Shown here: positions 1-64,000 of the stretch, piece after piece | Position numbering within the stretch: position 1 is the stretch's first letter | How the letters are laid out: every line of letters begins with the position of its first letter | Translations under genes and position numbers: made by a program | Assembly: GCA_016200085.1 (NCBI GenBank) | Contig: JACQFL010000018.1 | Coordinates: 48,006 to 112,005 of the forward strand | DNA length: 64,000 bases | DNA from: Candidatus Rokuibacteriota bacterium | Lineage (GTDB): Bacteria > Methylomirabilota > Methylomirabilia > Rokubacteriales > CSP1-6 | Direction of reading: 5' to 3' | Notes under the pieces: model-generated | What the model saw: only the letters and a program-made list of their open reading frames with translations | Told to the model about the DNA's origin: nothing | Databases searched by the model: none

Positions 1-205
1 GTCGCGGTGCGCGTCGCCCTCCAGACCCTGGTCGGTGACGCGCGCCGCCGCGACGGCGCTCTTGGGCACCCCGCCCGGTGACACGCTGAGCTGCACGATC
101 GTTGCCTTCACGGCCTGACCTCCCCTCGACGTTCTGCTCGTGTCGATCCCGATGCCGGCGGTGTCGCCGAGGATGCGCGCGCCGTCACGCGCCCCGGGAG
201 GGTGC

Positions 206-667
206 TCACGCCCCGGCGCCGGCCCGGCGGATCATCCGCTGCACCCGGGCCTCGAGCACCACCTCGCCGCGCTGGTTCTTCACGGCGTGCCGGTAGGTCA
301 CGATGCCACGGTCGGCCTTCTTCGTCTCGCGCTTGTCGACGACCTCGACCTCGACGCGGATCGTGTCGCCCTCGAGCACGGGCCCGACGATCCTGAGCTC
401 GCCGCCGAGCCAGGCCATCCCGGTGCCGTGGATGAGCCCGGTCTGCATGATGAGCCCCTCGGACAGCGCGAAGGTCAGCGCCCCGGGGGCGGCCCGCCGG
501 CCGAACACGGACTCCCGGGCCACGTACTCCATGTCCATGAAGAGGGGCTCGGTGAAGCCGCAGAGGTTCACGAAGGTGACGATGTCCGTCTCCGACACCG
601 TGCGCCCCAGCGTCCGGTACACCGCGCCGATCTCGTGCGCCTCGAAGGTCACGCCCTGGCCGATCAT
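206..667 (-). CDS. MaoC-like (R)-specific enoyl-CoA hydratase/dehydratase, hot-dog fold
   Basis: 153-aa ORF with hot-dog/MaoC-like sequence pattern; codon usage consistent with neighbours. Confidence 0.6.
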   Translation of the reverse strand: MIGQGVTFEAHEIGAVYRTLGRTVSETDIVTFVNLCGFTEPLFMDMEYVARESVFGRRAAPGALTFALSEGLIMQTGLIHGTGMAWLGGELRIVGPVLEGDTIRVEVEVVDKRETKKADRGIVTYRHAVKNQRGEVVLEARVQRMIRRAGAGA

Positions 668-676
668 CGATCGCTC

Positions 677-1413
<737 letters not shown>

Positions 1414-1417
<4 letters not shown>

Positions 1418-2200
1418 GGCGTCACCGCGCCCCCGGCGGCGCGGCCGCGTCCCAGATACGCCTCGATGACCCGCGCGTTGCGCTGCACCTCGGCGGCGCG
1501 CCCCTCGGCGATCTTCTCGCCGTAGTCGAGCACGGTGACGCGATCGGACACCTCCATCACCACGCGCATGTTGTGCTCGATCAATAGTATCGTCAGCCCG
1601 AGGTCGCGGATGAGCCGGCGCAGGAAGTCCATGAGGGCGCGCGACTCACCCTGGGTCATGCCCGCCGTCGGCTCGTCGAGCAGCAGCACGCGGGGATCCG
1701 AGCCCAGCGCCCGGGCGATCTCGAGACGGCGCTGGTCGCCGTACGGCAGGTTGCGGGCGAGGTCGTTCTCCTTGCCGCGCAGCCCGACGAGGTCGAGCAG
1801 GCGTCCGATGCGGTCGAGCGCGGCGCCCTCCTCGCGCGCGAAGGCCGGGGTGCGGGCCACCACGTCCCAGAAGCGCAGGGCCACCCGCGTGTGGGCGCCG
1901 ACGAGGACGTTCTCCAGCACCGTCATGTTCTTGAACAGGCGGATGTTCTGGAACGTCCGGCAGACCCCCAGGGCGGTGATCCGGTCGGGCGTGAGCCCGA
2001 CGATGGAGCGCCCGCCGACGAGGACCTCGCCGGACTCGGGGGCGTAGAAGCCGGTGAAGACGTTGAAGAGGGTGGTCTTGCCCGCGCCGTTGGGCCCGAT
2101 GATGCTGGCGATCGACCCGCTCTCCAGCGTGAAGTTCACGTCGTTGAGCGCCACCAGGCCGCCGAACCGCTTGGTCACGCCGCGCGCCTCGAGCAGGATC
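1414..2200 (-). CDS. livG: branched-chain amino acid ABC transporter ATP-binding protein LivG
   Basis: C-terminal about 262 aa of the 572-aa track ORF: SEILLEARGVTKRFGG..GPNGAGKTT..LLLDEP. GTG start inferred at about 2200, in a GTGA overlap with the livM stop; the upstream in-frame extension is an artefact. Confidence 0.85.
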
Positions 2201-2204
2201 TCGC

Positions 2205-3483
<1,279 letters not shown>

Positions 3484-3497
<14 letters not shown>

Positions 3498-4455
3498 GCA
3501 CCACCTCGCCGAGCAGCCCGCGCGGCCGGAAGATGAGGATCAGGATGAGGATCGAGAACGCGAAGATGTCCTTGTACTCGGCGCCGAACGCGCCGCCGGT
3601 GAACAGCGACAGGTAGGAGGCGGCGAAGGCCTCCAGGAGACCGAGGACGAGGCCGCCGACCATGGCGCCCGGGATGTTGCCGATGCCGCCGAGCACGGCG
3701 GCGGTGAACGCCTTGATGCCGGGGATGAAGCCGGTGAACGGGTTGATGGTGTTGTACTGCACGCCGAAGAGCACGCCCGCCGCGCCCCCCATGGCGCCGC
3801 CGATGAGGAAGGTCAGCGCGATGATGCGGTTGACGTTGACCCCCATGAGGGATGCCGTCGGCTGGTCCTCGGCCACCGCGCGGATCGCCCGGCCGAGCCG
3901 CGTGCGCTTGACCAGGAACTGCAGGGCGACCAGCATGGCGAGGGAGGCGGCGATCACCACGATCGACTTCACCGAGAAGTCGATGCTCTGGCCGAGCTCG
4001 ATGCGCCGGTTGAGGACCGCGAACGACGGGTAGGTCAGGTAGAAGGCGTTGCGCCACAGGCTCTCGGTCAGGCGCACGGCGTCCTGCAGGAAGAACGACA
4101 CCCCGATGGCGGAGATCAAGGGGATCAGCCGCGGCGCGCTGCGCAGCGGCCGGTAGGCGATGCGCTCCACGGCGACGGCGAGAAGCCCCGCGACCACCAT
4201 GCCTGCCAGCACGATCAGGATCAGGGCCACGAACGGGTTGATCCGCCCGAGCCACCCGTGGCTCTGCAGCGAGAGGAGGATCTCGACCCCCACGAAGCCG
4301 CCCACCATGAAGATCTCGCTGTGGGCGAAGTTGATGAGCTCGAGCACCCCGTAGACCATGGTGTAGCCGAGCGCGATGAGCGCGTACATGAAGCCAAGCA
4401 CGAGGCCGTCGATGACGACCTGGGGGAGGATCGCGAGAACGAGCTGCCAGTCCAA
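3484..4455 (-). CDS. livH: branched-chain amino acid ABC transporter permease LivH
   Basis: 323-aa LivH-type permease. Confidence 0.9.
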
Positions 4456-4512
4456 CAGGGGGAGGGTCTGGGAGGGGCCGTCGCGACCCCTCCCAGGATG
4501 ATCGGTCGCCTC

Positions 4513-5712
4513 TTAGCTCTTCTTCGGCGCGGCTGGCGTCGGAATGTCCAGCTGCTTGACCAGCTTGTTGTCCTTCCAGTCCTTGGCGACCTGGTAGATG
4601 AGGTACGTGGCGATCTTCGGATCACCCTTCTCGTCGAAATTCACGTTGCCGGTGATTCCGGCGTGCTTCACCCCGCGCACCGCCTTGGCCACCGCCTCGC
4701 GGCTGGGGGTCTTGCCCGGGGAGCCCTTGAGCGCGGCTTCGATCGCCTTCAGGCCGATGGCGGTGGCGTCGTACGACTGCGCCGCGAACGGCTCCGGGTC
4801 CTTGCCGAACTTCTTCTTGTACGCCTCGGCGAACTCCCTGGCTTTCGGATACTCCTTCACGCTGCCGGCGACCGTCGTGAAGTGCATGCCGACCACCGCG
4901 TCGCCGCCGAGCTTGAGCAGCTCGGTGGAGTCCACGCCGTCGGGCCCCATGAACTGGGACTTGATCCCCTTCTCCCGGGCCTGGCGGAAGAGCGGTGCCG
5001 CCTGCGGGTACTCGCCGCCGAAGAAGATGACGTCCGGGTTCTTGGCCTTGATGGGCGTGAGGATCGGATCGAAGTTCGCCCGCTCTTCCGTCCCCTCGAA
5101 GCCCGTCACGGTCATGCCGTTCTTCTTCGCCCACTCCTGGAAGAACTCGGCGATGCCCTGCCCGTACTGGTTCTTGTTGTGGACGAGGTACACGCTCTTG
5201 GCCTTGAGGTTCTCCTTGGCGAAGCGCGCCGCCACCGCGCCCTGCACGTCGTCACGGCCGCACACCCGGTAGACATTCGGCAGCAGGCGGTCGGTGATCG
5301 TGGGGTTGGTGTTGGCGGGTGAGATCATCGCCAGCGAGGCTTCCTTGTAGACTTCCGACGACGGAATGGCCACGCCGGAGTTCAGGTGGCCGACGACCAC
5401 CAGGATGTCCTTGTCGGCGTTGATGTTCTTGGCGTTGGCGACACCGACGTCGGGCTTGGCCTGGTCGTCGAAGGGCACCAGCTCGATCTTGTAGCCGGCC
5501 TTCTCCAGCGGGCCCTTCATCTTCTCGATCGCAAGCTGGGCGCCGAGCTTGATACCCTCGCCCAGCGCGGCGAGCTCGCCGGACAGCGGGCTCTGCGTGG
5601 CGATCTTGATGGTGCCCTTGCCCTGGGCCTCGAGCGGCGAGGCGGACGGCAGCAGCGCCACGCCGACCGCGAGCGCGAGGACCAGCAACGAGCGGACCGG
5701 GTGCAGTCTCAT
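4513..5712 (-). CDS. livK: branched-chain amino acid ABC transporter periplasmic substrate-binding protein
   Basis: 399 aa, signal peptide followed by Leu/Ile/Val-binding-protein-like sequence; first gene of the operon. Confidence 0.9.
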   Translation of the reverse strand: MRLHPVRSLLVLALAVGVALLPSASPLEAQGKGTIKIATQSPLSGELAALGEGIKLGAQLAIEKMKGPLEKAGYKIELVPFDDQAKPDVGVANAKNINADKDILVVVGHLNSGVAIPSSEVYKEASLAMISPANTNPTITDRLLPNVYRVCGRDDVQGAVAARFAKENLKAKSVYLVHNKNQYGQGIAEFFQEWAKKNGMTVTGFEGTEERANFDPILTPIKAKNPDVIFFGGEYPQAAPLFRQAREKGIKSQFMGPDGVDSTELLKLGGDAVVGMHFTTVAGSVKEYPKAREFAEAYKKKFGKDPEPFAAQSYDATAIGLKAIEAALKGSPGKTPSREAVAKAVRGVKHAGITGNVNFDEKGDPKIATYLIYQVAKDWKDNKLVKQLDIPTPAAPKKS

Positions 5713-5758
5713 GGGTGCCCCCTCCTTGAGCGGGTATGGCAGGAACGACGCGCCGTCA

Positions 5759-6412
5759 TTATAGCGACGGGTCAGGGGTGGTCAAGGTTCCCCGGCCCGC
5801 GCGGACCGCGGCGAGCAGCTCGCGCACGGCCGCGGCCGGATCGGGCGCCCCGCACACCGCCGAGATCACCGCGACCCCGTCGGCGCCCGCCGCGGCGACG
5901 GCGCCGGCGTTGGCCGCCGTGATCCCGCCGATCCCCACCAGGGGCACGCGCACGTGCGGGCGCACCCGGCGCACGAGGTCGGGGCCCACGAGCTGGAAGT
6001 CCGGCTTGGTGCTCGTGGGGAACATCGAGCCCACCGCGACGTAGTCGGCGCCCTCGGCCTGGGCGGCGAGCGCCTGCTCCACGCTGTGGGTCGAGCGGCC
6101 GAGGATCATGCCCGGGCGGAGCAGCGGCCGGGCGACCGCGGCGGGCAGATCGTCCTGGCCGAGATGCACGCCGTCGGCCTCGCAGGCCAGCGCCAGGTCC
6201 ACGCGGTCGTTGACGATGAAGGTGACGCCGGCGTCCCGGCAGCGGCGGCGCAGGCGCGCGGCGAGCGGCAGCAAGGTCCCCGACGGCCACTCCTTCTCGC
6301 GCAGCTGGATCAACCGCGCGCCGCCCGCGATGGCGGCGGCGAGGATCGCCTCGAGATCCCGGCCGCGCGCGGCGTCGCGGTCCAGGATCACGTAGACGGC
6401 GGGCTCGATCAC
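5759..6412 (-). CDS. thiE: thiamine-phosphate synthase ThiE
   Basis: C-terminal 217 aa of the 423-aa track ORF match ThiE (VYVILDRD..GADYVAVGSMFPTSTKP..). GTG start at 6410-6412 in a GTGA overlap with the accC stop. Confidence 0.8.
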   Translation of the reverse strand: MIEPAVYVILDRDAARGRDLEAILAAAIAGGARLIQLREKEWPSGTLLPLAARLRRRCRDAGVTFIVNDRVDLALACEADGVHLGQDDLPAAVARPLLRPGMILGRSTHSVEQALAAQAEGADYVAVGSMFPTSTKPDFQLVGPDLVRRVRPHVRVPLVGIGGITAANAGAVAAAGADGVAVISAVCGAPDPAAAVRELLAAVRAGRGTLTTPDPSL

Positions 6413-7713
6413 CGCGGGGTCGCGAAGGCGGGATCGGCGAGGGTCTTCAGGTGGAACGGGATCGTCGTCTTCACGCCCTCGATGATGGTCTCGGTCAGCG
6501 CCCGCCGCATCCGCTCGATGGCCTCGCCCCGGTCGCGGCCGCGCACGATGACCTTGGCCACGAGCGAGTCGTAGAAGGGTGGCACGCTGTAGGGCACCAT
6601 GAGGTGGCTGTCCACGCGGACGCCGAAGCCGCCCGGCGGCACCCAGGCGGTGACCCGGCCCGCGCTCGGGGTGAACGTCTCCGGGTCCTCGGCGTTGATC
6701 CGGCACTCGATGGCGTGGCCCTCGAAGCGCACGGCGTCCTGGCGGTAGCCGAGCGGCTCGCCGGAGGCCACGCGGAGCTGCTCGCGCACGAGGTCGATGC
6801 CGGTGATCATCTCCGTCACCGGGTGCTCGACCTGGATGCGGGTGTTCATCTCGATGAAGTAGAAGCGCTCGCGGGTGTCCACCAGGAACTCGACGGTGCC
6901 GGCGTTGACGTAGTTCACCGCACTGGCCGCCGTCAGGGCGGCGCGCTGCAACCCGACGCGGGTCTCCGGCCTCAGCGCGGGGGCCAGCGATTCCTCGAGG
7001 AGTTTCTGGTGCCGTCGCTGTACGGTGCAATCACGCTCCCCGAGGTGGACGCGGATGCCGTGCTGGTCGCCGAGGACCTGGACCTCCACGTGACGGGCGG
7101 CCTCCACGAACTTCTCGCAGTAGATCTCCGACGAGCCGAACGCCGCGCCCGCCTCCGCCTGGCAGGCGGCGAAGGCCTCGGCCGCGCCCGTCCGCTCGCG
7201 CACGATCCGCATGCCCCGCCCGCCGCCGCCGGCGGCGGCCTTGAAGATCACGGGGTAGCCGATCTCCTCGGCGAGCTCGACCGCCTGCTCGCCGTTCTTG
7301 AGGGGCAGCTCGCTGCCCGGCACCACGGGCACCCCGGCCTGCCTGGCGATCTGCCGCGCCTGCGCCTTGTCGCCCATCAGCCGGATGGCCTCGGCGGAGG
7401 GCCCGATGAAGACGAGCCCGACGGTGCGGCAGATGTCGGCGAAGTGGGGGTTCTCGGCGAGGAAGCCGTAGCCGGGGTGGACGGCCTCGCTCTCGGTGAT
7501 GGCCGCGGCGGAGATGATGGCCGGGATGTTCAGGTAGCTCGAGCGCGGGTCGGCGGGCCCGATGCAGATCGACTCGTCGGCCAGCCGCACGGGCAGCGAG
7601 TGCTCGTCGGCCTTGGAGTGGGCAATCACGCTGCGCACGCCGAGCTCGCGGCACGTCCGGATGATCCGGAGCGCGATCTCACCCCGGTTGGCGATCAGGA
7701 TCTTGTGGAACAC
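6409..7713 (-). CDS. accC: acetyl-CoA carboxylase biotin carboxylase subunit
   Basis: 434 aa, MFHKILIANRGEIALRI.. ATP-grasp biotin carboxylase. Confidence 0.95.
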   Translation of the reverse strand: MFHKILIANRGEIALRIIRTCRELGVRSVIAHSKADEHSLPVRLADESICIGPADPRSSYLNIPAIISAAAITESEAVHPGYGFLAENPHFADICRTVGLVFIGPSAEAIRLMGDKAQARQIARQAGVPVVPGSELPLKNGEQAVELAEEIGYPVIFKAAAGGGGRGMRIVRERTGAAEAFAACQAEAGAAFGSSEIYCEKFVEAARHVEVQVLGDQHGIRVHLGERDCTVQRRHQKLLEESLAPALRPETRVGLQRAALTAASAVNYVNAGTVEFLVDTRERFYFIEMNTRIQVEHPVTEMITGIDLVREQLRVASGEPLGYRQDAVRFEGHAIECRINAEDPETFTPSAGRVTAWVPPGGFGVRVDSHLMVPYSVPPFYDSLVAKVIVRGRDRGEAIERMRRALTETIIEGVKTTIPFHLKTLADPAFATPR

Positions 7714-7716
7714 CCG

Positions 7717-8178
7717 TCAGCGCAAGGGCTCGAGGACGAAGAGGGGCTGGCCGTACTCGACGGCCTGGCCGTTCTCGACCAGCACCTCGACCACGCGGCC
7801 GGCGGCCCTGGACTCGATCTCGTTCATGAGCTTCATCGCCTCGATGATGCCGACGATGTGGCCCTCCTTGACCACGTCGCCCTCCCGCACGTAGGGCTCG
7901 CCGGCCGGGGAGGCCGCGCGGTAGAACGTCCCCACCATCGGCGCCTCGATGGTGACGGTTCCGGGAGCGAGCGACTCCGCCGGCGCGGGCGCGGCCGCGG
8001 GGGCGGCGGGAACCGGGATGGCGCCGTGCACGACCGGCGAGCGCTGGAGCCGCACCCGGAGGTCGCCGTGACTGACCTCGATCTCGCTCAGCCCCAGCTC
8101 GCCGAGGAGCGCGCCGAGCTGGCGCACCAGTGCGGCGGCGTCGGGGCCCGGCACGGCGGCGGGGCGGCGCCGACGCAT
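7717..8178 (-). CDS. accB: acetyl-CoA carboxylase biotin carboxyl carrier protein
   Basis: 153 aa, Ala/Pro linker and biotinyl-lysine motif EAMKLMN. Confidence 0.85.
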
Positions 8179-8747
8179 CAGCTCGCCACCGCGACGCGGC
8201 CGAGGTACTCGCCGGTCCGCGTGTCGACCTTCACCACGTCGCCCTCGTTGAGGAAGAGCGGCACCTGCACCATGGCGCCGGTCTCCAGCGTCGCCGGCTT
8301 GGTGCCGCCCTGGGCGGTGTCGCCGCGCACGCCGGGATCGGTCCGTGCGATGGCCAGCTCGACGAAGTTCGGCACCTCGACGGCCACCGGCGCGCCCTCG
8401 ATGTAGAGCACGTCGACCTCCGTGTTCTCCTTGAGGTAGAGGGCGGCGTCGCCGACCTCGTCGGCCGACATCGACGTCTGCTCGTAGGTCTCCGTGTCCA
8501 TGAAGTTGAAGCGGTCGTCGCGGTAGAGGAACTGCATGTGCTTGTCCTCGAAGTCGACCAGCTCCACCTTCTCGCCCGAGCGAAAGGTGTTGTCGATCAC
8601 CCGGCCCTGGCGCAGGTGCTTGAGCTTGGTGCGGACGAAGGCGCCGCCCTTGCCCGGCTTGACGTGCTGGAAGTCGACGATCGCGTACGGCTGCCCGTCG
8701 AAGACGATCTTGAGCCCCTTCTTGAACTCCGCGGTGGACACCTGCAT
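8178..8747 (-). CDS. efp: elongation factor P
   Basis: 189 aa EF-P ([14 protein letters not shown]..). Confidence 0.95.
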
Positions 8748-8754
8748 CGGTTGG

Positions 8755-9384
8755 CTAGCCTTTCCGGCGTGAGCGCGCGCGCAGGGCCTGCTCCAGCCGC
8801 TCGCGCGCCTCGTGATTGGCGGGGTCCTGTCTGAGGATTCGCGTGAAGACCTGGGCGGCCTCCTCGACCAGGCCCTGGTCGAGGCAGACGCTCCCGAAGC
8901 TGACCGTGGCGAACACGTCGTCCCGGAGCACCCGGCCCACGCCCGCCGCCTCGGCGTCGGTGCGCGGGTCGGCGCGCAGCAGCCCGAGGAGCGCGCGCGC
9001 CTCGCGGTCGCCGGAGTCCAGCCGCACGATCGATTGGAGATGTTCGACGGCCTCGTCGATGCGCCCCAGCCGGCGGAGGATCTCGGAGGCCATCCGGTGG
9101 GACTGGAGGTCCTTGGGGCTGATCTCGAGGATCGCCGCCAGCTCGGCCAGGGCCGCCTCGTGCTCGCCCTCGTCGCCGAGCGCCTTGGCGAGGATCAGGC
9201 GCGCCGTGGTGTAGTGCGGGTAGCGCTGCAGGCCGCCGCGGCAGAGCGCGATCGCCTCGCCGGGGCGCCCGGCCTTGCGGTACAGATCCGCGAGCTGCGC
9301 GAAGGCCAGCGAGGCCGGGTCGCGCTGCAGGCGCTCCTCCTGCCGCTTGATCGCGGCCGCGAGGGCGGGATCATCGGTGGCCAT
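8755..9384 (-). CDS. tetratricopeptide repeat protein
   Basis: 209 aa with several TPR-like helical repeats. Confidence 0.55.
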   Translation of the reverse strand: MATDDPALAAAIKRQEERLQRDPASLAFAQLADLYRKAGRPGEAIALCRGGLQRYPHYTTARLILAKALGDEGEHEAALAELAAILEISPKDLQSHRMASEILRRLGRIDEAVEHLQSIVRLDSGDREARALLGLLRADPRTDAEAAGVGRVLRDDVFATVSFGSVCLDQGLVEEAAQVFTRILRQDPANHEARERLEQALRARSRRKG

Positions 9385-10474
9385 CGCCCGGGCCTCCCTG
9401 GAGTCCGTCCAGCACCGCGCGGATCTGGGAGGCGGGCACGTCGCTCACGAGCCGGAACTCGCCGATCCGGGGCGAGAGCACGAACGGCACCCGGCCATCG
9501 CGCGCCTTCTTGTCGCGCGTCATCGCCGCGAGCACCGCCTCGACGTCGAGCGGCCCGGCCTCGAGCGGCAGGCCGACGGCGGCAAGCACGCGCTCCTGCC
9601 GGCGGGTGGTGTCGCCGGTCGCGATGCCCAGGCGCTCGGCCAGGCGCGCCTCGGCCACCATCCCCAGCGACACCGCCTCGCCGTGGGTCCAGCGCCCGTA
9701 GCCGGAGGCGGCCTCGAGGGCGTGGCCGACGGTGTGGCCGTAGTTCAGCACCGCGCGGAGGTCGGACTCGCGCTCGTCCCGCTCGACCACGCCGGCCTTG
9801 AGCCGGCACGAGCCGCCGACGATGCGCTCGAGCGTCGCCGCGTCGCGCCCGAGCAGCGCGGCGGCGCTGGCCTCGACGTCGGCGAAGTACTCCGCGTCGA
9901 GCACGATCCCGTGCTTGACGATCTCGGCCAGCCCCGAGCGGAACTCCCGCTCGGGCAGGGTGCGGGCGGTGAGGGGATCCACGAGGACGAGGCGGGGCTG
10001 GTGGAACACGCCGATGAGGTTCTTGCCCTGGGCGTGATCGATCGCGGTCTTGCCGCCCGAGGAGGCGTCGACCTGGGCGAGGACGGTGGTCGGCAGCTGC
10101 ACGAAGTTGACGCCGCGCATGTACGTGCCGGCGACGAAGCCGGCGACGTCACCCACCGCCCCGCCGCCGAGCGCGAGCACGGTGGAGGTGCGGTCGAGCC
10201 GCGCCTCGAGCAGCGCGTTCCAGCACTCCTCCGCCACGGCCAGGCTCTTGGCGCTCTCGCCCTCGGGCACGTCGACGGCCGTGACCGCGAAGCCCGCCTC
10301 CTCGAGGCTGGCGGCCACGGTCTTGCCGTAGAGGCGGCGGATCGCGGGATCGCTGACCAGCGCCGCCCGCGTCCCCACCCCGAGCGCGCGCAGGCGCGGC
10401 CCGACGGAGGCCAGGACGCCCGGCTCGACCACGATGTCGTACGAGCGGCTGCCGAGGCTGACGCGGACTACCAT
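9371..10474 (-). CDS. aroB: 3-dehydroquinate synthase
   Basis: C-terminal 367 aa of the 578-aa track ORF ([20 protein letters not shown]..). ATG overlaps the aroC stop (ATGGTAG). Confidence 0.85.
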
Positions 10475-11643
10475 CGCTCGAGCCCGTCGAGGTAGGCGGC
10501 GTGATTGGCGCGGATCTCGCCCACGCTGTCGCCGCCGAACTTCTCGAGGAAGGCCTGGGCGAGCACGATGGCGACCATGGCCTCGCCCACGATGCCGGCC
10601 GCGGGCACCGCGCACACGTCGCTCCGCTCCACCACCGCCTCCACGGTCTCCTTGGTCGCGATGTCGACGGACCTGAGCGGGGTGCGGAGCGTGGACAGCG
10701 GCTTCATGGCCGCGCGCACCACGACGGGCTGCCCGTTGGTGACGCCGCCCTCGAGGCCGCCTGCGTTGTTCGTGCGGCGCACGAGGCGGCCCGCCTCGTC
10801 GAGCAGGATCTCGTCGTGCACCCCCGAGCCCGGCCGGCGCGCGGTCTCGAACCCCATCCCGAACTCGGCGCCCTTGATGGCCTGGATGGAGCAGAGCGCC
10901 TGGGCCAGGCGCCCGTCCAGCCGCCGATCCCACTGCACGTACGAGCCGAGCCCGACGGGGCAGCCCAGCGCGACGACCTCGACGACACCGCCGAGCGTGT
11001 CGCCCTTGGCCCTGGCGTCGTCGATGGCCGCGATGATGGCCTGCTCGGCGTCGGGATCGGCGCAGCGCACCTCGGAGGCCTCCGCGCGCGCGCGGACGTC
11101 GTCCCACGGCAGGTCGAGAGCGTCCGCGATGCGCACCCCGCCGATCTCGGTGACGTGGCTCAGGATGGTGATCCCGAACTCCGCGAGGAGCCGGCGCGCG
11201 ATGCCCGCCACCGCCACGCGCGCCGTCGTCTCGCGGGCGCTCGAGCGCTCGAGGACGTTGCGCACGTCGCGATGGCCGTACTTCATCGCGCCCGCGAGGT
11301 CGGCGTGACCGGGGCGAGGGCGGGTCACCGGCTTGAGGGCGGCGCCGGGCGGCGGCGGAGCCACGGACATCGTGGCCTGCCAGTTCTCCCAGTCCCGGTT
11401 GGCGATCTGCAGCGTGATCGGGCTGCCCAGGCTCGCGCCGAAGCGGACCCCGGAGAGGATCGTGACCTGATCGCGCTCGATCTTCATCCGGCCGCCCCGG
11501 CCGTAGCCCCGCTGGCGGCGCGCGAGGTCGACGTTGATGTCGGCGTCGCTCAGGCCGAGGCCGGCCGGGACGCCGTCCACGATGGCGGTCAGCGCCTGGC
11601 CGTGGGATTCACCCGCGGTGAGGAAACGAAACGTTTCTGCCAT
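10468..11643 (-). CDS. aroC: chorismate synthase
   Basis: 391 aa, [24 protein letters not shown].. Confidence 0.95.
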
Positions 11644-11708
11644 GTTGGGCGCCCAGCCGGGCGCGGATCAGGATACCACGCGGCGCCCGTTCGCCGGGCG
11701 GCCCGCCC

Positions 11709-14441
11709 TCAGCGGCTGGGCGGGCTCGGGGGGGGCGCCGCGGGCACCTGGAAGCCGAGCTTCTGATCGGACTTCAACACCGTGGGGGTCAGGAACACGA
11801 CCAGCTCCCGTCCCGTCTCGAAGTTCTCGCGCGACTTGAACAGCCAGCCGAAGAACGGAATGTCGCCGAAGAGCGGCACCTTGCGGTTCGTCACCTGGCT
11901 CACGCCGGTGGTCACGCCACCGACGACCAGGCGCTCGCCCTCCTTGACGATGACCTGGGTCTCCGTCTTGCGCTTGTTGATGGCGGGCGGCTGGCCGGCG
12001 CTGCCGAGGTTCACCACGTTGCCCCGCGAGTTGTTCTCCACGACCACCACCATCTTGATCCTGGTCGCGTCGACTTCGCGGATCACCGTCGGGGTGACCG
12101 TCAGCTGCAGGAGCGCCTCCTTGAACTGGATCTGCGTGCCGGCCGAGCTGATGGTCGCGTACGGAATCTCCTCGCCGAGCGACACCTTGGCGGTCGCGTT
12201 CTCCACCGTGACGATCTCGGGCCGGGCGAGCGTGCGGGTCTTGCCCTGCTCGGCGAGGTCCTGGAGCATGAGGTTGATGTTCAGCCGCGTGCCGACGATG
12301 CCGAACGCGATGCCCGCCGCCGGAAGCGGCCCCGAGTTCGGGAGCGAGGTGATCGGCAGGTTGATGAGGTTGCCGCCGAGGGGCAGGCCGGTGAGGAAGC
12401 TGACCGGCAAGCCGCCGACCTTGGCGTCCGAGATGGACTGGAGCAGCAGGTTGGGGTTGGACGGCACGAACCCGATCGTCGACACCGGATCGAGCAGGGG
12501 CGCCGCGCCGATGAGCCGCCCGGGGATCACGGGCACATTCTGGCCGCTGACGACGGCGGTCTGCAGTCCCTGGCTCACCAGCGACGTCGAGCCGATGTTG
12601 CCGAGCGTCATGCCGCCCCACTGGATACCGATCTGCTCGAGGGCGTTGCGATCGAGGATCTCCATCCGCGCCTCGATCTTGACCTGGGGCAGCGGCACGT
12701 CGAGCGACTCGGAGATCAGCTTCTTCACCCGGTCGAGGTCCGCCGAGTAGAGCCGGAGGAAGAGCGTGTTGGTCGGCTTGTGGGCGCGGATCGTGAGGCC
12801 CTTGGCCAGCACGTCCTGCGACACCGACACGGGCGGCGGCTGCGGAGCGGGCTGGGTCGCCTGCTGACCGTAGAGCTGGGCGAAGGGGGGCTCGGCGATG
12901 AGCGGGCCGCCACCGAGCGTGGTGTTGCCCGTGAGCATGGTGCCCTGCTCGCTGATGCCGAGGATGCCCTGGAGCGTCTTCGCGACCTCGACGGGATCGG
13001 CGTAGAAGAGGCGGAGCGTCTCCTCGCGCAGCGGCCCGCGGGCCTCGGCCTCGCGCGAGGAGGCCTCGGCGGCCAGGCGCTTCTGCTGGACCTCGACCTC
13101 CTTCAGGGCCGCCTCGGCGATGCGCGTGCGGACCTCGGCCTCGGCCTTGACCTTCGCCTCCTCGGCGAGCGCGCGCTGCTGGCGCTCCTTCGTCAGCTGC
13201 TCGTCGGAGACGATGCGGATGATGTTGTCGCGCTCGAGCTTCTGGAGGTTGCGAGCCTCCATGATGATGTCGAGCGCCTGCTCCCAGGTCACGTTGCGGA
13301 GCGAGATCGAGACCTTGCCCTTGACGTCGTCGCCGACCACGATGTTGCGTCCGCTCTCGGCCGCGAGGATGCGGAAGAGGTTCACGACGTCGGCATCCTT
13401 GAACTCAAGCGAGATCAGCCGCTGCTCTCCGGCGCGCCCCGACGCGGCCTGTGGAGTTGGTGCGGGCATCGGTACGAACGAGGGCGGAGTGGACTTCAGC
13501 GGCGCCGGCGGGGCGGCCTGCGCGGCCGGGACCGCGCTGGGCAGGGGCGGGGTCGCTGTCGGTCCGGCGGGAGGCGGCACCGCGATCGGCGGGGCCGACA
13601 GCTGGGCCGTCGCCTTCGGCGCCGGCGCGCTCGCCGGCGGTGGGCTGGCGACGGGCTCCGCGGTCGGGACCGGCGGGGTCACCGGGGCGCGCGCGGACGC
13701 CGGGGCCGCCGCGGGTGAAGGCACGGGCGCCACTGGCGGCGCCGGCATGGCGGAGGCCGGCGTGGGCGACGCCGATGTGGGCGATGCCGGCGCCGCGGGC
13801 ATCGGCGCCGGCGACGTGGCCGTCACCGGCGCGGGCGTGGCAGCCGCGTCGGCGAGCGCCGGGGGAGCGGCGGGCGGCGCGGGCTCGGGAGGAACGGACG
13901 CGACGCGCGGCTCGGGGGCTTCCCGCGACGCGGCCTCCGCGCGCTCTCGCTCCGCCGCCGGCGGCTCCTGCGGCGCGCGACCCACGCCTTCCTGCCGGGG
14001 CGGAAGCGCGGCCGGCGCAGCCTCGCGCGCCGTGGCGCTCGGGATCGCGATGACGAGGCCGTCCGAGGTCTCGTGGATGGCGTAGCCCGTTCGTCCGGTG
14101 AGCTCCACGACGACGCGGGCCACGTCGCGGCGGTACTGGCTGCCGCGGATCTGCCGCAGCGGCTCCTCGCCTACCACGAGGGGCGAGCCGCGCCAGGCAT
14201 ACGTCGTGTCCTCGAGGTCCACCACGAGGCGCGCGGGCGACTCGAGCATCTCGGCGCGATACCGCGGAGGCCCGGCGGCGCGGAGCTCCACGGTGATGGT
14301 GTCGCCCTCGGCGCCGAGGCTGATCTCCTCGAGGCGCGAGCGGCCGGCCGGCGTGCCGGGCGAGGGCATCGTGAAGAGGAGGACCGAGAGGAGGAGACCG
14401 CTTGCTACCCGCGACGCGCGAGTCCGGAGGTGAAAGGGCAT
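11709..14441 (-). CDS. pilQ: type IV pilus secretin PilQ
   Basis: 910 aa: signal peptide, AMIN-like N-domain, about 200-aa Pro/Ala-rich linker, C-terminal secretin domain (..ELVVFLTPTVL..). Confidence 0.9.
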   Translation of the reverse strand: MPFHLRTRASRVASGLLLSVLLFTMPSPGTPAGRSRLEEISLGAEGDTITVELRAAGPPRYRAEMLESPARLVVDLEDTTYAWRGSPLVVGEEPLRQIRGSQYRRDVARVVVELTGRTGYAIHETSDGLVIAIPSATAREAAPAALPPRQEGVGRAPQEPPAAERERAEAASREAPEPRVASVPPEPAPPAAPPALADAAATPAPVTATSPAPMPAAPASPTSASPTPASAMPAPPVAPVPSPAAAPASARAPVTPPVPTAEPVASPPPASAPAPKATAQLSAPPIAVPPPAGPTATPPLPSAVPAAQAAPPAPLKSTPPSFVPMPAPTPQAASGRAGEQRLISLEFKDADVVNLFRILAAESGRNIVVGDDVKGKVSISLRNVTWEQALDIIMEARNLQKLERDNIIRIVSDEQLTKERQQRALAEEAKVKAEAEVRTRIAEAALKEVEVQQKRLAAEASSREAEARGPLREETLRLFYADPVEVAKTLQGILGISEQGTMLTGNTTLGGGPLIAEPPFAQLYGQQATQPAPQPPPVSVSQDVLAKGLTIRAHKPTNTLFLRLYSADLDRVKKLISESLDVPLPQVKIEARMEILDRNALEQIGIQWGGMTLGNIGSTSLVSQGLQTAVVSGQNVPVIPGRLIGAAPLLDPVSTIGFVPSNPNLLLQSISDAKVGGLPVSFLTGLPLGGNLINLPITSLPNSGPLPAAGIAFGIVGTRLNINLMLQDLAEQGKTRTLARPEIVTVENATAKVSLGEEIPYATISSAGTQIQFKEALLQLTVTPTVIREVDATRIKMVVVVENNSRGNVVNLGSAGQPPAINKRKTETQVIVKEGERLVVGGVTTGVSQVTNRKVPLFGDIPFFGWLFKSRENFETGRELVVFLTPTVLKSDQKLGFQVPAAPPPSPPSR

Positions 14442-14909
14442 TCAGTCTCCCGCGAGCTTCAGCACCACGCGGTTCGCCCCGGATCCCGGTCGCGCCGTGA
14501 TCCCGAACACGACGGAGTCGGGCCCGATCTCCACCACCCGGCTTTCGCCCAGCGAGTCGCCCACCCGGAGGATGTACCCCACGCCGTCCGAGGTCTCGAC
14601 GAGCGCCCAGGGCGCGCCGCCGCTCTTGACGATGCCGGTGAGCTTCGCCGTCGTCACCATCGGACGCGCCGTGCCCTCGATCACCTCGAGGGTCTGGAAG
14701 GGGTCGCGCCGTCCCCGGGGCTCGTAGGTCGGCGGCGCCGGCTTTGGCCGCGCGCTCTCCGCGGCGGCCTGGCCGGGGCCGCCCGCGGGCACGGCCGCGA
14801 CCGAGGCGCTCACCTTCGGCGCCGGCGGCGTCGATGACGGCGAGGAGCCGCACGCCGCCGTGCCCAGGACCGCGCCGAGCACGGTGAGCACGCAGGGGCG
14901 CGCCGTCAC
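14442..14909 (-). CDS. pilP: type IV pilus assembly lipoprotein PilP
   Basis: 155 aa, lipobox ..AACGS, size and position between pilO and pilQ. Confidence 0.75.
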   Translation of the reverse strand: MTARPCVLTVLGAVLGTAACGSSPSSTPPAPKVSASVAAVPAGGPGQAAAESARPKPAPPTYEPRGRRDPFQTLEVIEGTARPMVTTAKLTGIVKSGGAPWALVETSDGVGYILRVGDSLGESRVVEIGPDSVVFGITARPGSGANRVVLKLAGD

Positions 14910-15511
14910 TTCTTCTCCTTGCCCTTGGACACGGGGGGTGCGCCGATGGGGCGATACACGTAGGTCGAGACGGTGACGTCGGCGTGGAGCGAGCTGCGTC
15001 CCTTGCCCAGGCCGGCGACCTTGAGATCGCTGACCGTCACGATCCGGGGGATCGCCGCCACCCTCTCGAAGAACTTGCCGAGCTGGTGATAGCCGCCCTC
15101 CACCGCCATCGCGATCGGAATCTCGGTGTAGTAGTCGTGGACCCGGGGCTCCTTGGGCTGGAAGGTCCCGACCTCCAGGCCGGACTGGAACGCCGACTCC
15201 GAGAGCGTGCGATAGAGCGTCGAGATCTCGCGCTCCGCGGGCAGCTTCTCGCGCGTGGCCTCGAGCTGGCGCTCGATCGCGCTGGTCTCGCGCCGGAAGC
15301 GCGCGAGGTCCGCGATGGCCGCCCGGGTCTGGACCAGCTCGGCCTGGACGCTCCGGTTCTGCCCGTCCTGGGCCGCGACCCGCGCCTGCAGCGGTGAGAG
15401 CAGCAGGAAGTAGCCTCCGCCGACGATGACGGCGAGCCCGACGAGCCCGAGCGTGATCTTCTGGGACATCGAGGCGTTGACGAGCGGGTCGAAGATCGCG
15501 GGCAGCGCCAC
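14906..15511 (-). CDS. pilO: type IV pilus assembly protein PilO
   Basis: 201 aa, one N-terminal TM helix plus coiled coil; pilMNOPQ order. Confidence 0.8.
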   Translation of the reverse strand: MALPAIFDPLVNASMSQKITLGLVGLAVIVGGGYFLLLSPLQARVAAQDGQNRSVQAELVQTRAAIADLARFRRETSAIERQLEATREKLPAEREISTLYRTLSESAFQSGLEVGTFQPKEPRVHDYYTEIPIAMAVEGGYHQLGKFFERVAAIPRIVTVSDLKVAGLGKGRSSLHADVTVSTYVYRPIGAPPVSKGKEKK

Positions 15512-15512
15512 G

Positions 15513-16076
15513 TCAGCCCCCGAACCGACAGGCGGCCTCGAACGTCACGAGCCGCGGGTTCTTGGTCAGGTCCTGCTTCGACGACAGGAGGTCGACGTCC
15601 TTGAACCTCCCCGACGATCGCAGGTTCGACAGGAAGTCGGCCACCGCGGTGGCCGAGAACGCCGTGCCGCTCAGCTTGAGCTCGCTGCTCTTGTCCTCGA
15701 GCCCGGTCAGCCAGAGGTCGCGCGGCACCGCGTCGGCGAGAACGTCGAAGAGCGCGGTGGGGCGCGCCTGGTTCTTGGTCAGCTCCTGGATCGCGTCGAG
15801 CCGCTCGCGGAGGTCGCCCAGCTGCTCGCGCACCCTGGCCCCCTGGCCGAGCGTCGTCTTCATGGCCAGCAGCTCGCCGTTGGCCCGCAGGAGCTCGGTC
15901 GACAGCCGGCTTTCCTGGCGCGAGAGCGTGCCGTAGTACACGACGAGCAGCACGAGGCCGACCAGGTACACGAGGCCGAAGCCGAGCCCGACGTTGAACT
16001 CGGGCAGACGGGGCTTGAGCGTGAACGCCGGGCGGCGGCGCGTCTCGGGCGGCGCGAGGTTGATCCGGACGGTCAT
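15513..16076 (-). CDS. pilN: type IV pilus assembly protein PilN
   Basis: 187 aa bitopic protein following pilM. Confidence 0.8.
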   Translation of the reverse strand: MTVRINLAPPETRRRPAFTLKPRLPEFNVGLGFGLVYLVGLVLLVVYYGTLSRQESRLSTELLRANGELLAMKTTLGQGARVREQLGDLRERLDAIQELTKNQARPTALFDVLADAVPRDLWLTGLEDKSSELKLSGTAFSATAVADFLSNLRSSGRFKDVDLLSSKQDLTKNPRLVTFEAACRFGG

Positions 16077-17146
16077 CGCTTCGCCGAGTCCCCGGGCTGG
16101 CGCAGGCCCAGGCCGACCGCGACCGCCAGCGAAGGACCCGCGGCGGCCACCTCCTGCGCGTGCTCCGGCGCGACCTGCACGTGCTCGAACGGCTTGACGA
16201 CCTCGACGGGCACGCCGAACGTCGAGCCGAGATACTCGCGCAGGCCCACGAGCTTCGAGGTGCCGCCGGCGAGGACCATCTTGCTGATCTGCTCGGTGGC
16301 CGCGGTGGAGGCGAAGTAGTCGAAGGCCCGCTGCAGCTCGAGCGCGAGCTCGCGCGAGACGGCGTCACGCACGGGGGCCAGGGCCTCGAGCGCGAACCCG
16401 CCCTCGCGGCCGAGCTTGGCGGCCTCCGCCTGCGCGAACGGGATCTTGAGCCGGGCCGCGATCGTCTCGGTGTAGCGGTTGCCTCCGAAGGGCACGTCGC
16501 GCACGAACAGGGTGGTGCCCCCGCGCACGACGTTGATCTTCATCATGGTGGCGCCGATGTCGACCAGCGCGACCAGCCCCGTCTCCTCGGGGGCGTTCAT
16601 CTCGAACTGGTTGCCGAGGGCGAAGCCGTCGACGTCCACGACGACGGGGCTCAGCCCCGCCTCCTGCACGGCGTTGGCGTACTCGGTGACCTTCGTCTTC
16701 TTGGCGGCCACGAGGGCCAGCTCCAGGACCCTGTCCTGCTGTCCCAGGACGTGGTAGTCGAGGAAGACCTCGTCGATGGCGAAGGGGATCTGGTGCTCCG
16801 CCTCGAGGTGCACCGCCTCGGGCAGCTCGCGGGCGGGGACCTCGGGGATCTGGAGCTTCTTGATCATCAGCTCGCGGCCGCAGATCCCGATGGCGGCGTC
16901 GGTGGTCTTGATCCCGGCCTTGGAGACGGCGTGCTGGATGGCGTCCACCACGGCCGCCAGGTCGTGGATGGTGCCCTCGGAGATGGCCCCGGGCGGCAGC
17001 TCCACCACGCCAAGGGCCTTGAGCGACACTGCAGGGCCCGTTCGGTCGAGCTGGACCGCCTTGACCGCGCTGGAACCGATGTCCAACCCGAAGCAATCCG
17101 GGGGCTTTTTGACACCGAACCGATGAAGAAAGTCCCCGACTGCCAC
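16073..17146 (-). CDS. pilM: type IV pilus assembly ATPase-like protein PilM
   Basis: 357 aa actin-like/FtsA-fold PilM (..FGLDIGSSAVKAVQL..). Confidence 0.9.
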   Translation of the reverse strand: MAVGDFLHRFGVKKPPDCFGLDIGSSAVKAVQLDRTGPAVSLKALGVVELPPGAISEGTIHDLAAVVDAIQHAVSKAGIKTTDAAIGICGRELMIKKLQIPEVPARELPEAVHLEAEHQIPFAIDEVFLDYHVLGQQDRVLELALVAAKKTKVTEYANAVQEAGLSPVVVDVDGFALGNQFEMNAPEETGLVALVDIGATMMKINVVRGGTTLFVRDVPFGGNRYTETIAARLKIPFAQAEAAKLGREGGFALEALAPVRDAVSRELALELQRAFDYFASTAATEQISKMVLAGGTSKLVGLREYLGSTFGVPVEVVKPFEHVQVAPEHAQEVAAAGPSLAVAVGLGLRQPGDSAKR

Positions 17147-17318
17147 CGAGTTGTTATTAGCGCACTCTCAGGAGCCTGTCAAAAGGAAACTTCCAGAAAT
17201 CGGGGGTGTTAGTCGCCCACACTACCAGCGGTTGTACGCGCGAGTGCCGAGACCTTCCCGGCAGGTACCCCGGACGAATCGCTCACGCCGGCGAAGCTGG
17301 AGGCGGCGCCGACGCCGC

Positions 17319-18701
17319 TCAGGGCGAGGCGACTTCCTGGTAGGTGCCCGGCACGAGGAACCACTGCTGGGGCACGGCGGTGTTGCTGCCGGTCCGGGAC
17401 TTGGGGCAGTCATAGGTCGTGTTGCCGCCGTACAGCTCGAGCCCGAGCTGGTCGTACGAGGTCTGGTTGTTGGTCATGTTCACGGTCGACATGTCGATGT
17501 ACGGGCCGCCCCCGGCCACGACGTTGCCGGCCACGGTGGCCCCGCCGCTCAGCCGCAGCGACTTGGCGGTGTACACCAGCCCGGAGAGCGTCGTGGTGCC
17601 GCCGCTGTTCTGGACGATGAGCTCCCCATTCACGATCAACCAGCCGCTCCAGTTGGGATGCTGGTCCATCGTGACCTTCGCCTGGTCGACCGCCTGCCCC
17701 GTCACCTCGGCCGGGATTCCGGTGCCGGGCGAATCGATGAAGACGAGCCCGTTCGGGATCGGCAGGCTGGTGTTCAGGACGAGGCGTCCGCTGGTCAGCG
17801 GCCAGTTCGCGGTGTTCGGTCGGATGTACGTGCCGAAGCCGTTCTGGGCCAGCGTGCGCAGCAGGCCCCACTCGTTCTGGGTGTAGAGCCAGGTCTCGTT
17901 GGGTTGGGTCTGCCACTGGCCGTTGATGGCGGCCAGGGTCTGGGCCGACGTCGAGTTGTCCGCGTTGATATCGCTGACGTTGCCGCTCGCGTTGAGCTTG
18001 CCGAGCTGGGGACCCGTGGCGACCGATGGTTGAGTGATCAGGATGCCCCACTGCTTGGGGTTCGTGTTCGTGACGCAATTGGCCGTGGCCGGCGCCGCGG
18101 AGACCGTGCCGTTCGCGCCGCCGGCCTTTTGCGCGTCGCCGGTGTAGACGCCCGCCGCGGCCGCGGGAAAGCTCAGCGCCCTGAGGTACTGGACCCTCGC
18201 CAGGATCTTGCGCTGGGAGAACCTCGGGTTGGCCATCTGGGCCCCTTGACCCGAGACCGCGGCCGCCTGGCCGACCACCTGGAGCTGGTACATGTTGCCG
18301 GGATCGGCCGGATTGCCCCCCTGGACCCCTTGCTGCCAGGCCTTGATGCTGAACGTCGCGGTGTTGTTGAACGCGAAGTTGGTGGCGCCGTCGTACGGCG
18401 AGGCGGCGACGGCAGCGATGAGGTCGTTCCGGATCATGGTGTTGCTGTCGGCGCAGGGCCCCGTGGGCGCACAGTGCGACAGCGCCCAGATCGCCCGCTC
18501 GAAGCCGGCGTCCGCCGCGGAGTGCGCGAGCATGGACGCCTGGAGATTCGAGGCGATGGTCGGCTCGAGCGCGGCATAGGAGCTGAACGTGACGGTCAGC
18601 GCCAGGATGATGGCCAGGGCGACGAGCGTGAGCGGCAGCACGACGCCGCGCTGGTCCCTCAGCGGACGCATCACGCTGGCGTCAGCACGATGAGCAGTCA
18701 T
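17319..18701 (-). CDS. PilX-like large minor pilin / pilus assembly protein (copy 1)
   Basis: 460 aa; N-terminus DQRGVVLPLTLVALAIILALTV resembles the PilX N-domain; Asn/Gly/Thr-rich C-terminal region; paralog of 19863..21224. Confidence 0.6.
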   Translation of the reverse strand: MTAHRADASVMRPLRDQRGVVLPLTLVALAIILALTVTFSSYAALEPTIASNLQASMLAHSAADAGFERAIWALSHCAPTGPCADSNTMIRNDLIAAVAASPYDGATNFAFNNTATFSIKAWQQGVQGGNPADPGNMYQLQVVGQAAAVSGQGAQMANPRFSQRKILARVQYLRALSFPAAAAGVYTGDAQKAGGANGTVSAAPATANCVTNTNPKQWGILITQPSVATGPQLGKLNASGNVSDINADNSTSAQTLAAINGQWQTQPNETWLYTQNEWGLLRTLAQNGFGTYIRPNTANWPLTSGRLVLNTSLPIPNGLVFIDSPGTGIPAEVTGQAVDQAKVTMDQHPNWSGWLIVNGELIVQNSGGTTTLSGLVYTAKSLRLSGGATVAGNVVAGGGPYIDMSTVNMTNNQTSYDQLGLELYGGNTTYDCPKSRTGSNTAVPQQWFLVPGTYQEVASP

Positions 18702-19299
18702 AGGCGGTCCGGCTCCTGAGCTGTACGCGGGTCGAGTTCTTCACCAGCTGGTACTGGGGCGACGAGCTGCTCGGGTTGTCCTCGTTCTGGGTCTGCAGCG
18801 CGATGGTCACCGCGAAGGCCTTGTCGTAGGTCGTCCGCGTGCTGCCGGTGCGGTCCCAGCACTGGACCGAGAAGAGGTTGACCCCTCCCACCAGGGTCAC
18901 GGTGGCACCGCTGTTCTCGCCGGAGGCCGTGCGCTGCAGGTTGGCGCCGCTCACGGCGTAGTGGATCGTCTGCGCCGTCTGACACAGCCCGTGCAGCGTG
19001 TTGTCCGTGTTCCACGTCAGGCAGGTGTTGAAGGTGACGTCGCTGGCGCCGCTCGCCTGGTCGCAGCTGGCGCCGGCGGTGAAGATCGCGCCGCCGGCGT
19101 CGGGCTGGGCCCCGAGGAGCTCCGCCGCCATGCGGGCCAGCGTGGTCCGCGCGTTCTGCTGGACGGCCACCCGGGCGTCGCCGACGCCGATCGAGATCAT
19201 GCCCTGGCTGACGACCGCGAAGACCCCGGCCAGCACGATGGCGGCCACGGTGCAGCCGATGAGGAGCTCCACGAGGCTGAAGCCGCGCTGGTGGCTCAT
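18682..19299 (-). CDS. PilW-like minor pilin (copy 1)
   Basis: C-terminal 205 aa of the 716-aa track ORF; prepilin N-terminal motif QRGFSLVELLIG; ATGA overlap with the upstream gene stop. Confidence 0.7.
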   Translation of the reverse strand: MSHQRGFSLVELLIGCTVAAIVLAGVFAVVSQGMISIGVGDARVAVQQNARTTLARMAAELLGAQPDAGGAIFTAGASCDQASGASDVTFNTCLTWNTDNTLHGLCQTAQTIHYAVSGANLQRTASGENSGATVTLVGGVNLFSVQCWDRTGSTRTTYDKAFAVTIALQTQNEDNPSSSSPQYQLVKNSTRVQLRSRTAYDCSSC

Positions 19300-19862
19300 T
19301 GCGTGGCGCGCCCGCGCTTGGCGACCAGCGCGTCGAGCTCCACCGTGAGCGGCGAGCCGGTCAGGCCGCCGGTGGCGACGAGGGGGGTGTAGGTGACCTT
19401 GACCTGCACGACCCGCAGGTCGGGGTCGCTGATCTGCTGGGCGCCGGTGCCCGAGCACAGGGGCGTGTAGGTGCTGTTCGAGCAGTCGAAGATCCGCACC
19501 GTGCGCGTGTAGCCGTAGAAGCCCTGGGCGTTGAGGTTCGTCAGGTCCGCCGCGTCGGTCCCGAAGGTGGAGTAGTTGCTGCCGTGGCTGTTGCAGGTGC
19601 TGGATTGGGGCTCGGTGCTCGCGTTGCTCGACTTGCCGAGACAATCGACGTCCGGGTTGAGCGTCCACGTCGCGCCGCGCACCCGCTCGAGGCGGTCCTG
19701 CGCGAGGAACATCGCGGCCGACATCTGGTTGCCGATCTGGACGCCCGAGACGCCGAAGGGCACCACGCTGGCCAGGCCGACGAGCGCGATGGCCACGACC
19801 GCGGTGGCGACCATGACCTCGGCGAGGGTGAAGCCGCGCGGATCGCATGGCCGGACGGCCAC
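19296..19862 (-). CDS. PilV-like minor pilin (copy 1)
   Basis: 188 aa, prepilin motif PRGFTLAEVMVATAVVAIALVGL. Confidence 0.75.
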   Translation of the reverse strand: MAVRPCDPRGFTLAEVMVATAVVAIALVGLASVVPFGVSGVQIGNQMSAAMFLAQDRLERVRGATWTLNPDVDCLGKSSNASTEPQSSTCNSHGSNYSTFGTDAADLTNLNAQGFYGYTRTVRIFDCSNSTYTPLCSGTGAQQISDPDLRVVQVKVTYTPLVATGGLTGSPLTVELDALVAKRGRATQ

Positions 19863-21224
19863 CTAGTTGGAGACCTCCTGGTACGTGCCCGGCACCACGA
19901 ACCAGCGCTGGGGGATCGCGGTCTTGTTCGACCCCGACCCCCCGTTGCGGCTGCTCTGGCAGCCATAGGTCATGTCGCCGCCGTAGAGGTTGAGGCCACC
20001 CTGGGCCTCGGTCACCGGGCCGGTCAGGTAGGGGCCGCCCCCGGCGACGCCGATGCCCGAGATCTTCGTCCTGTCGTTCAGGGTCAGGCTCTTGGCGGCG
20101 TAGGTCAGCCCGTTCAGCGACGGATCGGGGTTGCCGCTCGTCCGCGTCAGGGTGAGGTCGCCGTTGACGATCAGCCATCCGTACCAGGTCGCCCCCAGCG
20201 ACTTGACGATCACGGTCGCGCGGGTGTCGCTGCCGTTCACGGCGTCGATGGTGGCGTCGCTGAACGAGGTGCTCGGATCGATGAAGACGAGGCCGCCCTG
20301 GCTCGGCAGCGGGTGGGTGCTGTCGAAGACCAGGTTGCCGCCGCCGTCGAGGTTGCTGCCGTAGGTCCCGCTGCCCTGGCGGACGTAGGTGCCGAAGCCG
20401 TTGCGGGCCAGGGTTCTGAGCAGGCCCCATTCGTCCTTGGTGAACAGGTAGGGAAAGCTCGTCGCGTCCGTCTTCGTGTTGTTGCCGCCGTCGCCGTTCG
20501 CATTGATCTTGGAGGCGTTGGTGATTGACGCCCCGGAATAGATGGCGTACGGGCTGGTGTTGTTCTGCGCGCTGCAGTTGTTGTTGTGGTCGGCGCTGAC
20601 GGTGCTGGTGTTGCTGCCGTCGCCGTTGGCGCCGTACGGCGTGACGGCGGCGCCCCAAGTGGCCGCGTCGGTGGCCGGGCCGAAGGGCCGGAGATACTGC
20701 AACCGGGCCCAGATCTTGCGCTGGGAGAACTTCGGGTTGGCCATCTGGCTGCCCTGACCCGTGGTGGCGGCCGCCTGGCCGATCACCTCGAGCCGGTACA
20801 TGTTGCTCGGGTCGGGGTTCGCGCCGTTCCACTGCCAGGCCTTGACGCTGAACGACGCGGTGGTGTTGAAGGGGAAGCTGGTGGCGCCGTCGTAGGGCGC
20901 GGCCGCGGTCGCGTTGCTGAGGTCGTTGCGGATCATGGTGTTGCTGTCGGCGCAGGGCCCCGTCGACGCACAGTGCGACAGCGCCCAGATCGTCCGCTCG
21001 AAGCCGGCGTCCGCCGCGGAGTGGGCGAGCACGGACGCCTGCAGGTTGGCGGCGATGGTCGGCTCGAGCGCGGCGTAGGAGCTGAACGTCACCGTCAGCG
21101 CCAGGATGATGGCCAGCGCGACGAGGGTGAGCGGCAGCACGATGCCCCGCTGGTCTCCGAGCATGGGGATCACCGGGATCGCGCTGCCTCGCCCCGGCCC
21201 GCGGTCAGCACGTCGTGCAGTCAT
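19863..21224 (-). CDS. PilX-like large minor pilin / pilus assembly protein (copy 2)
   Basis: 453 aa; first ~110 residues after the DQRG motif nearly identical to copy 1, C-terminal half diverged. Confidence 0.6.
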   Translation of the reverse strand: MTARRADRGPGRGSAIPVIPMLGDQRGIVLPLTLVALAIILALTVTFSSYAALEPTIAANLQASVLAHSAADAGFERTIWALSHCASTGPCADSNTMIRNDLSNATAAAPYDGATSFPFNTTASFSVKAWQWNGANPDPSNMYRLEVIGQAAATTGQGSQMANPKFSQRKIWARLQYLRPFGPATDAATWGAAVTPYGANGDGSNTSTVSADHNNNCSAQNNTSPYAIYSGASITNASKINANGDGGNNTKTDATSFPYLFTKDEWGLLRTLARNGFGTYVRQGSGTYGSNLDGGGNLVFDSTHPLPSQGGLVFIDPSTSFSDATIDAVNGSDTRATVIVKSLGATWYGWLIVNGDLTLTRTSGNPDPSLNGLTYAAKSLTLNDRTKISGIGVAGGGPYLTGPVTEAQGGLNLYGGDMTYGCQSSRNGGSGSNKTAIPQRWFVVPGTYQEVSN

Positions 21225-21828
21225 AGACCGTCCGGCTCCTGAGCAGCAGGCGAGTCTTGTTGGTCACGAGCTGGTACTGCGGATTGCTCGACGAAGGGTT
21301 GTCCTCGTTCTGGGTCGTCAGGGAGATCGTGACCGCGAACGCCTTGTCGTAGGTCGTCTGGACCGGCGTTCGGGTGGAGTCCGTCCGGTCCCAGCACTGG
21401 ACCGCGAAGGCCTGGACGCCGCCCACGAGCGTCACCGCGACCCCGCTGTTCTCCAGCGACGCCGTGCGCTGCAGGTTGGTGCCGCTGACGGCGTACCGGA
21501 CGGTCTGCGGCGTGGTGCACTTGCCGGTGTTGGCGTCCCAGCCGCCGACGGTGCACGCGTTGAAGGTGACGTCGTTGGCGCCGCCCGGCTGGTCGCAGTT
21601 GGCGCCGGCGGTGAAGATGGCGCCGCTGGCGTCCGGCTGGGCGCCCAGCATCTCCGCGGCGATCCGGGCCAGCGTGGTCCGCGCGTTCTGCTGGACGGCC
21701 ACCCTGGCGTCCCCCACGCCGATCGAGATCATGCCCTGGCTGACGACCGCGAAGACGCCGGCGAGCACGACGGCGGCCACCGTGCAGCCGATCAGCAGCT
21801 CGACGAGGCTGAACCCGCGCTGGCTCAC
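21205..21828 (-). CDS. PilW-like minor pilin (copy 2)
   Basis: C-terminal 207 aa of the 325-aa track ORF; VSQRGFSLVELLIGCTVAAV..; GTG start in a GTGA overlap; highly similar to copy 1. Confidence 0.7.
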   Translation of the reverse strand: MSQRGFSLVELLIGCTVAAVVLAGVFAVVSQGMISIGVGDARVAVQQNARTTLARIAAEMLGAQPDASGAIFTAGANCDQPGGANDVTFNACTVGGWDANTGKCTTPQTVRYAVSGTNLQRTASLENSGVAVTLVGGVQAFAVQCWDRTDSTRTPVQTTYDKAFAVTISLTTQNEDNPSSSNPQYQLVTNKTRLLLRSRTVYDCTTC

Positions 21829-22367
21829 GGGGTCGCGAGGCCGCGCTTGGCGACCAGCGCGGTGAGCTCGACGGTGATCGGCGTGCCCGTGAGCATGCCG
21901 GTGGCGACGAGGGGCGTGTAGGTGACCCGGACCCGCACGACCCGCAGGTCGGGGTCCGAGATCTGCTGCGCTCCGGTCCCCGAGCACAGCGCGGTGAAGG
22001 TGCCGTTGTTGCAGTTGAAGACGCGGGTGGTGCGCGCGTAGCCGGCGAAGCCCGTGACGTCGGTCTCGTCGTCGCCGAACGTCTTGTAGTTGTTCGGGTG
22101 ATTGTTGCAGGTGTCCGATGTGGGCACGTTGCTGGCGTTGCTCGACGTGCCGAGGCAGTCGGTGCCGGGGGTGTCCGTCCACACCGCGCCGCGCGCTTGC
22201 TCGAGACGCTCCTGGGCGAGGAACGTGGCGACGGAGAGCTGGTTGCCGATCTGGACGCCCGAGACGCCGAAGGGCACCACGCTGGCCAGGCCGACGAGCG
22301 CGATGGCGATGACCGCCGTCGCGACCATGACCTCGGCGAGGGTGAAGCCGCGCGGATCGCCGGTCAC
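21825..22367 (-). CDS. PilV-like minor pilin (copy 2)
   Basis: C-terminal about 180 aa of the 360-aa track ORF; ..DPRGFTLAEVMVATAVIAIALVGL..; GTG start in a GTGA overlap with the upstream stop. Confidence 0.7.
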   Translation of the reverse strand: MTGDPRGFTLAEVMVATAVIAIALVGLASVVPFGVSGVQIGNQLSVATFLAQERLEQARGAVWTDTPGTDCLGTSSNASNVPTSDTCNNHPNNYKTFGDDETDVTGFAGYARTTRVFNCNNGTFTALCSGTGAQQISDPDLRVVRVRVTYTPLVATGMLTGTPITVELTALVAKRGLATP

Positions 22368-22843
22368 GGGCCGATGGACACCCGGCCGGAGACGGCCACG
22401 ATCACCGACAGCGTCTGGGACGTCGTGGTGTTCTGCACGGTGTAGGTCCCGCCGGGGGACGCGGCTCCGAGGTTGGTGAACTGCACGGACGCGCCCGGGT
22501 ACGCGCTGATGATGATGCTGTTGTTCAAGCCCGTCCACCCGTTCGTGTCCGACGTGAGGGCCGTCCACGGCGTGGTGCCGATCATGACCTGGAACTTGCC
22601 GGCGGTGCCCCCGCTGCCGCCGTTGACGGTCACCGTCTGGTTCTGGCGGATGGCCAGGGCCCGGGCCGTGTTGAGGATCGACGCCAGCTCCTGGGCGCCG
22701 CTCTTCACCATCGACGTCTGCCAGTAGTTGGTGAACGTGGCCATGGCGGTGACCGTGATGACGGCGGTGATGCCGACGACGATGACCAGCTCGATCAGGG
22801 TGAACCCCCGAGCGTTTATCTGGCGAAGGCGGCCAGCCACCAT
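22364..22843 (-). CDS. FimT/FimU (GspH-like) pseudopilin
   Basis: C-terminal 159 aa of the 369-aa track ORF; MVAGRLRQINARGFTLIELVIVVGITAV; GGAGGAG Shine-Dalgarno 4 nt before the ATG. Confidence 0.65.
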   Translation of the reverse strand: MVAGRLRQINARGFTLIELVIVVGITAVITVTAMATFTNYWQTSMVKSGAQELASILNTARALAIRQNQTVTVNGGSGGTAGKFQVMIGTTPWTALTSDTNGWTGLNNSIIISAYPGASVQFTNLGAASPGGTYTVQNTTTSQTLSVIVAVSGRVSIGP

Positions 22844-23577
22844 ACGGCTCCTCCCGGGGCGAGGGCACGAGACCCCCATAATAGTGCGGCGGCTCCTCCG
22901 GAGGCAAGGCACGGCCCGAACGGGATCGGGTCCTTCCGGCCCTTGCGGCCGGACACGAGCAGGGCCGTGGCGACGGCGCCGCCGAGCACGACGGCCACGA
23001 ACAGCGCGAACAGCCCGGCGCGCCAGCCCAGGAAGGCCCCCAGCATGGCCGCCAGCTTCATGTCGCCGCCCCCCATGCCCCCGCCGCTGGCCAGGATGAT
23101 CGCGAGGAAGATCCCGCCGCAGACGGCCGCGCCGATCAGCGCGTCGCTCCAGGCGACGCGGCGCGTGATCACGTTGGCGAGAACCCCCACGACGATGCCG
23201 GGCAGCGTGATGACGTCGGGGATGAGCTGGTGCGTCAGGTCGATCCCGGTGATCGCGACGAGCGCCGCGAGCAGCGCCAGGGCGACGGGCAGCTGCGCGC
23301 TCCAGCCGAACGTCGCCCACGCCAGCGCGAAGAGCGCGGCGGTCGCGGCCTCGACGATCGGATAGCGGGGCGAGATGGGCGCCTCGCACGCCCGGCAGCG
23401 GCCGCCGAGCGCGAGGAAGGACAGGAGCGGGATGTTGTCGAACCAGGCGATCGTCGCGCCGCAGACCGGGCACGCCGAGCGCGGGCGCACCAGGCTCCGG
23501 CCTTCGGGCAGCCGGGCGATGACGACGTTCAGGAAGCTGCCGACCAGCAGCCCGAGCACGACGATGGGCAGCATCAT
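22816..23577 (-). CDS. pilD: prepilin peptidase PilD (A24 family)
   Basis: MMLPIVVLGLLVGSFLNVV.. with CPVCG..CRAC zinc-binding cysteines and polytopic peptidase domain; an alternative start 12 codons upstream is possible. Confidence 0.85.
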   Translation of the reverse strand: MMLPIVVLGLLVGSFLNVVIARLPEGRSLVRPRSACPVCGATIAWFDNIPLLSFLALGGRCRACEAPISPRYPIVEAATAALFALAWATFGWSAQLPVALALLAALVAITGIDLTHQLIPDVITLPGIVVGVLANVITRRVAWSDALIGAAVCGGIFLAIILASGGGMGGGDMKLAAMLGAFLGWRAGLFALFVAVVLGGAVATALLVSGRKGRKDPIPFGPCLASGGAAALLWGSRALAPGGAVWWLAAFAR

Positions 23578-23779
23578 GGCGCGATCATTGCCGCCCGGCG
23601 TGCAGTCCATGTGGCGGGCATCGCGACAGGCAACGGACCCCCTCGTGAGCGCAAGCACTCCCCCCACTCCACGGGCTGTCATCGGCGTGTCCGAGGCCCT
23701 TGCGGAGGCCCCGCCGGCAGGTTTTCCCCGGCCGGCTACCCCGTCCGTGCCCGATCGGCACGGAGCGGCCGGTCCGGGA

Positions 23780-25747
23780 CTACCAGCGCTCCAGGAACAC
23801 GGGGGCCACGAAGCCGGCAAGCCGGCCGTCGAGGCTCTGCAGCTTCTCCCACTGCGCTCGCGCCTGCTCCTCGCGGCCGGTCGCCGCGTAGGCGAGCGCC
23901 AGGCCCACGCGGGCCGGCGCGCTCTCGGGGCTGACCCCCAGGGAGCGCTCGAAGTACGGCACCGCCCGGTCCGGCCGTCCCGCGGCCGAATAGGTGAATC
24001 CGATGTTGGCGAGGAGCACCGGCTGATCGGGCTGCAGGCGCTCCGCCGCCTGCAGCTTCGCCAGCGCCTCGTCGTAGCGCTTCAGGTACAGCAGGATCAC
24101 GCCGACGTTCTGCATCAGCTCGGCGCTGTTCGGCTTTCGCCGCAGGAGGCTCTCGAAGTGCGCCAGCGCGGCGTCGAACTCTCCCAGGTTGCCGAGCGTG
24201 ATGGCCAGGTTGCTCTCGCCCTTGTCGCGGTCGGGCCGCAGCTCCATCACCCGCTCGAAGTGGCCCCGGGCGAGCACGTAGAAGCCCTGGTTGTAGAGGA
24301 GGACGCCGAGGTTCGTCCGGCAGATGGAGCAGGTCGGCTCCGTCTCGAGCGAGTAGCGCCAGAGGCTGTCGTCGTCCTTCCACACCTGGACCTGTTGCCA
24401 CGTGAGGATCGCCAGGCCGATGGTCGCGAAGGCGAGCGCCGCCGCGGCGAGGCGCGCGATGACGGGCCGCACGACCTCGGCGCGCGCGAGCGTCACCAGC
24501 CCGCCGACCGCCGCGCCGAGGAGCAGCGCCCAGCTCATGCACGGCAGGTAGCTGTAGCGGTCGTGGGTGAGCTGGTAGCCCGAGTGCACGACACCGCTGA
24601 CCGGCGCGAGGGTGACGACGTAGAAGGCGGCGGCCGCGAGCCCGCCCGGCAGCGCGCGCCGCAGCGCGAGCACCAGCGCCGCGATCGACAGCACCGCGAT
24701 CATGGCGGACAGGAACGGCCAGTCGCGCAGGTGGATCGTCGCGGGCAGCTCGTGCAGCGGCGACAGCCCCGTCGGCACGATCGTCTTCCAGAGGTAGAAC
24801 CAGTAACTGTAGAAGACCATGCCCACGCGCGCGCTCGGCGGGTACTTCTGGAGCGACGTCACGTAGTGATTGGACGCCTGGGCCCAGTAGCCGACGGCCG
24901 CGCCCAGGAGGCCGAGGGCGAGGAAGGGCACCTTCTCCCGCCACACCGCGCGCGCGGCGGGCGACGCGAGCTGGCGCCAGTCGGTGGGCAGGCGACGGAG
25001 CGGGTAGAAGTCCATGATGATCAGCGCGAGCGGCAGGGTCATCACCATGGACTTGGAGGCCAGCCCGAGCACGAAGCAGCCGGCCACCGCCACGAGCAGG
25101 CGCCGGCGCCGCCCGCCGTCCGCGTCGACCGCCTTGAGGTAGGCGAGTACGGCGAGCAGGAAGAACATCCCCGACAGCACGTCGCGCCGCTCCGTCGCCC
25201 ACGCGACCGATTCGGCGCGGAGCGGGTGGACGGCGAAGAAGAAGGCGGTGGCGGCGGCGGCCAGCCGCAGCGCCCCGGCCTCGAGGCGCAGGGCGCGGCC
25301 GAGCAGCCGCAGCGCCACGAAGTACATCAGGGCCGCGTTGACGGCGTGGAGCACGACGCTCCAGAGGTGATAGCCCATCGGCTTCATCCCCCAGAGCGTG
25401 TAGTCGAGCCCGAAGGTCAGCCAGGTCAGGGGGATGTAGTGGCCCATCAAGACGGTGGAGAACATCCAGCGGATGTTCCGCCAGCCCAGGCCCCGGAAGT
25501 CCTGGTTGTCGAGGAAATTGATGCGATCGTCCCACTCCACGAAGCCGTGCCACAGGGTCTCGGAGAAGGCAAGGAAGGTCACCACGGTCAGGGCAACCGG
25601 GATCGCGCGCGTGACCCGGGCATCGGCGGCGAGCCGTCGCAGCAGCCGTCCGACGGCCGGCGCCGCCGCGCGCTCGGCGGCGGGGACGATCAGCTGATCC
25701 GTCGACGACATCGAAACCTCGTGAGCAGGAGTGGCCATTCGTTCCAA
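23780..25747 (-). CDS. TPR-repeat membrane protein, TMTC/PMT-like (putative glycosyltransferase family)
   Basis: 655 aa; multi-TM N-domain containing ..VHPLRAESVAWATERRDVLSGMFFLL.. and C-terminal TPR repeats. Confidence 0.6.
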   Translation of the reverse strand: MERMATPAHEVSMSSTDQLIVPAAERAAAPAVGRLLRRLAADARVTRAIPVALTVVTFLAFSETLWHGFVEWDDRINFLDNQDFRGLGWRNIRWMFSTVLMGHYIPLTWLTFGLDYTLWGMKPMGYHLWSVVLHAVNAALMYFVALRLLGRALRLEAGALRLAAAATAFFFAVHPLRAESVAWATERRDVLSGMFFLLAVLAYLKAVDADGGRRRRLLVAVAGCFVLGLASKSMVMTLPLALIIMDFYPLRRLPTDWRQLASPAARAVWREKVPFLALGLLGAAVGYWAQASNHYVTSLQKYPPSARVGMVFYSYWFYLWKTIVPTGLSPLHELPATIHLRDWPFLSAMIAVLSIAALVLALRRALPGGLAAAAFYVVTLAPVSGVVHSGYQLTHDRYSYLPCMSWALLLGAAVGGLVTLARAEVVRPVIARLAAAALAFATIGLAILTWQQVQVWKDDDSLWRYSLETEPTCSICRTNLGVLLYNQGFYVLARGHFERVMELRPDRDKGESNLAITLGNLGEFDAALAHFESLLRRKPNSAELMQNVGVILLYLKRYDEALAKLQAAERLQPDQPVLLANIGFTYSAAGRPDRAVPYFERSLGVSPESAPARVGLALAYAATGREEQARAQWEKLQSLDGRLAGFVAPVFLERW

Positions 25748-25806
25748 CGCCCGGGAGCGCCGATCAGGCGTCCCGGGCGTTGAGGTTCAGCGTGGCGATC
25801 TGATGC

Positions 25807-26220
25807 TTACGGCACCGAGGCGGTGGCGCCGTCGCCCGAGGCCGAGATCGTGAAGAAGCCGCCCGTCGCGGTGCCGAAGCCGTAACCGCCCGCCGGGGTC
25901 CAGCCCGTCGGAACGGACGGGATGGCTGCGATGAACGGACCCGCCGTTTGCCCCTGACCGTTGGAGGCGGTCGTGGTCAGCTGTCCCAGCGCCGTGGCGG
26001 TGATGCCGGTGTGGGCCGAGTAGATGGTGATGGCCGACGCCATCGACCGGACGTCCGCCTGGGCCTTGGCGATGCGCGCCCGGGCCTGGACGGCGTTGTA
26101 CAGCGGGATCGCGATGGCCGCGAGAATGCCGATGATGGCCACGACGATCATGAGCTCGACCAGCGTGAAACCACGCCGGTTGCCGAGCCTGAACCGCGAC
26201 TTCCTCCAGAACTCGCTCAT
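25807..26220 (-). CDS. pilA: type IV major pilin PilA
   Basis: 137 aa; leader MSEFWRKSRFRLGNRRG then mature FTLVELMIVVAIIGILAAIAIP; AGGAGG Shine-Dalgarno about 8 nt upstream of the ATG; Ser/Thr/Gly-rich C-terminus. Confidence 0.85.
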   Translation of the reverse strand: MSEFWRKSRFRLGNRRGFTLVELMIVVAIIGILAAIAIPLYNAVQARARIAKAQADVRSMASAITIYSAHTGITATALGQLTTTASNGQGQTAGPFIAAIPSVPTGWTPAGGYGFGTATGGFFTISASGDGATASVP

Positions 26221-26280
26221 TTGTGTTCCTCCTACCTCCGTGGGAATTTGTCCACCAGCTTGGTCTGGGAGCGCACGAGG

Positions 26281-26300
26281 ATACAGCACGGTTCGTGCCA
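26281..26300 (-). promoter_or_regulatory. sigma-54 (-24/-12) promoter candidate upstream of pilA
   Basis: minus strand reads TGGCAC-gaacc-GTGCT, matching TGGCAC-N5-TTGCW at 15/16 positions, about 60 nt upstream of the pilA ATG and next to pilR. Confidence 0.6.
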
Positions 26301-26406
26301 CGGGCGTAGACCTTACCCGAGCTTATGAATCAATGTGTTGTGCGGTGCTCTACCGACGCGAGATCCTTGCGTTGACGGATTATGGCGAGGGAGGTGACAA
26401 AAAACG

Positions 26407-27825
26407 TCAGCTGCCTGGCGAGGGAGCCTCCGAGGCCCGCTCGAGATCCGGCGAGGGCCGCACGTTGTGCTTCTGCAGCTTGTAGCGCAGCTGCCGGAAA
26501 CTCAGCCGCAGCAGCTCCGCCGCGCGCGTCTGCACGCCGCCGGTGCGGCCGAGCGCCATCTTGATGAGCTGGTGCTCGAGGCGGTCGAGCGTCGCGTCGA
26601 GATCGAGCCCGCCGTCGGGGATCTCGATGGCGAAGTCCGGCACGTCCCTCGTGCGGCGGACGCTCGGCGGCAGCGCGTCGGGGCCGACCATGTCCGACCC
26701 GCCGAGGACGATGGCGCGCTCGATCGCGTTCTCCAGCTCCCGGATGTTGCCCGGCCAGTGGTAGTGCTCGAGCAGGCCGAGCGCCTCCGGGGTGATGCCG
26801 CGCATGTCCTTGCCGGATTCCTTGGAGAGCTTCTTCAAGAAATGCGCGACGAGGACCGGGATGTCGTCCCGGCGGTCGCGCAGCGGCGCCAGATGCACGG
26901 GAATGACGTGGAGGCGGTAGAAGAGGTCCTCGCGCAGCAGCCCTTCGCCCACCGCCTTCTCGAGGTCGCGGTTGGATGCCGCGATGACGCGCACGTCGAC
27001 CTTGATGTCCTTGGTGTCCCCGACCCGCCGGACCTCGCGCTGCTGCAGCACCCGCAGCAGCTTGACCTGGAGCGACGCGGGGATCTCGGTGATCTCGTCG
27101 AGGAACAGGGTGCCACCGTCCGCGGCCGAGAACAGGCCCTGGGCGTTGGCCACCGCGCCGGTGAACGAGCCGCGCACGTGCCCGAAGAGCTCAGACTCCA
27201 TCAGGGCCTCGGGGATGGCGCCGCAGTTGACGGAGACGAAGGGGCCGTCGCGCCGGGCGCTCTCGTAGTGGATGGCCCGGGCCACCAGTTCCTTGCCGGT
27301 GCCGCTCTCGCCCGTGATCATCACCGTCGAGGTGGACTCCGCCGTCTTGCGGATCATCTCCATCACCTCGAGGATCGGCGCGCTCTTGCCGATGAGGTTC
27401 TCGATGCCGCGCTCGCGGCGCAGCGCGCGCTTGAGGGCGACGTTCTCGTCCTGCAGCCGCTTGCGCTCGAGGGCGTTGCCGATGATCAGGCGCATCTCCT
27501 CGAGCTTGAACGGCTTGGTGATGTAGTCGTAGGCGCCGACCTTCATGGCCTGCACGGCCGTCTCCGCGGAGGCGAAGGCCGTGATCACGAGCACGGCGGT
27601 GCTCGGCGAGGTCTCCTTCACCGCCTTGAGCACGGCGAGGCCGTCCACCTTGCGCATCCTCAGATCCGTGATGACGAGGTCGAAGGCCTCGCGCTTGAGG
27701 ATCTCGATGGCGCGCTCGCCGCCGTCGGCGAGGGTCAGGTCGTACCCGTCCTGGGTCAGGGCGATGCCCAGGAGCTCCCGCATGCTCCGCTCGTCGTCGA
27801 CGACCAGGACGCGACCCGTCGGCAT
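26407..27825 (-). CDS. pilR: sigma-54-dependent two-component response regulator PilR
   Basis: 472 aa: receiver domain (VLVVDDE..D..), AAA+ sigma54-interaction domain ([14 protein letters not shown]-like), C-terminal Fis-type HTH. Confidence 0.9.
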
Positions 27826-27830
27826 GGCGC

Positions 27831-29456
27831 TCAGGCCTCCCGGCCCGGCAAGGAGAGGGTGAAGGTGGTGCCCGTGCCAGGCTCCGAGCGCAGGTCGATC
27901 TCGCCGTCGTGGTCATGCACGATGCGATGCACGAGGGCGAGCCCCAGCCCGCTGCCGTCCGGCTTCGTGGAGAAGAACGGCTCGAAGAGCTGCCCGAGCT
28001 CGTCGGGGGCGATCCCTTCGCCGGTGTCGGCGACCTGCACCTCCATGCGCCCGCCGCGCACGGTCGCCGACACGCGCAGCTCGCCCCCCTCGGGCATGGC
28101 GTCCACCGCGTTCAGGCACAGGTTCCAGACGGCCTGCCGGAACTGCTGGGCGTCGATCGGCCAGCGCAGGGCGCGCGGGAAGTCGCGCACGATCTTGAGC
28201 CCCGGGGGCAGCGCGCGGTGCTCCAGGAGCAGCAGGATGTCGTCGAGCGCCTCGCCCACGTCGACGCTGGTGATCGACAGCGGCGCCGGTCGCGCGTACT
28301 CCAGGAAATTCTTGATGATCTCGTTGAGACGGTCCGACTCGCGGAGCACGATCTGCACGAGCCGCTCCCGCTCGCTCTCCGGCACCGCCCTGCTCGTCAG
28401 GGCCTCGATCGCCCCCGTGAGGGAGGCGATGGGGTTCCGGATCTCGTGCGCGATGTTGGCGGCCATGCGGCCGAGCATGGCCAGGCGGTCCGCGTGACGG
28501 ACGCGGGCTTCCATCTCGCGCAGGCTGGACAGGTTCTCGACCACGACGAGGATGCCCAGGCGCGTGCCGTCGGCGGCCCGCAGCGGCGAGAAGCTCAGGC
28601 GCACGGGCACGACGCTGCCGTCCGGCCGTCTCAGGTCCAGCTCGTGGCGCGGCGGGGTCCGGGGCGCGTCGGCCAGGGCGGCCTCGACCGCGGACACCGA
28701 CACCGCGGGACCGAAGACCGTCGACCACAGCCGGCCGATGGCCTGCGGGGTGGGGACGCCCACGATCTCCTCGGCGGCATGGTTGAAGGCGGTGATGGTC
28801 TGGCGGCGGTCCAGGGCCACCAGGCCCGCCTCCACCGAGTCGAAGATGACATCGCGGAACGCCTGGAGGTTTCCGAGGTCCTTGCGCTGGCTCTCCAGCT
28901 CCCGCGAGGCGGCCCGGATCCGCTCGGCCAGCGCGCTGACCGCGATGGCCACGAACAGGAACGTCCCCGCGTGCAGCAGGATCGTGAGCACTTCGAGGGC
29001 GGTGGTCGTCGCCGGCGTCTCCACGAATGCGAGCACCGGCATCACCGTGCGGCCCATGACCACGCTCACGTAGAGCCCGCCCGCGGTGGACGCCACGATC
29101 AGCCCGCCCCGCCCCGGGAGCAGCATGCAGGCGGCGATGATCGACATGACGTACATGGAGCTGAAGAGGGACCGCCCGATGCCGGTCGCGGCGACCACCG
29201 CCGTGATGAGCACGACGTCCAGCACGCAGACCAGCCAGACGGTGCGGCGCGACTTGCCCGCCACCCAGGGCAGGAGCCCCGCGCCCGCGCAGGTGGCGAC
29301 GGCGAGGAACAGGAAGGTGAGCAGGCTCGGCTGCAGCCCCGGCGTCACGGTGGCGGGCGACAGCGCACCGGCGCCGAGCAGGACGGCGGCCAGGGCGAGG
29401 CGCACCCAGGAGCAGCCCCGCAGGAGCGCGCTGAGGTTGAAGCCCCCGACGATCAC
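27831..29456 (-). CDS. pilS: sensor histidine kinase PilS
   Basis: C-terminal about 540 aa of the 888-aa track ORF: N-terminal TM segments, PAS-like region, HisKA (HEIRNP) and HATPase domains. GTG start inferred in a GTGA overlap with the pilC stop. Confidence 0.75.
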   Translation of the reverse strand: MIVGGFNLSALLRGCSWVRLALAAVLLGAGALSPATVTPGLQPSLLTFLFLAVATCAGAGLLPWVAGKSRRTVWLVCVLDVVLITAVVAATGIGRSLFSSMYVMSIIAACMLLPGRGGLIVASTAGGLYVSVVMGRTVMPVLAFVETPATTTALEVLTILLHAGTFLFVAIAVSALAERIRAASRELESQRKDLGNLQAFRDVIFDSVEAGLVALDRRQTITAFNHAAEEIVGVPTPQAIGRLWSTVFGPAVSVSAVEAALADAPRTPPRHELDLRRPDGSVVPVRLSFSPLRAADGTRLGILVVVENLSSLREMEARVRHADRLAMLGRMAANIAHEIRNPIASLTGAIEALTSRAVPESERERLVQIVLRESDRLNEIIKNFLEYARPAPLSITSVDVGEALDDILLLLEHRALPPGLKIVRDFPRALRWPIDAQQFRQAVWNLCLNAVDAMPEGGELRVSATVRGGRMEVQVADTGEGIAPDELGQLFEPFFSTKPDGSGLGLALVHRIVHDHDGEIDLRSEPGTGTTFTLSLPGREA

Positions 29457-30661
29457 TTGAACAGGGTGACGAGCCGGAAGATCGGAAGGTAGAGGGCGAC
29501 CACGAGCCCACCGACGACCACGCCGAGGATGACGATCATCAGCGGCTCGATGAGCGAGGTCATCACGGTCACCGCGTCGTCGACCTCCTCTTCGTAGAAG
29601 TCGGCGATCTTCGTCAGCATCTGGTCGAGCGCGCCGGTCTGCTCGCCGACGTTGATCATCTGCGTGACCATCGGCGGGAACACCGACGACGCGCGGAGCG
29701 GATCGGCCACCGTCCGGCCGGCCGTGACCGCCGCGCGCGCCTGCATCACGGCGCCCTCGACGACCCGGTTGCCGGACGTCTTGGCGGTGATGCGCAGGCC
29801 TTCCAGGATGGGGACGCCGCAGGCGATGAGCGTGCCGAGCGTGCGGGTGAAGCGCGCGATGGAGACCTTCTTGAGCAGCGGGGCCAGGATGGGCAGCCGC
29901 AGCAGGATGGTGTCGATGGCCAGGCTGCCCTTGTCGGTGGCGTAGTAGCGCCGGAGCCCGAAGGCGCCGCCGCCGGCGGCGGCGACGATGAGCAGGATGT
30001 AGGTCCGGGTGAAATCCGAGAGCCACACCACGATCTGGGTCGGCAGGGGCAGGTCGGTGTTCAGGTTCTTGAACATGTTGGCGAAGGTCGGGATGATGAA
30101 CGTCATCATGAAGATGACCACGATCCCGGCCACGCTGAAAATGGTGATCGGGTACACCATCGCGCCCTTCACCTTGCGGCGCAGGGAGGCGGCCTTCTCG
30201 ATGTAGGTCGACAGGCGCTGCAGCACCACGTCGAGCGCACCGCCCGTCTCGCCGACCTGCAGCATGTTGACGAACAGCTCGTTGAAGACCTTCGGGTGCT
30301 TCCGGAAGGACTCGGCCAGCGTCCGCCCGCCCTCCACGTCCTGCGCCACCTTGCCCGTCACCTCGCGGAGCTTGGGGGAGTCGCCCTGCTCGGCGAGGAT
30401 GGCCAGACACTGCGCCACGGGCAGGCCCGCGTTGACCATCGTGGCGAACTGCCGCGTGTAGATGGCGAGGTCCTTGTCCTTGACCTTGCTGCCCCACAGG
30501 GCCACCGAGAAGCCCGCGCCGCGCTCCCGGCGCTGGGAGATCGAGGTGGCGACGACGCCCCGCGCGCGCAGCTGCTGGACGGCCGCCGTGCGATCGGCCG
30601 CCTCGATCTGCCCGGCCACGGCGCCGGAGACGGCGCGGCCCTTGTACGCGAAGACGCTCAT
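29453..30661 (-). CDS. pilC: type IV pilus platform protein PilC
   Basis: 402 aa GspF/PilC family with two repeated domains. Confidence 0.9.
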   Translation of the reverse strand: MSVFAYKGRAVSGAVAGQIEAADRTAAVQQLRARGVVATSISQRRERGAGFSVALWGSKVKDKDLAIYTRQFATMVNAGLPVAQCLAILAEQGDSPKLREVTGKVAQDVEGGRTLAESFRKHPKVFNELFVNMLQVGETGGALDVVLQRLSTYIEKAASLRRKVKGAMVYPITIFSVAGIVVIFMMTFIIPTFANMFKNLNTDLPLPTQIVVWLSDFTRTYILLIVAAAGGGAFGLRRYYATDKGSLAIDTILLRLPILAPLLKKVSIARFTRTLGTLIACGVPILEGLRITAKTSGNRVVEGAVMQARAAVTAGRTVADPLRASSVFPPMVTQMINVGEQTGALDQMLTKIADFYEEEVDDAVTVMTSLIEPLMIVILGVVVGGLVVALYLPIFRLVTLFK

Positions 30662-30665
30662 GGCC

Positions 30666-31775
30666 TCACCGCTCCGGCACCAGCACGGCGCCCATCCGCG
30701 GGAAGGCGGTCTCGGGGTAGCCGAGCATCCGGGCCAGCTCGTCCTGCAGCATGGACTGGCCGAAGGCGTGCTCCGGAGTGATCCGGCGCTTGCGCACGAG
30801 CTCGGCGAGCGAGTGGTTCATCGTCTGCATCCCGAACTTCTGGCCCGCCTGGATAGCGGAATAGATCTGGTGGATCTTGCCCTCCCGGATCATGTTGCGG
30901 ATGGCCGGGGTGCTCACCATCACCTCCAGGGCCATCACGCGGCCGCCGCCCGTGCGGGGGATCAGGGACTGGGAGAGCACGCCTTCGACGACGAGCGAGA
31001 GCTGGGAGCGTACCTGCGCCTGCTGGGCGGGGGGGAACACGTCGATGATGCGGTGGATGGTCTGCGCGCAGGAGTTGGTGTGCAGGGTGGCCAGGGTGAG
31101 CCGCCCCGCTTCGGCCAGCGTCAGCGCCGCCGAGATGGTCTCGAGGTCCCGCATCTCGCCGATGAGCACGACGTCCGGATCCTGCCGGAGGATGGAGCGC
31201 AGGGCGTTCTTGAACGAGTGCGTGTCGGCGAAGATCTCCCGCTGGTTGACGATGCCCTTCTTGTGCGGGTGGATGAACTCGATGGGGTCCTCGATGGTGA
31301 CGATGTGCGAGCTGCGCTCGGTGTTGATCTTGTCGAGCATGGCGGCCAGGGTGGTCGACTTGCCGGACCCGGTCGCGCCGGTGACCAGGATGAGGCCCTT
31401 GGGCCGGTCGGCCAGCTGCTCGACGATGGGCGGCAGCTCGAGCTCCTGGAACGAGCGGATCTTGTAGGGCAGCACGCGGATGGCCGCGCCCACGGCGCCG
31501 CGCTGGAAGTAGATGTTGCAGCGGAAGCGCGCCAGGCCCTGGATGCCGAACGAGAAGTCGAGCTCGTGCTCCTCCTCGAACTGCTGCTTCTGCACCTCGG
31601 AGAGCATGCTGTAGGCCAGCCGTTGCGTCTCCTGCGGCGTGAGCGGGTCGTACTCGATGAGGCGGGTGAGGGTGCCGTTGACCCGGAGCAGCGGGCAGCT
31701 CCCGCTGGTGAGGTGCAGGTCGGAGGCGCCGCGGCCCACCATGAGGCGCAGGAGATCGGTGATGTCGACGGCCAT
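30666..31775 (-). CDS. pilT: twitching motility retraction ATPase PilT
   Basis: 369 aa, Walker A GATGSGKST, PilT-type secretion ATPase. Confidence 0.95.
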   Translation of the reverse strand: MAVDITDLLRLMVGRGASDLHLTSGSCPLLRVNGTLTRLIEYDPLTPQETQRLAYSMLSEVQKQQFEEEHELDFSFGIQGLARFRCNIYFQRGAVGAAIRVLPYKIRSFQELELPPIVEQLADRPKGLILVTGATGSGKSTTLAAMLDKINTERSSHIVTIEDPIEFIHPHKKGIVNQREIFADTHSFKNALRSILRQDPDVVLIGEMRDLETISAALTLAEAGRLTLATLHTNSCAQTIHRIIDVFPPAQQAQVRSQLSLVVEGVLSQSLIPRTGGGRVMALEVMVSTPAIRNMIREGKIHQIYSAIQAGQKFGMQTMNHSLAELVRKRRITPEHAFGQSMLQDELARMLGYPETAFPRMGAVLVPER

Positions 31776-31787
31776 GCTGCCAGTCTC

Positions 31788-33521
31788 CTACGCCGTGATC
31801 GTGACCCGGAGGATTTCCTCGATGGTGGTGGTCCCCTCGAGCACCTTGGCGAAGCCCGCGTCGCGCAGGGTCTTCATGCCCTGCTCCTGCGCGGTCGCGC
31901 GCATCTCCGGCACGGGCGCGCCGTGCACGATCATGTCCCGCAGCTCGGGCGAGATCGTCATGACCTCGTAGAGCGCGGTCCGGCCCTTCATCCCGGTGAA
32001 GTTGCAGCGCTCGCAGCCCTTGCCCCGGTGCAGCGTGTAGGGCCCCGTGGCGCCGGTGGGCACGTAGCCGTGCCGGACCAGGACCTCTTCCTCGACCTCG
32101 TACGGTTCCTTGCACTGGGTGCAGATCTTCCGGGCCAGCCGCTGGGCGACGACGAGGACGAGGGACGAGGAGACCAGGTACGGCGGGATGCCCATGTCGA
32201 CGAGGCGGGTGATCGTCGACGGGCAGTCGTTGGTGTGCAGCGTGGAGAACACCAGGTGGCCGGTGAGGGCCGCGCGCACGCTGATCTGGGCGGTCTCGAG
32301 GTCGCGCGTCTCGCCGACGAGGATCACGTCGGGGTCCTGGCGCAGGAAGGACCGGAGGGCGGCGGCGAACGTCCGGCCCACGCCCTCGTTGATCTGCACC
32401 TGGTTGATGCCCTTGAGGTTGTACTCGACCGGGTCCTCCGCGGTGGTGATGTTGATGTCCGTGGAGTTGATGGTGGCGATGGCCGCGTAGAGCGTGGTCG
32501 TCTTGCCGGAGCCCGTGGGACCGGTGATGAGCACCATGCCGTGCGGCTTCTTGATCGCGTCCACGAAGCGCTGGAGGACGTCCGCATCGAAGCCCAGCAC
32601 GGTCAGGTCGAGCTTCAGGGCCTCGCGGTCGAGGATCCGGATGACCGCCTTCTCCCCGAAGATGGTGGGCATCGTCGACAGCCGCAGGTCGATCTCCCGC
32701 CCCATGTGGCGCAGCTTGATGCGGCCGTCCTGGGGCAGGCGGCGCTCGGCGATGTCGAGGTTCGACATGATCTTGAGGCGCGAGATGACGGCCGCCTCCG
32801 CCCGCTTGGGCGGCGTCCACATCTCGTGGAGCACGCCGTCGATGCGGAAGCGAATGCGGAAGACCTTCTCGTAAGGCTCCCAGTGGATGTCGGAGGCGCC
32901 CTTGTCGATGCCGTCGACGAGGATGGTGTTGACGAGCCGGACCACCGGCGCCTCGGCCGCGGAGTCCTTCAGCTCGAAGAAGTCCGCGATCCGCTGCTGC
33001 TCGGCGTCCTCGACGACCTCGACCTCGGAGGCCGTGGCGCTGAGGGTCTCCATGCTGAGCGTCGTGTCGCGCGCCTCGTAGTTGCGCTCGATGGCGGCGC
33101 GGATCGCGTTGCGCGGGGCGACCACGGGCGACACCCGCAGATTCGTCATGAAGGCGATGTCGTCGAGGGCGAAGACGTTGGTCGGATCCGCCATGACCAG
33201 GGTCAGCGCGTTGCCCATGCGCTTGAGCGGCAGCACCTCGTACTTCTTGCAGATGTGCACGGGCACGAGGCCGATCACCTCGGCGTCGATGTCGAGCTGG
33301 TGGAGCTCCACGCTGGCCACGCCGTAGTGCCGCGAGAAGAAGTCCGTCAGGGCCGTCTCGTCGACGAGCTCGAGCTTGAGGAGGACCGAGCTGAGCGTCT
33401 CGCCCGTCTTCTGCTGCTCGCCGAGCGCGCGCTTGAGTTGATCGTCCCTGATCAGCTTCTCCGCGAGGAGGAGATCGGCCAGCCGCTGGCTGCCGCGCCG
33501 CTCCGTGCCGATGTCGGTCAT
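31788..33521 (-). CDS. pilB: type IV pilus assembly ATPase PilB
   Basis: 577 aa, GSPII N-domain, Walker A GPTGSGKTT, tetracysteine motif. Confidence 0.95.
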   Translation of the reverse strand: MTDIGTERRGSQRLADLLLAEKLIRDDQLKRALGEQQKTGETLSSVLLKLELVDETALTDFFSRHYGVASVELHQLDIDAEVIGLVPVHICKKYEVLPLKRMGNALTLVMADPTNVFALDDIAFMTNLRVSPVVAPRNAIRAAIERNYEARDTTLSMETLSATASEVEVVEDAEQQRIADFFELKDSAAEAPVVRLVNTILVDGIDKGASDIHWEPYEKVFRIRFRIDGVLHEMWTPPKRAEAAVISRLKIMSNLDIAERRLPQDGRIKLRHMGREIDLRLSTMPTIFGEKAVIRILDREALKLDLTVLGFDADVLQRFVDAIKKPHGMVLITGPTGSGKTTTLYAAIATINSTDINITTAEDPVEYNLKGINQVQINEGVGRTFAAALRSFLRQDPDVILVGETRDLETAQISVRAALTGHLVFSTLHTNDCPSTITRLVDMGIPPYLVSSSLVLVVAQRLARKICTQCKEPYEVEEEVLVRHGYVPTGATGPYTLHRGKGCERCNFTGMKGRTALYEVMTISPELRDMIVHGAPVPEMRATAQEQGMKTLRDAGFAKVLEGTTTIEEILRVTITA

Positions 33522-34090
33522 GACGGGCCCCCTGCGAGCCGCTTCAGCGAGTGCGTGAAGGCCTTCTCGGCGTCGTCCTGATACAGCACGAAGACCACGC
33601 GCCGCAGGCTCGTGGACTCCTGCTTGAGGTGCTGGACGACCTCGCCGAGCATGGCATCCGCTGCGACCGGCGGCGCCACGTGGCCGACGCCGGTGCCGAG
33701 GGCGGGAAGGGCGAGCGACGTGATCCGGTGCTTGTCGGCGAGCGCGAGGACCGAGCGCGTGGTCCGGGCGATGGTCGCCCCGTCGGTCTTGAGGTCGGGG
33801 CCCATCACCGCGGCATGGATCACGTGCGTCGCCATCAGGTTGCCGCCCGTGGTCAGCACCGCGTCTCCGACCTCCACCGGTCCCTGGCCCATCGCTTCTT
33901 CCTCGATGATGACGCCGCCCTTGCGCTTGATCGCGCCCGCGACCCCGGCCCCCATGGCCAGTGTCGAGTTGGCGGCGTTGACCACCGCGTCGACCTCCCA
34001 GTCCGTGATGTCGCCGCGCTCGATCGCGACGCTGGTCTTGCCGACCCGGATCCTCACGGCCGCTCCTCCCGGGCCTTCGCGGCTTCCCAC
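33518..34090 (-). CDS. macro domain protein (ADP-ribose / O-acetyl-ADP-ribose processing)
   Basis: 190 aa with macro-domain pattern (..DAVVNAANSTLAMGAGVAGAI..); stop overlaps the pilB start (ATGA). Confidence 0.75.
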   Translation of the reverse strand: MGSREGPGGAAVRIRVGKTSVAIERGDITDWEVDAVVNAANSTLAMGAGVAGAIKRKGGVIIEEEAMGQGPVEVGDAVLTTGGNLMATHVIHAAVMGPDLKTDGATIARTTRSVLALADKHRITSLALPALGTGVGHVAPPVAADAMLGEVVQHLKQESTSLRRVVFVLYQDDAEKAFTHSLKRLAGGPS

Positions 34091-34881
34091 GCCCGGTCGA
34101 GCTCCGCGGCGGAGGCCTCGGACACGGACGTCCCCCCGGCCGCCAGGGTCGCTTCCATCTCTGTAAATCGGCGCCGGAACTTCTGAATCGTAGCCTGCAG
34201 GGCGTCCTCGGCGTCCAGCCCCGACAGGCGCGCGACGTTCACAAGCGAAAAGATGAGGTCCCCGAGCTCCTCGCGCACCCGCAAGGGGTCTCCCACCGCC
34301 AGCGCCTCACCGGCCTCCCGCACTTCCTCCTCGACCTTTCCCCAGGCCGCCCGCGCATCCGGCCAGTCGAAGTGGACCCGGGCGGCCTTCGTCTGGACCC
34401 GCTGAGCGCGCAGCAGCGCGGGTAGCGTCCGCGGCACGCCGTCGAGCACCGAGCGCCGGCCGTCCGCCGGTCCGCCCTCGCGCTGCTTGATCGCCTCCCA
34501 CTGCGCGAGCGCCTCGCCGGGCGTCTCCACGGTGGCGGTCCCGAAGACGTGCGGATGCCGGCGCACCATCTTATCGCCGAGCCGCCGCAGCACGTCCGCC
34601 ATCGTGAACTCGCCCTGCTCGCTCGCGATCTGCGCGTGGAACACCACCTGGAAGAGCAGGTCTCCGAGCTCCTCCTCCAGCGCCTCCACGCGACCCACCT
34701 CGATCGCTTCGAGCACCTCGTACGCCTCCTCGATCAGGTAGGCCTTGAGTGACGCCCGCGTCTGGTCGCGATCCCACGGGCAACCATTCGGGCTTCGAAG
34801 GCGTGCCATGATGTCGAGAAGCCGCTCAAAAAGGGCACCGGGGGGCTCCGGCGTCCCGCTCGCGACGTCCGAGTCCGCCAT
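34054..34881 (-). CDS. mazG: nucleoside triphosphate pyrophosphohydrolase MazG
   Basis: 275 aa with two tandem MazG EExxE-type domains. Confidence 0.85.
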   Translation of the reverse strand: MADSDVASGTPEPPGALFERLLDIMARLRSPNGCPWDRDQTRASLKAYLIEEAYEVLEAIEVGRVEALEEELGDLLFQVVFHAQIASEQGEFTMADVLRRLGDKMVRRHPHVFGTATVETPGEALAQWEAIKQREGGPADGRRSVLDGVPRTLPALLRAQRVQTKAARVHFDWPDARAAWGKVEEEVREAGEALAVGDPLRVREELGDLIFSLVNVARLSGLDAEDALQATIQKFRRRFTEMEATLAAGGTSVSEASAAELDRAWEAAKAREERP

Positions 34882-34954
34882 AAGACAGCGTCCCCATATA
34901 TAGCACGAGTGGGGCGCCGTTCGACCTCGTTCGACCTATGATAGCGTCACCCCC

Positions 34955-35398
34955 ATGGCCGACGCCGAGAGCGATTCGGGCTTCCGGGTCACCGATCGAC
35001 GGGGCCGATCCCGCGAAGAGGAGTCCAGCCCGGCCCCGCCGGCCCCTGGCCCTGACGCCGCGCGGCAGAGCCGGGCGACGACCGGACCCCCGCCGCAGGC
35101 GATCTCCCCGCCGCCCGAAGCGGCCGGCCGCAGCCTCGTGGGCCTCTTCGTCATGCTGGCCGGCTCGGCGCTCGGTGCCCTGGGCGAGGCCCCCGATCCC
35201 ATGACCGGTGAGCGCGGGCAGGATCTCGAGCAGGCGGCCGAGCTCATCGACGTCCTGATGCTGCTGCGGGAGAAAACCGAGGGCCACCGGACCACCGAGG
35301 AGACGTCCGTCCTCGAGGAAGTCCTCTACGACCTGCACGTCCGCTACACCCAGATCATGAAGTCGTTCGGATCACCACCCGGCCCGGCTCGATCCTGA
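34955..35398 (+). CDS. hypothetical protein
   Basis: 147-aa ORF with Pro-rich N-terminus and conserved-looking helical C-terminal half; family assignment uncertain. Confidence 0.4.
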   Translation: MADAESDSGFRVTDRRGRSREEESSPAPPAPGPDAARQSRATTGPPPQAISPPPEAAGRSLVGLFVMLAGSALGALGEAPDPMTGERGQDLEQAAELIDVLMLLREKTEGHRTTEETSVLEEVLYDLHVRYTQIMKSFGSPPGPARS

Positions 35399-36038
35399 CG
35401 TCTTCCACGGACGCCGGCGCCGGCCAGCGGAGCAGCTGCACGCCCGACGGAGGGAGCAGGAGCCGGTAGAGCAGGGCCGGCACCCGCTGGCGTCCGATCG
35501 CCACGTACGTCGGGTCGAACCTCACGAAGCGACGACCTCGGGGCGTGTCCACCCGCTCGATCCTCACGCCAGTGCGCACGCGGAGCCAGAGGAGACGGGA
35601 CAGCCACGCCTGCGGCAGGAGGGTGGCGAGCCCGGCGAACGGGGGCTCGCCCAGGAGCACCGCCAGGGGTAGCCGTCCTCGCACCTCGAGGGTGTCGCCC
35701 ACGAGGGCGGCGCTGGCCTCCCGCAGGGGCAGGTCGGCGAGGTCCGCGATCCGCGGCGCCAGCAGCGCATGGACTTCCTGCTCGCTGAGGACGACCGGCC
35801 CGCCGCTCCCCCTGCTTCGCGGGCGATGGACCAGGTCGAGCAGCTTCTGCTGGGCACGAGCGCCATCCGCGGGCGTGAAGGCGGCGGCCTCGAGTCGGGG
35901 ATCCTGGAGCGCCCGCCATCCCCCCCACGCCAGGCCCCCAACAGCGCCCGCCAGGATCCCCACCATGAGGATGGCGGTCAGGCAGCCGAGGCATCCCAGC
36001 CTCACCCGGTTACGGTAGCACTCCGCTGGCTGGTCCAC
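35355..36038 (-). CDS. hypothetical membrane-anchored protein
   Basis: 227-aa ORF with N-terminal hydrophobic segment; convergent with the previous gene. Confidence 0.4.
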   Translation of the reverse strand: MDQPAECYRNRVRLGCLGCLTAILMVGILAGAVGGLAWGGWRALQDPRLEAAAFTPADGARAQQKLLDLVHRPRSRGSGGPVVLSEQEVHALLAPRIADLADLPLREASAALVGDTLEVRGRLPLAVLLGEPPFAGLATLLPQAWLSRLLWLRVRTGVRIERVDTPRGRRFVRFDPTYVAIGRQRVPALLYRLLLPPSGVQLLRWPAPASVEDVRIEPGRVVIRTTS

Positions 36039-36094
36039 TGATCACCACGAAGTCCGTTGATTTACAACGAGGGCCCCTGCTGTGCGGTGTTATC

Positions 36095-36123
36095 CTTGAC
36101 AGTGATCCACTCATCTGATATAA
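36095..36123 (+). promoter_or_regulatory. sigma-70-type promoter candidate for dnaK (TTGACA-N17-TATAAG)
   Basis: TTGACA at about 36095-36100, 17-nt spacer, TATAAG at about 36118-36123, about 140 nt upstream of the dnaK ATG. Confidence 0.5.
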
Positions 36124-36259
36124 GATACACATAGTCAATATCTTGGGATCATGATCCCGGGAAAAGGAGCTCGAAGGAGACTCGACCAGCAGATCAAGAT
36201 CGACATCCTGTAGGCCAGGACGTCGAAGACGCACAGACAGGTGAAAGGGAGATCAGGAC

Positions 36260-38185
<1,926 letters not shown>

Positions 38186-38189
38186 GCCG

Positions 38190-39077
38190 ATGCGGCGGGA
38201 CTACTACGCGGTGCTCGGCATCGCGGCGACGGCGGCGCCGCGCGAGATCCGCCAGGCGTACCGGCGGCTCGCGCGGCAGTACTCGCCCGACGTGAACTTC
38301 TGGGAGCAGAGCGCGCGCGGCCTCTTCGACGAGATCGCCGAGGCCTATCGCGTGCTCAGCGACCCCGAGGCGCGGGCGATGTACGACCGCTTCGGCCACC
38401 GTGTCGGCGCAGCCGCGCTCGAGGCTGGCCGGCGAGGCGAGGACGTCCACCTCGCCGTGGACCTGCAGTTCGGCGACGCGGCGCGCGGCGTGACGCTCCG
38501 GCTCGGCGTGCCCCGCTTCTCGTCGTGCCCGGACTGTCGCGCCACGGGGCGCGCGCCGGCCGGCGCCTGCCCGGCGTGCCGCGGCCGTGGCGTCCGCCGG
38601 GGCGTCGAGGCCGTCGAGGTGCCCATCCCCGCCGGCGTCGACTCGGGGGACCAGGTGCGCCTCCGGGGCGAGGGCAGCGCGGGACCGTTCGGCGGCCCGC
38701 GCGGCGACCTCGTGGTCAGCACGCGCGTGCCCGAGCATCCGTTCTTCAAGCGGAAGGGCGATCTCGTGCACTGCGAGGTGCCGATCAGCGTCTGGGAGGC
38801 CCTGCGCGGCGCCCGGGCCGCGGTGCCGACCCCCTTTGGCGAGACGACGCTGGTCGTGCCGCCCGGCACCGCGAGCGGCCAGACGTTCCGTCTGCGCGGT
38901 CACGGCCTGCCGCGGCCGGCCTCCGGCGGCGGCCGCGGTGACCTGATCGTCACCGTGCGGGTGACCGTGCCGTCGGGCCTGGACGCCCGCACCGAGGAGC
39001 TGGTGCGCGAGCTGGAGCGGCTCGCCCCCCTCACCCCGCGGGACGGCCTGACGCGCTGGGCGGGAGGGGCCGCGTGA
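38190..39077 (+). CDS. DnaJ-family co-chaperone (CbpA/DnaJ-like, divergent)
   Basis: starts at [11 protein letters not shown] inside the 325-aa track ORF; J domain but with SPD instead of HPD (..RQYSPDVN..); only two CxxC repeats; DnaJ C-terminal domains. Confidence 0.8.
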
Positions 39078-39460
39078 CCGACAGGGGCCGGCCGCTCTAC
39101 ATGATCGGCGTGGTGGCGGAGATGCTGAAGGTCCATCCGCAGACGCTCCGCTTCTACGAGAAGAAGGGGCTGGTGCGGCCGAGCCGCACGGTGGGGCGCA
39201 CGCGCATGTACTCCGACGAGGACGTCCAGGCGCTCGCGCGCCTGCTCCACCTCAGCCGCGATCTCGGCGTGAACCTCGCCGGCGTCGAGATCATCGTAAA
39301 GATGCGACGGCGAATGCTCGATATGCAGAAGCAGATCGAAGACCTGCTCGACTACGTCCGACGGACGGGCGGAGAGGTGCCCGCGGCCACCGGCAGCGAG
39401 CCCCGCGAGGCGCTCGTGCGGGCGGCCTCCGGCCAGCTCCGCCCCGTGGACGTGTTCTAG
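39074..39460 (+). CDS. hspR: MerR-family heat-shock repressor HspR
   Basis: 128 aa; N-terminal HTH LYMIGVVAEMLKVHPQTLRFYEKKGLVRPSRTVGRTRMYS matches the HspR signature; lies between the dnaJ-like gene and lon. Confidence 0.75.
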   Translation: MTDRGRPLYMIGVVAEMLKVHPQTLRFYEKKGLVRPSRTVGRTRMYSDEDVQALARLLHLSRDLGVNLAGVEIIVKMRRRMLDMQKQIEDLLDYVRRTGGEVPAATGSEPREALVRAASGQLRPVDVF

Positions 39461-39503
39461 CCGGCGGTCGGCTCCGGCAGGAAGGCAAGAGGGTTCGATC
39501 ATC

Positions 39504-41867
<2,364 letters not shown>

Positions 41868-41900
41868 ACGGGGGTCCGGCCTCGCCTAGGATATGAGGCC

Positions 41901-42602
41901 GTGGCCCGCGGCGGATCGTTCCTCCTCGCGGTCGCGGCCCTGATCCTCGCCGCGACGCCAGCCGACGCCCAGACCTTCCGGTTCCAGGCGGCGGACGGGA
42001 CCGTCCATCTCACCAACTCGCCGACGGACCCGCGGTATCAGCGGCTCGGCGGAGGTCCGGCGGCCATGCTCACCTGGGCCGCCGCTCCCGCGCGCGGCTT
42101 CGCCGGGTTCGCCCGCGCGATTGCGGACGCCGCGCGGCGCTACGGTGTCCCCGAGACCCTGATCTCCGCCATCATCCGCATCGAGTCGAACTTCAAGCCG
42201 CACGCGGTATCGCCCAAGGGCGCGCAGGGCCTGATGCAGCTCATGCCCGCGACGGCCTCCCAGCTGGGCGTGCGGAACATTTTCGATCCCCAGGAGAACA
42301 TCGACGGCGGGGTGCGCCACCTGCGGGGGTTGATGGAACGCTTTGCGTACGATCTGCCCCTCGCGCTCGCCGCCTACAACGCCGGGGAGCAGGCCGTGAT
42401 CACCTCGGGCGGGATCCCGCCCTACCCGGAGACGCGCGACTACGTCGCGCGTGTGCTGGGGCTGTATCAGGACGTGGCCTGGACAGCGGCCGCCGCGGGG
42501 GAGCCTGCGGCCGCCGACGCCCGGCCTCACCGCGTCACCGAGGTCTTCCGGGTATCCGGCCCCGACGGCACCGCCGTCTACACCAATATCCCGCCCCGCT
42601 GA
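41901..42602 (+). CDS. lytic transglycosylase (Slt domain) with DUF4124-like terminal motifs
   Basis: 233 aa, signal peptide, SLT catalytic region ..ISAIIRIESNFKPHAVSPKGAQGLMQLMP.. Confidence 0.8.
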   Translation: MARGGSFLLAVAALILAATPADAQTFRFQAADGTVHLTNSPTDPRYQRLGGGPAAMLTWAAAPARGFAGFARAIADAARRYGVPETLISAIIRIESNFKPHAVSPKGAQGLMQLMPATASQLGVRNIFDPQENIDGGVRHLRGLMERFAYDLPLALAAYNAGEQAVITSGGIPPYPETRDYVARVLGLYQDVAWTAAAAGEPAAADARPHRVTEVFRVSGPDGTAVYTNIPPR

Positions 42603-42603
42603 A

Positions 42604-42698
42604 GATGGGGGGCCTCCGGCGGGCCCCCCAAGCCCCCGACGCTCGGGATTGTTGCAGATGGGGGGCCTGGGCGAGCCCCCCAAGCCCCCCGACGCTCG
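42604..42698. repeat. two tandem about 42-bp GC-rich hairpin repeats (candidate bidirectional terminators / REP-like elements)
   Basis: GATGGGGGGCCTCCGGCGGGCCCCCCAAGCCCCCGACGCTCG and GATGGGGGGCCTGGGCGAGCCCCCCAAGCCCCCCGACGCTCG, each with a GGGGGGCC/GGCCCCCC-type stem, between convergent genes. Confidence 0.55.
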
Positions 42699-42783
42699 AC
42701 ACGCCCCGGCGGAGCCGTGGCGCGCCTCGATGTCCTGCTAACCGTCACCGGGCGCGGGGACTGGGGACTGGGGCTATTCGGGG

Positions 42784-43218
42784 TTATCGGCGCCAGACGA
42801 GGTCGAGGAAGCGCTCGAGGTGCCCGCCGTTCACGAAGACGTCGACGGCTTCGCGCGTGGCCGCCTGGTCCATGCCCCAGAGGGCGGCGCGCTTGCCCTC
42901 GGCCGCCATCTGGATGAACACCTGCTGGTCACGCGTGAAGGCGATGGGCAGGTCCTCGTAGATCTCGGCGGTGAACGCGTTGACGCCCGGCCCCCCGAGC
43001 GCGATGGCGGGAAAGAAGTCCGCGAGCTCCTGGTCCATCATCCAGGCGTCGGTGACGACGACGCCCGACCGCTCCTCGGCGCCGGCGGCCTTGGCGTTGA
43101 TCGCGCGCTTGAGCGCGTACGCGATCGGGCGGTCTTCCTCCTCGGGCAGGATCCCGTGTCCCACCACCACGAGCACGGTGGAGTGAAGATCGAAGTAACG
43201 GGTCATCCGGGCGCGCAC
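42784..43218 (-). CDS. hypothetical protein
   Basis: 144-aa ORF with host-like codon usage; no family recognised. Confidence 0.4.
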   Translation of the reverse strand: MRARMTRYFDLHSTVLVVVGHGILPEEEDRPIAYALKRAINAKAAGAEERSGVVVTDAWMMDQELADFFPAIALGGPGVNAFTAEIYEDLPIAFTRDQQVFIQMAAEGKRAALWGMDQAATREAVDVFVNGGHLERFLDLVWRR

Positions 43219-43245
43219 ATTGTCTCACGGCGCCCGGGCCTGCCG

Positions 43246-43890
43246 TCAGGGACGCCACGGGCGATCGAGGCCGCGATGCTGCACGGCCTCGGCGACGTGC
43301 TCGGCGCGGATCGCCGCCGCCCCCTCGAGGTCGGCGATGGTGCGCGCGACCTTCAGGACGCGGTCGTGCGCGCGCGCCGACAGGCCGAGGCGCGTCATGG
43401 CGGCGGCGAGCAGGCGCGCGGCCAGCGCGTCGAGCCCGCACGCGCGGCGCACCAGGCGCGGCGACATCTCCGCGTTCGTCCGCCCCGTGCGGAAGCGCTC
43501 GCGCTGCCGCTCGCGCGCGGCGACCACCCGCGCGCGCACCGCGCGCGACGGCTCGCCCGCGGGCAGCTGCAGGTCCGCGTGGGCGACCGCCGGCATCTCG
43601 ACGTGCAGGTCGATGCGGTCCAGCAGGGGTCGTGAGAGGCGGCCGAGGTAGCGAGCCCGCTCCGCCGGCGTGCACACGCACCGGTCGAGCGAGGGACAGC
43701 CCCGACGGCACGGGTTGGCGGCGCCGACGAGCTGGAAGCGCGCGGGAAAGTGTCCGACACCGCCCGCGCGCGCGATGCTCACCCGGCCGTCCTCGAGCGG
43801 CTGCCGGAGCGACTCGAGCACGTGCTGGGCGAACTCCGGCATCTCGTCGAGGAGCGAGTTACCTCGATACGGTGCAACGGCTGGCCTCGG
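43246..43890 (-). pseudogene. comM: 5'-truncated comM (Mg-chelatase-like / YifB family) remnant
   Basis: encodes only the C-terminal about 210 aa (..LLDEMPEFAQHVLESLRQPLEDGRVSIARAG..FPARFQLVGAANPC..). The AAA+ N-domain including Walker A is missing; homology stops about 30 bp from the stop of the next gene. Confidence 0.7.
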
Positions 43891-43922
43891 TTGCTCTTGA
43901 GTTTGCGGTCGCGGACGCTCGG

Positions 43923-45329
43923 TCAGGAAGGTGACGTCCAGGCGACCGTCCCCGCCGCGAGCGTCGAGCCGCAGAAGGAGCAGCCCGGGCGACGCGCGGC
44001 ACCCCAGTCAACGAGGGTGCCCCGCACGCCATCGAGCTTTCGGAACCCGCGCTGGATCCCCGGTTCGCCGTCGAGCTGGACCGCGCTGTCGCCGAGCCCG
44101 GACCCGGCGAAGCCGGAGAGGAGCTGGAGCACCTCCGTCACCGCCTGGCTCGCGACGACGCCGTTCAGGCTCACCACCTGCGCCTCGCCCTCCCGATTCT
44201 CGAAATAGCTGCGGTTGGGTCCGCGGAGCTCGGTCGCGAGCTTCTCCTTGGAGAGGAACCCGCAGCACCACATGCAGAAGTCGCCGGGGATGAGCGTGAG
44301 CACGTTCCCGCCGATCGCCACCCGCGGGCCATGGCGCTCGGGCTTCTCGATCGCCCGAATATTCACGCCCACGTCCACATACGGGATGAGGAAGCGCCAG
44401 GCGAGTTCCTGGAGGTCTGCCCGCGCGTGCAGGTTGTCGACGCATCCGACGATGACGTCGCCCCGCGTGAGCGCCGCGAGCGCCTTGGGTCCAGGAACGC
44501 GCTCGTTGACCATCTCGCATCGCGTCCCCATGCCGATCCGCCGCACGGCCCGTCGGATCACTACGGTCTTCTTCCTCCGGAGCCATACGTCGAGCCGCGT
44601 GAGGCCCACGAGCCGGTGACGGTCCGTCGGCGCGACGCGGTCGGCGTCGACGAGAATGATCTCGCCCACGCCGAGATGCGCGAGCTGCTGGGCGACGTGG
44701 CTCCCGCCGCCGCCGAGGCCTACGACTGCGACACGCGAGTCGGCGAGCGTCCGCTGGCCGTCCTCGCGAACAATGAGCCTCTGCCGCGCGAAGTCCATGG
44801 CGCCGTGGATCGGTTGCCGCGCTCCGCCCGCTGGCCAGTCGAGGATGGAGGCGCCGAGCCAGCGCACATCGAGCGCCACCTCCTTGGCCGCCGCCGACGC
44901 GCCCGGGAAGACGATGAGGCCGGTGGCGTCGGTGCGCGAGAGGACGACGGAGCCGTGCGGGCGCGCGGGCACGCGCGCCGCGAACATTGGCAGGAGCCGG
45001 GCAGCGCTGCCGCGGTCGTCGCCGGAGATACCTGGGGGACCGTCGTGCGCGTGCGCATGGAAGACGACGAGACCGAGCCCCTCGTCCACCGCGGTCTCGA
45101 GCGCGGGGATCATGGCGGACCCGCGCCAGGCCCCGCCGTGTCCGGGAGCGTGGAAATATGCCTCCTCGGGGAGTGTGAAGATCCTGCGGAGGAGGAGCAC
45201 CTCGCGGCCGGCGAGCGTGGACGAGGAGACGAGTCCGAGCGCCACGTACTCATGGCGGCCAGGCCGGAAGACGGTCTCCATGAGCAATTCCCCGAGACCG
45301 AGCGGGATGCGGAGCCCGAGTTCAGTCAT
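43923..45329 (-). CDS. JAB/MPN (JAMM-like) peptidase - ThiF/E1-like adenylyltransferase fusion protein
   Basis: 468 aa. N-terminus has EYVALGLV..FHAHAHDGPPGISGDD (JAMM-like E..HxH..S..D). C-terminus has the E1 Rossmann motif RVAVVGLGGGGSHVAQQLAHLGVGEIILVDAD plus Cys clusters CMWCCG / CSFCG. Confidence 0.7.
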   Translation of the reverse strand: MTELGLRIPLGLGELLMETVFRPGRHEYVALGLVSSSTLAGREVLLLRRIFTLPEEAYFHAPGHGGAWRGSAMIPALETAVDEGLGLVVFHAHAHDGPPGISGDDRGSAARLLPMFAARVPARPHGSVVLSRTDATGLIVFPGASAAAKEVALDVRWLGASILDWPAGGARQPIHGAMDFARQRLIVREDGQRTLADSRVAVVGLGGGGSHVAQQLAHLGVGEIILVDADRVAPTDRHRLVGLTRLDVWLRRKKTVVIRRAVRRIGMGTRCEMVNERVPGPKALAALTRGDVIVGCVDNLHARADLQELAWRFLIPYVDVGVNIRAIEKPERHGPRVAIGGNVLTLIPGDFCMWCCGFLSKEKLATELRGPNRSYFENREGEAQVVSLNGVVASQAVTEVLQLLSGFAGSGLGDSAVQLDGEPGIQRGFRKLDGVRGTLVDWGAARRPGCSFCGSTLAAGTVAWTSPS

Positions 45330-45684
45330 TTTGGGCGAACCGCTGACGCGCGGCCGTGACGAACCGGATGATGCTCTGGCCCTCCGCCCACGGGATGTTG
45401 AAGGAGAACTGCATCCACGACTCTCCGCCGACGATCTGAGTCGAGGTGCTTCGCGGGGCGCGGCCGTTCGCGAGGAGTTGCCCGGGCTGGACGTAGGGGA
45501 TCGGTTTCGGCTGGTCGGGATCGAAGACGATGAGCATGAGGGTCGTGGGAGGCCGGCAGCCCGGCGGGAGGTCGAGGTCGCTCACCCGGACGAGGGTGCG
45601 GGATCCTTCGCGCGCAGTCCTGACCCCGTCCCCGTAGACGGAGACGAGGTCCCGGATGGCCTGGTCGATGGTCTCAGCCCTCAT
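45322..45684 (-). CDS. small hypothetical protein, candidate E2-like (UBC-fold) component
   Basis: 120 aa with a single Cys (..PPGCRPP..), translationally coupled between the Ubl-like gene and the JAB-E1 gene; assignment by context only. Confidence 0.35.
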   Translation of the reverse strand: MRAETIDQAIRDLVSVYGDGVRTAREGSRTLVRVSDLDLPPGCRPPTTLMLIVFDPDQPKPIPYVQPGQLLANGRAPRSTSTQIVGGESWMQFSFNIPWAEGQSIIRFVTAARQRFAQND

Positions 45685-45961
45685 CGGACTCGCTCACCGT
45701 GCCCGTGGGCAGCGCGACGAAGTGATCGCCGTCCTTGATCTCGACCGGATCGTCGGGGCCGATGTTGCCGCCCGAGGGCTTCCCGTGGACGAGCCGCGTG
45801 AGATCGTCGGTGAGCGGCGCGCCCGCCCCCTCCCGGATCGCTCGGCCGGTGACCGGGGTGGTGTTGAACTGGACGTGCTTGTTCCGGCCGTCCACCTCGA
45901 CCACGATGTTGATGACGCGGTGCTTCACTTCCGGAGCTGCTGTCGTCTCGTGCGCTTCCAT
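45674..45961 (-). CDS. multi-ubiquitin (Mub)-type beta-grasp ubiquitin-like protein
   Basis: 95 aa; ..INIVVEVDGRNKHVQF..VHGKPSGGNIGPDDPVEIKDGDHFVALPTG.. resembles the Mub domain of E1/E2/JAB operons; C-terminal residue is Gly. Confidence 0.5.
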   Translation of the reverse strand: MEAHETTAAPEVKHRVINIVVEVDGRNKHVQFNTTPVTGRAIREGAGAPLTDDLTRLVHGKPSGGNIGPDDPVEIKDGDHFVALPTGTVSESDEG

Positions 45962-46089
45962 TTTGTCCTCCGAAGCCGGGCTCCATACTGTCGGGCCGCG
46001 ATGCTCCTACTTTCCCAGTGCCCGATTTCCGATCGGACCGGACATGCCGACGAAATTGTCCGGGAGGCTCCGGAGCCGGGCATATATAG

Positions 46090-46746
46090 GTGGGACGGAC
46101 GACCAAGCCCGGGAGGGGGAGGGAGTCGGGGCTGGAGAAGCAACCACGGAGGGTGCCAGCGGACCGCGCGGCGACCCCGGACGAGGTCCGGGCCGCCTTG
46201 GACGGCTTGGGCGAGGCCGATCTCGTCCGGCTCGGGAAGTCCGCCCGCTACCGGATACGGGGACTTGGCCGCAAGGCCGGGGGGCGGGACCATGACGATC
46301 TCCTCGGAGAGGCGGTTGCGGACACCCTCGACCCGACGAAGCGCAGATGGAACAAGGACGTAAGCTTCGTCCGGCACCTGATAGGTGCCATGCGGAGCAT
46401 CTCGAGCCACTGGCGCGAGCAGTTCGACCCCGACGAACCGCTCTTGGAAGCGCAGCTCGTCCACACGACCGAGGAAGGAGAACTCCTCAGCCCGATCGAT
46501 TTGGTCGGCTCGGGCGCACCAGGCGCCCAGCGTATCCTTGAGGCCAAAGAAGAGGTCGAGCGCATCGAGAAGGCGGTCGCCGATGACAAGGTCGTGCACG
46601 ACATCCTGGGCGGCCTGCGCGCCGAAATGTCGCCCGACGAAATCCGCGAGGCCTTGGGGCTTTCCGTCACCGAGTACGAGACAGCGATGAAGCGGTTCCG
46701 GAGGCACGTGCGACCGACCGCGGCGCAGGGAGGAAGCGATGCCTGA
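46090..46746 (+). CDS. ECF-type sigma-70 family protein (regions 2 and 4)
   Basis: region-2-like ..DHDDLLGEAVADTL..FVRHLIGAMRSISSHWREQ.. and region-4 HTH ..ILGGLRAEMSPDEIREALGLSVTEYETAMKRFRR; the true start may be downstream of the first ATG. Confidence 0.55.
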   Translation: MGRTTKPGRGRESGLEKQPRRVPADRAATPDEVRAALDGLGEADLVRLGKSARYRIRGLGRKAGGRDHDDLLGEAVADTLDPTKRRWNKDVSFVRHLIGAMRSISSHWREQFDPDEPLLEAQLVHTTEEGELLSPIDLVGSGAPGAQRILEAKEEVERIEKAVADDKVVHDILGGLRAEMSPDEIREALGLSVTEYETAMKRFRRHVRPTAAQGGSDA

Positions 46747-47188
46747 GAAGCCGCGAGACTACGAAGCCGAGCTTCGCGCCATCATGGATGCACTCGCCGA
46801 GTCCGTGGCCGAGGCGTCGGACGAGGACCTCCTTGCGGAAGCGCGCGAGGCGGGTGAGGACCCTCGCCAGACGGCCGCCCGGGTACGGGACGTCTTGAAG
46901 CGTGCCGCGAAGGATTATGAACAGAGACACCTTCGCGCGGCTGAGAAGGCACACGAAGAGCAAGTCAGATCAATTCGCATGCGTCCCTACGTCCTGCCGG
47001 ACACCCCCGAGGGCCGCCGAAAGCTCTTCACACTCGTCGTGACCCGGAAGCCCAAGCTGCGGCAAGCACTCCTCACCCTTCAGAACCGTGAATTCAAAAA
47101 TCTCACGGATGCGGACATCCAAAGCTGCCTCGAGCATCTGGGAGCGCTCGGGGTGCTCCGCGAGTTCGAGGAGCCGGAGGAAGAGTAG
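46739..47188 (+). CDS. hypothetical protein (possible anti-sigma / adaptor)
   Basis: 149-aa acidic helical protein overlapping the sigma gene stop (ATGCCTGA). Confidence 0.4.
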   Translation: MPEKPRDYEAELRAIMDALAESVAEASDEDLLAEAREAGEDPRQTAARVRDVLKRAAKDYEQRHLRAAEKAHEEQVRSIRMRPYVLPDTPEGRRKLFTLVVTRKPKLRQALLTLQNREFKNLTDADIQSCLEHLGALGVLREFEEPEEE

Positions 47189-47189
47189 C

Positions 47190-47987
47190 GTGTCTTCCTC
47201 TTACAGGGCGCCACACACCGTCCTCGAGGAACTCGGCATTCGCGAGCCCGAGGACATCAAGATCGAGGCGATCGCCGAGTACTGCGGCGCGACGATCCTC
47301 TACGAAGCTCTTGAGGGCACTGAGGCAAGGATCTTAGGCTACGGAGACCGTGCGATCATCACCGTGAATGTCGCGGCTCCCCTTGGCCGACGGCGCTTCT
47401 CAGGCGCTCACGAGCTTGGCCATTGGATGTGCGACCGGGGAAAGATCGCGTTTGCATGCACCGACCGCGTGTTCACACGTGAATGGTCGGACGATAACCC
47501 CGAGCGCCGAGCCAATCAGTACGCCGCTGAACTCCTGCTTCCGCAGAGGATGTTCTCGGCTCACGCGAAGAACCGGGAGATCACCTTCGCCGCGGCCCGC
47601 GACCTCGCGGAGGTCTTCAAGACGAGCCTTACCGCGACGGCGATTCGGCTCGTAGAGTTTGGCTCCTTTCCGGCTGTGCTCGTTTGCAGCGATCGAGACC
47701 GTCGGCGGTGGTTCAAGCGCGGCCCCGACGTGCCAGACGTGCTATGGCCCCACGATAGAGTGAGCCCGCGGACGGTGGCGTACGACGTCCTCCACGGTAA
47801 GGCGCTTCCGTCAGGGCCCGTTGACGTCTGTGCGGACGGATGGTTCGGCCATCACGAGGCCCATCGGTATGCCATACGAGAAGATTCCGTACGCATCACC
47901 GACGATTATGTCTTGACGCTTCTTTGGTGGAAGGACGAACGCCAGCTCCTCGATCTCGAGGATGACGACAATGATGATGAGCAGTAA
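47190..47987 (+). CDS. ImmA/IrrE-family metallo-endopeptidase
   Basis: GTG start after a GGAGGAAGAG Shine-Dalgarno; HEXXH motif ..GAHELGHWM.. in a DUF955-type context. Confidence 0.7.
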   Translation: MSSSYRAPHTVLEELGIREPEDIKIEAIAEYCGATILYEALEGTEARILGYGDRAIITVNVAAPLGRRRFSGAHELGHWMCDRGKIAFACTDRVFTREWSDDNPERRANQYAAELLLPQRMFSAHAKNREITFAAARDLAEVFKTSLTATAIRLVEFGSFPAVLVCSDRDRRRWFKRGPDVPDVLWPHDRVSPRTVAYDVLHGKALPSGPVDVCADGWFGHHEAHRYAIREDSVRITDDYVLTLLWWKDERQLLDLEDDDNDDEQ

Positions 47988-48077
47988 GGGGGCTTCAAGG
48001 GGCGAAGATCACGAGAAGTATCCGCTGGACTTCGAGGGCGGCGCGGCGGCCCGTAGGCGTCACGTGCCCGAGCAGCC

Positions 48078-49334
48078 ATGAGCACGGTGCCGCCAGCCGC
48101 TCGCCGGCGGGTCGTCGTCTTCTCTCCGTGGATAAAGTTCCGTGCGACGCCCTTCGACATGTGCGGCATCCGCGTGATGGGCTTTGACGATGCTCAGCAG
48201 GCGTTGGGCGCGCAGGACCGCGAAGCCCTCTGGCGCGCACGCCTGCCATACGTTGACCACTTCCTAAACGAAGACCGAACACCGCGGCCGTGGAATGAGA
48301 ATCCGTTGTTCTACGCCGCGGCTCCCGCCGATCCGCTCGGGGAACCGCCGGAGCAGGAGCGAGAGGTCATCGGGCTCGTGAACGCCTTCCTCTATCTCTG
48401 TGTGTTCGCGGCAAACCGCGTCGGTCCAGGCGAAATGCAGATCTATACCAATGCGAGTGATTGGGCGCTCTATGTCCATCCGGTTCACGACCCTGAGTAT
48501 TTCGCTCTCGGGGCGCGTAGGCTTTTGGGCCGGTTGAGCCACGGCGGGTTTCGTTGGAACTACTCGGTCATCTCGATGCCGATGGAGTGCACGCGCTACG
48601 AGCTCTACGACGCGGTAATCGACCGGAGCTTCGTGGATGGCGTGACAGCACTCCACGGGCGCGGTCGCGCCGCGCTCTACGTGTCCCCAGTGCGCACGTT
48701 CATGCTCGGGACCGCTGATAACCATCTCTGGAGACGCGAAGAGGATCTGCCACTCATCTGGGCGTCGGTGGAGCAGCTGAACGAATCGGAAGGCTTTGAG
48801 ACATGCGAGGCGGGACGGCGCGAACGAGCCGCCGCCGCAACTGCTCTTCGATTGCAGCCGACTCACACGGTGAGCCTAATCCGTGCCGTTGTTGGTCCTC
48901 CGCCGTCAGCGGAGTATGTGTGGGACGGAGACTTTCGGCCTGACCGACGGGGAGGAGCCACCGCGCCGACACGTGCGCGAAGAGACGGCATGCAGTTCTC
49001 GGCGCTTGAGCGCGCGCTCGACGAGCTGAACTTCGCGAGGAATCGTATTCTGCACGGAGGGCAGCGTCCAGCTCTTGAATGGGACGTCGCCACGCTCGCA
49101 CTCCTGGGCGCGAAGTTCTTCGTCCTCCTCATGAAGCGGATCCTCGCGTGGGAAGAGGTCCGTGCTTGGACCGATGCCGACGCGTGTGAAGCGATGGGGC
49201 TGCACGCGTTTGCGCGAGGTGGTCGTGCATCCTTAGTCGACGGGTATCGGGCTTACGAGCGCGCCGTCGAGGAATGCCGGCGAGAGCGCCAACGGCAGAG
49301 GATGGTCGAGGAGTTCGAGCGCGGGGCGCCGTGA
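48078..49334 (+). CDS. hypothetical protein
   Basis: 418-aa ORF, coding-like composition, no family recognised. Confidence 0.45.
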   Translation: MSTVPPAARRRVVVFSPWIKFRATPFDMCGIRVMGFDDAQQALGAQDREALWRARLPYVDHFLNEDRTPRPWNENPLFYAAAPADPLGEPPEQEREVIGLVNAFLYLCVFAANRVGPGEMQIYTNASDWALYVHPVHDPEYFALGARRLLGRLSHGGFRWNYSVISMPMECTRYELYDAVIDRSFVDGVTALHGRGRAALYVSPVRTFMLGTADNHLWRREEDLPLIWASVEQLNESEGFETCEAGRRERAAAATALRLQPTHTVSLIRAVVGPPPSAEYVWDGDFRPDRRGGATAPTRARRDGMQFSALERALDELNFARNRILHGGQRPALEWDVATLALLGAKFFVLLMKRILAWEEVRAWTDADACEAMGLHAFARGGRASLVDGYRAYERAVEECRRERQRQRMVEEFERGAP

Positions 49335-49987
49335 ATCAGCCACAGCCGCGCTACGAATGTAGTCGTGACGACCTGTTTATGTGGCCGGGTGTCGTTCGGC
49401 CGCCCGAGCTCCACGCGTACCCGACACCACGGCAGCCGGTGCGCGTGGTGTTCATCGGTTGGAACCCACCGAAGCCCTACCGAGGATTCTGGTTTCTGGA
49501 CGAGCACGACAACCTACGCGGGGAGCTTCACACAGTACTACTCAGGCTGCGGCGCGTTACCGCTCACGCTCCCGACGGATGGTTCCTCGAGGAGTTTCTC
49601 GAAGCCGGCTACTACTTCGTTCACGCCGTGAAGTGCTGGGCGAAGGCGAAATATCCTGGCTTCGGTCGAGGTGCGGTGCCACGCGACCGACGCAACATCG
49701 GCGAGCCTTTAGCCAGGGCATGCGCCGCGGCTCACCTTTGCGAGGAGCTACGGCGGCTGGCGCCGAAGCGCGTGTGCGCGCTCGGCGAGCTTGCCTACTG
49801 CGCGCTTCGCGCTCTTCAGCCCGATCTTGATCCTAAAGCGCGGCCGACCGAGGGGCGCCGTTTCGAGCTTTCAGTGGACGGGATCAATGTGCCGCTGCTG
49901 TACACCTCCTTTCCATCCTCGAGCCCGGTGCGCGGCCGGCAGTTACGGGACTTCACGCGGGGCCATCTCGAAGAGTTCTTGGCGTAA
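49274..49987 (+). CDS. uracil-DNA glycosylase superfamily protein (family 4-like)
   Basis: ..VVFIGWNPP..FVHAVKCWAKAKYPGFGRG..C..LCEELRRLAPKRVCALGELA.. fits the UDG-fold VKC..P / C..L..L..P..I..LG pattern; the likely true start is the internal MWPGVV at about 49379. Confidence 0.5.
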   Translation: MPARAPTAEDGRGVRARGAVNQPQPRYECSRDDLFMWPGVVRPPELHAYPTPRQPVRVVFIGWNPPKPYRGFWFLDEHDNLRGELHTVLLRLRRVTAHAPDGWFLEEFLEAGYYFVHAVKCWAKAKYPGFGRGAVPRDRRNIGEPLARACAAAHLCEELRRLAPKRVCALGELAYCALRALQPDLDPKARPTEGRRFELSVDGINVPLLYTSFPSSSPVRGRQLRDFTRGHLEEFLA

Positions 49988-49996
49988 AGCGACGTC

Positions 49997-50296
49997 ATGC
50001 CGCACCGGCTGACCGTATGTAATTCTGGACATTCCCGAGCCGCCGCCGTGGAACTCTCCCGTGTAGAGAGGTGGAGTCCCATGCATGGGCGGCTAGGCGC
50101 TTTCCAGGAGCTTGAAAAGTTCGTGAGGGCTCATCGCGAGTGCGGATCGCTGATTGGCGACGCTAGCCGTCCGGGAGCGGACGGCTACTTGCTCTGGGTC
50201 GAGTGCTCGTGCGGGATCCGGTTCGAGCGCTGGGTGACCCCCGAAGCCGCGGAGTATGATCTCCTCCGGTCGCGGCTCTTGAGCTCCCAGAACTGA
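49997..50296 (+). CDS. hypothetical small protein
   Basis: 99-aa ORF, possibly starting at the internal Met. Confidence 0.3.
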   Translation: MPHRLTVCNSGHSRAAAVELSRVERWSPMHGRLGAFQELEKFVRAHRECGSLIGDASRPGADGYLLWVECSCGIRFERWVTPEAAEYDLLRSRLLSSQN

Positions 50297-50350
50297 GGTC
50301 GGGGCCGTCACTCGGGAGGGCCGAGTCGGCTCCCCGTCGCCTCCTTTCTC

Positions 50351-50873
50351 ATGCGGAGGCCACCATGCGCCCCGAGACTATCCAGGTTCGGCCGCGAGGA
50401 TCTCTACGAGGAGATCTGGTCAGAGCCGCTCATCAAGGTCGCCCAAAACTACGGCATCAGCGGTACTGGCCTCTCGAAAATCTGCCGGAAGGCGGGAATC
50501 CCGCTCCCGCCCGTAGGCTACTGGCAGCAGCTCCAGTACGGCTACAAACCCGCACGTCCCCCGTTCCCGCCGTTGCGCAATGGAGCCAACATCGGTGGTC
50601 ACGATCGAGAAGCACCCGCCCAAGCCCAAGCACAGCTAGGAAGTGGAGTCCCAGCTCGCACGCGAAGAGGACGAGAAGAACCGCCGCTACGTCAACAATG
50701 TAGGCAAGGTCTCGATGAAGTTTGCCGGGGGATCATTAAATGCGCTCGCTCCGAACTCTCGCCAAATCGGAGCCCTTGCGTTCCACTCGAGCGCAAACGC
50801 TGCGTTTACCCCAACGAAGGCCTTCATTATTTCTGATGCAAGCAGTAGTCGTAGTGCTACCCGTGCAAAATAG
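50351..50873 (+). pseudogene. disrupted hypothetical gene (frameshift plus in-frame TAG)
   Basis: N-terminal part ..REDLYEEIWSEPLIKVAQNYGISGTGLSKICRKAGIPLPPVGYWQQLQYGYKP.. turns into nonsense. A different frame reads ..EPTSVVTIEKHPPKPKHS*EVESQLAREEDEKNRRYVNNVGKVSMKF.. Confidence 0.35.
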
Positions 50874-51655
50874 TGAAAAGCGGGGTCCGTGCCGAGGGCA
50901 TGAAGCGTCGCCACGCACTCGTCGACACCTATTCCCGGAGGCTTGGATTCTACTGCGCCACGATACGCCTCCAACAGCGCTGTCCGCGCGTCTGCGTCGT
51001 TGAATTCCTTGAAACCACCAAAAGGCACGTAGTTTATCTCGTTTCGATAGTTGGACTCGTCTTTGGGGTCGGTAACGTGGGCGATCTTGTGAACCAGTTC
51101 ATACTCGGCCCGTGGTGAGGTATACCGATCATAGATCTCGTAGTATCGATTCCATGCGACTGCGTGGTCCCGCCCTCTGGCTCCTCGGGAACAGACAATG
51201 TACCGATGTGCAGCCAAGTCATGGGGTATGACGTAGCACTGTAGTTCAGAACCATTTCCCCGTCGGAGGCGCGTGACGGTGCGCCCCTGGAGGCACAATA
51301 AGCTGTGGATGCTGAAGAAGCTCGCATAGTAGTTAGTGACCCGGGCCCATGTTGCATAACCTCGCCGCGCCAAAAGATATTGGCCGTAGTAGCTGTAGAG
51401 TGCCTTTTGGAAGTATTCCATTGCTTGCTCAAGGAACCGAACAGTAAGATCGGCGCCCTCAACGACAATGCCGCTGCTGATGCGGGCGTCGACGACACCA
51501 CCGGCGTCAAGCGCCGCGACACACGCCGTCGCCACAGATTGATCTGCCGCTGCATAGGGGATCGCCGCGAAGACGGCGCTTTGCTGATTCAATGCCCAGG
51601 CTTGGACGAAGCACGAATCGATGTCAGTCTTGGTGGCGTCGCCAACGACGTTCAT
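50687..51655 (-). CDS. hypothetical protein
   Basis: 322-aa ORF with lower-GC codon usage than the host backbone. Confidence 0.5.
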   Translation of the reverse strand: MNVVGDATKTDIDSCFVQAWALNQQSAVFAAIPYAAADQSVATACVAALDAGGVVDARISSGIVVEGADLTVRFLEQAMEYFQKALYSYYGQYLLARRGYATWARVTNYYASFFSIHSLLCLQGRTVTRLRRGNGSELQCYVIPHDLAAHRYIVCSRGARGRDHAVAWNRYYEIYDRYTSPRAEYELVHKIAHVTDPKDESNYRNEINYVPFGGFKEFNDADARTALLEAYRGAVESKPPGIGVDECVATLHALGTDPAFHYFARVALRLLLASEIMKAFVGVNAAFALEWNARAPIWREFGASAFNDPPANFIETLPTLLT

Positions 51656-51669
51656 AGTTGGAGGTGTAA

Positions 51670-51900
51670 CTAGCCGGAGAAAACGAGGCCCTTAAGGCGC
51701 TCCGTGAGTTGTGCGATGCCCGCTTCACCAACGTAAGAGACGCCTTGGCCCCGAGCGACCTTCGCTGAGAAACGAAAGGGCGTCAGCTTATCGATGTAGG
51801 GCCGGAAATCTGCCTCAGTGACTCTCAGCCCGCGCTTGTCAGAAACCCTGATACCTCGTCGGCGCATATCTCGGTGGCGTCCCGAGTGGTGTGGAAATAG
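51670..51900 (-). pseudogene. C-terminal gene fragment, possibly the 3' end of the IS-disrupted DGQHR gene
   Basis: ..GIRVSDKRGLRVTEADFRPYIDKLTPFRFSAKVARGQGVSYVGEAGIAQLTERLKGLVFSG* is the protein-like tail of the 544-aa track ORF, which is otherwise antisense to the transposase. Confidence 0.3.
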
Positions 51901-53300
51901 AGAAATGGCGCATTCTTCCGGTGGGAAGTCCCACCACCAACCGGCCGTCCGGCAAGACGGCCGCCGGAGGAATGCGCTATGGCGAAGCGTATCAGGAAGT
52001 CGGAGCGGCTGCCTGAAGATCGGCCGGCCGCGCTGGGCGAGTTGATTCATGCCCAGGTCCGGGTCGCGATCGAGACGGCCGTGCACGAAGAGCTGGCGAT
52101 CGCGCTCGGGGCCGGGCGCTACGAGCGCCACGACGGGCGGCGCGGCTACCGCAACGGCCTCAAGACGCGCACCCTGACGGGCCCGACCGGGCCGCTGGCC
52201 CTCACGCTGCCCCGCGCCACGCTGGGGGCGCCGAGCCGCGAATGGTGCTCGACGATCGTGCCGCGCTATCAGCGCCGGATGCGCGAGGTGAACGAGACGG
52301 TGATCGCGACGTACTTGGCCGGGGGGAACCAGCGGCGGATCCGCGGCGCGCTGCAGCCGCTGCTCAAGGCGGCGCCGCTTTCCAAGAGCGCGGTCTCCCG
52401 GATCGTCGCCACGCTGAAAGATGGGCTGACGGCCTGGACCGCGCGCTCGCTCACCGAGGTTGACCTCGTCTACCTCTATCTCGACGCCGTGTGCGTGCGG
52501 GTGCGCAGCGCGGGCAAGGTCGCGAGCGTGCCCGTGCTGACGGCCGTGGCCGTGCTCGCCGACGGCCGCAAGGAGTTGCTCGCGCTGGAGCTGTGCGGCA
52601 GCGAATCGGGCGACGCGTGGCGGGACTTCGTCGCGGACTTGCAGGCCCGCGGGCTCCGCGCGCCGCTCCTGGCGATCATCGACGGCAATCCGGGCCTGCG
52701 CCTGGCCCTGAGCCGGACGTGGCCGGCGACGGCCGTGCAGCGTTGCGCCGTCCACAAGCTCCGCAACCTCGAGCGTAAGGCGCCCAAGCACGCGCTCGAC
52801 GAGCTCCGCGAGGACTTTCATCGCATCGTCTATGCGGCGTCCGCCGACGCGGGCCGCGCGGCGTACACGACCTTCGAACGCAAGTGGGCGAAGCGCTGTC
52901 CCGGCGTCGGGCGCAGCCTCCACGAGGGCGGCGCGGAGTTGCTGACCTTTTTCACCTTTCCGAAGGCGCAGTGGAAGACGCTGCGCACCACGAACGTGAT
53001 CGAACGGCTCAATGAGGAATTCCGCCGGCGCGTGAAGACGCAGGGCTCGCTGCCGACCGAGGATGCCGCGCTGATCCTGCTCTTCAGCCTGGTCGCCAGC
53101 GGGCAGATCAAGCTGCGGAAGATCGATGGGCACGCGACGATCGCGACCGTCATCAGCAAGCGGCTGCGGCCCGCGGCGTGACCCCCCCGAGCCGGGCTCT
53201 TGCGCTTTGCGTCCAGGGACGAGAGAATCGCGATCGCTCAGAGCCTCGGAGAGCGACGATCGCGAGCGAGGCAATACCCTGATATCCCCCTCGCCGCGAT
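51880..53300 (+). mobile_element. IS256-family insertion sequence (boundaries approximate)
   Basis: single transposase gene flanked by about 100 bp of non-coding ends; it sits between a 5' gene body and a protein-like 3' fragment on the minus strand. Confidence 0.7.
51979..53181 (+). CDS. IS256-family (Mutator-like) transposase
   Basis: 400 aa; ..DLVYLYLDAVCVRVR..LLAIIDGNPGLRLAL..AVQRCAVHKLRNL..NVIERLNEEFRRR.. matches the IS256 DDE transposase pattern. Confidence 0.9.
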   Translation: MAKRIRKSERLPEDRPAALGELIHAQVRVAIETAVHEELAIALGAGRYERHDGRRGYRNGLKTRTLTGPTGPLALTLPRATLGAPSREWCSTIVPRYQRRMREVNETVIATYLAGGNQRRIRGALQPLLKAAPLSKSAVSRIVATLKDGLTAWTARSLTEVDLVYLYLDAVCVRVRSAGKVASVPVLTAVAVLADGRKELLALELCGSESGDAWRDFVADLQARGLRAPLLAIIDGNPGLRLALSRTWPATAVQRCAVHKLRNLERKAPKHALDELREDFHRIVYAASADAGRAAYTTFERKWAKRCPGVGRSLHEGGAELLTFFTFPKAQWKTLRTTNVIERLNEEFRRRVKTQGSLPTEDAALILLFSLVASGQIKLRKIDGHATIATVISKRLRPAA

Positions 53301-54251
53301 TCACGACGGTGTCGGTCGCGACCGCCGATCGATGGAATGCCGGAGGATCGCCTCTCGATTTTCCACATCAAGCGGGACGCCACCCATATCTCCGATCATG
53401 TCTTCAAACAGATTGAGAGCCGCGGAGACGCCCACGTACTTACAGAGGAGAAACTCCTTATTGTTCCACTCGCGCGGGTAGGCTGCCGCAAGAACCTTGA
53501 AGTATGTCATCAGCACTCTGAGCTGAAGCGCTTCCTCAAAGAAGTCCGCATCCTCGGTGTGGAAAATGTGCCCTCGTTTCAAGAGCTTCTTGAGCGCCGT
53601 CATGAACGACGAAAGGCTGATGATGCGACCGGCGCCACCGACCATCCCAATCTTGTCGTGCCACGGAGAGTCGCGGTCCTCGTTCAACGAACTGACGAGG
53701 TAGTAAGCCCGCCGGTCCTCGAACTCCACCCATTCCGTTTGGCGGAGCATTGGTATCAGGTCATACACAAGGGAAGGATTGATCTTCCTTTGAGTGCCGT
53801 TGATCGTCCGGAACACAAGAGCTTTGAACTCATCAGGCAGGTCTATAAAGGCCGAAACGACAAGTGGAAGGTCGACGGAGCCGGAGTACTCATCATCGAA
53901 CGACCAGAGGCGGTGCTGTCCGTCCAAGACAAACGCCTCTGCACTCGGTCGATTAGGTATATGGATATAGTTGTCTCTGAAATACGCGTCGGCGCTTAGG
54001 GACACAATAATTGCGTTGGGAAGCAGAGGAGGACCGGCGGTTCGGCCCTGCAGATAGTCGCCGATTTCGCGTAGGCGGCTTGCGTTGAGGCCTCGTTGAA
54101 TTCCCTGTCGATTTTCTCGGGTTCTCTCGCTCGTATACGAAACGCTCAAGAGAGTCTTCGCCGTGAGTGAGAAGACGTAGAAGGTGAAATCTCCTTGGCT
54201 AATCGGTAACGCTGGAACTGGTGGTAGAAATCCGTTGGTCTTGTTAGGCAT
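53301..54251 (-). CDS. DGQHR-domain protein (DndB-like paralog), probably 3'-disrupted by the IS
   Basis: 316 aa with ..AFVLDGQHRLWSF..; the ORF ends a few codons into the IS-proximal sequence. Confidence 0.7.
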   Translation of the reverse strand: MPNKTNGFLPPVPALPISQGDFTFYVFSLTAKTLLSVSYTSERTRENRQGIQRGLNASRLREIGDYLQGRTAGPPLLPNAIIVSLSADAYFRDNYIHIPNRPSAEAFVLDGQHRLWSFDDEYSGSVDLPLVVSAFIDLPDEFKALVFRTINGTQRKINPSLVYDLIPMLRQTEWVEFEDRRAYYLVSSLNEDRDSPWHDKIGMVGGAGRIISLSSFMTALKKLLKRGHIFHTEDADFFEEALQLRVLMTYFKVLAAAYPREWNNKEFLLCKYVGVSAALNLFEDMIGDMGGVPLDVENREAILRHSIDRRSRPTPS

Positions 54252-54339
54252 TATGGCTAACCATGGGGGTTGTTACCGGTCCGCAGTATGTAAGAAACCG
54301 ACACGATTCCCCGTCGCCGGTGGATGCACCGATACGTCG

Positions 54340-56061
54340 TTACTTGACGGGAACCGGAAGGAGGTCAAGAACATGGTCGCGGCCGCCGCCTGCCTCGATC
54401 ATACGCTCGCGCTTCGCGATAATCGCCATCGGTTCAGCTTGCTCGATGAGGTATTTCCGGAGATCGATCTCGTCATACTCCGCATCCTGGCGCGACAGCA
54501 TGTCCGCGAGAGCGCCACGTACACCCTTCGCCGCAGCCTCCACAAATTCCCGAAGCTGGTCTCTCGTCATGCCAGTTGAGATACGCTGCCAGATCGCCTC
54601 CGGCGCCTTATCACGGTATCGTTGCGCGACCAGCCTGCCGATTAGGGCCAGCACGAAGTGGCGGCCGACCTTGAGGTCGACGAGTCGACGAAGTCGGATA
54701 AGCGCGGGATCGTTCGTCCGCGCAACTTCGGCCCTGAGATAGCGTCGAAAACTGTTCAGGGCCTCCCAGAAGTGCCAGCTTATGACCAATTCCACCGCTT
54801 GCCGCCCGTAGACCTGCTGATATGTCGCCGCGGCATCGTCGAAAAGCTCCTCTTCACTGAGTGAGATCGCATCTTTCGGGCGGCCGGTGAACGCGAGATA
54901 GGCGCGACCCGCCATTTCGGACGAGATCAGTTTCCCGCGATAGCGGCGTTTGTCGGCTCGGGGCAGCGCGTCGGCTCCGCCGGCCTTCCGCTCGTAGAAG
55001 TACCCAAGGTTCTGGAACTCCTGCTCGAGTCTGCGTTGCTCGTCGTCGTTTGAGACCAAGTCCCGCGCCCGGATCGCGTTCTGACGGTTCGTCCGCTCGC
55101 TGATCCTTTCAGCGAGTTCTCCCGCTCTCGGCGGAGCGACGAAGAGGCGCACGAGTACATGAACGTTATCGGTAAGGAGTCCATCGCGATCAGCTGTCGC
55201 AATGGCAGTGGTCGTCTGGCAACCGTTGACGATACGCATGTTGAAAACCAGGATCTGGTTGTTGTCTCGGCGGCGGAAATCATCGCAGACAACGCTGATG
55301 CCGTTGTTGTATGCCCAGAAGAAGGCCTTGTCGTCTGGCTCCCGGAGGGTGGCCACGATCTTTGCGTTGACCTTGGACCGCTTGAGGGTGAGCCGGGGAT
55401 TCAGTTGGAAGATCGCGTTGCCGAGCCGGTCATAAATGGCTGCGAGATCAGAGGCTGGCGTGCTGAAGATTGCGCTTTGGGGCAGGTCCCGCGTGAAGAT
55501 CTGATTCCCAACGATGTTGAAGGTCACGGGCTGCTGTGCGCTGTGCTCGAAGTACGCGTGGAGCGTATCGAGATTAACGAAGTCCGCGGTGTGATTTGGA
55601 GGCAACGCGCCTCGTCGCCGGCGAATCTCGTCTTCCGCCTGGGGGCTGAACGTTCCTGTGACCGCGAAGATCAGGCGGACATCGTATCCTTGCGCCACGC
55701 AGGCGCGATAGTCGAGCTGCGCGGCGCGAACCTCGGCGCGGGCGGCAAGCGGAGCATTGAGCAGGCGGTCTGGGAGACCGAAGAAGGTCTCCACTTCCTC
55801 CCGCGCGACCGAATACGTGCCGTCCTGCCGGTATTTGCCCTGAACGATCGTGACGACCCTCGCGTCGTCGTCCTTGTCGAATCCGTCAACGTCGAGATCT
55901 CCGTTCTCTACCTCCGCGTCCTCAATCGCAGTGTCACGCTCGATCCCGCCTACCGACTGAAGGACGTATGCGACGAAGGCGCGATCGGGCGAGTCTTGGA
56001 TCTCCTCGGCGAGATCTTCGATTACCTCGCCGAGCCGACGGAGGAACTCCTCCCGCGTCAT
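54340..56061 (-). CDS. AIPR-like abortive-infection family protein
   Basis: 573 aa; ..VFNMRIVNGCQTTTAIA.. resembles the AIPR NGxQT core; 7-nt gap to the upstream gene. Confidence 0.5.
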   Translation of the reverse strand: MTREEFLRRLGEVIEDLAEEIQDSPDRAFVAYVLQSVGGIERDTAIEDAEVENGDLDVDGFDKDDDARVVTIVQGKYRQDGTYSVAREEVETFFGLPDRLLNAPLAARAEVRAAQLDYRACVAQGYDVRLIFAVTGTFSPQAEDEIRRRRGALPPNHTADFVNLDTLHAYFEHSAQQPVTFNIVGNQIFTRDLPQSAIFSTPASDLAAIYDRLGNAIFQLNPRLTLKRSKVNAKIVATLREPDDKAFFWAYNNGISVVCDDFRRRDNNQILVFNMRIVNGCQTTTAIATADRDGLLTDNVHVLVRLFVAPPRAGELAERISERTNRQNAIRARDLVSNDDEQRRLEQEFQNLGYFYERKAGGADALPRADKRRYRGKLISSEMAGRAYLAFTGRPKDAISLSEEELFDDAAATYQQVYGRQAVELVISWHFWEALNSFRRYLRAEVARTNDPALIRLRRLVDLKVGRHFVLALIGRLVAQRYRDKAPEAIWQRISTGMTRDQLREFVEAAAKGVRGALADMLSRQDAEYDEIDLRKYLIEQAEPMAIIAKRERMIEAGGGRDHVLDLLPVPVK

Positions 56062-56068
56062 CCGCGGG

Positions 56069-56479
56069 CTATCGGACGCCCGCGACGACGAGTTCGGCGA
56101 ACTTCAGAAGCCGGTCGCCCGGTTCTTGCGCAACCCGCTGCTCGATAAGCGAAATCCCTCCGTTCGCGTATTCCTCGGCGATCGTGAGGAGCTCTCCTTG
56201 GTCGAGGAGCACTTTCACGTCACCGGTTGCGGCAATCGCAAGCGCACGTAGGACAGGGATATCGTCCTGGGGCGAGAAGATTGACCAGGCAAAGACCTGC
56301 TGCCGGCGCTCAAGCGGCACGCGCTTGTTGAGCTGAAAGCCGAGGCAGGCGGCCACAAGGAAGAGGTCTTTCATAGTCTTGAACGGGGACTCCTCGCCCG
56401 ACGTGAGTGTCCGATAGAATTCGTGCGACGCAGCATCGACCGAAACCCGATCTCGCCGGACCTCGGCGGTCTCTTTCAT
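56069..56479 (-). CDS. small hypothetical protein (DndE-sized, follows the DndD-like gene)
   Basis: 136 aa; 4-nt ATGA overlap with the DndD-like gene, mirroring the dndD-dndE arrangement; similarity to DndE not established. Confidence 0.35.
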   Translation of the reverse strand: MKETAEVRRDRVSVDAASHEFYRTLTSGEESPFKTMKDLFLVAACLGFQLNKRVPLERRQQVFAWSIFSPQDDIPVLRALAIAATGDVKVLLDQGELLTIAEEYANGGISLIEQRVAQEPGDRLLKFAELVVAGVR

Positions 56480-58422
56480 CGCTTCACCTCGGCGATCGTC
56501 GTGCAGCTCGTCGTCTGGTCGAACTCGAGACGGTATTCCGCCCCGATCCGGTGCTGGAGGTTCTTGCGGGCGCCCTCGCGAAGCTCCTCATCCGTCACAA
56601 AGAGGACGAGCTGGTCGGCAAGTTCAGGGATGTGTTCCGTGATGTTCGCGCGGTGCTCGCCGGAGAGCCGCCCGAAGGGCGTATCCATCACAAGGGGCGC
56701 TTCCTTGCCGGAGACCTTCGCCATCGCGGTGATAAAGGCGAGGCTCAAGACCTGCCGCTCGCCGGCCGAGAGATCGGGTCGCGCGGGAAGGTTGTACCGG
56801 TCGATGACATCGAGGCTGTAGTCGTCGGTGAGCCGGATCTGCTGGAAGTGGGCTGTCTTCCAGATGAGCGTCTGGAAGATCTTTTGGGCTCGCTCCCGGA
56901 TCTGCTGGCGCATCTGCGAGGCGAAGATCTCGGCGATCTTCGTGATCGCGTCGGCTGAGTGCTGGGCGAGGACGAAGCGCCGTGTGATCGCCTGCGCCTT
57001 CTTCTCGCTTTTCTTTGCGGCTTCGATTTGCTTGCCTAGACGTTCGAGGTCGAGGTTGATCTGTTCGGTCCTGCCCTTCAGTCGGTGGATGTCCATCTCG
57101 ATCTGCTGCAAGCTGAACGCATATTCAGAGCGCTTTTTTTCGAGCTCTGCGACCTCTTCAAGATTGAAGGCGCTCAATTTCCGAGAGATCTCATCGAGCT
57201 GGGCATCGAGCTTCGCAATGTGCCCGTCGAGAGCGACCTTTTTCTCGAGAAGCGCTCGGAGCTGCCCGGGGATTTCGGCAGCCCGCCGGAGGGCGTTCCT
57301 CACGTCGCCGCCGGACTGGAGTACCAGGTCTTCAAGGTCCGAGGGGAAGGTTTTCTTCAGAAGCGTCGTGAGGTGCTCATGCTCCGGCGAGCGCGCGCTG
57401 ATCGGCCGCCCGCAAATGCATACCATCGCCTCGAGAAGGTCCTGGAGAAACTGCTGTCGGATGCCGGGCGGGATCTCCCCCTTCTCGCGCTTCTCGTCGA
57501 GGATGGCGAGCGCCTTCTGGAGCGCATCGGTCGCAAAGACCGCAGCGGCGCGATTCACGGCGTCGCGAACTGACTGACGGAGCTCGTCGCGACGCTGCTC
57601 TGCGTGCTGCAGCTCACTCGTGAGGGCAGCTCGCTGGGTCGTGAAATCTTTTACGGCGGCGATCTCCGACAAGCGCTGGTCGAGGCTTTCGAGCTGCTTT
57701 TTCGCAGCGCGATGCTCGGCCTGTTTCAGTTCGAGGTCTTTATCGATCTTGTCGAGTTCCTGCCGGCGAGCCTCATCAGCTTCGAGAAGGTTCTGGAGTT
57801 CTCCAGTCGAAGAGCTTTTCAGTTCTGTCCGGAAATCACGAGCCACGGCGTCGAGATGGGTCTTTGAGCGGTCGAGAATCTCGATATCGAGGACGTTGCG
57901 AACGGCATGCTTCACTTCGTCTTCGTGGTCTGGCCGCGCGAACTCATCGATCTTCTCGCCATCGAAGAAGAAGTATGTGCGGACATTCTCGGGCAGGATC
58001 GCGTTCAGGGTGCCGGTGGGGTTATCGACCGGCCTCGACTGCCCGTCGGGCCGGATTCGCATGAGCATGAACGTGGACTGGTCGTTGTATCGGAGCTTCG
58101 CCTCGTCCTTCAGGCGGACGCCGGAGACCTCACGTCGTGCGAGGAACCGCTCGCCGTTGTGGACGAAGGCGAGGGTCACCCGCGCCGTCACCGAGTCCCC
58201 GGGCTTTGCTTCGCTGATTGCGCGCTTGCTCATGAGCTGATCAGGCGCAAGCACCGCCTCCCCATAAAGGCACCAAGAAAGCGACGTGAAGAGTGCGGTC
58301 TTTCCTGCACCATTCTGCCCGTTGAACACGGTGATGTTCTTTGCCGGGTCGCGGGAAAAGAGGACGGTCTGGCTTGCGTAGTACTGGCGGAAGTTCTCGA
58401 TACTCAATCGGTCAAGCTTCAT
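56476..58422 (-). CDS. DndD-like SMC/ABC-type ATPase (paralog)
   Basis: starts MKLDRLSIENFRQY (GGAGG Shine-Dalgarno 8 nt upstream); Walker A FNGQNGAGKT; ..YFFFDGEKIDEF.. shared with dndD; long coiled coil; C-terminal signature ..LSAGERQVLSLAF..LVMDTPFGRLS. Confidence 0.8.
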   Translation of the reverse strand: MKLDRLSIENFRQYYASQTVLFSRDPAKNITVFNGQNGAGKTALFTSLSWCLYGEAVLAPDQLMSKRAISEAKPGDSVTARVTLAFVHNGERFLARREVSGVRLKDEAKLRYNDQSTFMLMRIRPDGQSRPVDNPTGTLNAILPENVRTYFFFDGEKIDEFARPDHEDEVKHAVRNVLDIEILDRSKTHLDAVARDFRTELKSSSTGELQNLLEADEARRQELDKIDKDLELKQAEHRAAKKQLESLDQRLSEIAAVKDFTTQRAALTSELQHAEQRRDELRQSVRDAVNRAAAVFATDALQKALAILDEKREKGEIPPGIRQQFLQDLLEAMVCICGRPISARSPEHEHLTTLLKKTFPSDLEDLVLQSGGDVRNALRRAAEIPGQLRALLEKKVALDGHIAKLDAQLDEISRKLSAFNLEEVAELEKKRSEYAFSLQQIEMDIHRLKGRTEQINLDLERLGKQIEAAKKSEKKAQAITRRFVLAQHSADAITKIAEIFASQMRQQIRERAQKIFQTLIWKTAHFQQIRLTDDYSLDVIDRYNLPARPDLSAGERQVLSLAFITAMAKVSGKEAPLVMDTPFGRLSGEHRANITEHIPELADQLVLFVTDEELREGARKNLQHRIGAEYRLEFDQTTSCTTIAEVKR

Positions 58423-58579
58423 CCCGTGCCTCCTCGTCGAGGATCTCGCGAAGCGCCTCCTTGAACCGTGGACGCTCGAGAGTGATGTTGCTCTGCTCGA
58501 ATTCAAGGACGCGCGAGACGGTGCGCTGGACATCCTCTGGGAACTGCTTGAAGAGCTCGAGTAAGACCTGTCTCACCAT
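58412..58579 (-). CDS. unannotated 55-aa small ORF
   Basis: MVRQVLLELFKQFPEDVQRTVSRVLEFEQSNITLERPRFKEALREILDEEARDEA; GAGGA Shine-Dalgarno 5 nt upstream; ATG 6 nt after the helicase stop; its stop overlaps the DndD-like ATG (ATGAAGCTTGA); missing from the ORF track. Confidence 0.45.
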   Translation of the reverse strand: MVRQVLLELFKQFPEDVQRTVSRVLEFEQSNITLERPRFKEALREILDEEARDEA

Positions 58580-58587
58580 GGCAATCC

Positions 58588-60657
58588 TCAGAAGTCGAGT
58601 ACGTGGAGGCGCTCGGCGAGATGCCAGATGGCCTCGGTCGCCGTGAAGCGGTTCGTCGCGGTATCGGCGAACTCGCGGAAGCGTCTGAGCTCGCGGCGAA
58701 GGATTGTTTGCTCCGACGGCAAGATGTCGTCGCTCATCGCTCCGGTCGGAGGCACCGCGAGGAAATCGTGGATCTCGGCCGCCTCCTTGCCCGGCGCCCG
58801 CCGAAGGATACGGCCACGACGCTGGATGAACTCGCGAGGATTCCCGCTGCTCGCAAGGATATAGGCCACGCGCGTGGGCGGCACGTCGACGCCTTCGTCG
58901 AGGCAGCGGATGGCGACGAGACCCTGGTAGATGCCCCGCTCGAAGGCGGTAAGGAGTGCTTCGCGCTCGGGAATCGACTCCTCGACGGTGAACTTGGAGA
59001 CGACGAGTCCAAGGTCGTTCCCCAGAAGGTCCACGACATCGTTGATCTGGTCAGGCGAGCTGTAGAAGAGGGAGAGCGTGACCGGCGAGTGGCGCTCCAC
59101 CGTCGCGCGAAGCTCGGGTAGCTTCTGCCTTGCGCAGTTCAGAAGGTTGGCGCGGTTCCGTAGGAGGGTCGCGAGGAGCTCGTCGTCGTCAACGCTTCCG
59201 CCTTTTGAGAAGAGCTGAGCGATTCTCTGGGTGAGGCGCTGATATTCCGCATACTCGTCGTCCTCAAGCTCCACGACGTGCGGGTGATAGCTATACGGGA
59301 CGAGGAAACCTCCCGCGATCGCGTCCTTAAGCGTGACCGTGATGAGAGTCGGCCCGAAGTATTTCGTAAGAAAGCTTGTCCCTTCTTCGTCGAACCACCG
59401 CGTCGGAGTGGCGCTGAGGCCCAGCCTGGCGTCGTAGAAATTCTCGAGAGCTTCACGCAGCTTCGGTGCGCCGAGGTGATGAACCTCGTCGGCGACGAGT
59501 ACCCGGCCAACTCGCGCATGGCCCACGATCGTCCGAAAGCGTTCAAGGGCTCCGGTGGCGTGAGTAGCGATCGCACAGACGAACGAACGTGCGCCGGCAT
59601 TCGCCTCCCCGATCTGGTTCGCGAGTGTCGAATCCCAACGGGGGGCCTCGCCATGACAGAGGATCGGATCGAATCCGAAACGCCGCGCCTCGGCCGCCCA
59701 TTGGGTGACGAGGTGCGAGAAGGGACAAAGGATCACGACCACGAAGGACGGCCGTTCCTTCGCGTAGTCCACGAGCGCGGCGAGGGCGCTCACGGTCTTC
59801 CCCGTACCGGTCGCCATTTCGAAGAACCCACGCGCGCCATGCTCAAGGAACGCCTTCACGGCGTCGCGCTGGAAATCCCGAAGCGCGAGATCGTCCGGGA
59901 TGTAGAGCCGCTGCCGGGGAAAGGGGACCGTGAGCGCCGGCGGCGCGCCGGTCGCTTCAGGGTCACGGGTCGGCCGAGCAGAGGGCTTGAACCGGAGGAG
60001 TGCCTGCCTGGCCGCCTCGGGGAAGTCCACGACGATCAGGCGCCGCGTGTCGTTTTTCCAGAGTCGATCGAACGCTTCAATCTTCGGTGGGATCCGATCC
60101 TGCGGATCGTCCCACGACCAGAAAACCTCGATCGATTCGAAGTTCGAAACGAGCCCGCCGACGGTCTCGTTCGGGGAGCCGATAAATGCGACGGCGTTCG
60201 CCTCGCGATCCGAAAAGATCCCGACCTTCTCGTGATAGATACCCATGACGTCATGCGGCGGCGCGGACATGGCGAGCTTGATCTCGAGCCTTTTCTCCGA
60301 GATCAACCAGGCAAGACATCCGAGCCGGTCTTCCTCCACCGAAGAGGAGATGAACTCGAACTGGCGGAGCAGGGCTTTCGTGATGATGTCGTCGCGCGCG
60401 GCGTACCCGCGGCGGATGGCTTCGGCATCCTCGGGCGCGAGGACCGGGCTTGCGACGAGATACATCCGGCCGTCGCCTCGAATAAACGCTGCGAGTCCAC
60501 GCGCCGCGACCGAGAGGCCGCCGCTCGTGAAGTAGCCGACGGCGCGGCGATACTCCGCGCTCACCGAAAGGCAGGGCACATAGAAGTCGTCGACGATGCT
60601 GCCCGCATCGCTTCGGTACCAAGTCCGGAGCGAGAGCTCGCGCAGGGCGCTGGTCAT
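58588..60657 (-). CDS. PLD-family nuclease - SF2 (DEAD/DEAH) helicase fusion protein
   Basis: 689 aa. N-terminal HKD motif ..HEKVGIF..FIGSPNET... Helicase motifs: Walker A MATGTGKT, DEVH (LVADEVHHL), motif VI QRRGRILR. Confidence 0.8.
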   Translation of the reverse strand: MTSALRELSLRTWYRSDAGSIVDDFYVPCLSVSAEYRRAVGYFTSGGLSVAARGLAAFIRGDGRMYLVASPVLAPEDAEAIRRGYAARDDIITKALLRQFEFISSSVEEDRLGCLAWLISEKRLEIKLAMSAPPHDVMGIYHEKVGIFSDREANAVAFIGSPNETVGGLVSNFESIEVFWSWDDPQDRIPPKIEAFDRLWKNDTRRLIVVDFPEAARQALLRFKPSARPTRDPEATGAPPALTVPFPRQRLYIPDDLALRDFQRDAVKAFLEHGARGFFEMATGTGKTVSALAALVDYAKERPSFVVVILCPFSHLVTQWAAEARRFGFDPILCHGEAPRWDSTLANQIGEANAGARSFVCAIATHATGALERFRTIVGHARVGRVLVADEVHHLGAPKLREALENFYDARLGLSATPTRWFDEEGTSFLTKYFGPTLITVTLKDAIAGGFLVPYSYHPHVVELEDDEYAEYQRLTQRIAQLFSKGGSVDDDELLATLLRNRANLLNCARQKLPELRATVERHSPVTLSLFYSSPDQINDVVDLLGNDLGLVVSKFTVEESIPEREALLTAFERGIYQGLVAIRCLDEGVDVPPTRVAYILASSGNPREFIQRRGRILRRAPGKEAAEIHDFLAVPPTGAMSDDILPSEQTILRRELRRFREFADTATNRFTATEAIWHLAERLHVLDF

Positions 60658-60719
60658 GGTGGAGTAGGGCGTCCCGCCATTACAGCGGGCGGGGTGAAAA
60701 TGTCAATAAAGTTGATATC

Positions 60720-60754
60720 TTAAGCTTCCATTCCAAAATATTAAGCTTCCTTCC
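60720..60754. promoter_or_regulatory. paired TTAAGCTTCC direct repeats (AAGCTT palindromes) in the AT-rich divergent promoter region
   Basis: TTAAGCTTCCAT and TTAAGCTTCCTT spaced 23 bp apart inside the AT-rich 60.66-60.81 kb intergenic region. Confidence 0.35.
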
Positions 60755-60812
60755 CGTCGAACTTGACTTCCAAAGCCCGTCCGCATACGCTTTCCCGCAA
60801 AGCGGGCAAGTC

Positions 60813-61949
60813 GTGAGAGGTGGAGGGACTGTGTCCGAGAAGGCGGTGCGGGATCTTCCGGAGTCCTTCTCATACGTGTTCGCCGCGCTGCGGGGCGTCC
60901 AGGCGGGCGGCGAGTACTACGTGGCCATGTGCCCGCTGAAGCTCATCCCGAAGATCTTTCTTTTCGATGAAGATGAGATTCCTCCTGACCTTCGCGCGCA
61001 GCGGGCCCTGAACCGCGCCCGGATCCCCGAGATCGCGCAATACATCGTCGAGAACCCAAAGGAGTACGTCTTCTCCTCGATAACCGCCTCGATCGACGGG
61101 CAAGTGCGGTTCGAGCCGCTCGCGGAGAGCGGCCCTCGAAGCAATCTTGGCCAGATCGTCATCCCCATGACCGCGAAGTTCATCATCAACGACGGCCAGC
61201 ACCGACGGGCGGCGATCGAAGAGGCGCTCAAGGAAAGGCCGGAGCTAGGCGACGAGACTATCTCCGTCGTCTTTTTTCTCGACAGCGGCCTCGCGCGCAG
61301 CCAGCAGATGTTCGCTGACCTTAATACGCACGCCATTCGCCCGACGAAGTCTCTCGGCATCCTCTACGATCTTCGCGACCCACAGTCACAGCTCGCGAGG
61401 AAGCTCATCAGCACCGTGCCGGTATTTAAGGGGCTCACCGAGACGGAGAAGACCACCATCTCGAACCGGTCGATCAAGCTCTTCACGTTGAGCGGCATTT
61501 ATCAGGGCACGAGGGCGCTTCTCAATAAACCGAAACAAGCCAGGGTGTCGCCACAGGAGGAAGCGCTCGCGATCGATTTCTGGACTGAGGTCGGTAGGAA
61601 CGTGCCCGAGTGGACGATGGCAAAAGAGAGAAAGGTGAGCGCCGCCGAGCTCCGTCGCGACTTCATCCACGCTCACGGCATTGCGCTCCACGCGTTAGGG
61701 ATTGTCGGTGCGGCGCTTCTTGCTGCGGAGCCCAAGCGCTGGAAGGACCGCCTGAGGGCGCTCGCGAAAGTCGATTGGTCACGTTCGAACACAAAGCTAT
61801 GGGAAGGACGCGCCATGATCGGCGGGCGCGTGAGCAAGGCTCACAACAACGTGATCCTCACGGCCGCTGTGTTGAAACGCGCGCTCGACTTGCCGCTCTC
61901 GCCTGAGGAACAGCGAGTCGAGACCCACCTGGGGAAGCGGGGAGGCTAG
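60813..61949 (+). CDS. dndB: DNA phosphorothioation-associated protein DndB
   Basis: 378 aa with ..KFIINDGQHRRAAIEEAL..; an alternative GTG start 6 codons in follows a GGAGGG Shine-Dalgarno. Confidence 0.85.
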   Translation: MRGGGTVSEKAVRDLPESFSYVFAALRGVQAGGEYYVAMCPLKLIPKIFLFDEDEIPPDLRAQRALNRARIPEIAQYIVENPKEYVFSSITASIDGQVRFEPLAESGPRSNLGQIVIPMTAKFIINDGQHRRAAIEEALKERPELGDETISVVFFLDSGLARSQQMFADLNTHAIRPTKSLGILYDLRDPQSQLARKLISTVPVFKGLTETEKTTISNRSIKLFTLSGIYQGTRALLNKPKQARVSPQEEALAIDFWTEVGRNVPEWTMAKERKVSAAELRRDFIHAHGIALHALGIVGAALLAAEPKRWKDRLRALAKVDWSRSNTKLWEGRAMIGGRVSKAHNNVILTAAVLKRALDLPLSPEEQRVETHLGKRGG

Positions 61950-61952
61950 CGG

Positions 61953-63356
61953 ATGGAGAACAACGGAGTGCACGAGCTTGGACGAGACCGGCTCGACTCC
62001 AAGTACGAGGAGATACGTCAGGTTTACCTAAGCGATCGCCGCCCGTGGGTGATCGGCTATAGCGGCGGCAAAGACTCTACCACGGCTCTCCAACTTATCT
62101 GGTCCGCCCTCTCCAAACTTCCGAGCGCGGAGCTCACGAAGCCGGTTTACGTAATCGCCTCCGATACGCTCGTCGAGAGCCCGAAGATAGTCGACTATAT
62201 CGACGCCTCACTCGAACGGATGAACGGGGCGGCGGGGAGCGCGGGGCTTCCGCTCACTGCTCATAAGGTGAAGCCGACTCTCGAAAACACATTCTGGGTA
62301 AACCTCATCGGACGCGGCTACCCTGCTCCGTCGAAGCAGTTCAGGTGGTGCACTGACCGCCTCAAGATCGAGCCCGCAAACCGGTTCATTCTCGAAAAGG
62401 TCACCGAGCACGGAGAGGTCGTCGTCGTCCTTGGGGTCCGAAAGGGAGAGAGCGCGACGCGCGCGCAGGTTATGGCTCTCCACCGACTGAAGAACAGTCT
62501 CCTCTCTCGCCACTCACGGCTGCCGAATGCGTACGTATACACACCAGTCGAGGACTGGACGGTCGATGACGTCTGGACCTATCTCCTACAGGTCCCCTCG
62601 CCCTGGGGCAACAACAACCGTGACCTCGTGACGCTTTATCGAAATGCGCAGGCGGGAGAGTGTCCGCTCGTCGTGGATCAGGCTACGCCCTCCTGCGGCA
62701 ATAGCCGCTTCGGCTGCTGGGTCTGCACGGTGGTCACGAAGGACAAGTCCATGGAGGCGCTCATCGAGAACGGCGCGGAATGGCTCGAGCCGATGCTCGA
62801 GTACCGGGACCTGCTCTCGTCGACTCAGGACCCCGCGGTCAAAGGCCAGGTTCGGGAGTTCAAGCGGAGGAACGGCCAGGTTGCACTGAAGGACGATGGG
62901 AGCATCGTCTACGGCCCGTACAAACTTGCGGTCCGGAAGGACCTCCTCCGCCGGCTGCTTGAGCTGCAAAAACGAGTTCGCGCCGACGGTCCGAATCCGA
63001 AGGAACAACTCATTAGCCGCGAGGAGCTCGAACGTATCCGCGCTCTGTGGCGTCAGGAAGTTCAGGATTGGGAGGATTCGGTCCCAAAGATCTATCGCGA
63101 GGTGATGGGAGAGGATCTCGACTGGGTCGTTGACGAACAGCCTGGATTGTCCGGCGAGGATCGGGCGATTTTGGAGGGCATCTGCGAGCGCTACAACGTG
63201 CCGGCGGCCATGGTCGCGAAGCTTATCGATCTCGAACGTGAGTTCCACGGCATGAGTCGCCGTGCCGCGATCTATCAGCGCATTGCAGCTGTATTTGATG
63301 AAGATTGGAGATCGGAAGCCGAGGTGACGGTGCGCGAGAGGGACGCTGACCGGTGA
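61953..63356 (+). CDS. dndC: DNA phosphorothioation sulfurtransferase DndC (PAPS-reductase-like)
   Basis: 467 aa; PP-loop VIGYSGGKDSTTAL; Cys motifs ..ECPLVVDQATPSCGNSRFGCWVCT.. Confidence 0.9.
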   Translation: MENNGVHELGRDRLDSKYEEIRQVYLSDRRPWVIGYSGGKDSTTALQLIWSALSKLPSAELTKPVYVIASDTLVESPKIVDYIDASLERMNGAAGSAGLPLTAHKVKPTLENTFWVNLIGRGYPAPSKQFRWCTDRLKIEPANRFILEKVTEHGEVVVVLGVRKGESATRAQVMALHRLKNSLLSRHSRLPNAYVYTPVEDWTVDDVWTYLLQVPSPWGNNNRDLVTLYRNAQAGECPLVVDQATPSCGNSRFGCWVCTVVTKDKSMEALIENGAEWLEPMLEYRDLLSSTQDPAVKGQVREFKRRNGQVALKDDGSIVYGPYKLAVRKDLLRRLLELQKRVRADGPNPKEQLISREELERIRALWRQEVQDWEDSVPKIYREVMGEDLDWVVDEQPGLSGEDRAILEGICERYNVPAAMVAKLIDLEREFHGMSRRAAIYQRIAAVFDEDWRSEAEVTVRERDADR

Positions 63357-64000
63357 TTCTCACGCGGCTCACCGTCACGGACTTCGGCGTGTTCCGCGGC
63401 CGTCAAACTATCGCGCTCGCGCCGCGGCCCTCCCGTCCCGTCGTTCTTTTCGGCGGAAAAAACGGCGCGGGCAAGACGACGTTACTCGAAGCGGTCCGGC
63501 TGTGTCTCTACGGCTCGGGAGCGCTTGGCGCACGGACGTCCAAGGAGGCATATCTCGCGTATCTTGAGGGGCGGATTCACTCGAATCCGGACTTTCTTAT
63601 CCAGCCGATGTTCGCCTCCGTTTCGGTCGAGTTCCAGCATGCGGACGTCGGCGCCGTCCACACCTACACCGTTACACGTTCATGGGAGCGCAAAGGAGCC
63701 AACCGGATTGTCGAGCACCTTGATCTGGAGCGAGATGGCAAGGCGCTGGACGAACTGGCGGGGGAGCATTGGCAGGAATTCGTGCGGGAGCTTGTCCCTC
63801 CGGGGGTGGCCCAGCTCTTCTTCTTCGATGGGGAGAAGATTCAGCAGCTTGCGGAGGATAGCTCTGACCAGCGAACGCTCGCAGATGCGATCAAATCACT
63901 CCTCGGTCTAAACCTCGTCGAGCGGCTACAAACCGACCTCAATATTTTCCAGTCGCGGCTCACTCTCTCGGCAGAAGAGGGAGAGCCCGAGCGAGAACTC
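63353..64000 (+). CDS. dndD: DNA phosphorothioation ATPase DndD (5' portion; continues past the window)
   Basis: GTG start in a GTGA overlap with the dndC stop; VILTRLTVTDFGVFRG..LFGGKNGAGKTTLLEAVRLCLYG..LFFFDGEKIQQL..; absent from the track because it has no stop in the window. Confidence 0.8.
   Translation, partial: MILTRLTVTDFGVFRGRQTIALAPRPSRPVVLFGGKNGAGKTTLLEAVRLCLYGSGALGARTSKEAYLAYLEGRIHSNPDFLIQPMFASVSVEFQHADVGAVHTYTVTRSWERKGANRIVEHLDLERDGKALDELAGEHWQEFVRELVPPGVAQLFFFDGEKIQQLAEDSSDQRTLADAIKSLLGLNLVERLQTDLNIFQSRLTLSAEEGEPEREL

Follow-up and report, generated by a model that had tools for sequence, protein, structure and literature searches.

The DNA analysed here is a window of 64 kb on a 178-kb metagenome-assembled contig of Candidatus Rokubacteria, an uncultured soil bacterium, and carries on its minus strand a type IVa pilus cluster in which a unit of about 2.5 kb is present twice in tandem (Table 1). 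Each unit comprises a PilV/GspI-like gene (V), a PilW/GspJ-like gene (W) and a gene for a large protein in the PilX/GspK position (X), and the duplicated unit lies between pilD and a gspH-like gene (H) on one side and pilMNOPQ on the other, with a complete type IVa pilus cluster around it. Prepilin peptidase and pilus machine are encoded together with the minor pilins, pilD being adjacent, pilB, pilT and pilC upstream and pilMNOPQ downstream; the pilM, pilN, pilO and pilQ products share 40–70% identity with those of related Rokubacteria loci, and synteny is conserved. Two V-W-X sets are accompanied in the window by a single pilA, a single pilBCMNOPQ set and a single H. The initial annotation had described two tandem copies of a three-gene minor-pilin module behind a single fimT/U-like gene, a description that the open reading frames, protein identities of 51–77% and the DNA repeats bear out. 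It had also reported the absence of pilY1, in agreement with the finding that neither a PilY1-like protein nor an extra pilin is present among the other large open reading frames of the window and that none of 28 other candidate open reading frames scanned gave a PilY1-type Pfam match.

Table 1. Features of the pilus cluster in the window (V2, W2, X2: upstream cassette; V1, W1, X1: downstream cassette).
Feature	Position	Strand	Assignment or basis
Remaining pilus cluster (pilB, pilT, pilC, sensor kinase region, pilR, pilA)	25807..33521	-	
pilB	31788-33521	-	Pfam T2SSE/MshEN
pilT	30666-31775	-	Pfam T2SSE
pilC	29453-30661	-	Pfam T2SSF
pilR	26407-27825	-	Pfam Sigma54_activat/Response_reg
pilA, major pilin	25807-26301	-	N_methyl and PilA_Myxo N-terminal match
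pilD, prepilin peptidase, upstream neighbour	22816..23820	-	Pfam A24_N_bact E 1.7e-34, Peptidase_A24 E 3.5e-20
Sigma-70-like promoter match just upstream of H	22878..22907	-	weak consensus; only one in 16900-26600
H, single GspH/FimT(U)-like minor pilin	22364-22840	-	Pfam GspH, N_methyl
V2, PilV/GspI-like	21825-22367	-	N_methyl E 9.5e-7; weak gspI/PilV matches
W2, PilW/GspJ-like	21205-21828	-	N_methyl E 1.6e-6; weak gspJ E 3.6e-3
X2, large PilX/GspK-position protein, 453 aa	19863-21224	-	predicted pilin domain and beta-solenoid
Hypervariable middle of X2, residues ~186-262	20439..20669	-	identity, pN, pLDDT
V1, PilV/GspI-like	19296-19862	-	N_methyl E 1.8e-6; TIGR02523 below cut-off
W1, PilW/GspJ-like	18682-19299	-	N_methyl E 7e-8
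X1, large PilX/GspK-position protein, 460 aa	17319-18701	-	predicted pilin domain and beta-solenoid
Hypervariable middle of X1, residues 181-275	17877..18161	-	identity, pN, pLDDT
pilM-pilN-pilO-pilP-pilQ, downstream neighbours	11709..17146	-	open reading frames; synteny with related loci
pilM	16073-17146	-	
pilQ	11709-14441	-	

The proposed coupling of the genes by ATGA and GTGA overlaps is found as GTGA at the H/V2 and V2/W2 junctions and as ATGA at V1/W1. W and X overlap by 20 nt in both copies if the first ATG of X is taken as start; the NCBI annotation, in which X1 is the ‘hypothetical protein’ HY294_06130, uses a later ATG, leaving 450 aa for X1 (ATG 18671) and 433 aa for X2 (ATG 21164). 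The stop codon TAG of X2 directly abuts the GTG start of V1, and 172 nt separate X1 from pilM. In the region scanned, from 16900 to 26600, the cassettes are separated by neither a promoter-like nor a terminator-like site.

How firmly can the duplicated genes be named? H matches Pfam GspH (PF12019) over residues 49–152 with 36.2 bits (cut-off 21; E 9.5e-9), carries the leader ...NARG|FTLIE with Glu+5 and presumably serves the two cassettes as a common adaptor. The C-terminal GRxR motif that defines the FimT DNA-receptor subgroup (PMC8897410) is incomplete in H, the C-terminus of which, ...SGRVSIGP, has the first Arg only. H, V1, V2, W1 and W2 all pass the prepilin N_methyl model PF07963 (25–32 bits, cut-off 21.2) and have the prepilin motif with Glu+5. 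V remains below the curated cut-offs for PilV (TIGR02523, 52.2; V1 29 bits, V2 22.9 bits) and gspI (TIGR01707, 44.35; 22.5 and 23 bits), and its resemblance to these models is mostly confined to the N-terminal 60–85 residues. For GspJ (TIGR01711, cut-off 64.85) W2 scores 17.2 bits and W1 gives no match, and the PilW/GspJ assignment of W rests on gene order and size. No protein of the window reaches a curated cut-off for PilV, PilW/GspJ or PilX; the names pilV, pilW and pilX given in the initial annotation are based on the order of the genes and on HMM matches below threshold.

Pairwise alignment and dN/dS analysis of the two modules, both suggested at the outset, revealed a pronounced unevenness of divergence. 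Protein identity between the copies is 75% for V (E 2e-98), 77% for W (E 2e-115) and 51% for X (E 3e-140). At the DNA level the copies form direct repeats of 75–90% identity with a spacing of 2499–2559 nt, homology extends from about codon 4 of V through the third-last codon of X, and the boundaries of the unit are gene ends. The copies differ at 10–25% of nucleotides, with indels, and pS is about 0.35. The N-termini of V and X have 93–97% and 90–95% nucleotide identity, respectively, synonymous differences are depleted in these N-terminal segments, and the longest exactly identical stretch measures 69 nt. Amino-acid divergence is concentrated in the middle and the predicted solenoid part of X. 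The near-identity of the X N-termini, originally put at some 110 residues, extends over about 160 (81%, X1 residues 21–180), and the C-terminal halves described as divergent have indeed diverged but are still clearly homologous over the last ~185 residues (48% identity); only X1 residues ~181–275 are essentially unalignable to their X2 counterpart (25% identity). This middle region, with a pN of 0.5–0.6 between X1 and X2 and a pLDDT below 50 in X2, is also the most variable and most gapped part of the X-family alignment. Similarly, the statement that the PilV and PilW copies are alike throughout holds except for one divergent central patch in each.

By the simple Nei-Gojobori method, on sequences with a GC3 of about 95%, V, W and the N-terminus of X have dN/dS values of 0.29–0.52. 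The ratio is about 0.9 in the C-terminal part of X and about 1.8 in its middle, where the alignment is uncertain; ratios close to 1 or higher may stem from relaxed constraint or misaligned positions and not from diversifying selection. Family-conserved residues are kept equally in copies 1 and 2 (V, 23 and 24 of 31; W, 31 and 31 of 41; X, 54 and 54 of 78), and derived changes are distributed symmetrically between the copies, which evolve at equal rates.

The large X proteins belong to a small family almost confined to Rokubacteria/Methylomirabilota, and neither X1 nor X2 matches any Pfam or NCBIfam model. The PilX_N model (PF14341, gathering threshold 25.5 bits) gives 9.7 bits (E 1.1) for X2 and does not match X1; in the family as a whole 16 of 22 members match at E values up to 0.1 (best E 4.2e-6), and PF14341 is precomputed for one member. 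Tip subunits of the GspK/PilX type lack Glu+5, which GspH/I/J-type subunits have; X1 and X2 are not matched by PF07963 and show a DQRG motif followed by some 20 hydrophobic residues without Glu+5. The structure prediction proposed for the C-terminal X regions was carried out with AlphaFold2, and the two independent models (pLDDT 64 for X1, 69 for X2) both contain a long N-terminal helix, a four-stranded sheet and, at the C-terminus, a beta-rich domain predicted with confidence. The four strands are followed by the variable region, a helix, the beta-rich block and two short terminal strands, an order compatible with solenoid tip pilins of the ComZ or cyanobacterial type. Foldseek returned ComZ of Thermus thermophilus (PDB 6QVI) as top PDB match, at weak scores, for both X1 (E 3.1e-4, probability 0.90) and X2 (E 2.7e-3), with a global TM of about 0.2 in each case, followed for both models by DUF3494 ice-binding solenoids (probability up to 0.85, TMt 0.46). 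The same two comparisons have been reported for ComZ itself (PMC6561018). At the level of sequence no match of X to any solved structure was found. With the moderate confidence such models allow, X is predicted to consist of a pilin domain and a ComZ-like beta-solenoid. This fold prediction and the PilX_N matches among relatives strengthen the earlier proposal that X is a tip subunit, and X may moreover act as a variable adhesin.

The related pil loci compared (L006, L010, L012, L015, L016, L018, L021, L033, L005 and L030) usually contain a single module in the arrangement pilD-H-V-W-X-pilM, with an X of the same family as in the window. Most of these loci have a gene for a 237-aa TPR/CarboxypepD_reg-like protein after X, which is absent from the window. 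In searches of 5.8 billion and 1.84 billion proteins X1 and X2 were by far each other's best matches, indicating that the duplication is lineage-specific. L021 and L033 have two V-W-X modules with one H, but their two modules differ in type and are only distantly related. Three X genes with 72–78% identity are present in L005, and three tandem X matches in L030. Among the loci compared, the window alone contains the whole V-W-X unit as two sister copies. X amplification that recurs independently within the phylum suggests a benefit.

The gene order H-V-W-X of the window is that of GspH-GspI-GspJ-GspK of type II secretion systems, including the presence of Glu+5 in the first three subunits and not in the fourth. 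In Pseudomonas aeruginosa the operon is FimU-PilV-PilW-PilX-PilY1-PilE, with a small PilX that works with PilY1. Both of these are single sets, whereas the window has two. The insertion in GspK is alpha-helical, not a solenoid (PMC6561018). The ComZ gene, in the order pilA1-pilA2-pilA3-comZ-pilA4, follows those of GspH-, GspI- and GspJ-like pilins and, like the X genes, encodes a large protein at the GspK/PilX position. ComZ consists of a pilin-like domain and a large ice-binding-protein-like beta-solenoid; T. thermophilus lacks PilY1, and ComZ has been argued to reside at the tip of its pilus (PMC6561018). Unlike X, ComZ is single-copy and longer (solenoid of about 380 residues), and sequence similarity between the two is undetectable. 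Furthermore, ComZ binds DNA via two lysines, while the predicted solenoid parts of X in the window are acidic (pI 4.3–5.7).

Multiple minor-pilin sets are known already from Myxococcus and cyanobacteria, as are solenoid proteins of the PilX/ComZ kind, and the window is a further example. Myxococcus xanthus has three FimU-PilV-PilW-PilX sets (clusters 1–3) that serve a single type IVa pilus machine with a single major pilin; piliation requires no more than cluster_1 or cluster_3, the proteins of cluster_2 escaped detection, and the minor-pilin complex primes extension and resides at the tip (PMC7541494). These sets are scattered in the genome, each with its own FimU and PilY1 and with a PilX matched by Pfam PilX_N, whereas the window has one H only and lacks PilY1. 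In cyanobacteria two FimT-PilV-PilW-PilX sets prime distinct pili from one machine and one major pilin, as in the Com and EPS sets PilA5-8 and PilA9-12 of Synechocystis; PilV and PilX subfamilies co-vary, and the beta-solenoid of PilX was proposed to substitute for the PilY1 plug (bioRxiv 10.64898/2026.02.12.705559). The two cyanobacterial sets belong to subfamilies that diverged anciently and lie at separate loci under different regulation, whereas those of the window are recent paralogues (51–77% identity), directly in tandem, apparently in one operon and with a single H. Known multi-set systems are typically differentially regulated, and such regulation is not evident in the single apparent operon of the window.

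On balance we consider it probable that a lineage-specific tandem duplication of a tip and priming cassette yields two alternative complexes, with a ComZ-like solenoid pilin in place of PilY1. Each cassette would supply its own V-W-X trimer in the inner membrane, giving two tip or priming complexes that share the GspH-like adaptor, the machine and the operon, and the solenoid of X would cap the fibre instead of the absent PilY1. The parts that would dock to filament and machine have stayed alike since the duplication, possibly via gene conversion; the middle and solenoid of X, predicted to be exposed, and the central patch in both V and W have diverged strongly, perhaps towards different ligands. 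If both cassettes are expressed from one transcript, a mixed set of pili would result, and the cell can probably produce pili with two kinds of tip.

Alternatively, the second cassette might be a redundant product of neutral unequal crossing-over that adds dosage or nothing, the divergence of X reflecting relaxed constraint. A dN/dS of about 0.9, as in the C-terminal part of X, would fit relaxation, the cassettes are apparently co-transcribed, and one module suffices in most relatives at this position. However, with a pS of about 0.35 the copies are old and yet both intact, family-conserved residues are kept equally at symmetric rates, dN/dS is 0.29–0.52 in V, W and the X N-terminus, and X has been amplified repeatedly and independently within the phylum, so that this explanation appears rather unlikely, albeit the most serious competitor. 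Less likely still is that both cassettes act jointly in one composite tip system, either through cross-pairing of their subunits or because both trimers are required, for example for priming and for later incorporation. Since the copies hardly differ in their N-terminal interaction segments (V 93–97%, X 90–95% identity at the nucleotide level), cross-pairing between cassettes is physically plausible, and a single H in a single operon would suit such a system; but in known systems each tip has one set of the H-I-J-K type (PMC7541494; bioRxiv 10.64898/2026.02.12.705559), relatives function with one module, and the divergence of X is paralleled by that of the central patch in V and in W, as expected of co-adapted cognate partners.

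The initial annotation had also raised recombination between the repeats, for which the exact stretches of up to 69 nt and the depletion of synonymous differences in the N-terminal segments provide some support. It could be imagined that gene conversion or unequal crossing-over via the near-identical N-terminal segments swaps the variable solenoid and loop regions and drives tip variation, although we regard this as improbable. If it were true, recombination could also alter the number of cassettes, and populations would keep generating new tip specificities, for example for changing surfaces or for escape from pilus-tip-binding phages, by a logic like that of pilE/pilS variation in Neisseria, with the tip complex and not the major pilin as its target. 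That the second copy stems from a co-occurring strain or a mis-assembled metagenome repeat is very hard to believe. The contig is metagenome-assembled and no second independent contig of the locus was found, but copies that differ by 10–25% at the DNA level, with indels, are far beyond what expansion or collapse of a repeat would leave and argue against an artefact. Moreover, the two copies join cleanly and in frame (TAG of X2, then GTG of V1), the unit boundaries match gene ends on a contig of 178 kb, and comparable multi-module or multi-X arrays occur in other metagenome-assembled genomes from other studies.

The window has a G+C content of about 70% and carries one complete type IVa pilus cluster (11.7-33.5 kb), with all genes in minus-strand orientation. 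They are, in order, pilB, pilT, pilC, a sensor kinase region, a sigma-54 response regulator, the major pilin gene pilA, the gene of a 655-residue multi-pass membrane protein with C-terminal TPRs, pilD, the single GspH/FimT-like gene H, six cassette genes and then pilM, pilN, pilO, pilP, pilQ and aroC. The six genes after H consist of a three-gene unit, V-W-X, that is present twice. V (180 and 188 residues) and W (205-207 residues) combine a prepilin motif with weak similarity to PilV/GspI and GspJ, respectively, and X (453 and 460 residues) occupies the PilX/GspK position. The cassette genes are tightly coupled by GTGA/ATGA overlaps, and the start codon of V1 abuts the stop codon of X2. PilY1 was found neither in the pil cluster nor elsewhere in the 64-kb window.

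Coordinates of the features discussed, in the window or in related Rokubacteria/Methylomirabilota loci (L-numbers)
Feature	Coordinates	Strand	Description
H	22364-22840	-	GspH/FimT(U)-like minor pilin
H C-terminus	22364-22390	-	GRVSIGP, partial FimT DNA-binding GRxR motif
V2	21825-22367	-	PilV/GspI-like, upstream cassette (copy 2)
W2	21205-21828	-	PilW/GspJ-like, copy 2
X2	19863-21224	-	large PilX/GspK-position protein, copy 2
V1	19296-19862	-	PilV/GspI-like, downstream cassette (copy 1)
W1	18682-19299	-	PilW/GspJ-like, copy 1
X1	17319-18701	-	large PilX/GspK-position protein, copy 1
X1-pilM gap	17147-17318	-	172 nt
Membrane/TPR protein	23780-25747	-	655 residues
Major pilin ORF	25807-26301	-
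Lower-GC segment	46000-64000
M78/IrrE-like peptidase	47088-47987
UDG-like protein	49274-49987
Mutator-family transposase	51979-53181
DndB-like protein	53301-54251
AIPR abortive-infection protein	54340-56061
SMC/AAA_23 ATPase	56476-58533
ResIII/DEAD helicase	58588-60657
DndB	60813-61949
PAPS-reductase/Sp-DndD protein	61953-63356
Second-type module	L021:455-2917; L033:3661-6208
X-V-W-X-X array	L005:5495-10493
Tandem X matches	L030:172-4085
237-residue protein, examples	L033:9185-9898; L004:3800-4507
H homologue	L021:21-458		ends GRIRIQ, complete GRxR motif

The tandem duplication of V-W-X described in the initial annotation holds with small corrections: the copies share 75% (V), 77% (W) and 51% (X) protein identity, and at the DNA level repeats spaced by about 2.5 kb are 75-90% identical. 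In a global alignment including the flanks, homology extends from about codon 4 of V to three codons before the X stop. Could such a repeat have been created during assembly? Copies that differ at 10-25% of their nucleotides and by indels, and that meet at a clean in-frame junction, cannot stem from repeat mis-assembly. Synonymous divergence is substantial (pS about 0.35, Nei-Gojobori), and the duplication, judged from sequence, is real and old. Decay of one copy is likewise ruled out. Measured against homologues from 18-37 related loci as outgroups, family-conserved residues are retained equally in the two copies (V, 23 and 24 of 31; W, 31 and 31 of 41; X, 54 and 54 of 78), and derived changes are symmetric (V, 6 and 4; W, 3 and 4; X, 20 and 19), so that neither copy resembles a decaying pseudogene. 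A GTCTCC microhomology at the duplication junction, between the 3' ends of H and X, was also considered; at about 61% over 23 nt, the flanking similarity is insufficient to support it.

The pairwise alignment and dN/dS comparison that the initial annotation proposed reveal diverged copies with clear contrasts between regions. Nei-Gojobori dN/dS ratios, of which only the contrast between regions carries meaning because the extreme GC3 (about 95%) inflates the values, are 0.52 for V, 0.39 for W, 0.29 for X residues 21-180, about 0.9 for X residues 276-460 and about 1.8 for X residues 181-275, where the alignment is unreliable (25% identity). V and likewise W contain a divergent central patch. 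Moreover, synonymous differences at codons for identical amino acids are rarer in the N-terminal parts (34/215) than elsewhere (100/311; Fisher p 2e-5, with a post hoc partition), identical-codon runs between the copies reach 27 codons (permutation p 0.037), and exactly identical stretches reach 69 nt, which is above the minimum that RecA-dependent recombination usually requires. Taken together, these observations hint at gene conversion, or at nucleotide-level constraint, in the helix-coding segments, and unequal crossing-over between the copies would be feasible.

What kind of protein is X? X1 and X2 are identical to HY294_06130 and HY294_06145, both labelled 'hypothetical protein' on a 178-kb contig of a Candidatus Rokubacteria MAG. 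Searches of Pfam and NCBIfam with X1 and X2 gave no match even at E up to 10 except PilX_N at E 1.1, and the X-family profile, searched against the sequences of every PDB chain, returned only a chance match (E 0.81). Across the family, PilX_N is matched by 16 of 22 members, and all share the N-terminus (D/E)QRG-hydrophobic helix-SEPxIAxN...AE(S/A)GxERAxWAL, which has no Glu+5, as is characteristic of the GspK/PilX tip subunit. Both copies were modelled with AlphaFold2 on a 22-sequence alignment (pLDDT 64 and 69). The models begin with a long N-terminal helix and a sheet of four strands; a variable region of low confidence follows, then a helix and a beta-rich C-terminal domain modelled with confidence. 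Their best Foldseek match in the PDB is ComZ of Thermus thermophilus (E 3e-4 and 2.7e-3), followed by DUF3494 ice-binding beta-solenoids such as FfIBP. The same two resemblances, a pseudopilin-like domain and an FfIBP-like solenoid, defined ComZ itself, for which the role of a tip pilin binding DNA and its GspI-like neighbour PilA2 was argued (PMC6561018). As the Foldseek scores are modest and the global TM is low, X is likely, though not established, to be a ComZ-like solenoid tip pilin. The solenoid parts of X are acidic, with abundant Asn, Gly and Thr, a composition that does not point to DNA as ligand, and a DNA-receptor role is unsupported on electrostatic grounds. Since ComZ also lacks obvious basic patches (PMC6561018), the acidity of X would still be compatible with such a role.

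X relatives were sought exhaustively with HMMER, which gave 175 cluster representatives with E values of 1e-3 or below, of which about 60 are full-length; the full-length relatives in a species-level genome collection come almost entirely from Rokubacteria/Methylomirabilota MAGs. The scan of contigs in this collection used the pattern AE[SA]GxER..W, which the window's own ADAGFER fails, so that it may have overlooked very close relatives. A search for close relatives of the locus, as single- or three-copy variants, in a 5.8-billion-protein set, 1.84 billion representatives and JGI metagenome contigs yielded X proteins of at most about 32% identity. The usual layout among 70 related loci is pilA-(TPR membrane protein)-pilD-H-V-W-X-(237-residue TPR/CarboxypepD_reg-like protein)-pilMNOPQ with one module. 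The module is also found at other genomic sites as a stand-alone H-V-W-X-(237-residue protein) operon, and two or three such loci are present in several MAGs. In L021 and L033 the pil cluster contains two V-W-X modules of distantly related types with one H, L005 contains an X-V-W-X-X array with X paralogues 72-78% identical, and L030, by tblastn evidence only, has three consecutive full-length X matches. Together with the window, these loci argue that the V-W-X cassette, X above all, has expanded repeatedly in the phylum. The window is one relatively young instance, and the only one among the loci compared with two sister copies of the whole V-W-X unit.

The second module type, which lies beside the usual module in the pil clusters of L021 and L033, encodes a W of 265-278 residues and an X of about 400 residues that resembles the window X at the N-terminus only and whose C-terminal part has repeated beta-helix-like motifs (GN..V.G). 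The conserved protein of about 237 residues, with weak TPR and CarboxypepD_reg matches, directly follows X in most related modules (L001-L009, L017, L019, L023, L025-L027, L032, L033, L035, L045 and L046) and is absent from the window, L010, L012, L015, L016, L018, L021 and L028; it could be an accessory factor of the minor-pilin module.

The type IV pilus tip complex is small and serves priming, adhesion, DNA capture and surface sensing, and how several tasks are obtained from one pilus machine is an active question. By analogy with GspHIJK, FimU-PilVWX(-PilY1) (PMC7541494) and ComZ/PilA2, we propose that each V-W-X set assembles into a trimer, which primes extension of the pilus and is then located at the tip, that the single H couples either trimer to PilA, and that the X solenoid caps the fibre in place of the absent PilY1. 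As no promoter-like or terminator-like site was found between the cassettes, both are probably made together; a given machine would then be primed by either set, and the pili would be a mixture with two tip specificities. Beyond the predicted fold, the tip location, the separate trimers and the different ligands are inferred. The mechanism agrees with the cyanobacterial model of 'distinct core minor pilin complexes', in which a solenoid PilX was proposed to replace PilY1 (bioRxiv 10.64898/2026.02.12.705559). The initial reading of alternative tip complexes with X as variable adhesin and recombining repeats is reasonable and supported in part, by the predicted fold of X and the feasibility of crossing-over.

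Multiple minor-pilin sets and solenoid-bearing PilX/ComZ proteins have already been described. Of interest here are the tandem, operon-internal, H-sharing arrangement, which would represent a young stage of several tip sets on one machine, with a common adaptor pilin and operon and with divergence focused on the exposed solenoid subunit, and a repeatedly amplified, probably ComZ-like tip-pilin family that is unannotated, all members being 'hypothetical protein', and almost phylum-restricted. This family offers a handle for annotating genomes of an abundant uncultured soil phylum, and X1 and X2 provide a natural paired comparison for what the solenoid recognises.

Several further features were observed. 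The 655-residue protein between pilA and pilD, found at the same position in L033, L038 and L041, has a large N-terminal multi-pass membrane part without Pfam match and C-terminal TPR repeats, and may modify the pilin, for example as a glycosyltransferase, or assist assembly. In the major pilin ORF a long N-terminal extension precedes the RRG|FTLVELM cleavage motif, the nearest Met being at least 17 residues away, and the mature pilin of about 120 residues contains no cysteine. In the X1-pilM gap TTGACA-17 nt-TAATAA, found by eye and below the promoter-scan criteria, may be a separate pilM promoter. The H proteins of the window and of L021 end in a partial and a complete GRxR motif, respectively. 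Finally, the last 18 kb of the window, with a G+C content of 57-64% versus about 70% elsewhere, look like a mobile defence island.

Follow-up and report, generated by a model that had tools for sequence, protein, structure and literature searches.

The DNA between positions 43854 and 64000 of the 64-kb stretch analyzed here (the window) is probably the right-hand, attR-side part of an integrative mobile element that entered the comM gene of a Candidatus Rokubacteria genome through a large serine recombinase (LSR). At least 20.15 kb of this element is visible before it runs off the window. The precise break in comM, the att arm found at this break, the partners of this arm in related loci, and the cargo genes are all directly evident.

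The comM 3′ fragment (43246–43853, minus strand) comprises the last ∼200 of ∼505 codons, from the Walker B Leu-Asp-Glu to the stop codon. A Pfam search with the open reading frame at 43246–43842(−) recovers positions 115–205 of the 207 in the Mg_chelatase profile and the entire Mg_chelatase_C domain, and the ATG at 43842 is merely the Met of ‘..DEMPEF’ within the comM fragment. The ChlI/Walker A half is not found by tblastn within the whole 64-kb window, which bears out the claim of the earlier note that only the C-terminal portion of the reading frame is kept. The fragment is 75% identical to intact comM in Rokubacteria genomes assembled from metagenomes. More than twenty relatives have an intact comM of ∼505 codons here, with the same genes downstream, and in 80 of the 80 relatives fetched the gene is either intact or cut solely by the end of a contig. 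The chromosomal flank (36260–43218) is conserved by synteny and includes genes for DnaK, DnaJ, a MerR-family protein, Lon, an SLT transglycosylase, and a 144-aa protein. Gene order in this flank is the same, at 50%–87% identity, in loci L002–L022, L092, L093, and L098. Because these downstream genes are matched in more than 15 Rokubacteria-type relatives, the fragment represents the orthologous comM locus, and not the decayed paralog that the earlier note had weighed. Island genes are absent from every relative's comM neighborhood examined. This absence and a shift in GC3 delimit the visible part of the element, and the possibility that relatives share the gene order seen here with no island boundary can be set aside.

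DNA alignments place the break in comM homology within the Walker B codons (VLF|LDE). The last shared base is 43853, and the Asp-Glu codons are kept on the 3′ fragment. This position is about 40 bp to the left of the end near 43890 that had been proposed previously, and the extension seen at the protein level by tblastn is unsupported by DNA. Likewise, the gap to the stop codon of the neighboring JAB-E1 gene (43923) is 69 bp rather than ∼30 bp. A four-way alignment and an attP-like joint in locus L098 define an 11-nt att core, TCCTCGACGAG, at 43843–43853 on the minus strand. Next to this core is a 30-nt element-side att arm, or P arm, of the sequence CAGCCGTTGCACCGTATCGAGGTAACTCGC (43854–43883, minus strand). 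The interval 43843–43883 has the composition of a hybrid att site, in which the element-derived P arm meets the target-derived comM B′ at this short common core. The arm at the comM 3′ junction of L092 matches the P arm of the window at 27 of 30 positions, and diverged versions are present at the comM 3′ junctions of L093/L094 and L100. Conservation of the P arm extends to L092, L098, and L100, while sequence deeper inside the elements diverges. Since the break falls exactly on a recombination core and a conserved att arm makes up the terminal 30 nt of the island, this is most probably an insertion rather than a replacement. Of the two options raised earlier, insertion into or replacement of the 5′ half of comM, the first is therefore favored.

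Partners of this arm are found where the other half of comM is preserved. Fragments of the comM 5′ half end just past Walker B in P0117, P0056, and P0047. In eight loci (L082–L084 and L087–L091), the comM 5′ fragment is abutted in antisense orientation by the 3′ end of a gene. This gene is full length in L087, L088, and L089, where it encodes ∼600–660 aa with Resolvase, Recombinase, and Zn_ribbon_recom domains, and it is partial in L082–L084. In all eight loci, the partner arm adjoins the comM 5′ half and makes the 3′ end of the LSR gene, the reading frame of which crosses the att core. A weight matrix was built from these eight LSR-side arms and scanned over 127,956 positions on both strands of the window. 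The top score falls at 43855–43877(−), directly abutting the comM boundary and in the inverted orientation expected of a partner arm. At 10.8 bits, this score is barely above that of the runner-up (10.2 bits at 22830), and the force of the match lies in its position rather than its score. When reverse-complemented, the LSR-side arms form an ungapped alignment with the P arm of the window and have CCGTA-N4-GG-N-AACTCG in common with it.

In L098 and L099, P and P′ are joined directly through the same core to form an attP-like joint. This joint is dyad-symmetric, with CCGTA...TACGG arms equidistant from a CT center, a feature seen in the relatives and not in the window's own element. The P arm of L098 agrees with that of the window in 24 of 27 nt, a match that occurs nowhere else in the window, and its P′ side has few differences from the recombinase-side end of L082 over the shared ∼70 nt when compared by eye. 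L098 is anomalous in that comM 3′ comes ∼65 nt after the attP-like joint. The four-way alignment behaves as B+B′, P+P′, B+P′, and P+B′ around the invariant 11-nt core. B from the attL loci and B′ from the window, halves that come from different genomes, rebuild the comM of relatives with only this core in common. Because the core is identical in attB, attP-like, attL, and attR sequences, strand exchange must fall inside it. From the dyad center of the attP-like site, and thus from symmetry alone, the crossover dinucleotide is predicted to be CT at 43851–43850.

Given that the arm recurs at comM 3′ junctions and joins an LSR-linked partner arm in L098/L099, the visible DNA is best explained as the attR side of an LSR-integrated element. 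This LSR assignment draws on the similarity of the att arm to those of other elements in other genomes. In the proposed mechanism, the LSR would bind a dyad-symmetric attP of ∼60 bp on the excised circle, and also an attB formed by the Walker B codons of comM (GTGCTCTTC-CT-CGACGAGCTGCC). Both sites would be cut at the central dinucleotide, predicted to be CT, and subunit rotation followed by religation would generate attL and attR. The attR product would be the P arm plus the comM 3′ half at 43843–43883. The attL product, expected past the window, would consist of the comM 5′ half and a P′ arm that directly adjoins the recombinase gene at its 3′ end. The recombinase and attL should reside past base 64000. 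Neither attL nor any recombinase gene other than an IS256 transposase is visible in the 20 kb of island, and no second P arm or P′ arm is found elsewhere within the window, which agrees with the earlier suggestion that the other junction and integrase are outside it.

For the window's copy, we infer a recombinase at the far end, present mobility, and phenotypic effects. Integration would cut the ComM helicase apart, with Walker A in one half and Walker B in the other, and inactivation is expected. Loss of ComM lowers the recombination of heterologous transforming DNA (established work summarized in PMC11472951), and the element would therefore be protected from curing by transformation. The element bears a mosaic defense cargo (Bub plus CapP, AIPR/AbiU, and Dnd-Pbe) and was later hit by a resident IS256. 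Related elements encode a relaxase (Replic_Relax) and Rep proteins, together with a protein that weakly matches a TrwB-type coupling protein, and therefore look like integrative mobilizable or conjugative elements.

LSR targeting of comM or “Mg chelatase” genes is already documented. Magnesium chelatase/ATP-dependent protease genes are reported to be targeted by 12.4% of predicted site-specific LSRs, with competence genes enriched among targets (Durrant et al. 2022, PMC10083194). The window island shares its target gene family (comM/YifB) with the elements of that study, and the related loci examined here agree with them in having the recombinase gene at one element end and hybrid att sites. 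In contrast to those elements, the window island comes from an uncultured Rokubacteria/Methylomirabilota lineage, its own LSR is beyond view, and the LSR reading frame of the related comM loci runs across the att core. Similarly, phage WO of Wolbachia uses LSRs, the sr1WO recombinases, to enter the host magnesium chelatase gene and leaves fragments of that gene on either side (PMC9203015). Unlike this tailed prophage, which has a eukaryotic association module, the window island shows no phage structural genes. A mobile anti-phage island of >20 kb in comM of uncultured Rokubacteria is thus a clear but ordinary instance of a known integration hotspot. The earlier note drew the hotspot analogy and named no integration mechanism. 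The evidence favors an LSR over the Tn7-like AbaR/Tn6022 route that this analogy might suggest.

Other routes into the same gene are known. A Tsy-type element is unlikely. In this reading, the comM 5′ half would be flanked by genes for a tyrosine recombinase (YRec), a small HTH protein, and the target selector TnsF, whose products inserted the island at Walker B and left cargo beside the comM 3′ half. Tsy elements target a conserved 10-bp segment of comM Walker B (Faure et al. 2023, PMC10293859). Their geometry, with core genes by comM 5′ and cargo by comM 3′, fits the window, and their short cargo-side end (20–39 bp), which has no canonical inverted repeats, agrees with it as well. Moreover, a tyrosine integrase and a small resolvase are located 1.5–3.4 kb from the comM 3′ junction with a related arm in L093/L094. 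The integrase fits a Tsy origin, and the arrangement indicates that another recombinase could use similar ends. However, the terminal arm of the window is the inverted partner of arms abutting LSR genes in eight of eight loci, and a window-type arm is joined to an LSR-side arm in L098. A TnsF or YRec gene is beside none of the recovered comM 5′ junctions, all eight of which show an LSR gene. The Tsy chemistry is that of a tyrosine recombinase with a TnsF selector, whereas window-type arms associate with serine recombinases, and the end sequences are unrelated: end2 of ZooTsy (...GAGAATCCCAGTC) is unlike the arm of the window. Furthermore, the ZooTsy attachment site is within 40 bp upstream of the insertion point, whereas the Asp-Glu codons of the window stay on the 3′ fragment.

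It is also conceivable, though very unlikely, that there was no mobile integration at this site, and that the comM 5′ half was lost by deletion, inversion, or IS-mediated rearrangement or that the junction is an assembly chimera. In favor of this, only one junction can be seen, the source genome is a metagenome assembly, the island contains an IS256, and L098 shows that odd secondary junctions occur at the comM locus. Against this, the break matches to the base a recombination core common to independent loci from different samples, and the conserved att arm at the break would not arise from a random deletion or chimera. A separately assembled Logan contig of 3.2 kb (SRR12113411) contains the junction as well; it is the sole confirmation of this junction and may derive from reads that also went into the source assembly.

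Insertion of a Tn6022/AbaR-like transposon of the Tn7 family (TnsABC, TniQ, TnsF) is highly improbable and largely refuted: comM is the classic site of these elements, their TnsF recognizes the Walker B region (PMC10293859, PMC11014353), Tn7-like elements carry much defense cargo (PMC8649781), and the Acinetobacter elements likewise interrupt the Mg-chelatase domain of comM with accessory cargo, but their chemistry involves a DDE transposase, a 5-bp duplication, and TGT/ACA ends, neither such a transposase nor such ends occur at 43.85–44.3 kb, both the TGT terminus and a repeated array of transposase binding sites are missing from 43820–44320, no TnsA, TnsB, TnsC, tniQ, or tnsF domain was found by Pfam or PADLOC among candidate genes picked by GC3 from 43.9 to 64 kb, and the island instead terminates in a conserved att arm of the LSR type. 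The Tn6022 right end is paired with the downstream part of comM in the primer design of PMC10293859, and the analogy to Tn7 would put the transposition genes at that end.

The composition and gene content of the LSR-type element are consistent with foreign origin and defense functions. GC3 is 0.90–0.97 in core genes, 0.88 in the Bub operon, 0.62–0.83 elsewhere in the island, and 0.92 for the IS256. The downstream heterogeneity in GC content and codon usage reported earlier is therefore real, but GC drops from ∼0.72 to ∼0.60 only from roughly 46 kb on, ∼2 kb inside the island and not at the junction. Of the two AT-rich patches proposed, the one near 50.7 kb corresponds to 50.8–51.2 kb (GC 0.545), whereas nothing notable is seen at 60.7 kb at 400-bp resolution; a similar patch is present at 53.6–54.4 kb. 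The inventory of defense and mobile genes given previously (a Ubl operon, an ImmA protease, an IS256, dnd genes, and a PLD-helicase) is upheld by Pfam, PADLOC, and PDB matches.

Closest to comM is a Bub-type ubiquitin-like conjugation operon (43923–45961, minus strand) with genes of 95 aa and 120 aa followed by BubCD. The latter (43923–45329, minus strand) is a 468-aa JAB peptidase-E1 fusion with a ThiF domain, residues 16–401 of which align to 19–399 of Citrobacter BubCD (PDB 9ea4, E=1e-22), a full-length match. The 95-aa protein has a weak Multi_ubiq match (E=0.015), and the 120-aa protein has no match in Pfam, PADLOC, NCBIfam, or PDB. Type I Bub operons encode BubAB, BubCD, and BubE, and Bub operons are frequently paired with CapH and CapP (PMC11601596). 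The window shares BubCD and an adjacent CapP with these systems. In contrast, it has two small separate open reading frames instead of the BubAB fusion, and no DUF6527 (BubE) was detected in any open reading frame scanned. The plus-strand pair at 46739–47987 consists of a putative CapH of 149 aa, with no family match, and CapP, an M78/ImmA-like protease regulator (47088–47987; PADLOC capP, 2.5e-59; Pfam Peptidase_M78).

Farther into the island, a DpdB/DndB-like gene (53301–54251, minus strand; PADLOC DpdB, 7e-27) and an AIPR/AbiU-type abortive-infection gene (54340–56061, minus strand; PADLOC AbiU, 1e-38; Pfam AIPR) precede a Pbe restriction module (56069–60657, minus strand). This module carries dnd_assoc_4 (TIGR04062, 4e-19), the SMC-like ATPase PbeC (PADLOC, 1e-189), and PbeA, a PLD plus helicase protein (58588–60657, minus strand; PADLOC, 2e-231). 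Divergent from these restriction genes are the phosphorothioate modification genes dndB, dndC, and dndD (60813–64000, plus strand; Pfam and PADLOC, with 1e-169, 1.5e-201, and 6e-81, respectively), the last cut by the window end. This is the Dnd-Pbe arrangement, and all six components are strong matches; dndE and any dndA would be beyond the window.

Nested in the island is an IS256-family insertion sequence (51863–53394, plus strand) with host-like GC3. Its transposase (51979–53181; Transposase_mut, 3e-86) is flanked by 35-nt inverted repeats at 51863–51897 and 53360–53394. Finally, a small conserved backbone gene of 71 aa (50081–50296, plus strand) shares 65% amino acid identity by tblastx with a homolog in L092 that is located ∼100 bp from attR, and it has 464 small stand-alone homologs.

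The comM fragment (43246-43853, minus strand) contains an open reading frame at 43246-43842 (minus strand) that matches the Pfam Mg_chelatase profile only from position 115 of 207 and includes the whole of Mg_chelatase_C. The N-terminal half of comM, with ChlI and Walker A, was not found elsewhere in the 64-kb window. The fragment shares 75% identity with comM from metagenome-assembled Candidatus Rokubacteria/Methylomirabilota genomes, and its exact protein (MBI3825576.1) is encoded on a 178-kb Rokubacteria contig. The only database match that combines this fragment with BubCD of the island is a 3.2-kb Logan contig, and JGI metagenomes gave no exact match to a 40-nt stretch. Downstream of comM, more than 15 relatives have the same genes (a 144-aa gene, SLT, Lon, MerR, DnaJ and DnaK) as the window at 36.2-43.2 kb. 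The comM gene is whole (∼505 codons) in those relatives whose contig extends far enough, and no island genes are present at their comM loci. The 5′ truncation of comM proposed in the earlier note is thus borne out, both within the window and by comparison with related genomes, and the observation as a whole stands with only minor corrections.

DNA homology to intact comM ends at window position 43853, within the Walker B codons GTG CTC TTC / CTC GAC GAG (VLF/LDE). Among the database proteins nearest to the comM fragment, a striking share are fragments that begin or end at this Walker B core (examples are P0117, P0056, P0047, P0148, P0180, P0184, and P0192), and several contigs terminate exactly there. 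This pattern suggests that integration events and assembly breaks occur frequently at the core in Rokubacteria-type metagenomes.

The other half of the site was sought by using a profile of comM N-terminal halves. Three Rokubacteria-type comM fragments (P0117, P0056, and P0047) end directly after Walker B, and in their contigs the C terminus of a coiled-coil protein adjoins the junction on the opposite strand. A 190-aa C-terminal fragment of this protein gave no match in Pfam. Homologues and five further metagenome loci identify it as a large serine recombinase (LSR) of ∼600-660 aa with Resolvase, Recombinase, and Zn_ribbon_recom domains. Genes for a relaxase (Replic_Relax), a Rep protein, and restriction-modification functions are located near the LSR gene, as is a weak match to a TrwB-type coupling protein. 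At the recombinase-side end, the motif GTGCTCCGTAGGGTGGCAACTCG is located beside the core in all eight loci. For the window element, the arm on this side (P′) would be approximately CGACGAGYTGCSACCCTACGG. In L082, yjbQ-like genes come after the comM 5′ fragment.

A weight matrix was built from the eight recombinase-side ends, and both strands of the window were scanned (127,956 positions). The top match is at 43855-43877 (minus strand), flush with the comM boundary and inverted as expected for the partner arm (P) of a dyad-symmetric attP. Since the score margin is small (10.8 versus 10.2 bits for the next match), the test is persuasive because of the position of this match. The P arm of the window (43854-43883, minus strand) is followed by an 11-nt core (43843-43853, minus strand). 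In L092, a locus from a different Rokubacteria genome, 27 of 30 P-arm positions are the same as in the window and the sequence further in diverges. The comM 3′ junctions of loci L093/L094 and L100 carry diverged versions of the arm. Loci L098/L099 have both arms joined via the core, as GGCGTTGCACCGTATCAAGGTGTCTCGCTC-CT-CGACGAGTTGCGACCCTACGGAGCACAACCGCC. Their left arm matches the window P arm at 24 of 27 nt, which is the sole such match in the window, and their right side, when compared by eye, shows few differences from the recombinase-side end of L082 over a shared ∼70 nt. A four-way alignment fits attB (B+B′, where B and B′ are the comM arms), attP (P+P′), attL (B+P′), and attR (P+B′), with an invariant TCCTCGACGAG shared by all four. 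From the symmetry center, the crossover dinucleotide is predicted to be CT (window 43851-43850).

The attP-like joint (P arm, core, P′ arm) of L098 (9200-9360) and L099 is followed ∼65 nt on by the 3′ part of comM at the junction TTGATG/GACGAG. The same junction recurs in L093 (about 9950-10010) and L097 (1-10), and cobalamin biosynthesis genes are located upstream of the joint in L098. This arrangement could reflect a tandem insertion plus deletion, a second crossover site, or mis-assembly.

In the preferred reading, a circular element was integrated conservatively by an LSR, with the Walker B codons of comM as the target. The window would then hold attR plus cargo of 20.15 kb or more, and the recombinase itself would be encoded off-window. 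It is very likely that the island is a mobile element that integrated at a specific att site. It is also likely, with somewhat less confidence, that a serine recombinase encoded off-window was the agent for this copy. No second att site was found inside the island, where the P arm occurs at the junction only and no P′ arm is present within seven mismatches. A small complete element with both junctions was likewise not found among the relatives; the contigs of L092, L097, and L100 do not extend beyond the junction or its vicinity, and the L093 sequence ends before any far junction.

Recombinases other than LSRs may also act at comM. A different element is located next to a comM 3′ fragment in L093 (5000-8500). 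It encodes a tyrosine integrase of 399 aa and a small resolvase of 235 aa, 1.5-3.4 kb from a junction whose arm (ACACCGTATCAAGGTGTG) is related to that of the window. These findings suggest that more than one recombinase type may use the locus. The Walker B segment of comM is also used by the Tn7-like element Tn6022 and by the tyrosine-recombinase element Tsy, both of which have a TnsF selector (PMC10293859). A Tn7-like end structure was rejected for the window junction, as the junction-side end of the island (within 43820-44320) has no Tn7-type terminus or binding-site array. No tns genes were detected among the ORFs scanned in the 20 kb next to the comM 3′ part. For the preferred LSR route, by analogy with published work on ComM (PMC11472951), we infer that integration would inactivate ComM and that the element would benefit from less curing by transformation.

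In all eight loci, the reading frame of the LSR passes through the core without a stop codon and enters antisense comM for a further 16-21 codons. The corresponding frame on the P-arm side (window 43845-43934, plus strand) encodes a tail that is conserved in the window, L092, L098, and L100, with the pattern RRGA..LDTVQRLA-x-I-x-IEL. Differences between the L092 and L098 tails fall mostly at third codon positions. Judging from these frames, the recombinase may have one C terminus when the element is excised and another when it is integrated. If this hypothesis is true, then integration swaps the recombinase C terminus for host-encoded residues, which would constitute a built-in switch between the two states. 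In addition, three unrelated recombination chemistries, DDE (Tn7), tyrosine (Tsy), and serine (LSR), may have independently evolved to use the same ∼10-bp Walker B segment of comM as a landing pad. These two related readings, that the LSR gene crosses its own attP and that this segment is the landing pad of all three chemistries, are speculative and rather unlikely.

The GC content of the window is ∼70%, and candidate genes were chosen by GC3 values. These values are 0.90-0.97 for core genes, 0.88 for the Bub operon, and 0.62-0.83 for the remaining island, with the exception of an IS256-family element (0.92). The heterogeneous composition described previously for the DNA beyond comM is therefore evident in most of the island. 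The defence and mobile functions listed at the same time were also all detected, namely a BubCD operon, CapP (M78/ImmA-like), IS256, dnd genes, and PbeA (PLD plus helicase).

The Bub-type operon and CapP region spans 43923-47987. A 468-aa ThiF/E1 protein matches Citrobacter BubCD, a JAB peptidase-E1 fusion, over its whole length (PDB 9ea4, E=1e-22). Upstream of BubCD are two small separate ORFs (95 aa and 120 aa) in place of a BubAB fusion, and DUF6527/BubE was not detected in the region; the operon may have a minimal or variant architecture. CapP (PADLOC, 2.5e-59) and a putative CapH are encoded nearby on the opposite strand, divergent from the operon. Bub operons are known in mobile elements with CapH/CapP. 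The island also encodes a UDG-superfamily protein.

The IS256-family element (51863-53394) has 35-nt inverted repeats and a host-like GC3. A DpdB-like gene (53301-54251) overlaps the right repeat with its 3′ end, and no clear target duplication is found around the element. This element is probably a resident IS whose insertion postdates the acquisition of the island. The DpdB-like gene, which is a second DndB paralogue, and an AIPR/AbiU gene are next to the dnd and pbe genes. At 56069-64000, dndB, dndC, and dndD (plus strand, running past the window end) form a complete-looking divergent pair with pbeA, pbeC, and dnd_assoc_4 (dnd-associated protein 4; minus strand). Cargo ORFs of 120, 218, 418, 322, and 161 aa have no match in any of the family libraries scanned for each.

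One conserved backbone gene of 71 aa (50081-50296, plus strand) has 65% amino-acid identity to L092 613-810. The distance of this gene from attR is ∼100 bp in L092 and 6 kb here, which suggests that the Bub, CapP, and UDG-like block was inserted at the end of the element. With 464 small stand-alone homologues in a library of 1.8 billion proteins, the gene is one of a large family. An open frame in L092 had prompted the idea that the gene is a detached C-terminal domain of the recombinase, and this was rejected since nearly all of the homologues are stand-alone proteins of 60-120 aa.

It is already established that LSRs target comM/'Mg chelatase' genes. Of the predicted site-specific LSRs, 12.4% are directed at such genes (PMC10083194), and the sr1WO recombinases of phage WO use a Wolbachia gene of this kind (PMC9203015). 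Defence-rich islands in comM have been described for Acinetobacter. Given these precedents and the known mobility of Bub operons, the window island is a case of a known kind, although its host belongs to an uncultured phylum, and none of these results overturns current understanding. The att set (attB, attL, attR, and an attP-like joint) is defined to base precision for a comM-targeting LSR family in a phylum known from metagenomes only, which allows islands to be delimited in Rokubacteria assemblies that are fragmented. A third recombinase class is thereby added at the Walker B codons that already guide Tn6022 and Tsy. This addition supports the view that disabling the transformation that depends on ComM is of benefit to mobile elements. 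The cargo provides a compact defence catalogue (Bub with CapP, AIPR/AbiU, and Dnd-Pbe) for an understudied soil and groundwater phylum.

Elsewhere in the window, a gene at 26683-27759 (minus strand) shares ∼50% identity with the gene that directly adjoins comM on its upstream side in six relatives (L002, L003, L005, L007, L082, and L083), and a comM-like stretch (CTGTTCCTCGACGAG) is located within it at 27089-27108. An inversion that moved the comM-upstream gene to 26.7-27.8 kb was rejected, since true orthologues are 70-87% identical. From this level of identity, the gene is judged to be a paralogue of the comM-upstream gene.

What the first reader, a model, noticed from the sequence alone, without database searches (positions are those of the whole stretch)
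43923..45961. Ubiquitin-like conjugation operon: Mub-type beta-grasp protein, small E2-like candidate, JAB-E1 fusion
Three translationally coupled minus-strand genes with 11-nt and 8-nt overlaps. (1) A 95-aa protein resembles the multi-ubiquitin beta-grasp domain and ends in Gly (..SESDEG). (2) A 120-aa protein with a single Cys (PPGCRPP) sits where an E2 would be. (3) A 468-aa fusion combines an N-terminal JAMM-like metallopeptidase motif (E..HAHAHD..S.DD) with a C-terminal ThiF/E1 Rossmann adenylation domain (VAVVGLGGGGSH) and Cys clusters. This matches the E1/E2/JAB/Ubl operon class predicted by comparative genomics. That class is related to the recently characterised bacterial Ubl-conjugation antiviral systems (Bil/Bub-type, and CBASS Cap2/Cap3). 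A JAB-E1 fusion with a free-standing Mub protein directly next to a truncated comM and an ImmA-type regulator is, as far as I can tell, an uncharacterised variant.
Basis: partly seen in the sequence, partly recalled or inferred. Interest (0 to 1): 0.8.

Follow-up and report, generated by a model that had tools for sequence, protein, structure and literature searches.

The report
Bub-type ubiquitin-like conjugation cassette, variant
Three overlapping genes encode a bacterial ubiquitin-like protein, a small E2 and a peptidase-E1 fusion of the recently characterised 'Bub' family, in an uncatalogued form that lacks the family's usual serine protease BubE and whose ubiquitin-like protein normally ends in serine rather than glycine.

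Summary
The three minus-strand ORFs and their 11-nt and 8-nt overlaps are real. The 468-aa protein is a clear homologue of Citrobacter BubCD, the JAB peptidase-E1 fusion of Type I Bub (6E.1) operons (profile E=1.5e-41). Its JAMM residues and the crossover-loop tyrosine (Y375) are invariant in 115 homologues.

The 120-aa protein is a BubB-type minimal E2 (AF2 pLDDT 92; best PDB fold hit Citrobacter BubB, TM 0.73).

The 95-aa protein is a single beta-grasp Ubl. Its terminal Gly comes from a lineage-specific stop-codon loss: 108 of 120 homologues end at ...LPTGTVS.

The operon differs from catalogued Bub types:
- Ubl and E2 are separate genes.
- No DUF6527/BubE was found.
- The E2 keeps only the Ser of the Ser/His/Asp set.
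- The E1 has a four-Cys zinc motif.
- The divergent regulators are a sigma-like protein, a helical protein and a CapP-type protease.

All six genes move as one 4.1-kb cassette, here at a broken comM beside a Dnd/AIPR defence island.

Verdict: a new variant of a known kind. The mechanism is inferred by homology; the biological role is unproven.

The parts
45674..45961 (-). BubA-like ubiquitin-like protein, 95 aa. It has a disordered N-terminus (residues 1-16), one beta-grasp domain (residues 17-84), the tail LPTGTVS, and a lineage-specific extension ESDEG.
   Evidence: ORF. The AF2 core has pLDDT around 90 with a beta-beta-alpha-beta...beta order. All top Foldseek PDB hits are Ubl domains, including the bacterial multi-ubiquitin proteins 9d5b, 9d59 and 8u38. 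14 of 24 family members hit Pfam Multi_ubiq, best 1.7e-9. 108 of 120 homologues end at GTVS. The stop-codon change is shown.
45322..45684 (-). BubB-like minimal E2, 120 aa. The predicted nucleophile is Ser94 (motif W90-x3-S94-F-N96). Cys43 is conserved in the clade but is not at the active-site position.
   Evidence: AF2 pLDDT 92.5, pTM 0.86. Foldseek top hit is 9eae_C, Citrobacter BubB (E=1.6e-4, TM 0.73), followed by UbcH8 and UbcH7. Profile A6 against PDB hits BubB at 9.4e-23, with S94 aligned to S333, N96 to H335, I62 to D299 and C43 to Tyr. Ser is present in 162 of 165 relatives, Cys in 2 and Thr in 1.
44820..45329 (-). JAB/JAMM metallopeptidase domain of the BubCD-like fusion (residues 1 to about 170), with E27, H91, H93, S102 and D105.
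   Evidence: The residues are conserved in 113-115 of 115 homologues. They align with the E/HxH/S..D motif of Citrobacter BubCD, whose E28, H91, H93 and D104 are the zinc site and catalytic residues (PMC11601596).
43923..44798 (-). E1 adenylation domain of the BubCD-like fusion (residues about 178-468). Features: Rossmann motif GLGGGGSH, R239, D298, crossover-loop Tyr375, and a four-Cys motif (C352, C355, C450, C453). Coordinates include the stop codon.
   Evidence: Pfam ThiF 8.4e-35. PDB best hit is Citrobacter BubCD, 1.1e-22 with the single sequence and 1.5e-41 with the profile, spanning both domains. Y375 is present in 115 of 115 homologues and aligns to BubCD Y370. C356 is present in only 69 of 115.
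45962..46152 (.). Divergent intergenic region between the Ubl operon and the regulator operon; presumed promoter and operator region.
   Evidence: Position only. No sigma-70 consensus promoter was found. There is one 10-nt inverted repeat and short direct repeats of uncertain significance.
46153..46746 (+). Regulator 1, 197 aa (218 aa if translation starts at GTG 46090). Divergent sigma-70/ECF-like or LuxR-type HTH protein.
   Evidence: Conserved next to the operon in L001, L002, L005-L008, L011 and L012. The only sequence support is sub-threshold: Sigma70_r4_2, GerE, Sigma70_ECF and Sigma70_r2 in some members, and CnrH sigma factor at E=0.16.
46739..47188 (+). Regulator 2, 149 aa. Probably all-helical (inferred from the sequence and the helical-repeat PDB hits; no structure was predicted) and of unknown family. 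Candidate substrate or partner of the protease (CapH-like repressor or anti-sigma analogue).
   Evidence: Conserved between regulator 1 and the CapP-like gene in the same loci. No significant Pfam, NCBIfam, PADLOC or PDB match.
47190..47987 (+). CapP-type (ImmA/IrrE, Peptidase_M78) zinc metallopeptidase with the motif HELGH. The start codon is uncertain; the ORF is open from 47088.
   Evidence: PADLOC capP 2.5e-59 over 232 of 242 model positions. Pfam Peptidase_M78 3.2e-15. Translation. The corresponding gene in L001 was called as a 266-aa product.
43849..47953 (.). Extent of the six-gene cassette as a transferable unit.
   Evidence: 98.9% DNA identity over 4105 bp to contig L001 (GCA_040960765.1), with no similarity on either side. 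In L001 the flank is cobD, whereas here it is the comM fragment.

Best explanation
This is an inducible ubiquitin-like protein conjugation cassette of the Bub (6E) family, in a form that lacks BubE and has separate Ubl and E2 genes.

Proposed steps:
1. A CapP-type protease sits in a divergent operon with a sigma-like HTH protein and a small helical protein. In response to DNA damage or infection it cleaves a partner protein and switches on the three-gene operon. This step is inferred from CapH/CapP.
2. The 95-aa Ubl is trimmed by the N-terminal JAB domain of the 468-aa protein, which removes the ESDEG extension. This is inferred; the family's native end is ...LPTGTVS. The tail length after the conserved Pro favours Ser90 as the reactive C-terminus, although cleavage after Gly87 is not excluded.
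3. The E1 domain, expected to be a homodimer, adenylates the Ubl C-terminus and passes it to Tyr375 on the crossover loop as an oxyester.
4. The Ubl moves to Ser94 of the 120-aa E2, again as an oxyester, and then to lysines of target proteins.
5. With no BubE present, the JAB domain is the only candidate deconjugase.

What is shown here: homology, folds, residue conservation, cassette structure and genomic context. What is inferred from Citrobacter Bub biochemistry: the chemistry. What is unknown: the targets, and whether the system defends against phage.
For: - BubCD homology covers both domains. JAMM residues, R239, D298 and Y375 are invariant, and there is no conserved crossover-loop Cys.
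- The E2 fold matches Citrobacter BubB best, and a combined profile hits BubB at 9.4e-23 with S94 on the catalytic S333. Two relatives carry Cys at exactly this position, which marks it as the nucleophile site.
- The Ubl has a beta-grasp fold and its family links to Multi_ubiq.
- The same six-gene layout occurs in Rokubacteria, Acidobacteriota, Myxococcota and Dormibacterota MAGs at 50-70% identity. The Ubl/E2/JAB-E1 trio also occurs in Nitrospira and Chlorobi, there without a detected regulator trio. A near-identical copy lies in a different genomic context.
- CapP homology is strong. CapH+CapP accompany 31% of catalogued Bub operons (PMC11601596).
- The neighbourhood contains AIPR, Dnd-like and helicase/PLD genes and an IS256-family transposase. 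Other copies lie next to T4SS genes, integrases and IS91.
Against: - No biochemical data exist for this clade.
- The E2 lacks the His and Asp that accompany the catalytic Ser in Type I BubB (N96 and I62 instead), so reactivity of the Ser is unproven.
- Cys43 is kept in 148 of 165 E2 relatives with no explanation.
- A C-terminal Ser, rather than the conserved Gly, has no precedent in the catalogued BubA proteins.
- BubE, said to be present in all Bub operons, is absent.
- Bub operons have not been shown to protect against phage (PMC11601596; PMC13373217).
- The sigma-like assignment of regulator 1 rests only on sub-threshold hits.
Confidence: 0.7

Rival explanations
1. Classical thioester cascade. 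The single Cys of the 120-aa protein (C43) is the E2 catalytic residue and receives the Ubl from a Cys of the E1 (for example C356).
For: C43 is invariant in the 26 close homologues and present in 148 of 165 relatives. It is also kept as PxGC in distant Bacteroidota split-type E2s. C356 lies next to the crossover loop.
Against: C43 lies in the beta2-beta3 turn and aligns to Tyr in Citrobacter BubB. It is Pro in L014 and W, Y or F in other relatives. C356 is replaced by S, I, A, T, V or L in 46 of 115 E1s, including L002, whose E2 keeps C43. When a Cys does appear at the nucleophile site (P0403, P0411) it replaces Ser94, not residue 43.
Confidence: 0.07
2. Sulfur-carrier or cofactor-biosynthesis module of the MoaD/ThiS-MoeB/ThiF type, in which the small protein is thiocarboxylated rather than conjugated.
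For: The E1 domain matches ThiF and MoeB models and carries the MoeB/ThiF-like four-Cys motif.
Against: - NCBIfam ThiF/MoeB scores are far below the curated cut-offs (73.9 against 275; 64 against 266).
- There is no Gly-Gly end and no rhodanese domain, and no moa or thi genes lie nearby.
- A JAB peptidase and an E2 are fused or coupled to the E1.
- The closest solved relative is BubCD, ahead of ThiF and MoeB by about 20 orders of magnitude in E-value.
- The cassette sits in mobile or defence contexts.
Confidence: 0.02
3. Same biochemistry, different biology. The cassette is a DNA-damage or stress-response modifier of host proteins, or serves the mobile element that carries it, rather than being an anti-phage defence system.
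For: No Bub operon has been shown to protect against phage. The CapP-type regulators respond to DNA damage. The cassette rides on integrative or conjugative elements.
Against: It co-locates with AIPR, Dnd-like, GmrSD and restriction-type genes here and in relatives. CapH/CapP-type control is typical of immune operons. None of this is decisive.
Confidence: 0.3
4. Decayed or incomplete Bub operon: a Type I system that lost bubE and split bubAB by mutation, and no longer functions.
For: BubE is absent. The window copy has a mutated Ubl stop codon.
Against: - The BubE-less split layout is conserved with intact, length-conserved ORFs across at least six phyla and down to 45-50% identity.
- Catalytic residues are invariant.
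- A 98.9%-identical copy in another context shows recent transfer of the intact cassette.
Confidence: 0.04

Closest known systems
Type I Bub (6E.1) operon: BubAB, BubCD, BubE (Citrobacter sp. RHBSTW-00271; Ye, Gong, Chambers & Corbett, PMC11601596; PDB 9ea4, 9eae, 9eav)
   Same: - JAB-E1 fusion with the same JAMM residues, adenylation residues and invariant crossover-loop Tyr, and no conserved catalytic Cys.
- Minimal UBC-fold E2 with Ser at the nucleophile site.
- Multi_ubiq-type beta-grasp Ubl.
- Association with a CapP protease, and location in mobile or defence loci.
   Different: - Ubl and E2 are separate genes here, with an 11-nt overlap (a 3-nt gap in relatives), not a BubAB pre-protein.
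- No DUF6527 BubE.
- The Ubl family ends in ...GTVS rather than a conserved Gly.
- The E2 has Asn and Ile where Type I BubB has His335 and Asp299, and the clade carries its own conserved Cys43.
- The E1 carries a CxxC...CxxC motif that is absent at the first pair's position in Citrobacter BubCD (the alignment does not reach the second pair).
- BubCD identity was not computed. The window protein is about 25-37% identical to the distant Bub-type homologues found in genomes, and the window E2 is missed by Pfam Prok-E2_E.
Type II Bub (6E.2): BubA, BubBD (E2-E1 fusion), BubE
   Same: Free-standing Ubl, Ser-type E2 nucleophile, Tyr in the E1 crossover loop, single ThiF-like adenylation domain.
   Different: Type II fuses E2 to E1, usually has no JAB domain, and always has BubE. 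Here the JAB is fused to E1, the E2 is free, and there is no BubE.
Bil (BilABCD) anti-phage Ubl conjugation systems
   Same: Ubl + E2 + JAB + E1 gene set; conjugation to target lysines; defence-island context.
   Different: Bil E1 is a large IAD-AAD-CYS enzyme with a catalytic Cys, its JAB is a separate protein, and its E2 uses Cys. The PADLOC BilD match here is marginal (3.1e-5) and limited to the Rossmann core.
Type II CBASS Cap2/Cap3
   Same: ThiF-like homodimeric-type E1 chemistry plus a JAB peptidase; frequent CapH/CapP control.
   Different: Cap2 is an E2-E1 fusion that conjugates the CD-NTase itself through Cys thioesters. There is no CD-NTase or effector here. The PADLOC E1-E2 hits cover only residues about 180-320.
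CapH+CapP DNA-damage-responsive regulator pair
   Same: A CapP-type M78 metallopeptidase is encoded divergently from the regulated operon (PADLOC 2.5e-59).
   Different: The usual small XRE-HTH CapH is replaced by two proteins: a roughly 200-aa sigma/LuxR-like HTH protein and a roughly 150-aa helical protein. Neither matches CapH models. More distant Bacteroidota split-type loci do carry an XRE-HTH plus CapP.

Membership tests
Type I Bub (6E.1) operon | JAB/JAMM peptidase-E1 fusion homologous to BubCD | tested here: met
   PDB search: Citrobacter BubCD is the best hit, 1.1e-22 (single sequence) and 1.5e-41 (profile), aligned over residues 14-399 and covering both domains.
Type I Bub (6E.1) operon | JAMM zinc and catalytic residues (E28, H91, H93, D104 in Citrobacter) | tested here: met
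   E27, H91, H93, S102 and D105 are conserved in 113-115 of 115 homologues and align to the BubCD motif.
Type I Bub (6E.1) operon | Invariant Tyr and no conserved Cys in the E1 crossover loop | tested here: met
   Y375 is present in 115 of 115 and aligns to Y370. The adjacent C356 is present in only 69 of 115. The other Cys residues form CxxC pairs.
Type I Bub (6E.1) operon | BubB-type UBC-fold E2 with a catalytic Ser | tested here: met
   Foldseek top hit is 9eae_C, BubB, TM 0.73. Profile A6 hits BubB at 9.4e-23 with S94 on S333. Ser is present in 162 of 165 relatives.
Type I Bub (6E.1) operon | E2 Ser accompanied by an invariant His (S-x-H) and Asp | tested here: not met
   N96 aligns to H335 and I62 to D299. 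Asn is present at that position in 143 of 165 relatives and His in 1 of 165.
Type I Bub (6E.1) operon | Ubl encoded as a Ubl-E2 fusion (BubAB) that BubC cleaves | tested here: not met
   The genes are separate here and in all close relatives. True fusions appear only among distant relatives (P0418, P0420, L030).
Type I Bub (6E.1) operon | Conserved C-terminal Gly on the mature Ubl | tested here: not met
   108 of 120 homologues end in ...GTVS. The Gly here is the last residue of a non-conserved extension created by a TAG->GAG change.
[quoted passage not shown] | DUF6527 serine protease BubE in the operon | tested here: not met
   - No PF20137 among the Pfam hits for tested window ORFs between 42.7 and 63.4 kb.
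- None in the precomputed Pfam annotation of five related contigs.
- A BubE profile built from L030, L036 and L038 (two of them confirmed as DUF6527) finds nothing in the window or in the other 57 loci.
- Caveat: the three-sequence profile has limited reach.
[quoted passage not shown] | ATP-dependent Ubl-target conjugation through oxyester intermediates | not testable with these tools
   Requires biochemistry. Inferred only from residue conservation.
Pfam Multi_ubiq (PF14452) | Score above the gathering threshold | tested here: inconclusive
   The window protein scores 15.9 bits against a cut-off of 24.5. 14 of 24 family members hit at E<=0.01, best 1.7e-9. The fold matches Ubls, including multi-ubiquitin structures.
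Pfam Prok-E2_E (PF14462) | Score above the gathering threshold | tested here: not met
   No hit for the window E2. L014 gives E=0.0066. Distant relatives reached by the family profile (P0403, P0418-P0420; L036) are true members.
Bil (BilABCD) | Multidomain E1 (IAD-AAD-CYS) with a catalytic Cys, separate JAB, Cys-type E2 | tested here: not met
   The E1 has a single adenylation domain of about 290 aa fused to the JAB. The PADLOC BilD match is only 3.1e-5 over the Rossmann core. The E2 nucleophile is Ser.
CBASS Cap2/Cap3 | E2-E1 fusion with an adjacent CD-NTase and effector | tested here: not met
   The E2 is free-standing. No CD-NTase was seen among the neighbours. PADLOC E1-E2 hits are partial.
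MoeB/ThiF sulfur-carrier adenylyltransferases | Equivalog-level score, a Gly-Gly sulfur carrier, and a biosynthetic context | tested here: not met
   NCBIfam scores are 74 against a cut-off of 275 and 64 against 266. There is no GG terminus and no moa or thi neighbours.
CapH+CapP regulator pair | CapP M78 protease plus a small HTH repressor CapH | tested here: inconclusive
   CapP is met (2.5e-59, HELGH motif). No CapH match was found. Two other conserved proteins are present instead, one with sub-threshold sigma/LuxR HTH similarity.

The most novel reading that the evidence does not exclude
The cassette represents a third, uncatalogued type of Bub pathway with three distinguishing properties. 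It activates a ubiquitin-like protein at a C-terminal serine instead of glycine. It uses the JAB domain as its only peptidase, with no BubE. It is switched on by a CapP-type protease acting on an anti-sigma/sigma-like pair rather than on a CapH repressor.
Probability: 0.35. Interest if true: 0.65.

Novelty: new variant of a known kind. Interest (0 to 1): 0.5.

Why it matters
Bub pathways are the only known ubiquitin-type cascades that run without catalytic cysteines, and their biological role is still open. This conserved, horizontally mobile clade breaks several rules taken from the first catalogue:
- it does without BubE;
- it encodes the Ubl and E2 separately;
- it ends the Ubl in Ser;
- it keeps only the Ser of the E2 active-site set.

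The clade therefore helps define which features are essential to the chemistry. It offers a minimal three-protein system for reconstitution. It also extends the family to soil and peat phyla (Rokubacteria, Acidobacteriota, Myxococcota, Dormibacterota, Nitrospira).

If the regulator trio works as proposed, it would be a new way of coupling a CapP-type damage sensor to transcription.

Tried and rejected
- Direct Pfam, NCBIfam and PADLOC scans of the 95-aa and 120-aa proteins gave nothing significant. Family profiles and structure prediction were needed.
- The A2 profile alone did not reach Citrobacter BubB in the PDB. It did so only after distant relatives from the 1.84-billion-protein search were added.
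- I looked for the N-terminal half of comM in the window with a Walker-A search and found only Lon.
- A sigma-70 promoter and terminator scan of 43.7-46.3 kb found nothing. The short repeats in the divergent intergenic region were not pursued.
- Profile searches for the 149-aa regulator returned only helical-repeat noise.
- Table S1 of the Bub paper is not held, so I could not check whether this clade is in the 544-operon catalogue.
- tblastn against plasmids found only distant (27-33%) BubCD-like genes. Against phages it found nothing relevant.
- The thioester (Cys43), sulfur-carrier and decayed-operon readings were rejected; see the rival explanations.
- I could not measure the Cys43-Ser94 distance because model coordinates are not exposed.


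Full report
**Observation**

They overlap by 11 nt and 8 nt. Each has a large family of full-length homologues of matching size:
- 215 hits for the 120-aa protein;
- 193 hits for the 95-aa protein.

These are real genes, not chance ORFs in GC-rich DNA.

**The 468-aa protein is a BubCD homologue**

Pfam sees only ThiF, at residues 181-421 (8.4e-35). An alignment of 24 homologues at 48-78% identity shows an invariant E27...H91-x-H93...S102-x-x-D105 in the N-terminal 170 residues. Across 115 full-length homologues these positions are conserved in 113-115 sequences.

The best solved relative is Citrobacter BubCD (PDB 9ea4). It scores E=1.1e-22 with the single sequence and 1.5e-41 with the family profile. 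It is aligned over both domains, with the E, HxH and S..D motifs in register.

Ye et al. (PMC11601596) showed the following for BubCD:
- It is a homodimeric JAB peptidase-E1 fusion.
- Its zinc site is H91/H93/D104, with catalytic E28.
- Its crossover loop has no Cys but an invariant Tyr (Y370) that is needed for conjugation.

In the window protein, Y375 aligns to Y370 and is present in 115 of 115 homologues. The neighbouring C356 is present in only 69 of 115. The remaining conserved Cys residues form two CxxC pairs (C352/C355 and C450/C453). I read these as a MoeB/ThiF-type structural zinc site, from established knowledge of those enzymes. At the position of the first pair, Citrobacter BubCD has no Cys in the alignment; that alignment ends at residue 399, so the second pair could not be compared.

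**The 120-aa protein is a BubB-type E2 whose nucleophile is Ser94**

No library model hits it. AlphaFold2 on the family alignment gives a confident model (pLDDT 92.5, pTM 0.86). The model has an N-terminal helix, a four-stranded sheet, a beta-hairpin and one C-terminal helix.

Foldseek against the PDB puts Citrobacter BubB (9eae_C) first (E=1.6e-4, probability 1.00, TM 0.73/0.70). UbcH8 and UbcH7 follow.

A profile search of 1.84 billion representative proteins found only 63 relatives. The most distant include Ubl-E2 fusions (P0418, P0420) and free E2s that are true Pfam Prok-E2_E members. A joint alignment of these with the window protein (A6) hits Citrobacter BubB at 9.4e-23. It maps the residues as follows:

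| Window E2 | Citrobacter BubB |
|---|---|
| S94 | S333 (catalytic) |
| N96 | H335 |
| I62 | D299 |
| C43 | a Tyr |

S94 is Ser in 162 of 165 relatives, Cys in two and Thr in one. The Ser-to-Cys swaps at this exact column (P0403, P0411) mark it as the nucleophile position.

C43 is conserved within the clade (148 of 165). It is Pro in L014 (Nitrospira) and W, Y or F elsewhere.

**The 95-aa protein is a single beta-grasp Ubl, but its Gly end is accidental**

The AF2 model has a well-predicted beta-beta-alpha-beta...beta core at residues 17-84. Both termini are disordered. Its best PDB matches are all ubiquitin-like domains. They include the bacterial multi-ubiquitin proteins of Methylobacterium, Citrobacter and E. 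coli. Of 24 family members, 14 match Pfam Multi_ubiq; the window copy itself is below threshold.

The family alignment shows an invariant tail...F-x-A-L-P-T-G-T-V-S, followed directly by the stop codon. In 120 homologues:
- 108 end at GTVS;
- 12 carry extensions (ESDEG, HSDEG, ESDDG, ESDED, QVDEARDD).

At the DNA level the window has GAG where relative L002 has TAG. The frame therefore runs five codons into the E2 start region.

More distant split-type Ubls also end in Ser...PDGGVS in L016 and ...PKDGHSS in L017. Classical BubA ends in ...PLDQTEG.

The tail after the conserved Pro is 5-6 residues long in all of these if the terminal Ser or Gly is counted. It would be only 2-3 residues long if the internal Gly were the mature end. 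I therefore favour Ser90 as the reactive C-terminus, with the JAB domain removing extensions where present. This is an inference and I could not test it.

**Relationship to the catalogued Bub types**

Ye et al. define two types. They state that all Bub operons encode BubE and that all Type I operons fuse the Ubl to the E2.

| Type | Components |
|---|---|
| Type I | BubAB fusion + BubCD + BubE (DUF6527) |
| Type II | BubA + BubBD + BubE |

The window operon has BubCD but separate Ubl and E2 genes and no BubE. I checked the BubE absence in three ways:
- Pfam on the neighbouring window ORFs found no DUF6527.
- The precomputed Pfam annotation of five related contigs shows none.
- A BubE profile was built from three operons found in the genome scan (L030, L036, L038). 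Two of them were confirmed as DUF6527 by Pfam. The profile hits nothing in the window or in the other 57 loci.

L030 served as a positive control. It is a textbook Type I operon: a Multi_ubiq-Prok-E2_E fusion, BubCD and DUF6527.

The BubE-less split layout is not a one-off. The Ubl-E2-JAB-E1 order recurs at 44-68% identity in MAGs of Rokubacteria, Acidobacteriota, Polyangiaceae and other Myxococcota, Dormibacterota, Chlorobiaceae and Nitrospira. It also recurs, more distantly, in Acidimicrobiia and Bacteroidota.

**Regulators and mobility**

Three conserved genes are transcribed divergently from the operon:
- a roughly 200-aa protein with only sub-threshold similarity to sigma-70 region 4, ECF sigma and LuxR HTH domains;
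- a roughly 150-aa, probably all-helical protein with no relatives in the libraries;
- a CapP-type M78 metallopeptidase (PADLOC capP 2.5e-59; HELGH motif).

The trio accompanies the operon in L001, L002, L005-L008, L011 and L012.

CapH+CapP pairs control 31% of catalogued Bub operons and respond to DNA damage. Here no CapH is recognisable. I propose, with low confidence, that the protease acts on the helical protein or on the HTH protein (a repressor-like or anti-sigma-like arrangement) to induce the operon.

The six genes form a discrete unit. Window 43849-47953 is 98.9% identical to a contig of GCA_040960765.1, and nothing on either side is shared. In that contig the cassette abuts cobD. Here it abuts the breakpoint of a comM/YifB gene of which only the C-terminal 198 residues remain.

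Downstream in the window lie an IS256-family transposase, an AIPR protein, two DndB-like proteins, a DndC-like PAPS reductase, an SMC-like ATPase and a helicase/PLD protein. Other copies sit beside T4SS genes, integrases, GmrSD and IS91. This is the usual setting of defence or stress cassettes. However, Bub operons have not yet been shown to protect against phage.

**Mechanism, and how sure I am**

Shown here: homology, folds, invariant residues, cassette structure and context.

Inferred from Citrobacter Bub biochemistry, in order:
1. The E1 adenylates the Ubl.
2. The Ubl passes to Tyr375 as an oxyester.
3. It passes to Ser94 of the E2 as an oxyester.
4. It is transferred to target lysines.
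5. The JAB domain processes the Ubl end and, with BubE absent, probably also reverses conjugation.

Open points:
- The E2 lacks the His and Asp partners of the catalytic Ser.
- The conservation of Cys43 is unexplained.
- The identity of the reactive C-terminal residue is unknown.
- The targets are unknown.

My confidence levels are:
- about 0.9 that this is a Bub-family conjugation system;
- about 0.6 for the oxyester route as described;
- about 0.5 for an anti-phage role.

**Novelty and score**

The operon class was predicted long ago (6E). Its core enzymes have been characterised since 2024, so the finding is not categorically new. It is a conserved, mobile variant that violates several features stated to define Bub operons, and it is confined so far to uncultured soil and peat lineages. 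I could not check the published operon table, so 'uncatalogued' is an inference from the stated definitions.

I rate it a new variant of a known kind, interest 0.5.

Noticed in passing
window 43246-43842 (-) and 43849: comM/YifB is represented only by its C-terminal 198 residues (model positions 305-499). The break lies 7 nt from the edge of the 4.1-kb cassette. The N-terminal half is not in the window, so the inserted island extends at least 20 kb to the window end.
   Followed up: partly
window 43849-47953 vs L001 4744-8848: The six-gene cassette is 98.9% identical to a contig of GCA_040960765.1, with unrelated flanks (cobD there, comM' here). No recombinase lies inside the cassette, so how it moves is unknown.
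   Followed up: partly
window 46153-47987 (+): A conserved regulator trio: a sigma/LuxR-like HTH protein, a helical protein of unknown family, and a CapP-type protease. It takes the place of the usual CapH+CapP pair and may be a protease-controlled sigma/anti-sigma switch.
   Followed up: partly
window 51979-63356: An IS256/Mutator-family transposase is followed by AIPR, two DndB-like genes, a DndC-like PAPS reductase with a small Dnd-associated domain, an SMC-like ATPase and a helicase/PLD protein. This looks like a Dnd-type or related defence island. GC drops from about 0.70 to about 0.60.
   Followed up: partly
window 49274-49987 (+) and 48078-49334 (+): A UDG-superfamily protein (Pfam 1.7e-5) and a 418-aa protein with no family match lie between the cassette and the transposase.
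   Followed up: no
L036 6086-8693 and L038 6082-8651: Bradyrhizobium guangxiense and Novipirellula rosea carry operons with a DUF6527/BubE-type gene but separate Ubl and Prok-E2_E genes. In L038 they overlap by 4 nt and the Ubl ends ...TEGQ. The DUF6527 assignment was confirmed by Pfam for L038; for L036 it rests on similarity to the confirmed L030 and L038 proteins. Split A/B genes are therefore not limited to the BubE-less clade, contrary to the published statement that all Type I operons are fused.
   Followed up: partly
P0403, P0411 (metagenomic E2 relatives): Two free-standing Prok-E2_E-like proteins carry Cys (LCWQ, FCWQ) exactly where the family has the nucleophile Ser. This suggests switching between oxyester and thioester chemistry within one family.
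   Followed up: no
L020, L022, L024-L028, L031, L032, L034: In several phyla the JAB (about 170-200 aa) and the E1 (about 270-300 aa) of BubCD-like proteins are separate adjacent genes. In some of these loci a small E2 and a CapP-like gene were also detected. This is another layout of the same toolkit.
   Followed up: no
window 36194-41867 and elsewhere: Long antisense ORFs (for example 610 aa opposite dnaK and 836 aa opposite lon) are artefacts of the 70% GC content, not genes.
   Followed up: no

Follow-up and report, generated by a model that had tools for sequence, protein, structure and literature searches.

Dnd-linked pbeABCD genes, an AIPR/AbiU-type gene and an IS256-interrupted DGQHR-orf322 pair on one strand in Candidatus Rokubacteria

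The window analyzed here is a 64,000-nucleotide stretch of a contig (JACQFL010000018.1) assembled from Candidatus Rokuibacteriota, in which a run of minus-strand genes is divergent from a DNA phosphorothioation (PT) module of the dnd type. An initial annotation, made from the sequence, had described this run as a six-gene operon ending at position 53301. All six of these minus-strand ORFs are real, and independent gene calls on two further assemblies of this organism gave the same products. The proposed end was not supported, as a seventh same-strand gene, orf322, extends the operon past 53301. The features of the locus, in window coordinates, are as follows.

50687-51655, minus strand: orf322, 322 aa, in no named family; starts 14 nt after the true stop codon of the DGQHR gene.
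51670-51864, minus strand: 3' fragment of the DGQHR gene, last 63 codons and stop codon.
51873-53384, plus strand: IS256-family element, 1512 bp, with its transposase at 51979-53181.
53385-54251, minus strand: 5' fragment of the DGQHR gene, codons 1-290, ParB/DndB superfamily.
54340-56061, minus strand: AIPR/AbiU-type abortive-infection family gene, 573 aa; starts 7 nt after pbeD.
56069-56479, minus strand: pbeD, dnd_assoc_4 protein, 136 aa.
56476-58422, minus strand: pbeC, CxC-clade ABC ATPase and DndD paralogue, 648 aa.
58412-58579, minus strand: small ORF in the pbeB position, 55 aa, filling the gap between pbeA and pbeC.
58588-60657, minus strand: pbeA, N-terminal HKD/PLD nuclease fused to an SF2 (DEVH) helicase, 689 aa.
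60658-60812, no strand assigned: intergenic (promoter) region between pbeA and dndB, 155 nt, 51% GC.
60813-64000, plus strand: PT modification module, comprising dndB (60813-61949), dndC (61953-63356) and the 5' part of dndD (63353-64000).

Four of these genes, pbeA to pbeD, lie on the same strand, overlapping or spaced by 4-11 nt, and adjoin the divergent dnd module 155 nt away. The pbeA and pbeB genes are separated by an 8-nt gap, pbeB and pbeC overlap by 11 nt (ATGAAGCTTGA), pbeC and pbeD overlap by 4 nt, and a 7-nt gap precedes the AIPR gene. The overlaps of 4-11 nt originally reported were correct, and the reported gaps of 6-7 nt were nearly so (8 and 7 nt). The AIPR and DGQHR genes lie 88 nt apart, which indicates that tight coupling stops after the fifth gene; a weak hairpin is located in this gap. 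Base composition also varied among the parts of the locus, with 53.5-59.5% GC in the DGQHR gene and orf322, 58-64% in the pbe genes and AIPR gene, 69.6% in the IS element and 70.6% in the host.

On the plus strand, the products of dndB and dndC exceeded the cutoffs of TIGR03233 (DndB, 528.7 bits) and TIGR03183 (DndC, 576.4 bits), respectively. The window holds the N-terminus of DndD; a different assembly of this locus (L001) shows a 675-aa dndD followed by dndE (123 aa). The divergence from dndBCD across a low-GC region was borne out: the intergenic region has 51% GC, compared to approximately 60% for the genes on either side and 70.6% for the host. This region contains a direct repeat, TTAAGCTTCC, at 60720 and 60742; a single sigma-70-like match was found in it, on the plus strand at 60712-60739, which was not above chance expectation.

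The first four minus-strand genes are identified as PbeABCD, also described as the CxC ABC-ATPase/DndE system. This identification is based upon full-length PADLOC matches for PbeA and PbeC, matches to TIGR04095 and TIGR04062, conserved motifs, the gene order A-B-C-D, the divergent dndBCDE genes, and published descriptions (PMC6459918, PMC10853773); PbeA, PbeC and PbeD each score just under the NCBIfam trusted cutoffs of their TIGR families. The pbeA product matched the PADLOC PbeA profile with 768 bits (residues 5-675 on profile positions 2-670 of 672) and TIGR04095 (dnd_restrict_1) with 494.9 bits, under the cutoff of 600. Pfam ResIII, DEAD and Helicase_C were over cutoff and PLDc_2 was weak. 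The HKD/PLD nuclease and SF2 DEVH helicase recognized at the outset were both seen in its motifs (HEKVGIFSD at residue 142, GSPN at 160, GTGKT at 284, DEVH at 390), so that PADLOC, Pfam and motif evidence agree on the nuclease-helicase expected of a PbeABCD system.

The pbeC product likewise has the features of a CxC-clade ABC ATPase, according to its profile scores and CIC motif. It matched the PADLOC PbeC model over its full length with 630 bits, the best DndD model reaching 249 bits, and fell under the cutoff of TIGR03185 (DndD; 232.6 versus 245.85 bits). Its start is at 58422 (MKLDRL), in agreement with the 648-aa product, and not at the upstream ATG at 58533. Motifs include Walker A (GQNGAGKT, residue 35), FFFDGE (151), the CxC zinc hook (CIC, 335) and LSAGE (551). 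The FFFDGE motif is indeed shared with DndD, as first noticed, where it occurs at residue 156. The two proteins are 25-34% identical in head segments only, and a motif scan found the CxC absent from the DndD of the same locus.

The pbeD product scored 69.3 bits (E 4e-19) against TIGR04062, just under the cutoff of 74.25, and PF27807 (DNA_S_mod_dnd_assoc_4) is a precomputed Pfam match on a product identical to PbeD. The PADLOC PbeD model matched weakly (E 0.048), and the product shared 30% identity with its positional counterpart in a Niabella locus (L008). The dnd_assoc_4 protein has been reported as a DndE cognate (PMC10853773); a profile comparison of PbeD with DndE gave no signal. The 55-aa ORF is preceded by a GAGGA Shine-Dalgarno sequence, its stop codon lies within the 11-nt overlap with the pbeC ATG, and it was called as a gene in both other assemblies. 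Neither profile nor BLAST searches detected similarity to the PbeB models or to the small protein of the Niabella locus, and the pbeB assignment is therefore made by position only. It fits the 'rapidly evolving small protein' of PMC10853773.

The claim that this operon matches no known restriction partner was therefore mistaken, as the system has been known since 2019-2020. PbeABCD was shown experimentally to give PT-dependent antiviral protection in Haloterrigena jeotgali (Xiong et al. 2019; PMC6459918), where it acts as a four-gene cassette with dndCDEA, and deletion of any pbe gene abolished antiviral protection while PT modification was kept (PMC6459918). The CxC ABC-ATPase/DndE-anchored description followed (Krishnan et al. 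2020; Rakesh, Aravind & Krishnan 2024; PMC10853773), and TIGR04095 and TIGR04062 were named as dnd-associated by TIGRFAMs in 2011 (PMC3226654). The same four proteins occur here in the same order, tightly coupled and beside dnd modification genes. Differences are a bacterial host (a Candidatus Rokubacteria MAG), divergence from dndBCDE where the published genes lie downstream of dndCDEA, a 55-aa PbeB lacking detectable similarity to other PbeB proteins, and an operon that runs on into AIPR, DGQHR and orf322, genes that the published system does not include. DndFGH/DptFGH is also a restriction partner of dnd modification genes; profile searches with DndF, DndG and DndH found no match for any protein in the window, and this system differs in that respect.

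By analogy with the published system, host DNA would be marked with PT by dndBCDE, and DNA would be scanned by the PbeC ATPase together with PbeD. PbeA, combining an HKD nuclease with an SF2 translocase, would target DNA lacking the PT mark, and PbeB may be a small essential or regulatory subunit. The mechanism is disputed, since cleavage was not seen in PMC6459918 and is predicted in PMC10853773; the outcome would be either blocked viral replication, as in the experimental report, or DNA cleavage, as in the comparative-genomics proposal. A very improbable alternative is that PbeC and PbeD form a second scanning or modification core (a duplicated DndD-DndE) and that the locus mainly diversifies modification specificity. 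The ABC ATPase-DndE pair has been described as a core scanning apparatus able to recruit PT or methylase modules, and the same study doubts whether Pbe simply replaces DndFGH as restriction module (PMC10853773). However, the minus-strand operon carries no DndC-like gene, as originally stated, and no methylase gene; the HKD and helicase motifs of PbeA are intact; and the pbe deletions affected protection, not modification (PMC6459918). The original broad proposal, of a PT-linked module for restriction or abortive infection working with dndBCD, agrees with the full-length PbeA and PbeC matches and with PMC6459918; its extension to six integrated genes is not supported.

The fifth gene, translationally close to pbeD, constitutes a second module of the proposed scheme. 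The early call of an AIPR-like protein was correct, with a match to Pfam PF10592 at residues 218-496 (142.5 bits versus a cutoff of 25) and 131.9 bits against PADLOC AbiU. The AIPR domain, the AbiU match and the location inside a restriction-like operon all resemble AIPR/AbiU1 proteins as generally described (PMC2292703), and the family is frequent in restriction-modification operons (PMC2292703, PMC3506569). The protein differs in being very divergent. The only close relatives were a fragment of 92% identity and, in locus L021, a decayed copy of 91% identity, while the nearest full-length relatives are approximately 30% identical and have an N-terminal PF22879 domain that is missing here. The MzaE protein of the MZA system is not a good match either (44.7 bits, far under the cutoff of 1050). 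The gene most likely encodes an abortive-infection back-up effector, as proposed for many restriction-modification operons.

The DGQHR gene is split by the IS256-family element. The second DGQHR protein of the initial annotation was correct in its domain (TIGR03187, 134.3 bits versus a cutoff of 58.85; DGQHR motif at residue 110) and incorrect in its extent. The listed 316-aa ORF (53301-54251) consists of 290 native residues followed by 26 IS-derived residues, and alignment and tblastn showed that it diverges from homologues after residue 290; the ORF as listed is an insertion artefact. Residues 287-353 of three homologues (P0002, P0003 and P0008) aligned by tblastn at 51670-51864, and joining the two fragments restored a protein of 353 aa that matches homologues end to end. 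The inserted element has an IS256-type transposase (NF033543, 286.8 bits versus a cutoff of 150), terminal inverted repeats and an 8-bp target duplication, CATATCTC, at 51865-51872 and 53385-53392. Its GC content (69.6%) is near that of the host (70.6%), while the interrupted gene has about 54-60%. Since the insertion splits the DGQHR gene and separates orf322 from the operon, this third module is probably inactive in the Candidatus Rokubacteria genome.

The insertion, together with GC content under that of the host and the state of the closest relative (L021, with an internally deleted AIPR gene and a truncated orf322), might suggest that the whole locus is the non-functional, decaying remainder of an island gained by horizontal transfer. 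This is unlikely, given that pbeA-D, the AIPR gene, orf322 and dndB-E are intact full-length ORFs with catalytic motifs and that damage is confined to one gene, hit by a single IS whose perfect target duplications indicate a recent event.

The DGQHR gene belongs not to the Pbe system but to a separate two-gene module with orf322. Among related loci with a readable upstream flank, an orf322 homologue was found directly downstream of a DGQHR/DndB-family gene in 18/18 genomic, 35/35 metagenomic and 6/6 distant loci. The pair spans many phyla and stays together where gene order differs (L022, L030, L031). A survey of gene neighborhoods, as suggested in the initial annotation, found dnd-type partners in 15 genomic and 13 metagenomic loci and a DNA methyltransferase (N6/N4 or Dam-class) in 14 metagenomic and 5 distant ones; the methyltransferase pairings include loci in which dnd genes were looked for and not detected. 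The usual cassette is DndC-DndD-DndE::HerA-DGQHR-orf322 without a canonical DndB, and the minimal cassette is composed of three genes, the pair and a methyltransferase. PADLOC DndH models matched only the DndE::HerA fusion protein of the related loci.

These distributions also bear on the reading of all seven genes (pbeABCD, AIPR, DGQHR and orf322) as one dedicated system in which DndB- and DndD-like paralogues cooperate with the nuclease-helicase, an extension of the integrated six-gene system first proposed. Consistent with it are the common orientation, the tight spacing through AIPR and the 14 nt between the DGQHR gene and orf322, as well as Pbe-type genes that recur beside the pair, on the same strand and with no AIPR in the Niabella locus (L008) and divergently in L064. 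However, AIPR was missing from 56/56 surveyed DGQHR-orf322 loci, one decayed close relative being the only case of AIPR near the pair, and most pair loci lack PbeA or PbeC, containing DndC/D/E::HerA or only a methyltransferase instead. The published PbeABCD is a four-gene cassette with dndCDEA (PMC6459918), the 88-nt gap with its weak hairpin precedes the DGQHR gene, GC content is unlike between the modules, and three assemblies share the IS-disrupted state. An integrated system is accordingly improbable and its six-gene form was not upheld. The conserved DGQHR-orf322 pairing, with DndC/D/E genes or a DNA methyltransferase beside it and AIPR missing, argues instead for a mosaic, and the locus very probably represents a mosaic defense locus of three modules on a lower-GC island, on one strand and divergent from dndBCDE, with PbeABCD as the core.

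The pair is a conserved unit that moves with DNA-modification genes, either DndC/D/E or a methyltransferase. Its DGQHR protein shares the DGQHR domain and dnd-locus location with DndB, DpdB and TIGR04172 proteins, but is under the equivalog cutoffs (DpdB, NF041060, 89 versus 300 bits; TIGR04172, DGQHR_dnd_1, 109 versus 450), had no match to TIGR03233 DndB in profile searches, and is 27% identical to the DndB of its own locus over only 78 residues. The orf322 product appears to have a HEPN-like helical fold, with an invariant constellation of H164, R204-x4-Y209 and E. A ParB-like NTPase/DNA-binding subunit would control this HEPN-like partner, and a modification-reading effector is the preferred role. 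SspE and DndI, in which a PT-sensing ParB-like domain is coupled to an effector (PMC11662687), offer a model for PT reading by a ParB-superfamily DGQ(H/Q)R protein beside PT modification genes. In those proteins a DUF262 ParB-like NTPase is fused to a DUF1524/HNH nickase, whereas the DGQHR protein carries no nuclease fusion and is constantly paired with a separate HEPN-like protein of 322 aa, not with an HNH domain, and the pair also occurs with methyltransferases where dnd genes were not detected. NCBIfam, Pfam and PADLOC profiles for DUF262, DUF1524 and HNH found no match in the DGQHR protein or orf322, and the DGQHR protein matched no SspE or DndI profile. Tentatively, the pair may be a new two-gene reader/effector of modification-based immunity, portable between phosphorothioation and N6A/N4C methylation, and a split counterpart of SspE and DndI.

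DpdB is an accessory modification ATPase that powers base insertion. The DGQHR protein scores higher against DpdB than against DndB, with a nearly full-length match (89 bits), and one possible reading, not the preferred one, is that the pair regulates DNA modification or supplies it with an accessory ATPase. DpdB sets the example for the accessory role, and for regulation the example is DndB, an ATP-modulated repressor of dnd genes with an established regulatory role (PMC4507180). The DGQHR protein could fill the DndB role in the usual cassette, which lacks a canonical DndB. In L029 the pair is located between a Dam-like methylase and a separate DpnII endonuclease, a layout equally compatible with a regulator, an accessory factor or an effector. 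Against such a role, canonical DndB is also present in the window, methyltransferases normally need no accessory ATPase, the minimal three-gene cassettes are laid out like restriction-modification systems with no other candidate effector, and ParB-like domains are what senses PT in two known effectors, SspE and DndI (PMC11662687).

The core of the locus is already known, and the DGQHR-orf322 pair, inactivated in the Candidatus Rokubacteria genome, is the only element that is possibly new. The analysis shows what the genes are, how they are spaced, where the IS inserted and which partner genes accompany the conserved pair; each biochemical activity proposed for the locus is inferred from these observations and from published systems. 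With this locus the known pairing of dndBCDE with pbeABCD gains a bacterial (Rokubacteria) example, and the importance of the operon itself is modest; the locus also illustrates the gain of extra layers (the AIPR gene and the DGQHR-orf322 pair) and loss by IS insertion. The pair is the more useful by-product, and its three-gene minimal form is small enough for a direct test of effector, regulator and accessory roles. As an effector it would be a split-protein reader of two chemically different marks, and the answer would bear on the role of DndB-like ParB proteins in DNA-modification systems.

All six minus-strand ORFs proposed in the initial annotation were recovered in the ORF list and its translations, and gene calls made independently on two further assemblies of the locus gave the same products of 689, 55, 648, 136, 573, and 316 aa. 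The features of the locus are as follows.

58588-60657, minus strand, pbeA (689 aa)
58412-58579, minus strand, 55-aa ORF in the position of pbeB
56476-58422, minus strand, pbeC (648 aa)
56069-56479, minus strand, pbeD (136 aa)
54340-56061, minus strand, AIPR gene (573 aa)
53385-54251 and 51670-51864, minus strand, DGQHR gene (DndB superfamily), in two parts
51873-53384, IS256-family element of 1512 bp inserted in the DGQHR gene (transposase 286.8 bits)
50687-51655, minus strand, orf322
from 60813, plus strand, dndB, dndC, and the 5' part of dndD

When the junctions were read, 8 nt were found between the pbeA stop and the start of the 55-aa ORF, while the stop of the latter overlaps the following ATG by 11 nt (ATGAAGCTTGA); the DndD-like gene was therefore taken to start at 58422 (MKLDRL) and not at the upstream in-frame ATG at 58533. 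The next junctions comprise a 4-nt overlap between pbeC and pbeD, a gap of 7 nt between pbeD and the AIPR gene, and a gap of 88 nt between the AIPR and DGQHR genes. Shine-Dalgarno-like sequences (GAGGA, GGAGG, and GAGG) precede the 55-aa ORF, pbeC, and pbeD, respectively. The tight operon initially described is thus largely upheld through the AIPR gene, with gaps or overlaps of 4-11 nt, and does not extend across the 88-nt gap.

On sequence grounds, genes 1-4 are assigned as PbeABCD. The 689-aa protein matched PADLOC PbeA over the full length of the profile (768 bits) as well as NCBIfam TIGR04095, "DNA phosphorothioation system restriction enzyme" (495 bits), and retains intact HKD (HEKVGIFSD...GSPN), GTGKT, and DEVH motifs. 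The 648-aa ATPase matched PADLOC PbeC end to end with 630 bits, compared to 249 bits for the best DndD model, and the 136-aa protein matched TIGR04062, "DNA phosphorothioation-associated protein 4" (69 bits, E 4e-19). The Walker A, FFFDGE, and LSAGE motifs of PbeC are intact, as is a CIC at residue 335. As had been noted initially, FFFDGE is shared with the DndD of the same locus, in which CxC is absent; identity between the two proteins is only 25-34% and confined to segments of the ATPase head. The score of the 648-aa protein against the NCBIfam DndD equivalog (232.6 bits, cutoff 245.85), the CxC hook, and the better fit to PbeC argue against a bona fide DndD. The 55-aa ORF could be tentatively assigned as PbeB by position: no match to it came from PADLOC or Pfam, even with permissive E-values, nor from BLASTP against the small protein of Niabella or the DndC C-terminus. 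For PbeD, hhalign of shallow alignments gave no signal against DndE, and a single-sequence AF2 model had a pLDDT of 47, too low for use. DndFGH, SspE, DndI, and Dpd identities were rejected as no profile passed. Contrary to the initial annotation, the operon does correspond to a known restriction partner, since the PbeA and PbeC profiles match and the system is published.

The pbeABCD genes were defined as a four-gene cassette adjoining dndCDEA, which protects about 10^4-fold against virus SNJ1, an effect that requires all four pbe genes plus phosphorothioate (PT) modification (Xiong et al. 2019, PMC6459918). Published PbeB and PbeD are 66 and 152 aa (PMC6459918), compared to 55 and 136 aa in the window. 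TIGR04095 and TIGR04062 had been flagged in 2011 by Haft's group as strictly dnd-dependent families (PMC3226654). Rakesh, Aravind and Krishnan (2024) describe Pbe as their CxC ABC-ATPase system, comprised of an HKD endoDNase fused to an SF2 helicase (PbeA), a fast-evolving small protein (PbeB), a CxC-clade ABC ATPase (PbeC), and a DndE cognate (PbeD), and report it in tandem with canonical dnd systems in ~22% of taxa having a Dnd modification system (PMC10853773). According to the published model, in this locus dndBCDE would write PT, PbeC and PbeD would scan DNA, and PbeA would translocate along unmarked DNA and then block or cleave it. The literature is split on cleavage by Pbe (PMC6459918 versus PMC10853773), no cleavage of viral DNA having been detected in the published system (PMC6459918). 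The initial annotation would have been contradicted by homologues occurring mainly in genomes without dnd genes and beside non-defence partners. Only 42% of PbeAC pairs have dndCD within 10 kb, and methylases adjoin many of the others (PMC6459918); Pbe is therefore not strictly PT-bound, and the partners are still defence or modification genes.

No dndA or cysteine desulfurase gene was seen adjoining dndBCDE. A 504-aa gene follows dndE in L001, another assembly of the locus, and its visible end (1-256) weakly matches a methyltransferase domain (Methyltransf_23). Residues 402-448 of DndC (63156-63296) match Pfam PF20306, "Sp-DndD, small protein found in certain Dnd systems" (34 bits), and the DndC C-terminus also weakly matches the PADLOC PbeB model; DndC here appears to carry a fused small-protein module. 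The intergenic region between pbeA and dndB (51% GC) contains two copies of the direct repeat TTAAGCTTCC spaced 22 nt apart (60720-60751), which may be a candidate operator of the divergent promoters, e.g. a DndB binding site. Promoter and terminator scans gave counts not above those of shuffled sequence and were therefore not taken as evidence. The source is a Candidatus Rokubacteria MAG, as the DGQHR and orf322 products show 100% identity to NCBI entries of that name. The GC content of the window is ~70% up to roughly 46 kb and ~60% onward to the end, and the genes of the operon therefore lie on a compositionally distinct island. No tRNA was found within the 64-kb window in a search for an integration site. 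Other genes of the island, and one at its edge, are as follows.

43923-45329, minus strand, ThiF-family gene at the island edge
47088-47987, IrrE/ImmA-type M78 peptidase, lower-GC island (46000-50900)
49274-49987, UDG-superfamily protein, lower-GC island (46000-50900)
46090-46746, 46739-47188, and 48078-49334, among several island ORFs without a family match

The 573-aa protein contains an AIPR domain (Pfam, 142.5 bits) and also matched PADLOC AbiU. AIPR/AbiU1 proteins are commonly encoded in R-M operons (PMC2292703), and a suicide-type role alongside immunity systems has been proposed for them (PMC3506569); the most economical reading is that the AIPR protein may serve as an abortive-infection back-up. 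It is an outlier: a word-index search yielded one 92% identical fragment and otherwise nearest relatives of ~30% identity, and a scan of metagenome contigs found no relatives. The closest relative of the AIPR-DGQHR-orf322 stretch is found in locus L021 (360-3599), where the DGQHR protein is 78% identical, orf322 is truncated after ~176 residues, and the AIPR gene 5' of the pair is 91% identical and decayed by an internal deletion and frameshifts.

After residue 290, the DGQHR protein of the window departs from its homologues, which measure 350-356 aa. Their last ~65 residues were located 1.5 kb downstream (51673-51873; tblastn with three homologues), beyond the IS256-family element, which has imperfect terminal inverted repeats and is flanked by a perfect 8-bp target duplication, CATATCTC (51865-53392 with duplications). 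The element has a host-like GC content of 69.6%, versus 53.5-59.5% for the interrupted gene. With the element and one duplication copy removed, the gene again encodes 353 aa, and the product can be aligned with the homologues over its whole length. The 316-aa product is probably defective because the lost C-terminus holds nearly invariant residues. The NCBI MAG record and the Logan assembly L002 carry the same truncated product, while the L001 contig breaks off within the gene at 302 aa, as a repeated element at that point would predict. The 322-aa ORF orf322 starts 14 nt past the true DGQHR stop codon.

When species-representative genomes were searched using the DGQHR alignment, 18 loci were obtained, spanning Acidobacteriota, Nitrospirales, Binatia, Bacteroidota, Thermodesulfobacteriota, and others, all 18 with an orf322 homologue immediately 3' of the DGQHR gene. 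A metagenome search with the orf322 alignment added 38 loci, and the DGQHR gene was directly 5' of orf322 wherever that flank was present (35/35). Given this constant adjacency, the pair is a stable unit associating with DNA-modification modules. Its commonest cassette in the genomic loci lacks a canonical DndB and contains DndC, DndD, in some cases an 80-aa ORF, DndE fused to a HerA/FtsK-like P-loop ATPase (~493 aa), DGQHR, and orf322; the fusion protein matches mad8 of PADLOC and DndH over the C-terminal part of the latter. The pair is found with Pbe and AIPR only occasionally. The arrangement most like that of the window, in Niabella L008 (DndC-DndD-DndE-PbeA-small ORF-PbeC-PbeD-DGQHR-orf322), lacks AIPR, as do all 38 metagenomic loci. 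In Mucilaginibacter L007 (8393-9973) a GHKL ATPase (HATPase_c_3, MORC-like) between DndE and the DGQHR gene takes the place of the HerA-like fusion or AIPR, and the slot 5' of the DGQHR gene seems to be a variable position for accessory genes. Dnd-type partners were present in 13 metagenomic loci, sometimes in a different order (DndC-DGQHR-orf322-DndD in L030 and L031), and a DNA methyltransferase directly adjoined the pair in 14. Loci with the dnd cassette and with methyltransferase cassettes are listed below.

L003-L018, L033-L037, L061, and L067 (e.g. L003 4811-12023), widespread variant dnd cassette without a canonical DndB
L029 (3982-7793), L024 (6081-8837), and L041-L060, compact cassettes of a DndB-family and orf322-like pair with a Dam-class or N6/N4 methyltransferase; in L029 the pair is flanked by a Dam-like methylase on one side and a DpnII-family endonuclease on the other

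No match to orf322, distant relatives included, was found in Pfam, NCBIfam, or PADLOC; its profile matched no PDB sequence, and profile-profile comparison with the DGQHR protein was negative. An exhaustive profile search yielded only 151 representative proteins (E ≤ 0.001) among 1.84 billion, and the best 150 of these (61-378 aa, too short) included no DGQHR-orf322 fusion. A Pfam DndB-family gene lies just 5' of each of the six distant relatives with usable context, and in five cases a Dam-class or N6/N4 methyltransferase is found beside the pair. The AF2 model built with 25 homologues was confident (pLDDT 89, pTM 0.90) and Foldseek against the PDB returned nothing significant. Across the wide family only Y109, H164, R204, Y209, and E217 are invariant, and the motif is R-N-x-x-N-Y, not the canonical HEPN R-x4-6-H; in light of the model, the Foldseek result, and this motif, the predicted fold is termed HEPN-like.

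SspE and DndI couple the sensing of PT, by a ParB-like DUF262 NTPase, to control of an HNH nickase (PMC11662687). Because of this precedent and the three-gene layout of pair plus methylase, the role we favour, at somewhat under an even chance, is that of an effector reading the modification. The pair might instead be a DndB-like regulator or a DpdB-like accessory ATPase, two readings that jointly merit anything from a modest to an even chance.

The core of the locus has been described before. The locus adds a bacterial example of dndBCDE-pbeABCD in which two more modules, one broken, extend the operon. Of its parts, the DGQHR-orf322 pair is the one worth pursuing.
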